The notes beneath the pieces are model-generated. The model did not search any database, was not told where the DNA came from, and saw only the letters and a list, made by a program, of their open reading frames with translations. From Ruditapes philippinarum (taxonomy: Eukaryota), in NCBI RefSeq assembly GCF_026571515.1, contig NW_026864902.1, forward strand, positions 62,001 to 126,000: a stretch of DNA of 64,000 nt. The letters are read 5' to 3'. This document shows, piece by piece, positions 1-64,000 of this stretch. Within the stretch, counting starts at the first letter, position 1, and every line of letters starts with the position of its first letter. A program made the translations under genes and the position numbers.

Positions 1-298
1 TCCCTCGTATTATGCATTGATGCCGAATATAATAATGTGCAATTATGTATACATTCTATTCCAGAATAAGCTTAATGTTTCATTGATAACACTGTTAAAT
101 ACCTTTTAATATAAAGGGTATGTTCGATATAGGCTTCTAACATGTAAACAAGTTAGACCGAAGTAATTGTTTTTGTCAATTTTAGGTACGCCTAAAACAT
201 TAAACTTTACATTTTGTAATCGTTTCACAATTGTTACAAAACCATCCAGCTCAGATCATTGTAGAAATCATTTTATGTACAAAAGTCAAGCTATTTTA

Positions 299-3267
299 CA
301 AGGGGCAGGACGTGAAGTGGTTGCACACTTGGTTCAAGCGAGCGAATTGGTTGCAAACTTTTATTAAATTTTTTATTTCTTTGATTACCCCCCCCCCTTC
401 CCCCGGTCTCCTGTCCCCTTCCCCTTTGTGGGCCTATTATTATTTTCTTTGAATTCCTAATCAGTTACAAATTATTTATCATTTAATGATTAACGTGTCG
501 TTGCCCTGTCCTTTTTATGTTTGGGGTCCACCTGGGCTCCTTGCCATTGGTTCTTGTTGCTGGGTCATATGGGGGTTGCGTTCATTGAACGCCGCCTTTC
601 CTTGTTGATCTTGTTTTTCATATTTTGACAAAATGGCAAACACGGCGTGATTTTTTGAAACGGGTGAACGAATTTTTGCCAGGCAAGTAGGTTTCTTTGT
701 TATTTTGAAGTGCATTAGTATGTCTATTCCATAATGCAATATATATGCCACGCTCGGTTCAAGGTTTCGGCATCCTAGATTCTGTTTTGACGAAGTTATT
801 GAAGATATAAACTGATCATGTAGATATTTTGAAATTTGACATGTGACTGTTCTGGTCGGTTTTTCTCCTAATTTATTCGAATTTGTAAGTTTTGAATTGC
901 ATTTAACAATAACAAAATATGTTTCTGTCAATGCTGTACAAATGGTTTAGTTTGCAAGTCCGAAGATAACATTCAATACACAAAAATATCTTGTTCAAGC
1001 ACATTTTGGTTGCAGACTTATACTTCAAGCATTTTTGGTTGCAAACTTTTGTGTCAATAATGTGGCATGCATATTTTTAGCAAGAAATAACATATCTTTT
1101 TGTTTAAATAATTTGCAATATTAAGGCAATTATACCTGTTCATCTAATAAGAAATATATATACAAATTGTGCATGCGTGCAGATATATCCTAACACAGGG
1201 TCTTTCAAATAGATATAAAACACAATATGCTAAATTGAAGTTCAGTTGTGTTTATCTTCATCATTTTTTCTCCTCGATATACTTCTTTTCTTTTTACAAA
1301 GTCTTAGGGCTTTATTTATATCTTGGAATGGCTAACTATAAAGGAAAAGAGGAGAAAAATAGCAACAAACAGCTTTCATCATTGTTCTTTTTTTTTGAGA
1401 TTTGAAATAAATTTGATTGTATAGTAGATACAAACTTTATTAACATTGACACAAGGGCATTATTCACATGTTTCTTTAAATTGTTCCTTATTATTGACCA
1501 ATCGAAACATCTTCCAAATTCCCTAACTCGAACAATGACTTTAAGTAGTTTTGTCACATATCAGTCAATGTAAATTACCAATCGTATATCAGTTATATTA
1601 TGATCTAATAGTCAAAATATTTTTTAGAATACCAAATGACATATAATTATGATATGTACATCAAATCCGAAATATTGTAAACAAGCAAGTCATTTTAACT
1701 TTTGGTTTAAAAGTACATTTACATACTTTTTGTCTAAAGCAACTGCTGATCTTTACATACGAAACAAACAAAACAGGTAAAATGGTTTCCTGCGGGGAAC
1801 ATTTTTAATGATATATTTAGATATTTCATTGAACTATTTTCAAAATTGTTTGTGGGGGGTGAATAAATGAACGTTTGTATTAGGAATATAGTTGACAATA
1901 ATCGATCAATATAGAAGAAGGTCTTTGGAAACTGGTGACCTTTAAAGACCGGAGAAGGTCGAACATAAAACAATTATTTCTTTTTAAAAAAATGATTAAA
2001 TAGGCTTACCATTTTATGAATAATTCCGAGCAAACAAAGAATAAAGTTAACACACAAGTTTACGCAGAAAATATATTTATTATGGCAGATGCCACTACGA
2101 ATATTTTAATTTTGTAGATTTCAGTATAAACAATTTATTGTTTGTAAAATTTGAGATAGATTTTATAGAAACATTGATAATTTTCAAACACATCATTCAA
2201 GTTTTTCCACCTTAAACCGTAAAATAATTATACAAAATTAGAAATATCACGTAATAGTTTTTTGCTCTTAATTAGGTGTAATTCGGACTAATTCCCTAGA
2301 GGTAAATCCGTAACGTACCGGCAAACGGTATTTACCTAGGTTTTCGAAAAGGTCAATTAACCAATCATGTACGGTTTACAGATCACATGCTCCTCCATGT
2401 ACCGAGAACATGTCACGTGCTCCCCCATGCCTCAAAGTAGAACGCCTACCAATACCTTTTTGCATGTAGTTTTCATTTGCATTTTACATACGATGACATA
2501 TTTTAGAATTGAAGTATTAATAAATATTTTTCTTCTATGCGCTATTATTTTGTTTGCAGGCTTTTACTGATGATTATAGTATTGAACTGAGAACCATGTA
2601 ATTTGAAACATAAAGTGCATACTTGTTGTAAAAGAAGAAAGTATAAATAACATTTATAGCAAAAACAAGTAAAAGAACATAAATGTCAATAATTCAATAA
2701 TTGCCATTGAAAATAGGTTAATAAATATAAACTACTACAATCCTTTTGCAAAGTTTTACTATGGATTTCAAAAGAATAAGATTAAGTTTGCAACCAAAAA
2801 TGCTTGAAGTATAAGTCTGCAACCAAAATGTGCTTGAACAAGACATTTTTGTGTATTGAACGTTATCTTCGGACTTGCGAACTAAACCATTTGTACAGCA
2901 TTGACAGAAACATATTTTGTTATTGTTAAATGCAGTTCAAAACTTACAAATTCGAATAAATTAGGAGAAAAACCGACCAGAACAGTCACATGTCAAATTT
3001 CAAAATATCTACATGATCAGTTTATATCTTCAATAACTTCGTCAAAACAGAATCTAGGATGCCGAAACCTTAAACCGAGTGTGGTATATATATTGCATTA
3101 TGGAATAGACATACTAATGAACTTCAAAATAACAAAGAAACCCACTTGCCTGGCAAAAAATCGTTCACCCGTTTCAAAAAATTACGCCGTGTTTGCCATT
3201 TTGTCAAGTTTGCAACCAATTGGCTCGCTTGAACCAAGTGTGCAACCACTTCACGCCCTGTCCCTTG
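299..3267. mobile_element. Non-autonomous DNA transposon with ~480-bp terminal inverted repeats and 4-bp TSD (TTTA); superfamily unassigned
   Basis: Termini CAAGGGGCAGGACGTGAAGTGGTTGCAC (299) and GTGCAACCACTTCACGCCCTGTCCCTTG (3267). Left arm 299-360 + 627-1049 mirrors right arm ~2785-3267. TTTA at 295-298 and 3268-3271. The paralogous site at ~49022-49037 is empty. No transposase ORF inside. Confidence 0.9.
361..626 (+). mobile_element. 3'-terminal fragment of the Naiad-like Penelope element, inserted into the left TIR of the 299-3267 transposon
   Basis: Its reverse complement aligns to ~61580-61890 (ATCAACAAGGAAAGGCGGCGTTCAATGAACGCAAC...GGACCCCAAAC...GGACAGGGC). The right TIR is uninterrupted at the equivalent position (CAAACTT|GACAAAATGG). 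Confidence 0.85.
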
Positions 3268-6179
3268 TTTAGGTAATATAAATTTGATACAGTTTATCAA
3301 CAAATTTCTACATTACTTTTCTGGATTTTGTTTAAGTTAGTTTTATTTATAAATATGACAAGTATAAGTGCTAGGATTGACAATACAATTTATTTTGATT
3401 TTAACGCATTTGGATCCGTGAATGTATCTAGGATCATCAACCTTTGCCTGCATATTGTACTAGCAAATTGCATGATACTGCTATAGAATTTGAAACAACA
3501 TTATGGCTGTCTGAATACTCCGTCTAATATTAACAAGATGTTTTGACATGTCAAAGCTCATAATCAAATGTTAGGACACTTGTTTATTCGTTTCAATGAA
3601 CTCAGATATTATGAACTGTCAATCAAAAACACTAGCAAAAAGTATAATGTTATATCAGTGAAGGGTGTTTCATCGATTAAAGATATATCATTTAGATATG
3701 TTAAGTGTTTACTTTGTCAACACCATCACTAATATAAGGCGGATACGATTTTATGTTTGCCCGATCCATTATACGTGATTAAGTGTCATTAAGTGTCTGG
3801 CAATCTCTGCTGATTGAAAAAGTCATAAAAAGATTACTTTTATTAAGCCAGATAACGTATTTATTCATACATTTTTTATGAACTGTTGGTGGATGTGGTA
3901 TATTTGAATAGGTTTATTCTTTGTTCATCAAGGAAATAAATTAAACACTTTGTCTCAAGATGGTATTTTTATGATTCAATATCAGCAATAGTCCAAAATA
4001 AATTCATCTGTTTCAATTTAAGCGATCTTTGATGATAATTCACACACCAATTTGTTTAATAAATAAGAAATATAAATTTTACTTCTAGTGATGTTTATTT
4101 AATTATAATAAGAATTAAGTTAAGTAAGTACATTTAGTTTAATGAATCAGTTTGTACAATCATGTTGTAATACAAATATCAATTTGAGTGGAAATCGGTT
4201 CTGTTAAAGAGTATCAAAATAACAAAAATAATACAAAAATACAATGCTGCGGCCTCATTGTTTTACTTTTACACTTGCTATTTACGACTAACAAATCATC
4301 AACAAAAACAAATGTATAAATGTATATAACAAATAGTTTTACCTTCAACGTCATGACAATTTATGTGGTTAAAACATACAAGAATTATTCAGACCTAATA
4401 GACGATATTTTAATAGCATAACAAGGTAATGTTCAACATGTACAAAATGTAGCACTAGGTTGTGTCCATTGATTGGGATGGTGTATAAATAAGCAATTTG
4501 ACATGATATACATTAATAAGCATATCGTCAGTATTCAAATTGACCTCTTTTGTTACTATATATAACATAATAATTATTAACTAAAATCATATCATATTAC
4601 CTCCACATTGCTGCCTATTTCTACAAGAACTAATTTATGGTTATGCTTTGATGAACATTGTTAAAATGTAATTAAACAGAAACATCTGTCTAGCGGAAAC
4701 TAATCTTTAAAATACTCCAGTCAATATTTAGAGTAATGTGAAAATGTTACAGTTTTATAACCTTTCATAAGACATCTTGTACTTTATCTAAAGACAATTA
4801 ACTTACATTTAAAATATGTAAATCAAACATGCTGTCCGTCATTTCAATGTCATATCTGTTAAAGTGTGGTATATAGCTCTTTTTGTGATCTTCTGCATCG
4901 ATTTAAGATTATTAAGACTATTGAAACCAGGAAAGTACTTTGTAATTGTTGGAAAAGATAATCTGCTTTACAATTAAGAAGAACGTATAGTTTCATATTG
5001 ATTTGAAATTTATATTGCGGTGTTAATTTTCTTTCAATCCATACAAAGGTGGCGCAAAACAAAAATAAAACGATTGTCTAGAATAATTTTTTTAAAATCT
5101 GTTTAACCCGAATATATTTTTCTTTTAATGGTTATATGGCATTGGAGGGATAGTGTCAATTTAATTGTCTACACTGCATTATTTTGTCTTTCAATATGCA
5201 TGTACTAATATACGTAACATCGATAACATAAATGACGGTAATAAATAAGTCATGCAATAAAAAGTTGATATCGCGTCTGTCACAGCCTTAATTTACCCAG
5301 TGTTTATGATACGAATCATAATGTGTTAGGTGTTGAAACCAATATTATACTGACTTTCACGTTATATCTATAAATTAAAATATACTTATTAATATTTGAT
5401 TTGATAACGAAAGCATTTTATTGAAGTTAAAAGTACACCTTTACAAATTAAGTTTAAAGCCAAATCTGGTCTTTTTTAAAATAATTCACTGACAGAACGT
5501 GTTCAACAATACCATACGTTCAATGTTAACTACTGTGATATCGTTTTACATCGATTTGAAACTCATGTTTAGATACATGCAAACCCTTACAGACTGACTT
5601 TAAACTTAAGAGCGACACGCATTATATTCATTGACATCAAACGAAATTAATAAATAAATAACTTGTAATGTATGCATAGAAGTAATACCAATAAATTCTA
5701 CAGTCCATTCCCCTTATGACCAGATTTAAGTCATCACTATCTTTTTTCCAAACACCAGAAAATGCTTTGACCGGTTTATCGGCAACTCTTATAATCCCCG
5801 ACTATAGTATCTTTGTTAAATAAGGTCATAAATTGAATTATGTTGGAGATTTAATGGTATCATACAGGACTTCTTCTTCTCCAATTATTTACAGATCAAA
5901 TAATTTTAAACATAATAGCAGTGGCTGTTGAAGACTCCTAATATAAAATATTGCCGAGATCATTGTTAATATATATCGTCATTGCGCCGTTCGTACTTTA
6001 AGCACATGGACATTTATTTTTCAATCGATTCATGTACCTTTTTAGCCTTCTTAATGAAAAAAAAACAACAATACTCAAAATAAAAAAATAAGAATCCTTA
6101 AAGAAAGCCCAGGTTCGGTTTGATTGAGCCTGTTCATGGACGGTACTGTCAAGTGCAAACTACCGTCCACCCTCCTAGC

Positions 6180-6410
6180 ACTTTGTTGACCTCTAACCCT
6201 TTCCCCCTAGCCTTTTTTGGTTGGTATCCCATCAGGGACTATGAATTATTTTATGTAAGGAAGATATTCAGCTGGCATACAGAATCGTTTAGTTTAGGTA
6301 TCTGAAATAATGGACGAATGGAAGAAGGGCCGCCTAATGTCTTCCTTCAACGGTATATTTGCAAAGTCGCGCTATGTCATCCGATGTGTTGATGCAATTC
6401 AAACCCATGC
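6180..6410 (+). mobile_element. Degenerate tRNA-derived SINE (same family as 51748-51902)
   Basis: Shares ordered motifs with 51748-51902 (CTGAAATAATG, GTCTTCCT, GCTATGT, TGTGTTGATG...AAACCC) and has a decayed tRNA-like head. Confidence 0.55.
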
Positions 6411-8793
6411 AAATTTAAGAAAGTAAAAAAAAATGTAGAATAAACCCGGTATTAAAACATTATACAGGTACATATAAATTGATTGAAATATTTTAATTTT
6501 AGATACAAATGTGTATATCTTATTAAAGAAAAGCAATATTGTTGTTTCGTCCGATTGCCATCACCTTCATATTGTTCCTGTCACCAGACATATAAATCAG
6601 AACATATGTTGTTGTTATGATTAGACAGACAGAAGAGACAACTCTAAATACATCTCAAACATAAATAAATGAAGATCATTAAGGTTGAAGGTAGAGATTG
6701 TGACAGATATACGTAACACGTGTTTTAACTATGCAATAAATGGCGGTTCGCCTGTACTTACATACAAAAAGTGTGACAAAATATTCCAGGAAAAAACTTT
6801 AAAGCTGTCATTTTTTGACATTGATTTGGTACAGTGTCATGTACAGTATTTTATGTCTAATATGTTTCGCTCGTTATTATGTCACTATACACAAAAAAGA
6901 CAGGTTTTGTGTACAAAGGGATACCGCTTACTAATGACATACTACAAAATATATGCGTCTGTTTTCCTAAAACATCTTCTTTTAAAATGGAAAAAGCGGA
7001 GTAAAATGTATGAATTTAAAAAGAAGGCATTTTTATTGATATTTGACATTCCTTAATTGTTTTAGTTTTACCTAATTCCTTAATAGCACCTCTTAGGCGA
7101 AAATGATTTTAGAATATAAATTTATCTCTTAACCCAGCTTGATATGCAATCTTAAATTGTTGACAAATCGATGAAAATATTTGAATATACATGTATAAAG
7201 GTAGGGTGTTTTCCGGAACAAAAAAAAGATAATCTGTTTTTTAGTTTTGTTTTAACAATTAAAACGATTTATTACATTGCGTCATTCTTTTTTAAGGAAA
7301 TATTCTACGATATTTCTTTCAAAAAAAACATTTTGAAATAATTTATCGAAATCATCATTTAATATTAAAAGACGTCGGGTAGTTTACAAGACATACTTCT
7401 AGTAAAAAACATTGAAAGCGTTGTATTTATTTGTTAGTTGCCGCTGTTGTTTTTCTTTTTGAACAAAGTACCGTTTTCTACCTAACATTACATACGAAGA
7501 AAAAAAACATTTTTTAACGATAATGAGGTGAATGAATGACAAGGCACGACACAAATCAGAAGTAATCATTTAATAAAGACTTACAAATTTTCTAAAAAAC
7601 GAGGTGACAAAAAATTTCAACAGTAAAATACAGTTTTTACATTTTAAGTGCGCTATGTAAAATTTGATGTCTTTTTGAACACTTTCAGATCAAAGCATCA
7701 GATGAAGCCTAGACAAACATTTTAATACTAAATGTTTTTAAAGAAAACATTTTGTAACATGTGGAAGAAATTATTTTTACACTTTAGAATAAAATTTTTT
7801 GTTAACGTCATTGACATCAAAGGGCATAAAGTCCTTTAAAAGGAAACAAAAAGAAGGGAAAAAAGGGGAAAAAAGAAAAAAGGGAAAAGAAAGATAAGAA
7901 AAAAAAAACCCCAAAAAAAAAAGCTGAAGAAGAAAAAAAATAAAAATTGCCTGCTTTTTTAAAAAAATCATTATATACATTATACAATATCTTGTAACGT
8001 TATCAACTATTACAAAATACCTTTAATTGAATTATTTATATTAAGAACTTGCAAGCCTATATTTCATCATTTTGTGGTATTAAATAACCTGAATAGAAAT
8101 AGATATTCAAGGAATAAGCTGCATATAACATGACAATGTCGATCTCCGTTTAAATGTATTCATGTTTAAATACTAGTATATTGCTCTTGAAACAAGAACA
8201 TGTAACATGCGTATTTTGTATCAGATACACAGAAATAAAGTTTGCATGTTCATTAATACTTTCATTCATGAAAACACTCAATTTCTACGAATCTACGGTT
8301 TAACACTCCGATTAACTTACAAAACTAGATAACACAAAATTAATATGAGAAAATGTTTTTTTAATCATGTTAATGTTGATAAATGCTCTTTATATTTCTT
8401 TGATAGAATAATGCTTAGTGCCTGATTATTTTATAAACTTGTTTGCTTGAAAAAAAAAAACCGATTCTGATGTCACTGATCTTTTTTCTACCGTCAATCT
8501 GAAATCATTCTAAGAATTTCTGAGGGTCATGTTTTGTCTTGGGTAGAGGGTAGAGTAATGTAACATTTTTTTTCTTGAGATAATAAATCTCCAAAGGTCA
8601 AGCTTTGTTAAATTAATTAAAATTCAAAATTTCGTTCGGTTCCGAGAATTTTCCAAGTTGTTGGCCCCGGAAAAATGAAACGCATACGTAAAACATAGAA
8701 TTGGATAAATACCGTCCAAGCACAAGACTTTAATGTAATTGTGTTTTGTATAAACTATACATCACGAATCTGTTTTGAAAATTTTATGCTATA

Positions 8794-8941
8794 ATAGCGT
8801 CAACGCACGTTTATTTCGTGTTATAAAGTCTGCAGAGTCCCTCGGAACTGTTGGAGCCCTCGCCCTACCGGGCTCGGGCACCAACCGTTCCTCGGGACTC
8901 TGCAGACGTTATAACACGGAAAAAACGTGCGTTAACCCTAT
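8794..8941. mobile_element. Fully palindromic MITE-like element (Crypton-like non-autonomous type)
   Basis: Arms AACGCACGTTTATTTCGTGTTATAAAGTCTGCAGAGTCCC and GGGACTCTGCAGACGTTATAACACGGAAAAAACGTGCGTT around a GC-rich core (GCCCTCGCCCTACCGGGCTCGGGC). Confidence 0.8.
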
Positions 8942-10580
8942 ATTAAAAAGTTGATAGTCTCTGCCATTACAGTTACCTCTTAGATTTCAAGATATGCTAG
9001 CAATATGATAGCTGAATCTAACGCTCATGTTGTGAAAATCGACTTTATAAGATACGTTAATATTTTTCCAGTAAGAAGCCTACAGAGTTGCATGCCTTGA
9101 TTGAAAAGTAAAATTGATTTCTAAACAATTTTAAAAAAGATTCGATGTAGTTAAAGTACGAACGGCACAATAAAGATGGTATTGACACTAGTTTTACTAA
9201 GGGTCTTCAAAAGCAACTGTTATTGCATGTAATTTTATTTCAATGGGTATTAAACGTTTTGGAAACACTTTAACTATGTTTGTAATTCAAGACATCCAAT
9301 TAAAGATAGTGTTCCGTAATTAATTGGAGAAGAAGCCTTGTGTGATACCATATAATTTACAAAGTAATTCAACCTTATTTAATAGAGATACTATAGTCGT
9401 AGATTCTTAGAGATATTGCCGATAACCCGGACAAAGCATTTCCTGGTAACAAGAAATAGACAGTAGTGACTTAAATAGGGAAATAAATTGAACGGACTCG
9501 TATGCATTACAATTGAAAGATATTTATTCCTTTCATTTTAATGTCAATGCATGTAATGTATAGCACCCTTAAATAGTTAAAAACTGTTTAAACCCAGTAT
9601 GTAAGGGTTTGCATATATATATACACGAATTTCAAATTATTCATACCTTATCAAGGTAATTAACATTGAATGTATGATGTTGTCACACACGTTTTGTCAA
9701 TAAAATACTTGAGAAAAAGACCGGATTTGGTTTTGGTCTGAATTTGTATATATGTACTTTTAACTCCAATGAAAATGTTTTTAAAAATATATCATGAAAG
9801 TCACTATAATATGGGCATCAACACCTAACTCATTATGATTTGTATCATATAAATTGGTTTAATAAAAACTGCGACATCAACTTATTATTGAATGATTTAT
9901 TTACTGCATCAGATAAGCTACATTTCTATTATCAATGTTAAGAATGTTAGTACATGCATATTGAAAGATAAAAAGTTATGTAGACAATTCAATTGACACA
10001 ATCCCTCCAATGCCATAAAACCGTTTAAAGGGTTCAATATATTTAAAAAGACTTATTCACAACAATTGTGTTAATTATGTTTTGGGAAAGTAAACATAAG
10101 TATACTACCGTTTTCATAAGTATCAATTGAAAGAAAAGTAACCTCTGTATAAGAAAATTCAAATCAATATGAAACATTCTTCTTAGTTGTAAGCAGATTA
10201 TCTTTTACAACATTAATAAAGTACTTTACTTAGTTAAATGGCGTATCTTATATCCATCCAGAATGTCACAAAAAAGAGCTATATAAGACACTTTAACAGA
10301 ATAGGACATTAAAATGACGTAAATCATGTTTGATTTATATATCTTAAATCTATTGATAAAGTGCAAGATGTCTTATAAACTAAAGTAAAACTTTATGACT
10401 TTCACATTGCTGTTAATATTGACAGGAGAAATTTAAGGATTAGATTCTAGTAGTATTTAAGTACATTCTAAACAAATTTACATTATTGCATAACTTTAAA
10501 TTATTAATTCCAAAACCCTAAAAATCCGATTGATTGTGATACTGGAATACTTGACATCTAAAGCGGTAAAACATAAACTT

Positions 10581-10700
10581 CCTCCGTGGTCGAGTAGTCT
10601 AGTACTGGTGTAACTCTCGAGGAACGATTGTTTAGAAACTCCCCGCCTATATGACGACTGAAATACTGTTGGGAAAAAGCGTAAAATAAAACAAACTGAA
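10581..10700 (+). mobile_element. Internally deleted tRNA-derived SINE
   Basis: A-box-like CCTCCGTGGTCGAGTAGTCTAG head fused to the tail GACTGAAATACTGTTGGGAAAAAGCGTAAAATAAAACAAAC; absent from the paralogous copies. Confidence 0.6.
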
Positions 10701-10922
10701 AGAAGGTAAAACATAAAACAGATATTATCAAATTTACAATCTGGATCTAAGCTTGAACTTAACTTATCATGTTATTTTCAACAAAGCGGATTTTCAAATA
10801 AAATCAATATTTTTATCACAACAAGACTGTATAAACTGATTCATTTGATTAAATGTACTTTACTTAATTCTAATTTTAAATAAATAAACATCACTTGAAA
10901 AACATATTATATGTCTTATACT

Positions 10923-10980
10923 TTTGTTTGCTTGTTTGTTTCATTTTACGTCTTTTCCCAACAGTATTTCAGTCATATCT
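10923..10980 (-). mobile_element. SINE 3' tail fragment, inverted relative to 10581-10700
   Basis: Reverse complement GATATGACTGAAATACTGTTGGGAAAAGACGTAAAATGAAACAAACAAGCAAAC matches 10650-10696. Confidence 0.65.
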
Positions 10981-12377
10981 TCTAATGGCCTTTTCAATCA
11001 GCAGAGATTACCAGACACTTAATCACGTATAATGAATCCGGTAAACATAAAAACGTATTCGCCTTATTGCAATGATAGTGTTGACAAAATAAACTCTTAA
11101 CATATTTTAATGATATATCTTAAATCAATGAAACACTCTTCACTGATATAACATTATACTTTTGCTAGTGTTTTTATTGACAGTTCATAATATTTGAGTT
11201 CATTGAAACAAATAAACAAGTGTCCTAAAATGTGATCTTAAGTGTTGACATGTCAAAACGTTAAGGTTTAGAAATGCTATCTTGGTAATATTAGACGGAG
11301 TATTCAGACAGGCATAATGGTGTTTCAAATTCTATAGAAAAAACATGCAATTTGCTGGTACAATATGCAGGCAAAGGTTGGTGATCCTAGATACATTCAC
11401 AGACACTTAGGGAGATCGTTAGAATAAAGATAAAGATAAATTGTAGTGCCCATCCATCTCAATAAAACATAAACAAATTCATATATCAAAGTCTATAATA
11501 AACACATTCAAGATAAAACTGTTTCTTGGAAAAAACTACGCAAATGAACCCTCATAAACACTTTGCATTATATTTCATTTCTAATATTTTCACAAAATCC
11601 TTATGTTCATCGACGCAGTACTTTTCTCTACGATCAGGGTTAACTTGGTCGATGTAATTTCATAAAAGGTAGACTCTTCAATCACACATGAAATATTATT
11701 TGTGTTTTGTGTCAGTACATAAAACCTTGCATTTCAGGCAAAAACTGTAAGTGACGCCAATAGAAAAACCACATGTTGCATTTATATTTCATTTTAAAAT
11801 AAGCCGTTCAATAGTAAATATATAACCATGTTGATTACTCAAATAAATGCCATGAAACATTGTTTTTTTGTTTCTAATAGGGAAGATATTCAAAAGAGGG
11901 TTGGAGACCTTAATACACGCTCTATGTTCAATATGTGTGTGGGCATAGTCCGAAAGTCTACTAAATTAATAAATTTATACTCGTTATGTAATATCATTTT
12001 TGTTATTAAATAGTCTTGTATTACGCATTCTCTTCATCTATAATTGTCCCATTTGCTTTTTAGGACGAAATTCTTATTAAATAAATGGAAATATATTCAT
12101 ATAAATTTATATAAACCTTTTAAATAGTTTAACAAAATTGTCTGGGCTGGATGGTTTTCTAACGCTCGAAAAATGCTTACAAGACGTAATGTTTAATGTT
12201 TAGAATGCATCTAAAATTGATCAAAACGATTTCTTAAGTCTAAATTGTTTACATGTTAGGAGCCTATATCGGATGTGTAGCTAAAAAAGGGAAGCGACTT
12301 CAAGGTAAATGAATAACTTTTGGCGAAAGGCAAAACCATTTTCAAAATGTATAACTTTGTACATAAAAAAAACTTAC

Positions 12378-12437
12378 ACAAACATTAAATAATCCAACAA
12401 GCAATGTCACCAGAAACGATATTTTGAGGCCTTATCA
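12378..12437 (-). pseudogene. Decayed signal-peptide-like exon (…LKISFLVTLLVGLFNVC|gtaagt)
   Basis: Hydrophobic frame ends at a phase-0 GTAAGT. ACTTAC (minus-strand GTAAGT) is kept in the diverged paralogs near 20156 and 57577. Related segments at 65-120 (+) and ~49215-49277 (-) start directly after TATTCCAG. No copy has an intact start. Confidence 0.35.
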
Positions 12438-12925
12438 GGAATAGACACGTCAAATTAAACTAGATGGATATTTCAGCAGAAATACACTATACATAAATAT
12501 AAATCCTGACACACTATTCTTACATCAGCAAATAAAAAAAGAAAAAAAATTTGAAACTTTGTTATAAATGTACGCAAAATGAAATGTACTACTTCATAAC
12601 GAGATGAATATTTCTAACGTTTGATAACGTTTCAGTTGGAGAATTATAACAAGATCACGGCAACTGAAGGCATTTACAATCGAGCTTGTCACTGAGTCAA
12701 ACCGTATGCATAATAGTTCATTATTATATTCGGCTTCAGTTTAAATATATAGTTATGCTTACACATTCATGAAAAGCACCGACCTTACAAAATTACATGT
12801 AAGACATAATCCTATTGGTTTCACAATCGGTTGTCGACATAGCCAATTAGATGTTGTTATTGTATGTTATTGTAACAAAGCTTCCTGAGAATGTGACATC
12901 TGTGCAAATGTATGACACTGATATC

Positions 12926-13780
12926 AACAAAAATCGGTTGAACCGGATGATGCTCCCCGAATAGATTTTTGACACAGAAAAGTATACCTCTTGTAGTTTC
13001 AGAGTTATATCCTGGACAAAGTTCAAAGTGCAATAATTCAAAACTAAAGCAAGACATAGTTACTGTTCTTTGCACTGCTAATCTCCCAATGATATCTATA
13101 TACATACAAAATTTCAAAATATGGCAATAACTTCAAAATTAGGCAAGGTATAGTTACGGTTCTTGTGCACTGCACATCTATCCAATGACATATATTTACT
13201 TTAAAGCATCTTGTTCGTATCTATTATACTTTCAGAACAATGTCCTGGACAATGTTTATAATGTAAAAAACGGACAAAGGGCAATAACTACATGATTAGG
13301 CCAAAAGAGTTATGGTTCTTTTACACGGCAATTGTACCCTGTGAGATCTATCTACCTACATAGTTTCATGTTGATATATCTTATAGTTTAAGAGTTATGT
13401 CCCTAACAAAGTTCAAAAAATTAAAATGAACAAAGGGCAATAACTCCAAAATAAGGCAAGGCAATGTTACGGTTCTTATGCACTGCACGTCTACAAAATG
13501 AGACCTATCTACCTAAAAAGTGTCTTGTCCATATTTATTATACAACAGAACGGACGGACGTTCCAACATTTTGGCTTTAGGGGCTATTTTTCTTTGCTAT
13601 TTTCTTTGTTATCTTTAGGGCTACTAGCCCCTAAACCATTTGATCACGGAATGAACCTATTGTTCTCTTTTGTTCTCTTTACTGTTACATAGCCCCTAAA
13701 CCCAAAATGTTTGCTCGGACGGACAGACGGACGGACGGACGGACAAAGTGGCGACTATGCTCACCCTTCGGGAAGCATAA
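12926..13780 (+). mobile_element. Helentron-associated non-autonomous element (HINE/pearl-like) with tandem core repeats and GGAC microsatellite
   Basis: AACAA 5' end, subterminal ATGCTCCCCGA, about 4 diverged cores (AAGGGCAATAACT...GTTACGGTTCTT..GCACTGCA), (GGAC)n, 3' palindrome TATGCTCACCCTTCGGGAAGCATA. Empty site at ~50035-50050. Confidence 0.85.
13560..13716. mobile_element. 157-bp MITE nested in the HINE microsatellite (Sola-like termini, possible GGAC TSD)
   Basis: TIRs AACATTTTGGCTTTAGGGGCTAT / ATAGCCCCTAAACCCAAAATGTTTGCTC; internal palindrome TTTAGGGGCTACTAGCCCCTAAA; GGAC on both sides. Confidence 0.7.
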
Positions 13781-16700
13781 AAATGAAACGATTAAGACTT
13801 CTGAAAAGGATTGACGTAAAAGCAAATATAATAATAACGTTAGATCATTGCATGTATAAAATCTGGAAACAAAGTGTTGTGGTTGTTGTGGCATCAAAAT
13901 ACGTCTTATAATTACTTTCATCATTTAATGCATTATCTAATTGAATGCATCTAACAACCATCAACATACATTTATAAAACAAAATACAATTTAACAAATT
14001 TCAGCAGCTTTATATGAATACTGTCACACAAAAGTGCAGATGGGGGTAAAATAAAAAGAAATAATTTACAGAAAACACAGCCGTAACGGAAGTGAAGACA
14101 TGAGCATTTATCAAATAAACAAGATGTACTGTTAACAATGTTTTGCTTTTTGCTATCAACTAATGCCTACGAATCTCGCTGGTCCATTTGTACAGGATAT
14201 TGCTACTTAATTTTCTTCATTTAATAGTTCTGGTTAATTTGTTTCAAATACTTAAACACAACGTACTTCCTCATTTAACTTTTCTCAAATTAGGCCCCCA
14301 GTTGTCTCGAACTAATCTCAGCCAAAGCACTTATGAATAATTGATATTGTTAAAAAATGACCAACACAGATGCAGACATACGTCAAAAAGCAAGGTTTCT
14401 ATGAACAATTGATATTGTTTTCTTAAAACAAGATGACCAACATACATAGATGTTGAATTATTTGCCCGAAAAGTTTAAATAGTTTATAATGATAATATTC
14501 TACTCTCTTTCTTGTGTTACCAATAGATTTAAACATCATCTTCCTTTAACGCTTTGTAAGCAATTTCATATATGATAACTTACTTTTATTGTATTTTGTT
14601 TATCTCTTTCTAGTATTGCTAGTAAATATATCATTCCTTTAATATTGTCCACATCCTTTTAAATTATTGTGTTCATGCTGTGTGTTGTATAGGCTCCTTT
14701 GACCGGGTGTATACCGATGTTAATTCTTGTTTTCAATTTGTATATTTTTGTTTAGTATTTTAAAATATGACTTACTTGTATTAATTAAAAAAACATGAAT
14801 AAATAAATAATTCATGGGAAATACTTTGTATAATGTATCACATAAAGTCTATATTTAAGTACAACGTTAACCATAAGTAACTATATTTCTACCGTTTTAC
14901 AATATCACAGTTATATAGAATATAGAATATATAACCTTCGCGTTCACACAAAAATATTCATTTTTTTTCTGTACTTGTTATTCTAACAGGGTCAAAATGT
15001 TTAAGTTGCGCATTAAAATGAGGAAATGGAACGACACTATGTATGCATCAAACCATTCATCTAAATATTGCATGTTGATTGAAGTTTAGGCAAAACTGCA
15101 AAGAGGAAGGAAGCAATAACAAATAATAATACATTTAATGGTGATAATTGGATTGGATTCCTACTGGTAATCATTATCGACTGCAATCATCCTTAACATG
15201 TCTTTAACCTTTCTTGCCTCCTTTAGCGTTACTCCAGTGATCATCATTCATGTCAATCTTAAAGTATCATGGGTGACGTTTCGATTATATGATCCCCAGT
15301 ATTTTTTCAAGCCCTGAGACTTAAAGAGAAAAGTATACTTCTTCTAAAAAGAATAAAATGACAAAGGGATTTTAAGTGCAGATTCTCAGTTCATATAATC
15401 ATAAATTATTGAAAATAACCTGACCAAGAAATAATCTGCATTTGATAAGGAGATTGAACAGCGGGATGTGAGTCAATATCTTATTAAATGGGTAGACATA
15501 TCAAAGGCTGTAAATGCTTACATAAGATTGTTTATTGTTCTTCATATAACACTTTTTTGTTGTTAAACATTTTCAATTTTGCCGTGGTGGGATTCTGTAT
15601 TTATCTGTTTCAGAAAATCGTAATCAAAATAAATACAGATAAGAACAAACATGTATGTCAACGGTACATGTGTATGGTACACTTAAAATATTTATTATAA
15701 ATCTGTTTATATATCTCTACATATTGTAACACCATACTCTTAATGTATAAATGACATGCACAAACACGAATGACAGAAAAAAATAATTTGTATCAGAATC
15801 GAGTTACTTTCGTTATTCCAATTGTGTCCTGATTAACTATGTATCTTAAAGGAATTTAAAATAATGCAGGTTAGCAAACGCGTATCTTAAATCAATAAAA
15901 AGCTCCAGATCAATATACTCTCATAATAACCATGTACCTAGATTCTTTATCAATGATGCACGAATAACAAAAATTTAAATGACAGATACAAATCATTAGT
16001 ATATGACCTCGACAAACAAAATGTATCTGATGTAGTGCAAATATATGAAACGGGTTTTATGTTACGCCTTTTATATATCATCCAAGTTTAATCATTGTTC
16101 AGGGTTATGGATATTTACCGTACGATATCATCTGAATGGGCGTTATAATTGTTAGATATTTTCCATTTTTTATTTATGATATCGGTTATCGGTTTCCAAA
16201 CACTTTCAGCACGATGAGCAAAACATAATGATGAAAATACAAATCATCTTAATAAAGAATGCATGGTTATAGTTTTAGTTATAATCATTTGTATTACCAG
16301 GCCCCGTTAAATATTACTAATTAGGGATATACCGAAAATCTCTTGTATTATGAAGGCTCGGGTCATCGGGACTGGACAAAAGTGGTCTTATTTTCGGGGT
16401 GGTCTTAAATATTAATATTCTTATCATTTTTTTAAAATGGTCTATATGGCGTGTATGTATATAATATAAGAAACACTCATATAAGTTCATCATTTTTTCA
16501 AGATAGCTTATCTTTATCTAAAAACTTACTCATTTTGTGTCGGAAACAAAGATATTAAATTTGATAATATTGAAAATATTGTCAGTGACAAAATTTTGAA
16601 CTAAGACTTTGTATCTAACTAAAGCTGTTATTACGAGGATTGCTTGTTTTGTCCGAGAAATCGTTAATATTGTCAGAAAATGTTCAAGTATTAGTAATCA

Positions 16701-18249
16701 CACGAGCTACAGGTAAGCGAACTTAAAATGTTCTAACAATTTTTAGTCACAAATGATACAATCACATGTTAATGAAACGAAATTAAACATACGGTAAATG
16801 TGTTGCGGGAAATAGTTACATTAACACCGACGGAGGTTAATAGTTTTCGTGACATTTAATAATTTCTTTGAACAGACATAATAAAACCCAGTCTGCAATG
16901 TTCATGCAATTTTGCTGCTTCTTATGTTTCCGAGGGATTTCTTGTTTCACGGTTTTGTTTTCAAAACATTCGTTGCGATTCGACGTTTAGTTTTGTAAAG
17001 AAAAAACAAAGACAAAATCATAAAAAAACAATGGCAACGTTTCAAGATTGTCTTAAAACATTCGATTTGATTCGACTCTTGGTATTGTAAAAAAGCAAAA
17101 ACAAAGAAGTTATCAAGACAATGGTATAAGGACGTGACATGTGATGGTTTAGTGGTTTTAATGCAAGTCAGCAATATTTTCTACATTTGTGTCATTAAAG
17201 TACTTGAAGTACTATAAAATCACATTTAGTGTTTATATGATACATTTGATTTTGTAGACGTCGTTCCTGTATTTGTACACATTCGCTGAAGTCCAATAGG
17301 GCATTCGTTCCGTCAAAAAATCGTTTTCTCTATTTTACAGACTACCATTGAAAGGATAAATGCAGTTCTTTTAAGACACTTAACATTTATTGATTTTATA
17401 TCTACGTGTAAAAGAAACTTCTTGGACAAAACTGCGTGATCAAAAAATGTATCAGAAAAATATACTTAATGTCCTAATGGTATATATGAGGACAAAAATA
17501 ATATCACATGGTGATATACGTAAGTTCTGAGCATAATCATTTGCAAACAAGATTTAAGCAAATTCAATACAAAGTATAAAATATACTCATCATGATAATT
17601 TGTATTCAATTAATATATAAAACTGAAGAATTTAATTAGCATAACAACAAACACATCAATATCTTAATTAATTTTATTTAAAAAGAATGATTACCTATGT
17701 AATTGTTTTCAATAAACATATATTTTTTCTCGTAAGCGTAATTAGTTTTAGGTGTCAGGTTTGATTTGGTAAATTCTATAGTTCATGCATTTGATAGTAG
17801 AACTAAAATACACTATTATCTTTTTATGTACTTTTAAACTAATAAACTCATAAAGGTCGACTGTTATCTTTTCAGTGTCAATGGTTAACGTATAGGTGTT
17901 CAGAAACTAATTTAATCTAAGCGCTAAAATTATTTTACGTTTTAGTTATCGTTTTCAGAAAAACAAAAAGAAATTCCTTTAAAATTGTTGACATGGTTGT
18001 GTAATGCTTTAGTATTTTCAACTAAATATTATAGATTAAATTATTACATGAGTTCAATACAATGTAAGTCAATATTTGTAGCATGTACATGTTAGTGTAT
18101 GGGGCCATCAGGAACATCCATCGTACTCTTTTAATATATGTTTACACTATGCAACTAAATCGGCCAACATATTAAGAAATAAGGAATCAGTCAAGGTCAA
18201 TATATCACAAAATTAACTACTGTTATGAATAATACTCTTATTGAATAGA

Positions 18250-21200
18250 AAATGGAAATAGCGTATCTACCTCTTTCTACAAACGTGCCTTTCTTTATAT
18301 AAGAACGAAATTTAAACGTGTGTAAATATCCTTTATCTACCTAAGGTACATACAAATGTATGAATAAATACGTTATCTGACTCAATAAAAGAAATCTTCA
18401 GTTAGCCTTCTTTTTGAGAAGAGATTACTAGACACATAATCACGTATAAGGCATTGAGTAAACATAAAAATCGCTTTCGTCTTGGTTGTTGCCAAGAATA
18501 TATATATATATATATGAAAATGTTGACAAATTAAACACTTAGCATAATCATCTGAATGATGCATCTAAAATCGATAAAACACCCTTAACTGAAATAACAT
18601 TTTAAAACGTAATCTTGTTAATATTAGAAGTACTCAAGAAGGCTAAATGTTTATTCAATCCCGCAGAAGAACCATGCAATAAGCTATTACATTTTACAGA
18701 CAAAGGCTGGTGATTCTTGATACGATTAGAAATATAAATTGAGCAATTTGGGGTGAAATTTTTCTTTCGAGTATCTTGGAAATTACAATATATTTAACTA
18801 CCCTGTCCAAAAATAGACATGTACCATTAATATTCCTTACCTTTATCTTGTTTGGGCAAGACATAAATCTTTGACAATAGGACTGTTTTACAGGGTTGTC
18901 ATACTTTTCCTAATAAAAATAGGAAAGTATAATAACAGATTGGTTTCGGTTCTCAAGGCCTACCTCAGTGACACTAGTACCGATTCGTACGATTGATCGT
19001 TCCTGTAAAGGGCATACTGTACTCGTCAGTAAATTTTATTATGCTTTAAATAAAGATAACAAAAAAGCGCATTCCCGAGAGAAGTACATAATATGTAGTA
19101 AATTGTTAAATTTAATAACATGAAAATGTCTCCATAGATAACTTCATATGGCTTTAAATAACGCGTCGAGAAAACCATATGTAATTATTTTCCTTGATAT
19201 CTCATTTTTAGAAAAAGTGTTCAATAGAAAACAAGTTAAGTGACTACGTAAATTATCGTCTTGAAACATGGTAACATTTTCTTAGGAAGAAGACATACAG
19301 AGGAGGTCTTATGACACGCTTATACTCAGCCTGTTTGTGGTTATAGTCAGGAAGGCAAATAAAAATTACTGATTAAACTGTACTCTTTTTCTGTGGCAGT
19401 ATTTCTTATGTCGTGCTTTATAATTAAAGGCCCATTTTGCCGTAGAAATATTGTTATTACTTTTATATTTATTGGTATCTTGTAACAGTTTCTTTCCATA
19501 AAATATTACTAATTTGCCATATACATGAATAATCTTTTGCTTCTTTTGCTCTTTCGGCAATTAGTTTGATAGAAGTGAATAAGTTTTTTGTATGTAAGTC
19601 AAAATACTACTTTGTTTACATTTTGCTGCATTTACGACGCATTACTGCACATTCAGCGCTATTTTTACCAGCTGTTTAACATGTAACATGCTTTAAATCC
19701 ATAACTAAAACATTGTTAATACACATGTTTGACATTTCTAAAAAAATTAATAGATAATTTTATATTTCTGAGGCATAATGTACCTTTAACTAATATAGCG
19801 GAACAAAATGGTATACTTATGATAAAAATATCGGCTCAAAATTCTGAAATATTTTACATCAGCTACAGTTGTCCCGTTTGTTTTTATGGCGACAATATTA
19901 TAAGAACTATATCACATTTAAAAGGCTTTAATATAGTTGTGATAAACTTGCCAAGCGACATGATCACAGCTGAATGGGGTTCTAACGCTTGCGAAACGCT
20001 TGCAATACATAAGTTAACGCATTGTTTAGAAATAAAAGCGACATAAAAATACATTCATATACAGGTACATGAGAAGTACAAACCACAAGAACTAAAACAA
20101 ATACACATTGTATACGATAAGGTTTTAAGATAAAACATTATTTTCCAAATGAATCACTTACATTAAAATACATTTACATTAAATGTTTTAACTTCCGTTA
20201 TAAACTATGTCACCATACACAGCATTTTATGCTTTATAAAAAGATAGACACGCCAAATTAAAACATAAGATCAATAAGATCCGCTATTCTAACTTCAAAA
20301 AATAAAAAAGGAACGTAACTACAATTGATGCATATGATGTCTTAATTTGATATTGTTTTAGTTCGAAAATCATAACAAGATCACGGCAAGCGGAGCTATT
20401 TAGCTGAATGATTTTTCCAACAAGTATGTTTGTCAATGAGTTAAAAACTCAACCAATGTATGAATAATTGTTATTAGTTACTATCTTCTTCAGTTTCAGT
20501 GCAAAATGATGCCTTCCTGTTATGTTTGCATTCATTAAAAAATTTGACCTCAAAATATTCTCTTGAATAATTCAATTGGTTACGCAATCGGTTATCGACC
20601 TTACCAATTGCATTATATTAGGCTTTAACTGCTCTAACCGGAGATATCAATGGCAGCTGTTATTACACATGTTATTCAAACAGTAAATGAGAATAATTGT
20701 TTTGATAAATGTGTTAATGCTATGATTGGAAATTATTTAATCTTCTTAGAGTTGTTCTTGTGTGAAATGGGTGTAATCTTTATTTTTTGTGACATTATGC
20801 TCATATTTAAACTTTGAAAAAGTTGATTATGGCAAAAAAATAAACCAATAGTTGATATTGAAATTGTTATATAAAAGAATGCCCAACTCTGTTTGAAAAT
20901 TGAATGGTTAACGTAAATTTAAATGGATAATTATAGAAATTTTCATGGGCTTCATGAGTATAATTATACGAAGTTATTTATAAAATTGAAAGGGATTATG
21001 GCAAAATGTAAAGTTTAAATATTGACTTTTACCTATTAACTCACTTAACATCATTGGACGAACATGAATTCTCTTTTAACTTGTTATTTATTATTACTTA
21101 ATGTTAAACAAATAGATAAATAAACACAGATGGGATTATAATGCTTCAATTGTTATTCTTAAATAATGAGAACGTGACGTGTTTGTAATAGTAATGCTAA

Positions 21201-22560
21201 TAACAAAAACAAAACGAGTTTAACAGCAAATAAAAAGAGTGCCGTGTGAGGAAATATAGTACTTTTAGATCATGACATGTTCATTATAGATAATTATGAT
21301 ATCTTGAAACGTCTTATAATGAATTTTACTATTTTATGCAATACTTCATTAAACGTATTTAACAACCTTCCACATATATTTACAAAACCAATTTGAAACA
21401 TGATTTATTGAAACATCATTGATTCAATACTGCTGTCGTTTTAAACATTAAAGTTATATTCTCCAAAAGCAGCCATAGAAAGTACTAGGATAACGTTATG
21501 ATTACCCTAGCAATGCAATATACGTTTGAAAATGTATGTATCCGTGAGTTGTTTTTTCTTATACACTTTACATGCATTTATGCAAATTGTCTCAGTATAT
21601 TGATGCCATTATTTTGTTGTTCGAAGAAGAACTTTATAAGATTTCATATAATTATTTCGTTTCTTATCCATTTCAACATCGTACTTGTATAATCATATTT
21701 AATGCATGTATATTATATACTGTGTATGTTTATGAAAACAAAACATTTAGACTAAAGCCAATTGAACAAATTTCATCTTTATTTTAAAATTATTACAAAT
21801 ATGTACTGAAGAAGATAATTAAGTAAACTTCTACACACCGCAAAACACATATGTGACATAAAACGAAGGATGTGATTGTTTATTTATTTAATAAGCAATA
21901 TGAACTTTTACAATAATTTGCTGTTTACATATGCTTTCTGGTCCAGCCTAACCTTATTTAATTTTCTTTATGTAATGTACTTTATGCAATAATTGTGTTA
22001 CAAATACTCTAACAATATGACTGTACATTTCCATTCAACTTCTGTAATTCAAAAATTGGGTCCCGAGGTATCAAGAGACATTCGCCAAAACATTTAAGTA
22101 AGGTTCCTATAAATAATTGATATTGTTTTCTTAAAATATAGAAGACACACATAGATATTGAACTTGTATGATAGGTTACAGCAACTTAGAATATTATCTC
22201 AACTCCATCGATTTGGTACCCATGAATTTAAAAACTTTGTCTTTAAAACAGCTCTGTTATTTACGCTTAGTTTACATGTTTATCAATAATAACTTAATAT
22301 GTTGATTTATTCTATATAGTTTACCTCTATCTAGTACAATGTATTTCTTTCAACAAAAATCTGGCTATTATCAACACATTAAAAATAGTTTAGGGGAAAT
22401 GCTCAATACCAAATGAAATATGTATGTTTCAGTAATTAAAAGATTGTAGATAAGTTACTGTACTTAGGTTTAAATATAATGTACGGTCACAAAATACCAT
22501 TAGTAAGATATTGTTTATCGGTTTCACTTTTACAACGTCTAAATTTTATGTACTTAACAT
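18250..22560 (+). repeat. Older, more diverged internal paralog of the 10980-14900 / 47700-51030 unit
   Basis: Shared anchors TGAATAAATACGTTATCTGACT (18361/47723), ATAACAAGATCACGGC (20372/12646/57903), CAATCGGTT.TCGAC (20585/12824/49522), AATTGATATTGTTTTCTTAAAA (22115/14407). Confidence 0.75.
18841..18909 (-). pseudogene. 69-nt phase 0-0 exon, EKYDNPVKQSYCQRFMSCPNKIK (C-x2-F-x2-C family)
   Basis: Acceptor TTTCCTATTTTTATTAG and donor AAG|GTAAGG, open frame, splice sites conserved in paralog 56117-56191. A 66-nt intron would join it in frame to 18774-18694 (ILERKISPQ...SLCL*). Confidence 0.5.
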
Positions 22561-24786
22561 GATAATACCATACTATGAACTACATCTTATTCGTTTGGTT
22601 AAGATATAAAAATATTAATAAAAATAAGGTCAAAGATTGATTATTCTTTCAAAAAAAATATGTGATAAAAGCACGCCTTAACAGAATTATTGACACTAAA
22701 CCTGAGAGTGTTGTTATTTCCGGTTAGTGCATGGACAGCTTATTGAGTTTGTTTACTAACACATGTAGCAAAATAAAAATATTAAACAAACCACGTATAA
22801 ATCATGTCAATAAAGCAACCTTTGATTATGTTTGCAGGGCTCTCAGCGCAATTACTTTACATGCCATAGAAACTGAACACAAATCAAAGAAGTAATATAT
22901 AACAGTTAACCCGGTTTATTGCGCAGCCTAGACGTACCTCATACTTATCGAGTTGTGTTTCGTGTTTCAAGTTTATTTGATTATCTCAGTATGCATACAA
23001 ATACGTGTATATTCCCAAAATGTTGTGTGTCAATTTTAGGCTAACGTGAACGCAGAGAAAACAAATTATGTATCACACCATTCTCAAAGCTAAGTTCTCA
23101 ATACAAGCTCTATTATAAATCAATGTACATATTATAAAAGAAACAATTATATGAATTTGAAAGATAACTTATTTTTATTTACAAATTGGTTTCGTAAACA
23201 AAGATATTACGTACATTTTGTATTATATATTTTCCCTCCGGCTCAGAACTCAGAACTCGAAAAACGATTATATAAAAATATAACTGAACTGGAAAAAAAA
23301 CCAACAGATAATCAAATGCTTTTGTTGATTGCTAACGAAACAACAGTTGAATTTGTAATAGATGATCATATGAACTTGTATTAAAATTTTCTTGAATGCA
23401 AAAAAAATCTAATAAACAAACAACAACAACAACAACAACAAAATCCCAATTAAATAACGTTTACTTGAAAAATAATTTGGCTCTGATAACAAGTATTTTT
23501 ATCAGCAGAACATTCATCATAGTTGATAAAATATGTCATGAGAGATTTTTGTCATAAAATATTTCATGTTTTCGAATCGTTAGAAATATTTACAAATATA
23601 TTGCTTTCATCCATATCAATCTTACGAATAAACAGTTTTGTTCATGATTTCTCTCTCATTTTTTACAAAAAAGCAGATAATATATAAATTATTCTAAAGT
23701 TCTATTCATCGAAAAATCTTGCGTAAACATGCTCCAAGATTTTTTTCGTCACACAAAAACTGCAGGTTGTTGTTATTGTGATGTACAATACATTCTATAA
23801 TTGCCAATTCCAGACAACCTTGAGTAAATTATATTAACATCATTGTTATTACTGTCGGAAAGAGCTTTATTCGATGTTATCCTCCTTCAAGTATTACGTC
23901 ATTAATTGCGAATAAGAAAGACAGTTTATTACAATGGTCTTCATCTTTTACTTGATCATCGCATTCATGCATTACTTTAGAGGTAAAAATAAAAAAATAT
24001 AAAGTTATTGACACTTCTCCGACTTCACTTAATAACCTAATTACACTCTTAAACTCTTGAGATCTTGTAAGATTATCTTGTAAGTTATTAAAACACAATG
24101 ACAGATAATGTTACGCTGTTTTTATAGCAAAAAAAAATCTATAAAACATTTATAAGTTCAGAATAATGAGAATACATCAAAATATAGATTTGTAACTACA
24201 GTACTGTATCTTATTCAGTAAAGGCCGAATATTCTCCTCCTGAAATGCTTTTACTTTTTAAAATTTTAGTCTGTGTACTGTAATAGTTTAAATGAAACAC
24301 TCATTGGCAAATAACATATTACTATATATTACAGTAATAGTGATTTAATATTTTTATAGGGTCAAAATACTACTTTGTTTGCAATTTTCTATTTTTGTGA
24401 CAAGAGAAGGTCAAAACACTTTCTCAGTCATTATGTGCCTTTAAATTAATGAACTGGCTTCTTAAACATAGTCTTAGTTCTGTCCATGAACAGGCTCAAT
24501 CAAACCGAGCCTGCAACATTTTACAATTTTGCCGTGTTGGGCTTTCTTTAGGGATTCTGTTTTCCACTATTTTGCTAATTATGAAGTGTACCACACTTCC
24601 CTTTCTTTCCCTATCTTCAAATCAACAATGACCTTACTTGAACGTCACTCAACATCCAAAACATGTACGCACATGACATTGTGATTATTAAAAGAATAAG
24701 AGAAAAGGATTATTTTAAGAATTCATTAAAACATATTTTTTACATATTAACAAAAAATGTTGTTAGACCACGAAATTATAACTTAC

Positions 24787-24862
24787 ACTTCTCTTGTATT
24801 TCTTTGATTTTATTTCATTGTCAAATATAAGAATCTTTATACATCTTCGACGTATTTAATTC
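24787..24862 (-). pseudogene. Decayed C-x2-F-x2-C family exon (ELNTSKMYKDSYI*Q*NKIKEIQEK)
   Basis: TTCAG acceptor and GTAAGT donor. The Cys positions read TAT and TGA, each one change from TGY. NKIK is shared with 18841-18909. Further donor and acceptor sites follow at ~24637 and 24511. Confidence 0.3.
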
Positions 24863-25667
24863 CTGAATATTCCAAAATTACATCAAACGACTCCTATATG
24901 AATAAAGGTTTTATGTTCCAACAACACTTTATGTCATTGTCAAGTCTTTTACGTTGATAGATTAAGTGCTGTACAAGCGAAAATATGTCAAATTAAATTA
25001 AAAACGGCAACACCTGTGAAAGAATTGCTAAGTGTCCAGCTCACGTATGTCATTTTCAACAAGTGAAGCGGTCAGACTTACTGACCTTGACAAAAGCTTT
25101 GGAAAAAAGTAAATGATGGGACATACATTCCACGCATTAGAACAATACAAAGGCTTGCCACAAATGAAAAGTGCACTTTGTATCTATTGTACATACGAGA
25201 TTACATAGTATGTTACACATATAAAAGTTTAATACATTATGAAACAAACTAATATGTTAGTGAGCCATGTGCACATGATCAACTTTTATTTTATTTTTAG
25301 CTTGATCTAAGAGCATGGGTTATCATAAGAATCTATTACGGAGGAGTAATGTTTTGAGTATTTATATTATATTGTATGTTATCGGATAAATGTTTCAGAC
25401 CTGTTCAATGGCTTCTGATTTGCTTTATTTCATTGCAAATAAACATTGCTTGCATGGAAAAGAAAGGAGTATAATATTATCATATTTCGAACCTTCTCAA
25501 GGTAAAACCTCTTGAAACCCCATAACAAAAAAGGAATTATAGCAAAGTAAATAACTTGGTCGAAGTTAAAACAATTTAAGTCATGTGGGAAACTTTATTA
25601 GGATATAAACACAATATGTTCCATATAAAGAAGACATTTAGAGACAAAATATGCAGAACAAATAAAG

Positions 25668-26968
25668 AACAAGCGATTATCATAGTATTGCAAGCAATCC
25701 ATAAGTCCCCTACCGGTTAGAACCCCATCAACATTCTGAAGGGCCATTGGCCATTCACTAGTGTTTCAATTTTTCTCTATTTTAAGTAAATTTGTTGGAA
25801 AAGTTCTTTAAAAGTGATCACAGGAAACAGTTTTTATGAACAGACAGACAGACAGACGGACTGAAGGACACTCTAAAGTTAATATATGAAACATCCCTGT
25901 TACCAAAATATAGCATTTTAAAAGCAAAATTCTTAAAGAGGAGATAACTCTTGAATTAAAGATACAATTTCATAAAAAATTTCAGCTCTTTTTGACTTAT
26001 CACAAATATTGTTATAATTGCCATGTTTTAAGCATATTTGTTGCCAAGGCAACTGATATTTTTTCAAAATAGGAAGAACAGATAAGACATGCATAATCTC
26101 AAGACTGCTATCTACCCATATGTCAAGTTTCATAAAAACATTTCCAGTACTTTTTGAGTTATCACTGGATTCAGTTTATGTGTAAAATTTGCCATATTTT
26201 CAGTGTATGTGTTGCCATAGCAACCAGAATTTTCAACATAGGAAGAAAAGAAAAAAAACGTGCATTATCTCAAGACTGCCATCTACCCATATGTTAAGTT
26301 TCATAAAAATATTTCCAGTACTTTTTGCGTTATCGCTGGATCCAGTTTATGTGTAGAATTTGCCATATTTTCAGCCTATTTGTTGCCATAGCAACCAGAA
26401 TTTTCAACATAAGAAGAAAAAAAAACGTGCATTATCTCAAGACTGCCATCTACCCATATGTCAAGTTTCATGAAAATATTTCCAGTACTTTTTGCGTTAT
26501 CACTGGATCCAGGTTATGTGTAAAATTTGCCATATTTTCAGCCTATTTGTTGCCATAGCAACCAGAATTTTCAACAAAGGAAGAAAAGAAAAAAACGTGC
26601 ATACTTTCAAGACTGCCATCTACCCATATGTCAAGTTTCATAAAAATATTTCCAGTACTTTTTGCGTTATCACTGGATCCAGTTTATGTGTAAAATTTGC
26701 CATATTTTCAGCCTATTTGTTGCCATAGCAACCAGAATTTTCAACATAGGAAGTAAAAAAAAAGACGTGCATAATCACCATACTGCCATCTATCCATATA
26801 CCAAGTTTCATAAAAATATTTTCAGCACTTTTCAAGTTATCGCGGGATCCAGTTTTGTGGACGGACGGACTGACGGACGGACAGACAGACGGACAGACGG
26901 ACGGACAGACGGACAGACGGACGGAGGGTAAACCTAAAGTCCCCTCCGGTAAACCGGTAGGGGACTAA
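25668..26968 (+). mobile_element. Helentron-associated non-autonomous element (HINE/pearl-like) with ~170-bp tandem cores
   Basis: AACAAG start, subterminal AGTCCCCTACCGG (~25705), cores starting at 26098, 26269, 26436, 26606 and 26776, (GACG/GACA)n at ~26859-26925, 3' palindrome AGTCCCCTCCGGTAAACCGGTAGGGGACT. Empty A-rich site at ~59670-59690. Confidence 0.92.
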
Positions 26969-28971
26969 TAAGTATTTCAGCAGTAACAAATAAAAACATT
27001 TTTTTAGGAACTGTTTTAGTTACACGGAACCGCAATCATCTCACATTTAAAAATAATGGAATGAAACAAACGTAGTTGCATTCATTGCTGTGACTTAAAA
27101 AGAATAATGTCACACATAGACGCTTGGAGCAAATGTCTCCAAATCTATATCTTATATTTTTTGGTAGATAAATTTTAGTATTCATAATTGGTCAAAGTTG
27201 TCAATAATAGTGAAGACATCAATTTCTGCATCAGCTATTTCAATAATTATCCAACAAGAAAAGTAAGTCATTTTTCTAACCCTTTAAGTGATTTTCGCAT
27301 TTATTCCTAAAAGCTGGTGTCTGCATCAAACAGTAAATAAATAGTTTTCTATTTGCTCAATCCAATAAACATTTGTATACAACTATACACATATGCAATA
27401 CATATAATGCAAACACAAATCTGTATATCAACATTTATGTTAGGGAACCATTTTATGATTGCTCCGAACAATATCTTAAAATATTAATTGAACATATACA
27501 AACGTAACACATAAGTTAAAATTCATATAGGCTTAACCTATACAATCAGACATACACTCATATTATATTTATTTATTTATTATTGTCAATTATTTATTTA
27601 ATTATTTTGCTCTTTTGTGAGCAATTTGTGGAAAATTGGTGGCTGACATCGCAGTTGTATTTTTATCATGACCCTGTGTTTAAAATGACATGTTCACTCC
27701 AATGGCAACATAATATTATTTTTAAATTGGCTATTCATTAGTATTATAAATAACCTATTTGAACTTAGTATCATACCACTTATAGCCATGTGAATACTTT
27801 TCACATTGTACTTTTAATGTTTTCATTGAGGAAACAGTTGTTTCGGGGTCGATTAATAAAACCCATTACTCACGCATCACAGCGTGTCAAATAAGAGACA
27901 GCTGTCTGTAAAAACGTTTCAAGTGTTTTATTTTTATCCATTATGATTGTGGCAATATACAACAGAAACATGTGTATTGATATTTCATTGTGTTAAAGTT
28001 ACAAAAACACATTTCGTGAGAATCAGTCATCTGTTCAAAATCATCTGTATAAAAAAAAAATTATGTTATGATAGAGTGTAGCTTTTAAAATCTATATATG
28101 GTCAATAAAGAAGATCGGAGAGCCCTTGACCTATTTCATCAAGTAACATAATGCCTTTTCCTACAAAATTCTGCATAATTGAATGTTTTCCTTTATTGAA
28201 TGCCCTTTAACCCGTTCGAGTTTTTGTTTCGTATCCTGGCGGTAGACTTGTGTTGCTATGTTTGTTTGGGGATGCATTCATTAAATGACACCCTTCGTTT
28301 TTAAAATTTATTTTGAATGCTGCTCTTAAACTATTAAATTACAGTCAGTTGATAAAAAATGTTGGGCTTACCATAATCAAGTCAAGTTTCGTACAATACA
28401 TTTACTCTAAATGTAAAATTTGAAACTTCAAAATACGCAAACGATTGACTAAAGTTAATGGTAACATTAACCTATTTCAATCCAATACCATTCATGTACC
28501 TTTACTTTTCAAAAGAAATAGATAGTTCGATGCCATTTTGCTTGAACTACTGTGACTCTAATGATTGAATTTAATTGGCCTTTAAAAGAATAAATCAACT
28601 TACCGAAAGAAACATGATCGTTTTAATGATGCTATTATACAAATTCAATTTATCTAAAAGACTTGTAAAAACAATATTTTTATCATATGCTTGACGATGT
28701 TTTTCACGGTCATGTTCACTTAGTAACTAAATCAGACACTTTTAATTACATCGTTTGTAACAATTCAAAGAAAAAAGAAGGGATTTATGTGAAAATTCTC
28801 TTTCAATTAATGAAATTATTTGTCTTGAATGCTTTATACGCTTTAAAAGACACATAAAACTAATGTTTTATATAGGCTTTGTTAAACTTGTTCGTATGGA
28901 AAAAAAGATAACTCAGTATAGATAGTGACAGCTCAACAGTCATCATGTGTCAATATCGAGGTCCTAATGAT

Positions 28972-29113
28972 NNNNNNNNNNNNNNNNNNNNNNNNNNNNN
29001 NNNNNNNNNNNNNNNNNNNNNNNNNNNNNNNNNNNNNNNNNNNNNNNNNNNNNNNNNNNNNNNNNNNNNNNNNNNNNNNNNNNNNNNNNNNNNNNNNNNN
29101 NNNNNNNNNNNNN
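28972..29113. other. Assembly gap (142 N)
   Basis: Run of N. Confidence 1.
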
Positions 29114-29132
29114 ACAGTGCTAAAGTATAAAT

Positions 29133-29171
29133 ACCCAAGTACTTTCGGCGTATTATGCCTTCATCAGGGGT
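29133..29171 (-). ncRNA. Minimal type-I hammerhead ribozyme (Penelope-pLTR type)
   Basis: Minus strand reads ACCC CUGAUGA A GGC AUAAUAC GCC GAAA GUAC UU GGGU: complete core, stem I ACCC/GGGU, stem II GGC/GCC, palindromic AGUACU in place of stem III. Confidence 0.8.
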
Positions 29172-30541
29172 GTATTACATGTATAATGTGCACACAATCG
29201 AGCACAAAATCTCAATACGTGTGTACTGTATAGTATCAAAAATTGAACTGAAACACAGTCGCTAGAAAGGTGATAAAATTACATCGATTATGAATAGACC
29301 GTTATTGAATGGTCATTGTGTAGTACTTTACAAAAGAGAATATAGCCTGCGGTCAATTTGGCATAAACTCGGTTAAAATATATCTATAAAACTGTGTTTA
29401 AAAGAAAAAAAAATATATATAAACTAAAAAAATAAAACTTCACATATAAGGGCGTTTTGTGTTTTTATTACTATAAGTATGATGTAAGAAAATATACATG
29501 GATTGAGTCGTGTATCATTTGGGAAACTTATTTAAATTATTCTGTAATTGTCTAATTATGTAAATATGTAAATTAATTGCTTGATTGGTCGTCCTACGGG
29601 GCATGCGCAATGGCTATTTTTTCCAATATTACCCATGGACTTGGTTAAACAAACATCGTAAGCAATTTTTACTCATCTTTTTTTTTTAGTTTCCTCAAAT
29701 TCTACAGTAAAGTGTTACCATCACAACAATATGAAAGTTTGTGATAATAGTCATCGATTCCTATCAAACTGAAACTGAAAATTTTATACATCATAATTAA
29801 AAACAGCGTGGTGGCAGAATTGTTAGATCCACTCTAATTTCATTAAATTATCTAATAATTCTAAAAGTTGAACCTAATAACATCCGTTAAATCCAACTTG
29901 CGTTGAGGAAGTTATTAATGCATTATTGGAGTTGCTAACTTTAATTATACGTCTTAAGTCCTACAAGTAAGACACACGTATTTCGATTAAACATCGTTAA
30001 CAGTATTTTTATATATCTATAATAATTGAAATTCTTATTTAAAGTAAGGAGTACAGTTGTCTAGCAACGAGTCTCCAGAGTGAGTCTGAATACAAAATAA
30101 CTAAATACTAATATTTAACTAAGATGAGCACTGCCATTTCGCTGATATGTGAAAACTAGGTGCACAAGTGTATGGTAAAAGCGAATATAAGGATTATGTT
30201 GTGTCAATAGTCAAACTAAACGGCCATTTGGATATGCATTGTACGTGTTTTTATCGTATTTATCTTGTTATGTTTTTGTTGTTGTTGTTTTCATTTGTTT
30301 GGGTCGTCAGACCAAACAAATAATGGTAGCGAAATTTCAGACTCTAATGCTGTTAATTGCAAGTGCCGAAAGTAGTCCGCTTTTTTTGAAGCGGTTACCT
30401 CCCTTTATATGTAACACTTAGGCCGAAAAAATTAGGGGAGATCACTGCGTAAATATGGTAACAATGACAGGCGGATTTAATTTTCAAGCAAAATAATTCC
30501 CGAATGGTCGAAGATTTCTAATATTGTTTTATTCTTTATAG

Positions 30542-30598
30542 ATATACATGCTTATTGTAAGCTCCATGATTATTTACACAAGTGTTAAACAACAGTTA
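30542..30598 (+). pseudogene. Decayed paralog of the 34677-34745 signal-peptide exon (IYMLIVSSMIIYTSVKQQL), donor lost
   Basis: TTATTCTTTATAG acceptor. CAACAGTTAGCGTCGTTACAAACTCTA aligns with CAACAGTTAGTAAGTTTACAAACACTA at ~34737. Confidence 0.35.
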
Positions 30599-30660
30599 GC
30601 GTCGTTACAAACTCTAACTAGAATATATGGTTTTCTTCATGCCGTTAACAGTAATAAATT

Positions 30661-30746
30661 CACCGTGGGCCGAGGGTTTGCGCGCTCGCTTAAGGAAGCG
30701 AGAGTCTTTGAGTTCAATTCCCAGTTAAGGCAACCCATTTTTTTTT
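30661..30746 (+). mobile_element. tRNA-derived SINE head or tRNA pseudogene
   Basis: A-box-like GTGGGCCGAGGG, anticodon-like hairpin CTCGCTT-AAGG-AAGCGAG, B-box GAGTTCAATTCC, then T9. The acceptor stem does not pair. Confidence 0.6.
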
Positions 30747-32169
30747 CAAATTGCTTTAAGTCAAATAACATGGATCGAATTTAAGTCTTATAGCCATTCT
30801 ACTGAAATTAAAACGCTGGAAAGCATTGGTGGCACTATAACAAAAACACATTTGTTTTATAATCTCACAACCTTCACCTTTCTGACATTCTGAGACCCAA
30901 ACAAATTCAGCGCCTTCTGTTGTTTTTGTGAGTGTTGTTGTTGTTTAACAATGTAGAAAATATAAGTATCTTTTTTGTTATAAGTCAATTCTATGAGATA
31001 GGACTAAGCTGATTTAGTTTTTCAAAAATGTTTCAATGTTCCCAAATCCATTAGCAATGTGCATGGTTAATGCAAAAATTGGCTACACTTATATTACATC
31101 ACCTCCGGCTCTTCTGACAAATTTTACGGTAAACCATTATTTTCTGCATAAAATTACTTTGGAAATGTAAGTTTGCTGTCTCGTGGTTACTAATAGTTGG
31201 CATGCATGCATTGGGGAGGGGGTTGGCGATTCAGCATTATCAGAATGATTGTTTTGAAATGAATGTTATCATTGTGAGACATCTATTATTACTATGTAAT
31301 TGCAAATCTATCTTAGTTATTAAAGTTATAACATCATCATCTTACTTATTCTTTCTGAATCATAACGTTACCAAGCTATCATTTTTTGATGGGTATTGAC
31401 TGACATTTGAACGTCCAATCAAGATAGAAAATCAGGAGGAGTTTGTGACTCATTAATGTGAAGTACAATATCATTTGATCGTTGGTTATTCTATGCATCA
31501 AATATATGTAGGATTTTAAGGCATATATACAATTGTTAAAGTGTAATGTTAATGTTTTAGCCGGACTTTATAAGTACATATTATAGACAAAATTATCAAT
31601 GACGAATGATGATGTTAACAATTAATTTCATTGACTTTGCTAAGGTGATATTTACTGATGTTGAAAGCCCACATGTTAGTGTTTTGTCACGTGTGTCCCT
31701 ACGTAAAGCGTTTGAAAAGCAATACGAAAAATCTTTACATACGTCTTGAAGGCAAGAATCCATAATTCTCATTGGATGTTTATATGTATTTGTGTTGTTT
31801 ATTTTTATCATTCTAAGAGCAGGACTAGAACAACACACCCCATGTACGATTGTTTTCTTATTACAGGTGGTTACATTTACGCCAATTTGAACTTTAATTA
31901 TATACATTTTTTAGCATAAATATCACCTAGAATCGGAGCTGCCAATTATTAATTTCTACTTTCAATACCATATTTTCCAGGTTTTTTTCTCTCTGTTCAT
32001 TTCAATGAAATTTTATAAAATTGATGAATGTCATATCACTTAAAGTCAAATAAACAAACGATTCACTGAAGGTAGTGAGTGGTTCTCGTAATGATTTTCT
32101 CTACCATAATGACAATTATTTATTCATGTAACTTACTCCACATTAGAAAAAAAAACATTTTCATTAGAC

Positions 32170-32700
32170 GTTTCTTGAACCACTTAGATTATATCAATTG
32201 AATTAGACTGTCAGGTTAAATGATAAATCAACTAACCGAACGAAACATGATCGTTTAATGCTGATATTATACAAATTCAGCGTATCTTACATTGAACCAT
32301 TTACATATATCATTTAAGACTTACCAAATAAATCTTTGTATAATCACCATATTAGCATATTACATGATCCAGTAACCTAAGAAAAATCTGAAATTTCAAA
32401 ACGGCCCACGCGTAGAAAAATACAACGATTTGCATGCTTATGTTCATTCCATAATTAAATCACATTTAATAAGTCGTTAAGAAACAGAGACAAGAGAAAA
32501 GTTTTATGTAAAAGTTCTCAATTAATATAATAACATATTGTTTTTTCTTAAAGAAAAATATGCTTTAATAGTTAGAATAGACTAGTGTCATAAGTTGGTT
32601 TTGTTAATCGTGTTTGTATAAAACAGCAACACGCTGTAATTAAGACCAAAGCAAGACATAAGATGCATAAATCAGTTATTTTAGTAGTCACAACACAACA
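32170..32700 (+). repeat. Third diverged copy of 28540-28960 / 62945-63370
   Basis: Shared anchor ATAAATCAACT.ACCGA..GAAACATGATCGTTT.AATG.TG.TATTATAC.AATTCA. Confidence 0.7.
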
Positions 32701-32991
32701 GTCATTTGATTATATTGGGGGCATGTCAGTTCATTTCAATAATATATAGTAACATAGATTCAGTTTTTATCATTAGGGACCATGACTCAAATAATGGTTA
32801 TGTTGCAAATAAATTCTTCATGGTCAGGTGTTTAAAAATGTGAGTAATGATTTTCTCTCAATATTTCGAATGTATAGATTTAAACAATTTGCGCTTGCAA
32901 GTTTTTGTTGATTTATTTTTTCTTTTCTTAAGCTCTTGGCGGTGTTCCCTCGAAAGCAATAATCGCAACAAATTAGACATTCATTTTGCAG

Positions 32992-33109
32992 ACTTGGTTT
33001 GGTTGAAATAGTTCATAAGGATAATGGAAAATTTCAACATCCCTCTTGCTCCCTAGCACTGGCGAAAACGGTAGTCAATCTTCGAAACTTAATGTACTGG
33101 AACCAATGA
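32992..33109 (+). pseudogene. Candidate phase-2 terminal exon, LGLVEIVHKDNGKFQHPSCSLALAKTVVNLRNLMYWNQ*
   Basis: TTCATTTTGCAG acceptor. Homologous starts, each directly after CAG, at 6113 (+), 24510 (-) and 34188 (-), with synonymous differences (CTC/CTT, GAG/GAA). Confidence 0.4.
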
Positions 33110-34676
33110 TTCCAAAGGACCAGAATGCCGTTTTTCCTACAACAGTCTATTTTAACAGTCCTTCATATGCCTACAAAATATGGTTGTAAACTATGAAAGC
33201 CAGATAGCTTAATACAGCATAATTTAACAAGAACTGACGAATTTGAATTTTGTCAAAGTATCATCTTCTGTAAGAATATTTAACAAAACAAATGTTATAC
33301 TTTCTAGGTTATCCGTTTCTGTCAAGGCAGTTTCTATGACAAACCTCTTATTCTTCCTATAAAAAATGTATTATAAAGGTAACAGTATTATTTACGAAAG
33401 CATCATTAAATGTTTTTAGTAGAAATTCAAATTGTCTAAATATGAAGAATAAAAAACAAATGAATATGTACATAAAACGTCGTCCGAAAAACGTTGCCGC
33501 AATACTTTCTGTCAAACGCGGTGGATGTCAATACATTGTATGGTGTAACAAGGTGCATAATGATTACTTTTTTTCATTTTAAAATACATCAATCCGTCTG
33601 AGCACTTAAGATGTTTAATATTCTATATAAATCCATCGGACAATGTACCAGAGTGACCTAACCAATCATTTCTATTTCTATAATTATTATAGTAAAATCA
33701 AAAGGGGCGGCATATACAGCGCAGTGTCCTGTTGTATGGAGATGAAAACTAGCAAAAGATATTGAATCAATCGATTCTATAAAATTGAAAGAAAAATGAA
33801 AATCTGTTCAGTATTTATTCATTAATTCGATTTTTAAAGATGTAAAATTTCAAGTGCATTTCTTTCACAAAATAGTTTCTATGCTTCAAATGTCGGTGAC
33901 ATTATTTATTCAGATACATTTACATACTTTAACTTATTCATCAGCTTACATTACTGCAGTTACAAAATCAGTGCCGTACAGAATAGTTCTATCTTTTAAT
34001 AATTTTATTATTTATATAACCATTAACCTGATGCGATAGACGAAAGGACAATTTGTCAGATTTATTTGTCATCGATTCCTTCAAATGCTCAGGATTTGAA
34101 GATAAAAAAACCGCTTCCGGTGTAAGGGGACGAAAAGGATGTTGCAGTTTTCCATTATCCCTTATGAAAAGACTCAATCAAACCGAGTCTGCAATTTTCC
34201 TGTTATAATTTTTGTATTTATTTATAATAGATATTATAGTTGTTTTCTCGGCTTCCGATCGATTACTGTTTTCCCAGATTTTTTTTCCTAACGGTAAACC
34301 TTTTTTTAAGTAACTTTCTTTTATCTTAAAGATATGGAATCATTTTGGATTAATTCAGTCCGAACGGTTTATATCAAATCCATATTACACCATATTGAAA
34401 CTTTTTTTTCATTTTAGGGCCCAAAACATCTTTATTTAATGCATATATCATACCCCATCAAGCCTCATTTTTATGTTGAGACTTCAAAAATCTATAATAA
34501 ATTGTAATTGTACTTGAATTAGCTAAGTTTGTCAAAATATCAACACATAGAAGTGTAAAGAGGCCATTTAATATGGTTGAGAACAATATTTGTTTGATGA
34601 GTTGTCGATTTTCTTCTTACTGACATTTTTCAGGACATGTTATCGCTTTATTAAATGCAGGAGGTTTTTAAAGTTC

Positions 34677-35818
34677 ATGAAAAAGCTCTTAATATCTTTA
34701 TGGTTACCTGTCATTGTCACCATATTAATGAATGCTCAACAGTTAGTAAGTTTACAAACACTATTTATTGCGGCTATTCTTAGTTGAAAGCTAGAAGAAT
34801 TAAACAGAAATATATGACAGACACATTACTACGTCCTAATTGAATGTGTATTTTCTTTATTTATTTATAATCACCACTTTGTATATAAAATCGTTGTTGT
34901 ATTTATGCTTGCATAGCTTTAGCACAGTAATTTCCTGTCTAATTCGGCATATGTACGGTATTAATTGTATTATTTTACTTTGTCTATGTGTAATTTATTG
35001 GTCTACGAGGTCTGTCGAATAATATGTACACTTTCGCAATGAACCTTAAAGTTTACTGTAATGTGCTTAATAATTTGTAATCAACAATAAATGATTACTC
35101 TATCATAAGGAAAGTATATCGTGATAACCTAGGAATGTTTTATTACAAGATCTCTTAGCGCAACCTTTATTACAGAAGTTTTTTAATTCATAATAAACCA
35201 TTTCAACCCCATCTGGTCTAAATATATCTCGTTTCAGAAGACAAATCTTTCATTCAAGCATTGTAGAGTAAACAACTGATCACTGTTCAAGTAACAGTTC
35301 CCCCAATTAATTGCTTTAAATCTTCGACTGAACACGCATTCAGCTTTCAAAGACGACGCGTCCTCTTAAATGAAGTTCCTATCATGCATATTCTCCCGAG
35401 GTTTGCTTATTTTTTAAAGATATGTAATACTTGGTATGATTTTATCCGATCTTGAGCAAATCATGGCCGTATCTGTAATATGATGTGCACATATATCAGG
35501 CAGCTTATATGTACTAAATGTATATTTAAACTGTTTTATAACATAACTAGTAGACTTTTCCTTATAAATTGTCGGAAACGGAAAAAAGACAGAAACTAAT
35601 GTACGCATCCTTGAACTGTACATTGTAAGTAACAAACGCGACAAACCATTTATTTCAAGCAATGTTAGTCCAGTAAAATAGATGGCTTCAAACGAGTTTG
35701 CATGTCATCTTTCTCATAAAATTGTTTCTTATTTCAATTACTTTAAATATATTTTCAGAAATGGATGAATCCATTACAATTAACTATTTGCCACGTGTTT
35801 ATTGACTAAATTGTGTTT
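34677..35818 (+). pseudogene. Two-exon remnant of a small secreted Cys protein: MKKLLISLWLPVIVTILMNAQQL | KWMNPLQLTICHVFID*IVF
   Basis: Exon 34677-34745 (ATG, basic then hydrophobic, GTAAGT at phase 0) and exon 35759-35818 (ATTTTCAG ... GTATGC, phase 0-0). An in-frame TAA sits where the second Cys of the family motif falls. Confidence 0.45.
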
Positions 35819-36245
35819 GTATGCTAATCGTTTCTACTGGAATGTTATTTAATCACCTTTCGGATATGGTGTCTGATAGTTACATATATTTGCAATTTCC
35901 TTTGACTGCTTGTGATACATTTTTCGCCATTCTAAAGCCCATATTTAGCTTTGCGCATTTTTTTCGGGTGTACTGCAAGCAGTTTTTGTTTTTTTAGGGA
36001 ACGAACGTTTTTTGTGTAATGGTAAATGAATTTAACTCATGCATCCATCACAATTACCTTTTTGTCATGTCACTTGTTGATTTACATTTATTGTGTTTGT
36101 ATGCTAAACGTGCCTAATTGAATGTTATTTAATCGCCTTTCGAATATGTCGTCTGATAGTTACATATAGTATCAATTTCCGTTTACGACTTCTTTTCTTG
36201 TAATACATTTTTTTTCTTCCCCACTTTTAGCTTTGCGCATTCTTG
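35765..36245 (+). repeat. Local tandem duplication, period ~280 bp
   Basis: ATTGTGTTTGTATGCTAA...GAATGTTATTTAATC...GTCTGATAGTTACATATA...TTTAGCTTTGCGCATT at 35810 and 36090. Confidence 0.85.
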
Positions 36246-36547
36246 TCAGATTTGGCCATATAAACATTTAACTATTATGACTACTAATCAGAGAAAAGCA
36301 TTTGTTTATATTTAAGTGTCTGATTCATTATCAATTGATTGAAGAGGCTAACATCGAATGAAGTTCCGTTGATCAAATCACAAATTCTAATGAGGATGCT
36401 AATATATTCAAGGTTGTCTAGCGTTGAAATAATTTTGCACAATTCTTAGAATTCACTGCAGTCAATTTATAAATGTAATGGCTTTCGGCATATTTACATC
36501 ATTTACTTCTTTACTAGGACGTCGATACATGTTTCCATCTTATTGAA

Positions 36548-36717
36548 TTAACAACCTCGTGAGATTGCGTTCTTACACCGCATATAGCTCTTAATGAATG
36601 TAGCTTTCCAAAGAGCTTTCATCGTTGACACCTTACTATAAGTGCAACGGATATAGCTCCAACAAATGGGGTGCTGTATACGCCAAGAGGCAACATTGTG
36701 ACGGATAACGCTTTCCA
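36548..36717 (-). CDS. Candidate terminal exon of a small cationic four-Cys protein (…WRIQHPICWSYIRCTYSKVSTMKALWKATFIKSYMRCKNAISRGC*)
   Basis: Open frame, locally higher GC than the flanks, C-x2-Y-x2-C motif. No clean acceptor (TTTATATTTGG) and no upstream exon identified. Confidence 0.3.
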
Positions 36718-37359
36718 AATATAAACATGCATTTTTGTGTTTTTCATATATAACACACAGATTAAGTTTTTGCAACATTGTAAATTGTCATCGTAATCAT
36801 CATTATCACAAGCAAATCATTATCTTAATAAGTACATTGCTATCATCATCTCAGTATCTTATAACTGTATATAACTTAAACAACTCTTTCCGGAGAGCTA
36901 TATTTGCCTTCCAAAATGTTTTAGAGATTTATAGAAAAAATCATATTTTCTTAGGTCCTTATTGTTATTCTATATAATGAACTTATCGGTGAACAAAATA
37001 TTTTTGCATATATACATGTATGCATTTATATTAAACGATACTGATGGTTTGAAAAACAATTCAAATGCAATTAAAATGAAAAATTAAATGTGAATTAACT
37101 GTTTTATGGGCATGTTATATTCTACTCAATACTTTCTTCTGTACCAAAATTCTATAATCTAAGGTTTTTGTGCGGATTACGTCCATCTCATTTTTGTTTT
37201 TTAAATCTGTTTTATTGCTGTGATGGATCTTCTAAATTTTTCAGAATATTTCTGGACAATGTAAATGTTTGTTTATGTGTTTGCGTTCTGTCCCTCTTGT
37301 AATTAGTTCTTTTGTTAATTAAGAAATCAATGAGACTGCACCGTTTAAGGATAACCCCG

Positions 37360-37594
37360 TATGGGGATAACATTGTGTCGTACTTTAGATCCTCGGGCCG
37401 AAAACACTTTTATGTCATATTTTTCTTGTTTCCCACGGGCGCCAGACGAAAAACGACACAGTGGTTACTTTGTCGAATTATCGCGTTTTGACCTTGCGCC
37501 CCGCATAGCGAAAGTACAACAAATTCGTCACTGTCGTGTTTTCGTCTAGCGCCACGCAGAATAAAATACGACATGGCACACATCAGCCACCTTA
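37360..37594. mobile_element. Degenerate palindromic MITE with TATGG/CCTTA-type ends
   Basis: Inverted arms GGCGCCAGACGAAAAACGACACAGTG / CACTGTCGTGTTTTCGTCTAGCGCC and TGTCGTACTTTA / TAAAATACGACA. No clear TSD. Confidence 0.6.
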
Positions 37595-39257
37595 CGCTTT
37601 GCTATTTCCAAGTCTGGAAAGTTTCATTGATTTTCTGTACACATATATTCAGGAACCTGATTAAAATTTACTTTGCGTTTTATAGCAGTGTTCAAAGAAT
37701 ATATTTGTTTTTCAGTGGTAAATCTTACATGTCTTATTGACATTATCTCTTATTTTGTAAAAAGTGGACATTACGAGTTGGGTTAGATGCAAATCGAATT
37801 CAATTAAAATACCAATATTTGTTTAATATCACTAATCGGCGTTCAGGCTAGTTTCCATGCTCAATATGTGATCCAGTGATACACGGACTATAGGCTTGTT
37901 TCGAATATTAATAGGGCGTATGCTATAGTTAACAACAAATCTAGGCAAAATAAAAACAGTATTATAAAATTTGTTTATTCTTGCATGATCTTAGTGAAAT
38001 TATGTTTACAGACAGGAAAGAAAATATTAAGGGGTCACCAAGTTCATCAGCCCTTCAATTTGAGTGTTCATGTCATTTCCAGGACAGATAAAGGATTTTT
38101 AAATATTTGACTTCTGAGTGTACAATTCACAGAAAACGACTATGGTTTGTAGTTACACCGTTTATCTATGTTTTCGAAAACGTCTTTTTTTATCTGAGTA
38201 TTGGGAAATCGACAATAACATAATTAGTCGCAATAAGGTTGGACAGTGTACTTCAGAAACATTTGATTATATGGAAAGACGTATCCAAGATGAGATTAAT
38301 GTAATTCCACACAAGTACCTACTTATTTAGTCCAAATTTTATTAATGTCAAATTATAACAGACGGTGTCACTAAATATGTTGCAAGTCTTCGACAGAAAT
38401 GATAAAAACGCGATGGGCTTGTATGTTCTTAACCATTTTATCATGCAACTGCAATGGTAACTGCCCGATAACACTTGCCTCATAATTATTTTTGATATCA
38501 CGTCAGTAGCCTGATATCAAATATTAGCCCCGCCCATTTTAACGGACTTTTTTCAATTGCTGATATTCGAGCATTTTCATCAGCATGTGAATTCTACAAT
38601 GTAATCTCTTACCCTTACAAGTCTTGAATCAATATGCGAAATTTATTTTTATTTATTATTTCGATTTCATTTACGAATAAATTTGATAGCGAATAGTTTT
38701 AGCATCAACTAAATGAAGTGACGTCATAATTTATATTGCAAATGACATCATCGATGTTCACATCATACTATACATGTAATCATAACAAACAGGCTGACGA
38801 TTTTCTTTGAGAACTTGTAGACTAAATGTTTACTTTATTTTGCCGGACTATTATTTAATAAGTGAACAAATTGTTTCGTTTAAGACGCATGTTTGTGTAG
38901 CTTGTGTTTGATTGCCGATTTTACTTTTCTTTGATTGAAATGATCGTGAACTTTTGAATTTGACAATTCAAGACATAAATTGCAGTAAAGTTTAGTTTAT
39001 GTGATTCTAAGCGGATTTTTGGATCGATGTTTAAATTAAAGGTAAGAATGTTATCGTATTAGGCCTACATTCTGTTGTATCTTTTATCCGAGTCGAAAGA
39101 AAAAATGGCCGCCAATTACAAATTCTAAGTGTCAGGGGCGGAGGAATTTGTTTTCAAGAATTATTTCTTTGAACAAAAATTCCCCTTTTTAACGAAATTC
39201 GCTATTTAAAAGTAGATTATTTTGTTATTTTGACAGTTATTATGTGTTACATGATAA

Positions 39258-39408
39258 ATAGAAAAACATGCTACTGTCTTTTGATATCAATTTTATCAGG
39301 CTCGGCTGATGTGGGCAGAAAGAGCTCGGCAAGCCTCGCCCTTTCTAGCCCATATCAGCCTCGCCTGATAAAATTGATATCAAAAGACAGTAGCATGTTA
39401 TTCTCTAT
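39258..39408. mobile_element. Near-perfect palindromic MITE-like element (Crypton-like non-autonomous type)
   Basis: AACATGCTACTGTCTTTTGATATCAATTTTATCAGGC perfectly mirrored by GCCTGATAAAATTGATATCAAAAGACAGTAGCATGTT; core CTCGGCAAGCCTCG. Confidence 0.85.
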
Positions 39409-41586
39409 GAGACGGATGGAGTGCAGCTAGATTTTTTATGGGATATCTCTTTACGGAATTCTAACGTAAGACTTTCTGGGGTTTGTTTTGCTACCAATTT
39501 ATTATAATGTTAAACACAAACAGTAAGGCAGTTTATATTCGTATTCGTGTATGTCTGTCATCTCACTGTATCATGTATATTCTAATTTGAATAAAAAAAA
39601 GATTTGGAAACAACTTCAATATTGTTTTAAGTCTTGAATTTTAAAATGCACAAGAATCTTTTCAATTTCCATACAATTGAACGACTGTTTAAGAGTAACA
39701 TGTTCCATAGTCCATGTTTATTATTATTTATGATACATAGACTTCGTTTGTATTAGGGAAATGTGTTACTGTCTTGTCCATTGGTCTCTTACAATTGCTT
39801 ATGTTAAAAACTTTATTTCATCTTTTGATATTAACTATACGTCATAATGGATATCCACAAAATCAAAGCGTCTGGCATGTATCAAAAAAGGAGATCGCTA
39901 TTTACTATTAACAAATTGAATATCTCTTTTAAATATTTATATTTTTCACAGAAACGTAAGAAATATGATAAATACACTTCTGCGATAAAGTTCAAACCCT
40001 ACATTTACATCGAATGTATTTCATATTCTACATTACCTCATCTATTTAAAATCATAGTTCAACAAAACTAACTTGTCCTGCATGAGCCCTTGCTAGTCAC
40101 AGTAGATGTATTCTGGTTAAGTGTTATATTTGTTTCCTTTTACTTTTATCAACTGACGGAATATCACATTTCGACCAATACGAGTACTATGTGTCTAATT
40201 TTACACCTTTTTCACGATCTTCAATGGCAATGCAGTTCTCAATCTGTCAAGCAGTGTTAGAAAACTTTGCAATGTTAGTATTATTGTTTATTTAAAGGTT
40301 TGATGACGAATATCTAGTATGTTAACTTCCATATCTGAACAACTCTTCTCATGTGCTTCTTGCAGTTGAGCATCTTTTCACTGGTTTACTCTTTTTAAAT
40401 AACTTTTTTAATTTCAAGTGATCCGATTTTGATTGTTAAGTAAACTATCAAACTGAGGGTGAATAAAGGAAACAGTGTAAGGATATGCATAAATGTTACT
40501 ATTAATAGCATTTCTGTGCTCTTTTGTCGTCGTTCCCGTGCCCTTCCATTTCTGTATGTGAGATAATTCTCTTCTCTCACAAGATCCTTTCTTACTTTAA
40601 AAATGTGAAATAAAACAATACTATTACATATGATAATGAAAACTATAGGTAGCACAAACACAAGTGTCCAGAGGTAAAAATACACGTCAAGACTGGTGTA
40701 CAGTTTTAAATATTCCTTTGCCGCTAAACAGTCTCTTATATTGTTTTGGTCGTCGTAGACGATATGTTCCACCATTACAATTCGTAACGGCTACGTCAAA
40801 CATACAATAAGAAAAAGTAAACTGATTGCAGCGGTTGTGCCAATTTCTTTCCGGAAATAGACTTTTTTTAAACGGAAAACATACAGCTATTACACGTTCA
40901 ACAGCCATAATTACGACTAACCATGAACACATTAAAGTTATGACATGTACAGTAACATTAAATACTTTACAACTGCCATCATCAAAGTGTTGAAAGACAC
41001 CCTTTGTCTTTTTAAATAATACGAGATATTCATCAATAATTTCCACTTGTCGAATTATCAATGTCAAAGTATCGAACACAGTTAGTGCACATAAATAATG
41101 CGAGTAAGACTTGCGACGTAGTGGTTTGGTTTTCATTACAAGAAATGAAAGTAGGTTCCCAACGATTCCTTCAATATGGAATGCCGGTAGGGACATGCCA
41201 ATTTGCTTATTTGCCAATTGCTGAATTGCTTATTTGCTAATTGCCGATTTACTTATTTGTCAATGGCTGATAGGCTTAACGACAAATTTGCTTATTTGCC
41301 AATTGCTGAATTGCTAATTTGCTTATTTGTTAACCGCTGGTTTACGTATTTGCTTATTTGCCAATTGCTAATTTGCTTTTTTGCAATATAAATACTTTAC
41401 ACTGTGCCGGAAATATATAGAAAATCTGACTACAGACAACCAGTTGAGTCAGATCTGTTAACTTTTACCAACAGTATTCTTGTAAATTCAGTGTTTTTCC
41501 AAGAATACTGTTGGTCAATGAATTTAGTTGCAGTGATGCCTACGCAGATATATGTCTACAACTGATGGCTGACATGTCCTTGAGAA

Positions 41587-41888
41587 CACAGACGCTTGGG
41601 GTCAGATCCTGTACCCCAACGTGATACGTGTCCCTGTAAACACTCTATTTAAAATATTTTAATATTTAAACACGAATTGGACATTGTTAAAACTGGTTTT
41701 CAAGCAATTTTTACATATACCAGTATGAAAAAATACCATATACCACCAAGTCTCAATAAAGTGCTTAATGGTTTTATGGTTGTAACAAATGTCCAATTCG
41801 TATTTAAATAAATATTAAAATAGTTTTGATATAGTGTTTACGGACGCGTATCACGTTAGGGGCAGGATCTGACCCGCCAGCATCTGTG
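41587..41888. mobile_element. MITE with ~110-bp TIRs and 8-bp TSD (P- or hAT-like), nested in the IS3EU-like element
   Basis: CACAGACGCTTGGGGTCAGATCCTG ... CAGGATCTGACCCGCCAGCATCTGTG; TSD CTTGAGAA (41579-41586) / CTTGAAAA (41889-41896). Confidence 0.8.
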
Positions 41889-42299
41889 CTTGAAAATGCC
41901 GTATAATGTGTTGCAGCTATAGATATGTTTGTGCAGCTTAAGTCAGAGATTGATGGCATAATAAACACTTGATTAGTCATATATAAGTGAAAATTATTGG
42001 GTAAAGATTGAAAATAAAGAAACTTGAAAACAAAACTATTTCTTATTTTATGGCATATAAAATGTCGTTATTCTCAGCAGATTTGTCACAGAGGGCCTCA
42101 TTTTAGTGGTACAAACACATAGTATCACGAATGATACATTTGGTGCATGCTTAACACGGGTGTTTTTCTTTGCACTTAAGCAATAGGCTGCGTTTTTAGC
42201 TCTGTAAGATTTTGAGATCACTTATGTCTGTGTGTGCATCAACATTTTGCTTTGGTTCAATGTTTTTGAAATTTGGTCACACTTTTCCATTTCTTCATG

Positions 42300-42702
42300 T
42301 CGAACAATTTACATGCTATCAGGTGACCATGACCATGATCATGACCTAGGGTATAATGGACAAAGCCTCTTTGAATATTGTGTATGCGTGCTGCCCATTT
42401 AATGCTTATGTGAAGTTACAGTTAGATATAAGCAAAAGTAACAGAGATATGACAGAATAACAAAGGCTTCTCAGTACAATACATTGGTGACCTTGACATT
42501 CAGTATATAACGTGCACAGCTTCTTCATATACATGTAGATCTACTTTGTATGCATGCTTGTAACGCAAAGTTTATGTAAAGTTGCAGTAAGATGCATGAA
42601 TCAGCAAAAGTAACAGAGATATGACAGAAAAACAAGTTACCAAGAAAACCAATGCATTGGTGGGTAGAATAGCAACCCTATTCTCTGAATAGTGGAGCTA
42701 AA
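42300..42702 (+). mobile_element. Decayed HINE-like element nested in the IS3EU-like element
   Basis: Two cores sharing AGCAAAAGTAACAGAGATATGACAGAA and GGTGACC(T/A)TGAC; 3' hairpin CTATTCTCTGAATAG followed by GAGCTAAAA. Confidence 0.5.
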
Positions 42703-45700
42703 ACTGAAACTCAAGATAATAAAAAAAAACAAACTACTTTCTGAAACTGAATTTATTTTTTTCGAAATTGATTAAAATGTATCCATCTGTTGTTCTACCT
42801 ATATTCTAGGTAATGATGGATTTATCATAATTGTCACAAGTTATAATTAACAAAATTTTATAAACATAATAACATGATATAGGTTCATGAGCTTGAAATA
42901 AAGTCTACAAAGACTTGCTATTTTATATCAAACAAGAACTTCGCGAGTCGGACGTGTCGCCTGACAATAGCATAAACATTTATGTATATAAGCAAATAAG
43001 CAATTAGCAAATAAGCAAATTGGCAAATTGGCAAATCAGCAAATAAGCAAATTGGCAAATAAGCAATTAGCAAATAAGCAATTAATAGTTGGCAAATAAG
43101 CAAAGTGGCATGTCCCTACCGGCATTCCATACTACAATAACTATAATCGGTGTGGACAGAAATTTTATCCAGAATCCCAATTTTGGTATGACAGGTAGTT
43201 GAAAATCATCTGAAATGAAATATTTAATTATATTTATAACATATCAAAATCTATTCAATAATTTCATGATATAAATGTTGACACATTTTTATTTCATACG
43301 GTTTTTCTAATCCTGTTATATGATAAACAATGCTTACAAAGTTTTATCGAGTATGTTCAAAAGAGATACTGAAAGTTGAAACGTTTCTCAAGTCCTTATC
43401 ACAGACTTCATACTATTCAATGAAAGAAAATAGTTCATATTGTCCTTTTAAAAACAAGAAGTTATTATCATTTACATATTTCTGGGGTTTTATTTTCGCT
43501 GTTTACAAACTATTGCATTGACTCCAATATTCTTCATATTTATAATTAAGTTATGATTTTGCACATGAATAACTTTTCCGTTATTACCGAATGGCAAATT
43601 GTATGTAAATAAAACGGATGTCAAGATGGCATTTTTCCGGTAAAAACAATAAACTGATACGTAACGTTAAGTTAAGGTTCCTTTTAAAGTAAGGAAAGCA
43701 AAGACATAATAGAAAAAACATGGTACTGCAAGTGATATGTTAATGTACGATGACGTATTCATTTTTTCGGTATTTTTCTGTACATATAAAACACATATGT
43801 TTCTTCGTAATGTAGTCATCACAGCTAGGAATGTACTAGAGACAACTATTATATATTTAATACAAACAAAGCACTCTTCCATAATTATCCTTAGAGTTGT
43901 TTTTTTTATTATTTTTGTTATATTATTATTCCTTCTTTATTTAGATTACTTTTTTATTGTACGAGATTAATATTACCAGTTGTTTTCCATACAAAAATGT
44001 CCTTCAAATACTTTAAACAACAGATACTTAAAACTGAAAATAATCAATAGGATTTTAGATAAGAGAATAACTTAATTGCAGTCAAAAGATTGTTAAAAAA
44101 CATATGTTGTTTACGAATCATTTTTATCCATTTTGATTGATACATTTATAAATAATGACTTTTCTGCTTGTCATTATCAATTTGGTCTGCAATATTAGTT
44201 GATTGACACAAATTATGTTATTAAAAGTCTTCTCTAAAATGGTTGCATTTCATTTAATAAACTTTATAACGCTTCTCCGGTTTCTTTTTGCCTCGCCGGT
44301 TTTTGGCAAATTCAACCCCTATTTTACGCGCTTTAAAAAAATGAAAACTATCTTAAATTGTCATATTTACTTAAAGGTTTAAAAGTTAATATGTTTTGTT
44401 TTTCTATCTTTAATTCTTATTTGTAAAAGTGCATTTGAAGTTGGCCATGGGAAAGTGTGTTTTGCCATGGCATGCCGGTATTTTGCCATCAAGATATGCT
44501 GGTAATATAATAAATGAATCTTACGCTAATGTGGGAAAATCGACCTTGAAGATACGTTAATACTTTCCAGTAAGAAGCCTACAAAGTTACATGTCTTGAT
44601 TGAAAAAGAAAAAAAATGATGTCTAAACAATTTTAAAAAAGAGTCAAGGTGGTTAAAGTACGAACGGCACAATGAAGATATATATTTACAATGGTGTAGA
44701 CAATATTTTATATTAAGGGTCTTCAATGTGTGTAATTTTTATAAATTTTTATAACAGTGGGTATAAAACGATTTGGAAACAATTAAAATGTGTTGGTAAT
44801 TTAAGACATCAAATTATAAATAGTGTTCGTAATTAATTGGAGAAGAAATCTTGTGTGATACCATATAATCTCCAAAATAATTCAATTTAAGAGATACTAT
44901 AGTCGTAGATTATTAGAGATATAGCTGATAACCCGGTCAAAGCATTTCCTGGTAATGGGAAATAGACATTAATGACTTAAATCGGGCCACAAGTTGAACG
45001 GACTCTTAAAGTTATTTGTTTCTTCTTTGTATGCATTACAATTGCAAGATATTTATTCATTTCGTTTCAATGTCAATGCATATAATGTATGACGCCCTTA
45101 AATAGATGGAAACTGTTTAAACCCAGTATGTTATGGTTTGCATATAACTATACATGAATTTTAAATTGATGTAAAACGTTATCACGGTAGTTAATCTTGA
45201 AGGTATGATGTTGTTACACACGGTTTGTCAATAAAATGTTTGAGAAAAGACCGGACTTGGTTTCGTTCATAATTTGTATATGTGTACTTTTAACTCCAAT
45301 GAAAGTGTTTTTAAAAATATGGCATGAAAGTCACTATTATATGGGCGTCAACACCTAACTCATTATGATTTGCATCATATAAACTGGTTAAATAAAAGCT
45401 GCGATATCAACTTATTATTGAATGATCTATTTTTTGTATCAGATAAGTTTCCTTCATTTATGTTATCAATGTTAAGAAATAATATTACATGCATATTGAA
45501 AGATAAAAATGTAATGTAGACAATTCAATTGACACAATCACTCCAATGCTATATAACCGTTTAAACAAAAATGTTTCTCGTGTTAAACATATTTTAAATT
45601 TAAGAGTTATTCAAGACAATTGTATTATTTTTGTTTTGAGAAAGTAAACATGCCACCTTTTTCATCAGTATGGATTGAAAGAAAATTAACTCCAGTACAA

Positions 45701-47019
45701 GAAATTTCAAATCAATATGAAACTAAACATTCTTCTCGGTTGTAAAGCAAATTATGTTTTTCAACAATAACAAAGTACCTTACTGGTTTAAATGGTGTAT
45801 CTTAAATGATGCAGGAGATCATAAAAATATAGCTATTAAACACACTTTAATAGATATGACATTGAAATGACGGAAAACATGTTTGATTTATATATTTTAA
45901 ATCTAAGTTTACGTAATACATTGAACGTATGGTGTTGTTGAACACGTTTTGTCAGTGAATTATTAAAAAAAGACCTGATTTGGCTTTAAACTTAATTTGT
46001 AAAGGTGTACTTTTAACTTCAATAAAATGCTTTCGTTATCAAATCAAATATTAAGTAGATTTTAATTTATAGATATAACGTGAAAGTCAATATAATATGG
46101 GTGTCAACACCTAACACATTATGATTCGTATCATAAACACCGGTTAAATAAAGGCTGTGACAGACGCGATATCAACTTATTATTGAATGACTGATTAATT
46201 TTATTACCGTCATTTATGTTATCGATGTTACGTATATTAGTACATGCATATTGAAAGACAAAAAATGCAGTGTACACAATTAAATTGACACTATCCCCTC
46301 CAATGCCATATAACCGTTAAAAGAAAAATATGTTTAATAAACTTATAGTAGACAGTTGTTTAATTTTTGTTTTGCGAAGTCAACATGCCACCTTTGTATG
46401 GATTAAAAGAAAATTAACACCGCTATATAAATTTCAAATCAATATGAAACTATACATTCTTCTTAATTGTAGAGCAGATTATCAATTCCAACAATTACAA
46501 TGTACCTTACTGGATTCAATAGTCTTAATAATCTTAAATCGATGCAGAAGATCACAAAAAGAGCTATATACCACACTTTAACAGATATGACATTGAAATG
46601 ACGGAAAGCATGTTTGATTTACATATATTAAATCTAAGATAATTGTCTATGGATAAAGTACAAAATGCCTTATAAAAGGAAATAAAACTTTAAGACTGTC
46701 ACATTACTGTTAATATTGACAGACGTATTTTAACGATTAGATTCTAGTAGACAGATGTTTCTATTTAATATGACATTGAAATGACGGAAAACATCTTTGA
46801 TTTATATATTTTAAATCTACGTTTACTTAATTGTCTAAGGATAAAGTACAAGGAAATAAAACTTAAAGACTGTCACATTACTGTTAATATTGACGGAAGT
46901 ATTTTAACGATTAGATTCTAGTAGACAGATGTTTCTGTATAAGTACAATCTAAACAAAGTCTCATAATAGCATAGTTATCAATTAGTTCATGTAGAATAA
47001 TTGTTATATAATTGACATG

Positions 47020-47023
<4 letters not shown>

Positions 47024-47056
<33 letters not shown>

Positions 47057-47086
47057 GAATAATAATATTATTATTAACAATAATAA
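47024..47086 (+). repeat. (AAT)n microsatellite
   Basis: Direct reading. Confidence 0.95.
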
Positions 47087-50000
47087 CAAAAAGGGTCAAT
47101 ATTTAACTAACAAATGACGAAATGCTTACAAGTTATATAACGTCAAAGTTATAAAATTGATAATTGGGAGCATAAACCATCCCAGTCAATGGATATGACC
47201 TACTTTTCCATTTTAACATATATCATCCATTAGGTCCGAATAATTCTCTTTTTTCACCATGATGATGATTGTAAAATATATACATTTGTTTTTGTTGGTG
47301 ATTTTTCTGTCGTAAATAGTGTAAAAGTAAAGCAATATGCTTGATAAATAAATTGCAACATTGTTTTTTTTTTATTTTTTGTTATGTTGATATGTTTTAA
47401 TAAAACGGATGTTATCACAATACTATTATACAGACTAAGTCATCAAATTAAATGTACTTTACGTAATTATAATTATAATTAAAAACACATCACTAAAAAT
47501 AACATAACATATGTCTTATTCATTATAACAATTGGTGTGCGAAAAATCGTCAAATATCGTTTTTAAATTAATTGGGAAAGAGATGAATTTAATGGGACTA
47601 TTGCTGATATTGAAACATAATAGCATACCATCTTTAGACAAAGGTTTTTGATTTATTTCCTTGATGAACAAAGAATAAATCTGAGTAAACGTACCTTCTT
47701 CACCAATATTACATAAAATATATGAATAAATACGTTATCTGACTTAACGAAAGTAATCTTGTAATGACCTTTTCAATCAGCAGAGATTACCAAACACTTA
47801 ATCACGTTTAATGAATCGGGCAAACATAAAATCGTATCCGCCTTATATCAAAGATAGTGTTGACAAAGTAAACACTTTACATATTTAAATGATATATCTA
47901 AAATCGATGAAACACCTTTAACAGATAACATTGAAAAATGGCAAGTGTTTTTGATTGACAGTTCATATTATCAGAGTTCATTGAAACAAATAATCAAGTT
48001 TTCTAAAATGTGATCTTAAGCGTTGACATGTCAAAACGTTAAGATTCAGAAATACGATCTTGTTAATATTAGACGGAATATTCAGACAGCCAGAATGATG
48101 TTTCAAATTCTATAGCAGAATCATGCAATTTGCTTGTACAATATGCAGATAAAGGTTGATGACCCTAGATACATTCACAGACACTTGAGGAGATCCAAAT
48201 GCGTTAAAATCTAAATAAATTGTATTGTCAATCTTAGCACTTATACTTGTCATATATATATAAATAAAACTTTACTTAAACAAAAATCATATTTCAAAGT
48301 AGATAAAAATGTTTCCTGAAAAGAGAAACTCTCCTTCAAAATCACTTGTCATTTTATTCCATTTCTAATATTCTCACAAATCACCGCTCTTATCCTTATG
48401 TCCATCGACGCTGTACGTTTTCTTTACGATCGTTGTCAATTTTACACTTCATCTTCGATATAAACAGCACAATATTCGAAATAAACATAAAAACTACCTC
48501 TGTTTTGCACCATTTACAAAATCTTTTGGCTAATTCAGACGTGACTCTCGAGTTTGTCATATTCAAATGCGTCAAGCTTGAACCTTGGGTATTAGCCTGA
48601 CTTTGGGAATATGCTGGTTCCCACTGTCAAAGTGCACCGCATTGGAATATTGGAAATTGCACTATGTAAAAGTGCTTTGTTCTAAATTAGACACGTATTA
48701 AACATTGCTTGTTATTATCTTGTTTGTTTTTGACAAATACCCCGTTTTGCCATGTGTTGTACTGTTCATTTAAAAAACAAAAGGCAAGTATAATGAAATG
48801 ATTTTAGACTTTGTCCAATATCTAAAATACTAGTACCGACGAAATATTTTTGATACGAATATTCGAAACACGACAGAAAGTTTCATCATGCTTTAAATAA
48901 AGACTGAGTCTTTCTGCGATGTACTTACACGAGAATTGACTTTTTATGTAAAATAGTTTTTGTTTCTAAGAAAATCCAGAAAAGTAATGTAGAAATTTGT
49001 TAATAAACTGTATCAAATTTATATAACCGAAAATAGCTTAACTTATTTTACATAAAATGATTTCTAAAATGATCTGAGCTGGATGGTTTTTTAACGATTG
49101 AGAAACGCTTACAAAATGTAAAGTTTATTGTTTTAGGTGTATCTAAATTTGACCAAAACAATTACTTCTGTTTAACTTGTTTACATGTTAGAAGCCTATA
49201 TCGAAAATATCCTTTATATTAAAAGGTATTTAACTTGAAAAAACAGTGTTATCAATGATACATTAAATAAGCTTAATCTGGAATAAACACGCCAAATAAA
49301 ACTACATGAAGTACTCACCAGACATTAACTATAAATAGATATAAATCCTTACACGCTATTCTTACTTCAGACAATAATACAGAATGTATACATAATTGAT
49401 ATTTATTATATTCGGCTTCAGTGCATAATATGTCTGCCAGTTATGGTTACGCAATCACTAAAATCACTGGCCTTACAGAATTCTCTTGATTTAGATAAAT
49501 ACATAATCCCATTGGTTTTGCAATCGGTTGTCGACGTAGCCAGTTAGATAATTTTAGACATTTTACTTTAAATAATTCTAACCAGAGATATTCATACTCG
49601 TAACAATGTAATAACAAATCTTATCCCAATAGTAAATAAGACTTATGACTTTAATAAATGTCTTGTCTCTGTTAGGAATTTATTTAATCTTCTTAGATTT
49701 AAGCTTCTGCTATATGCCTATAGTGCTATTTGACAGTGGGAACCAGCATATTCCCGAATGGTTTCGATTATAGCCAGGCTAGTTCAAGGTTCAAGCTTGA
49801 CGCATTTGAATACGACAAAGCCATGTTCGTTAAGTTTAATACATAATATTTCTGGCGTTGACGTAAATCGTAGCTGAACGCTATACTAACTTGTATGTTA
49901 ATGCCCAGCCGCCCCTCCCCAAACAAAAAGGTAAATTTAACCCCAATTGGGATAAATACTGATTTTAAAGTTTTTATTGTACTATGTTATTATAACAATG

Positions 50001-51029
50001 GTTCCGAACGAACCGTATTTGAAAATGTAAGACGCTGATAACAAAAATGAAACGATTAAGACTGCTGAAAATGATTGACGTGGAAGCAAATATAATTATA
50101 ATGACAATCATGACATGACCAAAATAGATAGGTGTGGCATCTGTAAACGTCTTCTAATAACTTTATCATTATTTGATAGAACCTATCTAACAACCATCCG
50201 CATATATCTGTAAAAAATACAATTTTAAAAATTTCAGCAGCTTTACATGAATACTATCACAAATATGTGCAGCCGAGGACAAATTAAAACAAATGATTTG
50301 CAGAAAGCACAGTAATAACGGAAATGAAGCCATACACATTAATTCGATGAACGAGATGAACTTTTAACAATATTTTGTTATTTCCTATATACTTATGCCT
50401 ATAAGTCTCGCTGGTCCATTTATACAGGATCTCGCTACTTTATTTTCTTCATTTAATAGTTCTGGTTAATTTGTTTTAAATACTCAATCACAACGTATTT
50501 CCTCATTCAACTTCTCTCAAATTATGCCCCCAGTGGTCTTGAACTGATCTGTTCAGACATTTGCCGAACATTTCAGCCAAAGCTTTTATAAATAATTGAT
50601 ATTGTTAAAAAATGACCAAAACAAATGCAGAGATTCGCCAAAACATTAAAATCAAGGTTTCTATGAATAATTGCTATTTTTCTCTTAAACCAACATGACC
50701 AACATAGATGACTACTTTTTTCGATGTGTTACCAATAGATTTAAATACCTTTTTATCAAAACAATATTTTTTATTAACGCCTTGTAATACTATCAATTAC
50801 TGTAATAACTTACGTTTTGTTTCTCTTATCTCATCTCTTTCTAGTATGCCGGGTGTGTACAAGTGTTAATTCGTGTATTGCATGTTCATTGTTTAGTACG
50901 TTTACAAATGTCATATAAATAAAACAGTATAGTATTACGCAAATACATAATTCAAGGGAAATACCGTAATACATGTATCATATAAAATTTGTATTATTAA
51001 TAAGTATAATTTTAAAGATAAGTAACTGC

Positions 51030-51652
51030 TAATGCTCAACTTGTGCTTCAGCGTTACGCAGTCAATGACGGTTACTGCTTCTCAAAGTTATGTCCATCAC
51101 TATTTTTTTATACCACTTTTAACACTAATGATCGTGTAATTTTCTTTTCTCTGTTCCTCTGCTGATTTTTATCAAATGGTTTTGTACATGTTGTAGGTGT
51201 CTTTTCCAAATTACAAAAAAAATAAAATATGATCGTGCGATTTTCTAATTACCACGTGTCTGTCATTTTCCCGTTGAAAAGAATAAAGGCGTCTGGCGTT
51301 TCTAGCGATATCAACAAAACTAAACAAAAATGACGTCCATTTTTTAAAGAATTACTTAAATGACATCATAGAAGAAACATGCGATTTTCAGCGGGTTTTC
51401 TACGTTAATTGTTTAGTTTTTAGCAAGAAATATACGATGACTTACTGCGCTATTCTACCATTCGACGGGTGCCGTGTATGTGCTTATTTAAAAGCAATAT
51501 AAAATTATTATTTGATGACACTATTAACTATTCCTTTCAAAATGTTTTGATAATATTCTAAAATGTATGCTGATAAATTTTCATTACAATACACGTTGAC
51601 GTTCAAGAGATATTTAAAAAGTCCACGATTTTTTTTAATAACCCCTGGTATA
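51030..51652. mobile_element. Arm-B-specific insertion with a Tc1/mariner-like end
   Basis: Absent at the paralogous position (~14880). The right end reads TA|TACCAGGGGTTATTAAAAAAAATCGTGGAC on the minus strand. No partner TIR found. Confidence 0.4.
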
Positions 51653-51747
51653 TTACAGCTTTTAAAAATATTATGGGGTATACAAATTACAATCACGAAA
51701 TAGCAATTTTACAATTTTACAATACTACAGAAGAGTTCCTATACCTT

Positions 51748-51902
51748 ACGGAACGTCAGTGAATCTACTCAGGTACCCGTTCGTGCCTGAAATTATGCAC
51801 GGAAGGGCACCTGAGGTCTTCCTCCACCAGTAAAGCTGAAACGACGCTATATGACCTATACTGTGTCGGTGTGACGTAAACCCCAATAAAAAAAACAAAC
51901 AT
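51748..51902 (+). mobile_element. 5'-truncated bivalve-type SINE with 12-bp TSD
   Basis: Body GCACGGAAGGGCACCTGAGGTCTTCCTCCACCAG...TGTGTCGGTGTGACGTAAACCCC plus A-rich tail. TSD TTCCTATACCTT (51736-51747) / TTCCTACACCTT (51903-51914). Absent at ~14935. Confidence 0.85.
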
Positions 51903-54900
51903 TTCCTACACCTTCACACAAAGCTATTTAGTTTTTCTAGTACTTTTGATCTTCACAGGATCAATATGTTAGGGTTGCGCATTGAAATGTGGAAATGAGA
52001 CGAAAATCTGTATGAAATAGATCATATTATTCCTCTATATATTTCATGTTGATTGTAATTTGAACAAAACTGCAAAGAGGACATAACAAATAATGATATA
52101 TTGGATAATGATGCAAGTTTCTAATGTTTGAAATTTAAAATGAATGTTTTATACTATATAGAAAACTAACAAGGTTCTATCGAGCCGGTTCCTTGAAATT
52201 TGTTTATTGAGTGCCCGCAAGTAAATATTTCCCTCTTTTTTATTGTTGGCCTTCTATGCGCCGTACTGATTGTTCTTTGAGACTAGGTATTGTTAGGGAC
52301 TGCGTCAATGAACTTTACTTCTTCGTTGATGTTTTCTGACGTATTTGAAGTATAAACGCTACTGTAAACTCATAAATAAAATTAAATTGCTTAGTACAGA
52401 TTCTTAGTATAGACATTTACTCGTCTAAAATAACAGGATAAAGGCATAATCCTCATTTGATAAGAGGATTAAACGGTTAAAATATCGTTTATATTTAGAT
52501 GTATGTAAAAGGCTCTAAATTCTTCTGCATACACGATTTTGTTGTTTTTCTAATCTAATTATAAAAAAATGAGAATGAACATGTTTGCCAATGGTACATG
52601 TTTATGGTTAATTTTATACCTGTTTATATATTTTTTACATGATGCATGAAAACGAATTACAGACAAAATCATGTATCATACTCGAGTAACTGTCGTTATT
52701 GTAATGCGCCATGGTTTAAAAGATATAAAATAATACATGCTATCATAGGCGTATTTTGAGTCAATCATAATCTTCAGATGTATCTAGCATTTGTAATCAA
52801 TTATTATACACTAATAACAAAAGTTTAGATGTAAGAAACAACAAATTATTATATGACCTCGAAGTCGACAAAGCGGATCTGAGGTAGTGTATAGATAAAT
52901 AAGACGATGTTTATGTTACTGTTTTGCATTTCTTCTTTTTAAAATCAGCAAAGGGCTTAATATTTGTTTCGGGGGTTTTTGTATTTTGGGACCGAGCGAG
53001 GGTATCTAAATTGGATTTTAAAAACTTTTTTAGATTTTTTACCGGTCTTTTTTTTATGATAGTAGGGAAAATGGGGGTTATAATTTTATAGGGGGTTTTC
53101 AAAGTTTACCCAAAATGCTTTCCGCATGTTTAAACCCAAAAGGGGTAATGATAAAATTAAAGCTCTTCTGGATAAGGAATACATGGTTATAGTGTTAGTG
53201 TGATCATGCTTATCTCTAAATGTCATTATAGATATACCTAAAAGCCCTTGTATTAATAAGGCTCGGGCCAGTATGAATTTTCTGGGTTTTTAGGGTTGAA
53301 ACAAGGGGTAACGTGACAGAACAATTGTATAGCTATATCATCATTATCAATGCTATTGATTCCTTCTCTTGTAAACAAAAGCCAGATGAGCATCATCGCA
53401 TAACAATGAAATATCCAATACTTTTATATAATAATATCAACTAATTTAGCACAAACTCTAACCCATCAAGCAATGTGTATAGAGACAATTATGATGTCAG
53501 GAATTGTTACACTTTATAAGTGCAGTAAAATAGCTTCATGATGTTCATTATTCGATTGATGACAGGAACAAATTAATGCAACAAAAGATTCATGAACAGC
53601 GTAATTGTTTTCAAGTCGACAAATTGTACAAAGAAGGAGCAACTATAATTGCCATTATAATAATTAAATCAATCCTTTTCTTTCTTGTTAGAACACATGT
53701 AAAATAACAGTTATAACTTAATTCTAATAACAGAATTCATAAGCAGCAGCATTCGTGAATATCGTGACAGTTCTTGTTAAGATAGAACTAATGAAATAAT
53801 GTAAGTTTGAATACTTTGAATCATATAACATAACGAATCTCGTAAATGTATCTTTATATGATTTCTTAACATTTAATGTTTATTTCTAAAGTGTATGTGT
53901 CATCATTTAGAAAATGTATCAGCAACAGTCATGCCAACAATCAACTACAGCCTGTATTACGTAACGTGTACCAAGCAGAAATTAATACTTGACAATTACA
54001 ATTATATTAAAATGATTGCTATTTGGACTGAAAAAGAACCCTTGCTTTGGATAATTTCTATAAGTCTTTATTAAAACCCAAAAAATACACGAAGTAATAT
54101 TTGCTTATAACTTGTGTTGGTAAGGGAAATGTTTATATGTACAAGTCATTTTCGTATTATTAGTTACAATGTATAAAGATTGTTGTCTTTATAATAATTA
54201 TGTTTATATTGCTCACAATAATCGGTTATTTGATTGTACAGCGGCTCGGGTTATACCGTTTACAACATTTTAAACACGGTCATATTACATGTCAAAAATC
54301 TTCAGCACAAATCTATAATACAGGACAACTCCTTACATGCCGTGGATTAACAGAAGAAATCGGTAAACGACGATTAATACCTGCAGTAGTGTACAATGTA
54401 ACATAGTTATGTAATGTTTATGATAATTATTAAAACACTGGCACAAAATCATTAAACATTTATCATGTTATGGTTATTAGATGTTGAAATAATGTGATTT
54501 CATCAAGTTGTATTATAATCTGATGAATTCAAAAAATAATTTTATTTAATTGTATCTTAGTATCAGTAACAAAGCCATAATATAGAGTTGTATGATGTTC
54601 TATTTTAACTCCAGGCCCACACAAGATAACATCAAACTCTATATGAATAAGACGTTCTATATCGTTTGGATTAGATTTAAAATAATAACAAAAAAGGCCA
54701 ATGCTACCTTTCGCATTTAAATATGTGATAAAGTACAGCAATACCATCTTTTCTTAGTAGAATTGAGGAAATTTTACCTGATATTGGCTGTTAAATCTGA
54801 TAAGTGCATCAGCACCTGGTTGAGATTGTTACTAGGAAATTAAGAACAGCATCCAGACATAACACATGACAATAACAAACTTTGTCTGTGTTTGCTAGGC

Positions 54901-55950
54901 TCTGGGGCCATCTTTTTGACATAATATGGTAACTGAACTCAAATAAAAGTAGTAATATATAACATAATAATTAAGCAGATTTATTGCGACGCTGACTCAT
55001 TCATCTCAAACTTATTGGTTTTTATTTCGTGTCTATCACCCAACAGCTGTGTATAATAAGTTGTATAATAAGTTTTTGCAATTCTGAACGCAATTAGGGA
55101 CGAAATTGTTATGTGGGAGATCTTTTGACTTTATTTCCTTATTGAAAAAACATTACAATGTTCTTTGTAATAAATAATAATGGAACGGCTTAAAATATTT
55201 ATAATAATCGTTTTCTTGACTTTTCATAATTCCTTGTGAACAGACACAATAAAACAATTTTCTGTCGAAAAAAAAAAACAACAAAGGCAACGTTTCCGGA
55301 TTGTCTTAAAGTGTTCTATAAGGTTCGACGCTTAGTATTGTACAAATACAACAACAAAAAAAGCAGACAAACATGAACACAAACACAAAGAAAAAAACTA
55401 CGGCAACGTTATGAGGAAGTGGACATGTGATGGTTGAGTGGTTTAATGTAAGTCATAAATTTTCTCTACATTCGTGTCATTTAATTTCTATAAGTACTAT
55501 AAATCTCTTACATTTAGTGTTTACGTATATTTCGTACAAATTCGCTGAAGAATTTTCTTTATATCACAAACAACCTTCGAAAGGATAAATGCAGATCTTT
55601 CAAGACGCTTAACATTTATTCATTATGTATGTACGTTTTAAAGAAACTTCACTGACAAAACTGGATGATCTATTAAATGTATCAGAAAATTATACTTAAT
55701 ATATTAATGTAATGCATGAAAAGCAAAATAATATCACATGGTGATACACGTGAGTTCTTAACATATTCAATTACAAACAAGATTAAAGCAAATTGAATAC
55801 AAAGTATAAAATATGTCCATCATGACAACTTGTCCTTGCTCAATAAATGAGACTGAGGGTTTTATAAGCACAACAAGAAAACACATCAATATCAATATCA
55901 CTGTTTATTCCTTGTTTAACTTAGTGTATGGGAACATCAAAAATTATTTC

Positions 55951-56087
55951 NNNNNNNNNNNNNNNNNNNNNNNNNNNNNNNNNNNNNNNNNNNNNNNNNN
56001 NNNNNNNNNNNNNNNNNNNNNNNNNNNNNNNNNNNNNNNNNNNNNNNNNNNNNNNNNNNNNNNNNNNNNNNNNNNNNNNNNNNNNNN
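55951..56087. other. Assembly gap (137 N)
   Basis: Run of N. The equivalent interval in arm A is ~1.1 kb (about 17680-18810). Confidence 1.
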
Positions 56088-56116
56088 AAAATAGACATGT
56101 ACCAAATATTCCTTAC

Positions 56117-56191
56117 CTTATCTTGTTTTTTAATTAGGCAATTAATAAATCTTTGACAAAAACGCCGTTTCACAGTGCTGTTATATTTTCA
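56117..56191 (-). pseudogene. 75-nt phase 0-0 exon, *KYNSTVKRRFCQRFINCLIKKQDK (paralog of 18841-18909)
   Basis: CATTTTAAG acceptor, AAG|GTAAGG donor, both Cys retained, length differs by 6 nt (frame kept); the first codon is TGA. Confidence 0.45.
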
Positions 56192-59100
56192 CTTAAAATG
56201 ATAGGCAAGTATAACAAAATGGTTTCAGTTATCATGGCCTACCTACCTACATTGATCGTTCTTGTAACGGGCATTCTGTACTCGTCAGTATTTTTCATGC
56301 TCTAAAAATGATTAGACTGACTCTGTAAAACGATGTAATTTCATAAATATGGACTCTTCTTATGTTTAAATTTGTAACAGCGCATTCATAAGAAGTAATG
56401 AAGTAAATTGATGTGCATGGACTGTGTCGAGGTTTCCTTAAATTTGATAACATGAAAATGTCTCCAAAGATTTGGCTTTAAATAGCGCGTCTAGTGAACC
56501 ATATGTAATTATTTTCCTTGATATTTCCTTTCAAAAAAACGTTCAATAGTAAACACATTACTGAGGTGACTATTCAAATTAACACCATGGCACATGTTTA
56601 CAGTTTCTTATATACAGAGGAGGCTTTATAAGACGCTTACATTCAGTATATGGGAATAGCCAGAAAGCCTTATCAATTGCTTATGAAACTGTACTCGTTT
56701 TGTTGTATAGTATTTTTTGCCTTTCTTGATAATAAAGATCGATTATGCTTTAGAAATGCTGTTCTTTTTATTTTCTAAAATCTTTTTATTTTTCTTATCT
56801 TGTTACAGTTTCCACAAAAAAAAAAAATTTGCTATATACATGAATTTCGTTTGCTTCCTTTGCTTTTTTTGGCAATTGGTATAATTGTAGTGAACAAATA
56901 TTTTGTATGAAAGTCAAAATACTAGTGAGACTTTGTTTACATTTTGCTAGACACATTATCACCACTACTTTTCTTAGCTGTTAAACATGTAACATGCTCA
57001 AAATCCATTTCTAAAACATTGTTAAATACATGTTTGACATTTCTTAAGAATTTAATGTATAATAGATATATGTTTCTGAGGCATATTGTCCTTTTAACTA
57101 CTTTTAAAAGGTATTTATATATAGCGCAACAAAATGGTATAATTATAAAGGAAAAAAAATAGCGCCTCAAAAGCTTTGAAATATTTCACAGCAGCTGCAC
57201 TTGTCCCAGTTTTTTTGTTTGTTTGTTTTTTCTGGCGAAAAATTTATAAGAATTATATCAAATTTAAAAGTTTGTATTAAAGTTGTGATAACCTTAACAA
57301 CCAAAATGATCTTAGCTGATTGGTTTTCTAACGCTTGAAAACGAAAGATTTTAGGTTCAGAGAGTTTCTATAAATTGACCAAATCTATTTCTTTCCTTTA
57401 CATAACGAAAGGGTTTATCTGAAATATCTGAAAAGAAACCTAAATAGAAGTGACATCAAAGTATGTGCATATACATGAGTAATAACTAATGAAAAAGTAC
57501 AAACCACAACAACTAAAACAAATACACATTGTATACAGTAAGGCTTTTAAGTAAAAACATAATTTCAAAATGCATCACTTACATTAAAATACATTTACAT
57601 TAAATACATTGTAATCGAACTTCTGTTACTATGTCACTATAAACAGAAGTTTTGGCTTTATAAGAAATAGACACTCCAAATTAAAACATAAGTTTAAATT
57701 GTAACGAGATACAAAACTCAAAATATAGCTTGTGTACTATAAATAAATATACATCCTGACATTTGGAAATACGTAGTACGCTATTCTAACTTCAGAAATT
57801 AAAAAGGAACGAAACTATATTTGTTATAAATGAATGTTATATAGGATATATTTTGTATTTTACTAGACATTAATTTGATATAATCGTTTTAATTGGAAAA
57901 TTATAACAAGATCACGGCCAGCGAAGGTTTTTAGCTGAATGATTTTGCCAACAAACATGCTTGTCAATGAGTTAGAAATTCAAACAAGTAACGTATAATA
58001 GTTATTAGTTATTTTCTTTAGCTTCAGTGCAAATGATGTCTTCCTATTATTTATGCATTCATTAGAATCATTCTCTTGAATTAGCTTTAGACATAAAAGT
58101 CAATTGGTTACACAATCAGTTGTCTAACCAATTAGTTTAGTTTACACAATTAACTTTAACCACTCTAAACGGAGATATCTTTGACAGTTGTTATTACGCA
58201 TGTAATCCAAACCGTCAATAAATGAGAATAATGATTCTGATAAATATCTTGTTGCTAAAAGGAATGTATTTAATCTTGTAAGATTTGTACTTATATTATA
58301 TGTGTATAACCTTTTTTCGTTAGAGTGACATCATGCTCATATTTTCAATGTCGAATTGACACAAATTTACTGTATATCTCAACATATTGATTGGTGTAAC
58401 TGTTATTAGGCAACGGCTGATAATTTAAGCGAAGAAAGTTCTAAAATCAAAGGCAATTATAAATTGACATTTATCTGTTTTTATCAATATTCTAAATAAT
58501 TAAAAACCTTATCAAGTGCACCCTATTTTGCTATTTCCGAATCAACATATGTCCTAACTCTAACGTCAATCAGCACAAAATATACAAATATGACATTACA
58601 TGTACATGTGCCGCCGGTATCTCGGCAATAAATCGGAAATAATAAGAGAATAAGATTAATTTCAAGAATCCATCATCAAACGTTATTTAGCAGCACATTA
58701 TGTTGCTCGACGACAAACGTGTAACTTAAACTTTTCTTGTATTTCTTCGCTTTTATTTCATGTCCACTTGGATATTTATTTAATGGCCTGTTAAACATTA
58801 CAAACCACATAAATAATTCCGTTCACCTACAAGAAAGTATCAACGTGATGCGCTAAATTCCTGCTGTATTCAATTCCCAACAATATCCAAGACGACTCCT
58901 ATTTGACTAAATGTTATAGGCTTTCAATCTCGCTTTATGTCATTGTCAAGTCCTATACGTTGATACCTCAAGTACTGTGCAAACAAAAGTTGGCCAAATT
59001 CAAATTCGAAATGACAACATCTGGGATGGAAATGTTAAGCATCCAGCTCACGTATGTCAGACTTAGTGACCCAGCCAAATCCTTTGGAAAAAGTAAATGA

Positions 59101-61981
59101 CTGAACCTAGTTTCTAACGCATTGGAACGAATCTAAGGCTTGCCACAAAGTTCACTTTGTACTTATTGTTCATAAGAGATTACCTACAAATATAAAATTT
59201 AATATATCATAAAACAACTAATATGTTACTGTAATCCAATGTGAGCCAATTACACATGATCAACTTTTCTATAGCTTGATCTAATTGTATTTTAAAGAGA
59301 ATGAAATATCACAAGAATCTAGTACGGAGGAGTTAGTTTATACAATATACGTATATGTTTTAAGTATTTATTTAATATTTTATGCTATCGGCGAAATGTT
59401 TCAGACCTGTTCGATGGCTTCTGTTTTGCTCTTTTTTATTGCAAATAAGCATTGCTAGCATGGAAAAGAAAGGGGAGTTACATAATCATACTTCTAACCT
59501 CCTCAAGGTAATACCGTTTAAAACCACATAAGAAAATAGAAAACAAGAAAGTAAATAACTTGGTCGAAGTTAAAGTAAAATAAGTCATGGGGTAAACTTG
59601 AACAGGATATATTAACACAATAAATTATGTTTCGTATAAAGAAGACATTTAAAGACAAAATTTGCAGAGAAAATAAATAAATAAGTCTTTCAGCATTAAT
59701 AAATAAAAATATTTTAAGAACAGTTTTAGCTTCAAGGAAACGCAATTACCACACATTTATATAATGGAAGGAAACAGACGATGTCACGTTAACTGCTGTA
59801 AATTTAAATGAATAATGTCACATGTAGACGCTTGAAGCAAATGTCTCCAAATTTATATCTTAGTTTTTTAAGTTACGAAAATTTAGTATTCATAATTGGT
59901 CAAAGATGTCATTATTACGTGCAAACATCCATTTCTGTATCAGCTATTTTCATATAAGTCAACAAGAAAAAGGAGACATTTTTGTAACAAGTGATGTTTG
60001 AATTTTTTTCTCAAAAGAAGTTGTCCGCGCTAAAAACAGTAAATAAATAGTTTTTTGTTTTCTTAATCCAAACATGAATTAAACATTTTTATACAACAAT
60101 ACATATATGCAATTAACGAATTACAATTAAATCTGGAAAAGTGAAAACCAAAATACTTCTTTTATTATAATATAAGTAAATAAGGAAGAACAGACTCGTG
60201 AGTTTGCTTTTGTTACTCACTGGACTCATAGTTCATATGGTGTACGTATTAAATTACATACTTATCATTCCCATTATTGATTCTTAGCAACCTGGCTAGA
60301 GAAATCATCAACAATATCAAACGCACAAAATATTGTTTGATGCAAACACAAATCTATATGTCAACACCTATGTAACGGAAATCATTCTATGATTGCTTCG
60401 AACAATATTTTATAAGTCTTAGATTGAATTAATATTTCACAAACATAACACGTACTTTTAAATCCAGATAGGCTTAAAACAATCATGCATACAGGCATAT
60501 TGTATTTGTTTAATTAGTTTTGCTCTTTCTGTTGCAAACAAATGTTAGAAATTGGTGGATGACTTAGTGATAAAAAAGACTTGCATATTTAAGCTAGTAT
60601 GATATTGGCTAATTGTCGTAAGTACATGTATTATGACCGTGCGCCTTGTGTAAAATAGCATTTGCACTACAGTATTCACAAAATAATGATATTTTTATTT
60701 TTAACCTTAGAATTATAAATGACCTATTCAGACTTAGTATCATACAACTAATAGCCACGCGAAAACCTTAAACATTACACTTTTAATGATTTCAAAGAAG
60801 AAGCGGTTGTTGCGGGGTCGGTTATTATAACCCATTACTAACGCATTATGGCGTGTCAAATATGAGACAGTTGTCTGTAAAAAGTTTCCATATATATTAT
60901 TATCCATTTTGTCATTGTAACATGTATCAGAAACATGTATATTGATATTCTATTGTGTTAAAAGTTATAAAAACACATTTCATGGGCATCAGACATCTGT
61001 TCCAAATCTTGTTCATGCTATAATAGAGTTTAGCTTTCAAAATCTATATATGGTATATAAAGAAGATCGGAGAGCCCTTGACCGATTTCATTAAATAACA
61101 CAATGTTTTGTTGTTTTTTTAATGGGATATCTACGTCGATTGTCATGTTTTCAGAGCCAGTAAATGTCAAATTAAATGGAAATAATATTTCTAATGTTTG
61201 ATATGAATTCCTCCCGAAGACTGAGTTGCAATATGCTGGTTGGAATGAATACATCAACATGTCTTAAAATTGGGTGGTAGTAATCGCATGAGTATGAAAA
61301 CAACATTTACATAATAACTACCACTATCTTTTAGGGTTGTGACCATTCTTTTAAGATAAATACTCAATTTAACAATCCCAATACGTGGATGTAGGTACAA
61401 AACAATTGCCCTTTTAGTTAGTAATGATATAAAAAGGAAGGGGAATTTTTGTGTGCCTTTAACTTAATTGCCTGCTTTAGTTTTCTATGATTTCCTTTTT
61501 TGGACTGTTTATAAGAACGCCCTTTAACGCTTTCCAGTTTTTGTTTTGGTCTCCTTGGCAGTGGTATTATGTTGCTAAAATATTATAAACAATATCAACA
61601 AGGAAAGGCGGCGTTCAATGAACGCAACACCCACACGATCCAGCAACAAGAGCCAGTGGCAAGGAACCCAGGAGGACCCCAAACAAAAACAGGACAGGGC
61701 AAAAGGCAGAGCATGGGAGTGTTAATCATTAAAATCATACATAAGAAGAAATAATTAGTAACTGATAAGAAACTCAAAGAAAGCAAATAAAGGATTGAAT
61801 AATAGGCCCATAAAGTCATAGGGCACAGGGGAAGGGGACAGGAAACTCGAGGAAGGAGGGGATTTGTAAATATAGGAAATAAAAAACTAGGAGACGATAC
61901 TTACCGTAGACGAGAAAACAAGAAGGGACACAAAAGTGTCACCAAAACAGTATGCAACAACAAAGACATACATCTGAGGAC

Positions 61982-62067
61982 GGGCGCTGCATTGAAACGG
62001 TCAGCAGCAGAAATACTGCTGAAGAGTTTAAACAGATTAATGGTGCACTAAACCTCACTCTAAGCCC
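61982..62067 (-). ncRNA. Degenerate twister-ribozyme-like fold, type-P5 permutation
   Basis: GGGC UUA GAGU GAGG UUUAG..CUG UUUAA ACUC UUC AGCAG UAUUU CUGCU GCU G ACCG UUUCAAUG CAGC GCCC. P5 GGGC/GCCC, P2 GAGU/ACUC and P3 AGCAG/CUGCU pair, with UAA and GA at the catalytic positions. P1, P4 and the pseudoknots are imperfect. Confidence 0.5.
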
Positions 62068-62291
62068 AACCATGTTCCTATAAACGAGACAGTGTAAATA
62101 AAATGAATCCCCTCTAAGTGAAATTCTAACATCGGTCTTGGTTACTAAAGGTGAACTAAGTTAAACATCGAAAAGCTCATGTAGAAACATACAAAAGAAA
62201 ACCCAATGACCATAACGTCAATGTCTTAAAGGAAGGCAGAGCAACAAGAAGATCACCTACAAGGGACCGACGAAGCAAGACAGAAGACGAA

Positions 62292-62337
62292 CATAAAGGC
62301 AATTCAGTCCCAAAGGGCTTTAAGAACTGTCCATCAT
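62292..62337 (-). promoter_or_regulatory. Degenerate form-2 SECIS-like hairpin overlapping the retroelement ORF stop
   Basis: AUGAU GGACAGUUC UU AAA G CCC UUU GGG ACU GAAUUG CC UUUAUG: 5' AUGA, helix II, unpaired AAA and apical mini-stem are present; the 3' GA of the quartet is missing (UUUAU). Confidence 0.45.
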
Positions 62338-64000
62338 AGAGGCTCCCACTTGGTCCATCAGATGTAATCAAAAGAGGAAAGCGTAGCATCAAACTGTAAA
62401 TGTGTTGAACACTAAGCATGCGGTATGTCTTAAAATAGTAGGGTCATAACCCCTTTTTATTAAAGTATAATAATTTTAGTAAAGACAACAGAAAAATTAC
62501 AATGACCCAAGATCTTACGAAGTTTGTAAACAGCATCCCCGTAATAATCAGGCTGGCTAATCCCTTGTCGCAGAAGTGTTTTGAGATCACTCTTGAATTC
62601 TGAAATTAAATCAAAGTTACGATTATGAAATTTTGTAAAATATTTACGTAATGTATAAGTTTTGTTGGGAAATCGTTCATTTCATGTCGTCCGTCTTTCT
62701 AAACATTTATTTTAAATATTTCTCTTAAATTACTAGATTACAATCAGTTGACAAAAATCATTTCTGTAGTCCTGGCCTTACTATTATCAAGTCAAATTCC
62801 GTACAATACATTATCTCTATGTGTAAAATTAGAAACTTTATAATAAGCAAACGATTGACTAAAGATAATGGTAACATAAACCTATTTTCCTTCAATACCA
62901 TTCATGTAACTTATCTTTTCAAAGAAAAAGATAGTTCAATGCCATTTTGCTTGAACTACTTTGACACTAAATGATTGAATTTAATTGACCTTTAAAATAA
63001 TGAATCAACATACTGAGAGAAACATGATCGTTTTAATGATGTTATTATACCAATTCAGTGTATCTTAAAGACTTTCAAAATCATTATCTTTATCATATGC
63101 TTGACAATGTTTTTCACCGTAATGTTCACTTAGTAACTAAACCAAGCACTTAATTTACATCGTTTGTAACAATTTAAGGACAAAAAGATTTTCCGTTAAT
63201 TTTCTAGTTCAATTAATAAGATTACATTTTGTCTTGACTGCTAAATACGCTTTCCAAAATAATAGCCACAATAAATAAGTGTCTTAAGTAGATTTTATTA
63301 AACTTGTTCGTACGAAAACAAGTGTTAAATCAAATTCATAAATCAAGTCCAACAATTAATCATCCTGTATCAATGATAACGATTAGTTTATTTAATTTAT
63401 ATTTATTGTTTAAAAATACATGGATTTAGTTCTGCCTCATTTGGAAAACGTATTTTAATAATTGTGTGATTGTGTAAGTATGTAATTGTGTAAATTAATT
63501 GCTTTATGTGTTCGTCTTACGGGGCATGCGCAATACTATTTTTTCAATATTACCCGTGGACAAATCTCGCAAGCATTTTTATTTCATCTGTTTTATCCTG
63601 TTAGGTTTCTTTCATTTTTCAAAGTACTTTCCTTACAACAATATCAAAGTTTGTGTTAACAGTCATTGATTCCTACCGAACTTATTAGAAAATTTGAAAC
63701 TTGTATTCCTCAAAATTAAAAACAGCCTGGCAGAATTGCAAGATCGACTCTAATTACATCAACTTATCTAATTATTTCTAACAATACAATCTAATTACAT
63801 CCGTTCAATTCAACTTGCGTTGATGAAGTTATTAATGCATCATTGGAGTTGTTAACTTAAATTTCAAAGTCTGCTAATATGACTAAAGTCCAAAATCTTT
63901 TATTTAAAGCAAAAAAAGGAAGATTATCATGTTTCAATCAAATAAACGCAACTGAACATCGTTAACAATATTACAAATTTCTTATTAAGTAGCCTAAATC

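Follow-up and report, generated by a model that had tools for sequence, protein, structure and literature searches.

Peptide genes that occur in clusters together with many pseudogenes have been reported from mussels and razor clam (PMC10138031, PMC9198434). In Mytilus, CRP-I genes for short secreted Cys peptides are described as clustered alongside degenerate pseudogenes; they have a non-coding first exon, small coding exons, a dibasic pro-site and six cysteines (C-C-CC-C-C) encoded by the last exon (PMC10138031). The family I84 protease inhibitors of the razor clam are reported as tandem clusters encoding small secreted proteins with 12 cysteines, six per exon, three exons, two type-1 introns and one motif with a C-X5-C array (PMC9198434). 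Myticalin peptide genes are presented as hypervariable and clustered, with numerous pseudogenes, a signal peptide on a separate exon, intron phase 1 in all members and no cysteine (PMC12294457). For venerid clams, no comparable secreted-peptide cluster was found described in the literature.

We examined a 64-kb window of clam DNA (the whole stretch analysed), in which short segments sharing C-x2-[FY]-x2-C had been predicted to be decayed exons of one small secreted Cys family. If the segments are real, CRP-I clusters are the working model for them; in contrast to the six-Cys CRP-I array, they carry at most two Cys on an internal-type exon and include no intact member. The C-X5-C spacing is common to them and to the I84 motif, both in clam, but their two Cys and phase-0 boundaries place them outside family I84, and their phases vary, unlike the constant phase 1 of myticalins. 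The CCAP neuropeptide PFCNAFTGC is an exact match to C-x2-F-x2-C (PMC6523705), and the motif is therefore unspecific. Among the 23 motif matches in the window, none has both Asn and Gly of the CCAP core C-N-x-F-x-G-C, and in the named segments the first Cys is never followed by Asn, nor the second preceded by Gly, unlike in CCAP; the segment at 56117 is CCAP-like in being flanked by basic pairs on both sides, whereas 18841 has no dibasic sites. We also considered the H-P-x-C-x2-Y-x2-C of 36637-36673, which we take to resemble the second and third Cys of the chitin-binding type 2 domain (CBM14/peritrophin-A). This domain requires six Cys, and CBM14 identity was rejected because the other four are absent and the frames of 36673, 31744, 18841 and 34634 gave no Pfam match.

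The region had also been read as a graveyard of nested duplications, and this description was borne out by its decayed tandem and segmental copies, with 54% of the window self-duplicated. A direct segmental duplication of ~20 kb (copy 1 at 8987-29946, copy 2 at 44489-63863; median identity 83%, n = 706 windows) contains an older nested tandem unit of ~7.5 kb and has an inverted partial copy at 57-6019. Because the copies diverge by ~17% and carry copy-specific insertions, allelic mis-assembly would be an improbable origin for this duplication and was rejected. Codon-level selection between duplicate copies was not detected in 512 open runs (synonymous share 0.248 versus 0.224 expected; lowest P for synonymous excess 0.009). 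Hypervariable peptide exons or long-dead copies would also be expected to lack a synonymous excess. An Rfam search of the window returned no match, and in Pfam searches of 246 frames (236 of at least 52 aa and 10 chosen), plus 8 targeted, curated cut-offs were reached solely by two GPCR pieces. A class-A GPCR pseudogene occupies 40404-43228 on the minus strand, with a 1.96-kb insertion at 41175-43131, a frameshift near 40865, an in-frame stop and a missing 3′ end; it is 52-82% identical to 13 database matches, those with names being from Mercenaria/Ruditapes, and thereby marks the window as clam DNA.

We give slightly better than an even chance to the reading that the window consists of clam DNA undergoing neutral decay, in which the common motif is coincidental and at most one plausible relic gene is present. 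The duplication, the decay, the missing codon signature and the mismatched exon phases are directly observed. The decaying window would be made up of tandem and segmental copies, repeat insertions and the dead GPCR, and its AT-rich DNA would throw up approximately 30-40 open AG/GT-bounded pseudo-exons per window, among which the original prediction may have selected those with a loose two-Cys pattern in common. DNA duplication would then have inflated the count, as 18841, 56117 and 48.7 kb are one segment, as are 35759 and 36036, 27195 and 59935, and 12378 and its three paralogues. Under neutral decay the sharing of the motif is probably a coincidence and nothing in the window is likely to be expressed, and the large hidden family may reflect pattern-matching on junk DNA. 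Several observations sit against this reading, namely the three-way motif match, the phase and register match between 35759 and 18841, the rank of 12378, and the weakness of the database negatives.

All 12 named segments were checked at their coordinates. Four of the five main segments (18841, 56117, 31719 and 36645) carry the full motif, the exception being 35759, in which a stop replaces the second Cys; the four weaker relatives all lack it. The AG/GT bounding ascribed to the segments is sound for several (18841, 36637-36673), weak for 31719 and not seen at 54640-54709, and the paralogue at ~59.9 kb has no donor. C-x2-[FY]-x2-C alone is not enriched (23 in the window versus 17.0 ± 3.9 in 60 Markov nulls). 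Combined with an open frame and YAG/GTRAG sites, it occurs at three independent loci (18841-18909, 36637-36673 and 34634-34745) that have C-x2-[FY]-[IM]-x-C in common, versus a mean of 0.13, and three loci were reached in 0 of 636 nulls; with loose splice sites there were nine matches versus 2.8 (P = 0.0016). For the motif as given, motif and splice sites are thus not as frequent in shuffled sequence as in the window, and the shuffle comparison named beforehand as a way to refute the prediction does not refute it. Under a stricter acceptor rule, which leaves out 36673, motif plus splice sites gave P = 0.14-0.31. When the motif was left free, P was 0.44 for any C-xk-C spacing common to three loci, 0.12 for spacing plus one shared residue class, and, over 1767 nulls, 0.015 for spacing plus two residue classes and 0.11 for any rare-residue pair. 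Neutrally evolving duplicated DNA yields open AG/GT-bounded pseudo-exons, and the present segments resemble these in being as frequent as in shuffled sequence (38 exon-like segments versus 34.5 in nulls) and in having no codon signature. They differ from plain pseudo-exons in the three-way Cys match, which, allowing for post hoc choice of the motif, is somewhat more than chance (chance probability 0.015 to 0.12).

The best exon candidate lies at 34634-34745 on the plus strand, in single copy in the window, with a TTTTTCAG acceptor, an ATG at 34677 and a phase-0 GTAAGT donor (phase 2-0). Its reading frame is open across the whole segment and contains, upstream of the ATG, a C-x2-F-x2-C that the original prediction had missed; from the ATG, 23 signal-peptide-like codons encode basic residues and then a hydrophobic run. 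By the simple rule used for signal-peptide calls (basic residue plus hydrophobic run), no other stretch of the window gives a signal-like candidate (P = 0.05-0.10 versus nulls). Among the three segments named as signal-peptide exons, 34677 looks convincing by this rule, while 30542 fails, since position 30610 has no donor and the sole alternative is a phase-2 GTTAG, and 12378 fails as described below. The segment at 35759-35818 (plus strand; CAG/GTATGC, phase 0-0) is a candidate next exon, starting 1.0 kb behind in matching phase; it reads K-W-x-N-P-x5-C-x2-F with a stop at codon 17, at the position expected for the second Cys, and has stops in all three frames. A tandem copy (75%) of this segment and ~150 nt downstream, at 36036-36250 on the plus strand, has lost the acceptor and has a stop in the Cys frame. 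No candidate was found for the 34581-34784 frame among proteins of 37-119 aa, and a possible inverted copy of the exon at 34.6 kb, suggested near 30.46 kb by a single 20-nt match, was rejected (profile HMM E of 5.2). It is plausible, though unproven, that 34634-34745 and 35759-35818 represent at most one candidate relic two-exon gene for a short secreted peptide, faintly mirrored in the 12378/18841-type units.

The segment at 18841-18909 (minus strand; TAG/GTAAGG, open, phase 0-0) has the highest-scoring splice pair in the window according to approximate splice matrices. Its copies at 56117-56191 (minus strand; AAG/GTAAGG, stops in all three frames) and, more decayed and without either splice site, at 48690-48810 (minus strand) are plain DNA duplicates. 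The former is 79% identical to 18841-18909, with flanks at 86% and 100%; exon conservation is no better than that of the flanks, which counts towards neutral decay. A codon comparison of the two had been suggested, and its 18 codons (nine non-synonymous, two synonymous and seven identical) gave no sign of purifying selection. The proposed 18841/18774 junction did not hold up, as it implies a 66-nt intron and then a reading frame that reaches a stop after 26 codons, with an acceptor region not conserved in the paralogues. The 12378-type segment (12378-12450, minus strand) has a hydrophobic frame that runs up to a phase-0 GTAAGT donor but contains no ATG; its paralogues at about 20.2, 49.3 and 57.6 kb, which sit 0.5-1.4 kb upstream of 18841-type segments, do not have such a frame.

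These segments bear on an alternative that is unlikely but far from negligible, that of a small, old, real family in which a phase-0 signal exon is followed ~1 kb on by a phase 0-0 K-[YW]-x-N-P-x5-C-x2-F-[IM]-x-C exon, encoding a small secreted peptide with one short disulfide loop. Its copies would be 34634/35759 and three tandem units with 12378-type and 18841-type segments, all dead, with the other named segments due to chance, and by analogy its role would likely be that of a mucosal or immune effector. Consistent with this, 18841 and 35759 agree in phase and register; in an acceptor-anchored comparison with the 18841 peptide, 35759 scored highest of 216 acceptors (P = 0.09), although at the DNA level it ranks only 484 of 4146 tiles against the 18841 family. 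Signal-like and Cys segments keep order, strand and spacing in both settings, yet none of the four 12378-type copies has an ATG-bearing signal frame and a third exon was not found. A weak colinear DNA likeness links 12378 to the 34677 segment (P = 0.02, one of 11 targeted tests), and 12378 ranks 6 of 4194 tiles against this signal exon, its paralogues ranking 106, 1401 and 1947; however, with the four copies combined in a profile the 34.6-kb site comes out at only 83 of 4094, and HMMs do not pick it up. Between 18841 and 56117, both Cys codons are preserved, as is the donor flank (29/29), tandem arrays usually amplify a functional gene, and the pseudogene-rich clusters of mussels and razor clam as described offer a precedent (PMC10138031, PMC9198434), but no single test withstands correction for multiple looks.

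It is improbable that a subset of the segments are genuine exons belonging to unrelated or larger genes, or to a long gene or non-coding transcript with introns spanning the region. For example, 34634-34745, being open end to end, could be an internal exon with a Cys motif and then a membrane-spanning stretch, and a further exon could be an island of 130-150 nt, present in at least five copies in the window, that persists where flanking DNA no longer aligns and has a stop-free frame from an ATG in 4/5 copies. Against this, no Pfam or database match was found, and the synonymous share of the island singles out no frame (10/35, 10/36 and 13/33); an old dispersed repeat fits the island equally well.

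The prediction in full took all of about 10 segments, on both strands, to be decayed exons from a single secreted Cys family that evolves fast. One family was not established, as phases and boundaries differ and DNA profiles link none of the three best segments. Phases are 0-0 (18841, 35759), 0-1 (36673), 2-0 (34634) and 1-1 (31744), with boundaries in common only in 18841, its duplicates and 35759; because bivalve peptide families, as described, keep their exon structure (PMC12294457, PMC9198434), these mismatches count against one family. The 36645 segment is splice-bounded when read as 36637-36673, an open 37-nt single-copy segment on the minus strand (CAG/GTAAGG), opposite to 34634/35759. 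The 31719 segment has only weak AAG/GTAG bounds, from 31744, and 24787-24862 has CAG/GTAAGT bounds but stops in all frames. At 27168-27262 (plus strand; TAG/GTAAGT, one Cys), the frame that is open differs from the one containing the Cys, and the paralogue at 59864-59969 has compensating frameshifts and no donor; the two synonymous changes claimed near 59935 are real but amount to two C/T transitions between those frameshifts. Profile HMMs at E ≤ 10 linked 34.6, 35.7 and 36.6 kb to no duplicated unit, no DNA homology to the 18841 family was found for 34.6, 35.7, 36.6, 31.7 or 54.7 kb, and targeted alignment placed 0/6 non-duplicate Cys segments at P < 0.05. The peptide scores of these segments against the 18841 peptide, 14-32, are at noise level, shuffled windows yielding ~10 six-frame matches of at least 30. 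No purifying selection was detected on the reading frame of the copies, an outcome also expected for dead or hypervariable copies. The one-family reading is very improbable: its loose-site motif excess over shuffles includes several matches in repeats (3.2 kb, 26.1 kb), its weaker relatives never have two Cys, and 27168, 59864 and 24787 do score within the best 2% of tiles when compared with the 18841 family (ranks 44, 70 and 66 of 4146), and in the Cys frame of 27168-27262 the first Cys precedes a phase-0 donor by 12 codons, the distance also seen in 18841, but the ranks of 27168 and 24787 are aided by the shared donor hexamer and 36673, 31749 and 34634 rank 3411, 1333 and 3197.

The claim that the segments fit no named family agrees with our searches, which gave no Pfam, PDB or protein-set match. 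Large protein sets were queried with exon profiles and the 34581-34784 frame, and no intact homologue was found in these low-power searches with 23-37 informative residues as query. A word-based search with a four-row exon profile over proteins of 71-2000 aa gave 89 candidates, none at E ≤ 10; HMMER with a 24-position profile over 1.84 billion representatives gave none at E ≤ 0.001; and the four-row profile had two PDB matches at E 1-1.8, which are noise. An immune, shell or gamete-recognition role is putative, by analogy.

Neutral decay remains our preferred reading, and the existence of any real family falls somewhat short of an even chance. More tentatively still, the locus at 34.0-35.8 kb and the tandem units could be dead members of an undescribed, venerid-specific family of small secreted peptides whose phase 0-0 exon encodes one C-X5-C loop; such a family would undergo birth-and-death turnover and have living members at other sites in the genome, and the 130-150 nt island may be a further shared gene part. 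If not real, the window would be a clear case of AT-rich duplicated DNA producing convincing pseudo-exons. A real family would be a lineage-specific addition of secreted peptides in venerid clams, joining mussel CRP-I and myticalins and the clam I84 inhibitors as one more case of a familiar type, and would indicate that such families are detectable via pseudogenes below gene-caller cut-offs.

All 12 segments that the original prediction had assigned to a decayed family of small secreted Cys proteins are present in the sequence; the observation was borne out in part, and the family itself was not established. The full C-x2-[FY]-x2-C motif occurs in four of the five main segments (18841-18909(-), 56117-56191(-), 31719-31763 and ~36645). 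It is absent from 35759-35818(+), where a stop stands in place of the second Cys, and from all four weaker relatives (24787, ~27195, ~54680 and ~59935). Splice bounding held for several segments, among them 18841-18909, with the highest-scoring splice pair of the window, the 36645 segment once read as 36637-36673, and 34634-34745(+), for which only a signal exon had been proposed and in which the motif sits in the frame leading into its ATG. Among the three putative signal exons, that at 34677 combines an ATG with a basic and hydrophobic stretch and a donor in phase 0, while those at 30542 and 12378 lack the full set.

On its own, the motif has 23 six-frame occurrences, several of these being duplicates, compared to 17.0±3.9 in 60 Markov-shuffled windows, and open AG/GT-bounded segments number 38 compared to 34.5. 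In the shuffle comparison that had been proposed as a way to refute the prediction, motif, open frame and splice sites coincided at three loci, where 0.13 were expected and none of 636 nulls reached three, so that this comparison does not refute it; the motif, however, was taken from the very segments tested, and Markov nulls are devoid of the repeats of real DNA. When the motif was left free, any C-xk-C spacing common to three loci was found in 44% of nulls, spacing with a single residue class added in 12%, spacing plus two classes (aromatic, then aliphatic, as observed) in 1.5%, and a motif of equal specificity built on any pair of rare residues in 11%. With the motif free, the excess is a hint rather than a demonstration.

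About 54% of the window (G+C 30% across, short N gaps present) has a homologue elsewhere within it. A segmental duplication relates 9-30 kb to 44.5-64 kb (median 83% identity over 706 windows) and contains an older tandem unit of ~7.5 kb; an inverted partial copy lies at 0-6 kb. The latter is interrupted by an insertion (298-3268) with long inverted ends 95-97% identical (298-360/3206-3268 and 625-1048/2784-3207), one arm of which holds a nested repeat (369-634, matching 61569-61886). Two arrays (26018-26960 and 13123-13744), each missing from the duplicate copy, consist of 157-170 nt repeats and terminate in a GGAC/CGGA microsatellite, a layout described for bivalve DTC84/pearl-type elements (PMC3879986). 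Two short palindromic, MITE-like elements lie at 37412-37574 and 39256-39408. Conservation within the 9-11 kb family is highest in an exon-like block of 49 nt (4807-4855(-); paralogues near 10.3, 45.9, 46.6 and 46.8 kb), with a GT donor only in the 4.8-kb copy and CT in the others. An island of 130-150 nt, whose flanks are no longer alignable, has at least five copies (32959-33109(+), 34069-34221(-), 24400-24545(-), 16783-16925(-) and 6078-6199(+)) and weak ones at 55208-55255(-) and 43341-43393(+). It has a C-R-L-G-L-I-E-like reading in one frame and an antisense frame beginning with ATG in four of five copies, and may be an old repeat, regulatory element or exon. Adjoining its 33-kb copy, 32048-32625 is a third copy of a block at 28431-28903 and 62842-63317.

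Apart from two overlapping fragments of a class-A GPCR pseudogene, 40404-43228(-), the window is free of long reading frames. Among 221 candidates, 13 proteins matched the receptor at E<=1e-10 (52-82% identity); the six named matches, from Mercenaria mercenaria and Ruditapes philippinarum, are 68-78% identical, and its relatives there are FMRFamide/GHSR-like. These matches make a venerid or a related clam the most likely host. The gene is dead, being split, frameshifted, interrupted by a stop and missing its 3′ end. The splitting element (41175-43131, 1957 nt), which lies in the first membrane segment and is devoid of a long ORF, has inverted ends of 43 nt, subterminal 8-nt repeats and what looks like a TA duplication. 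As the Mercenaria genome is 2% coding sequence and about half repeats, according to parts of PMC8905726, the landscape of the window is ordinary.

One locus, at 34.0-35.8 kb, resembles a gene and is a plausible relic of a secreted-peptide gene. It comprises a TATA-like box (34013), a possible donor (34122), the strong exon-like segment 34634-34745 and, 1.0 kb on, the phase-matching segment 35759-35818. Each element is just modestly unlikely by chance (P=0.05-0.10 against nulls for the signal-like exon at 34677). A small real family, uniting this locus with the units carrying 12378-type and 18841-type segments, is possible, if doubtful. Its best argument is a two-exon echo between the 34677/35759 and 12378/18841 settings: of 216 acceptors, that of 35759 gives the strongest acceptor-anchored match to the 18841 peptide (P=0.09), the 12378 and 34677 segments can be aligned colinearly (12378 ranking 6 of 4194 tiles), and paralogues of 12378 are located 0.5-1.4 kb upstream of the 18841-type segments and share their strand. 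The three paralogues of 12378 rank 106, 1401 and 1947 among those tiles. All four unit copies preserve a short sequence (12505-12530, 20290-20315, 49360-49385 and ~57.8 kb) that reads as a minus-strand donor or plus-strand acceptor.

That all segments form one decayed family is very improbable: the three best differ in intron phases (0-0, 0-1 and 2-0) and in motif placement relative to segment ends, profile HMMs of the duplicated blocks gave no link to 34.6, 35.7 or 36.6 kb at E<=10, and non-duplicate segments score 14-32 against the 18841 peptide, where shuffled windows yield ~10 six-frame hits of at least 30. Exon structure is kept within myticalins (PMC12294457), I84 inhibitors (PMC9198434) and CRP-I (PMC10138031), as far as sections of these sources describe these bivalve families. 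The 56117 and 48.7 kb segments are broken DNA duplicates of 18841. Between 18841 and 56117, 9 of 18 codons differ non-synonymously, 2 synonymously and 7 are identical, and the segment (53/67 identity) is conserved no better than its flanks (99/115 and 29/29). Over 512 open runs from all duplicates, the synonymous share was 0.248 versus 0.224 expected (best P=0.009); neutral decay accounts for these patterns, as would hypervariable peptide exons.

No homologues were found in three large protein searches, nor in Pfam, PDB or Rfam; because the queries offered 23-37 informative residues and covered limited length ranges, these are weak negatives. The searched protein database does contain clam proteins, as the GPCR matches show. 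Searches of the open-access literature brought up nothing relevant on such a peptide family in venerids. The bare motif resembles a portion of the chitin-binding type 2 domain, but the segments fail its other residues. CCAP (PFCNAFTGC) has the same bare C-x2-F-x2-C motif, and the segments likewise fail its other residues as given in parts of PMC6523705. If real, the putative family would work like the mussel CRP-I and myticalin clusters and the razor-clam I84 clusters, although the candidate segments match neither the Cys arrays nor the exon phases that define those families. Most likely, the segments represent pseudo-exons whose number was raised by duplication, surrounding a single locus that is plausibly the relic of a gene for a secreted peptide.
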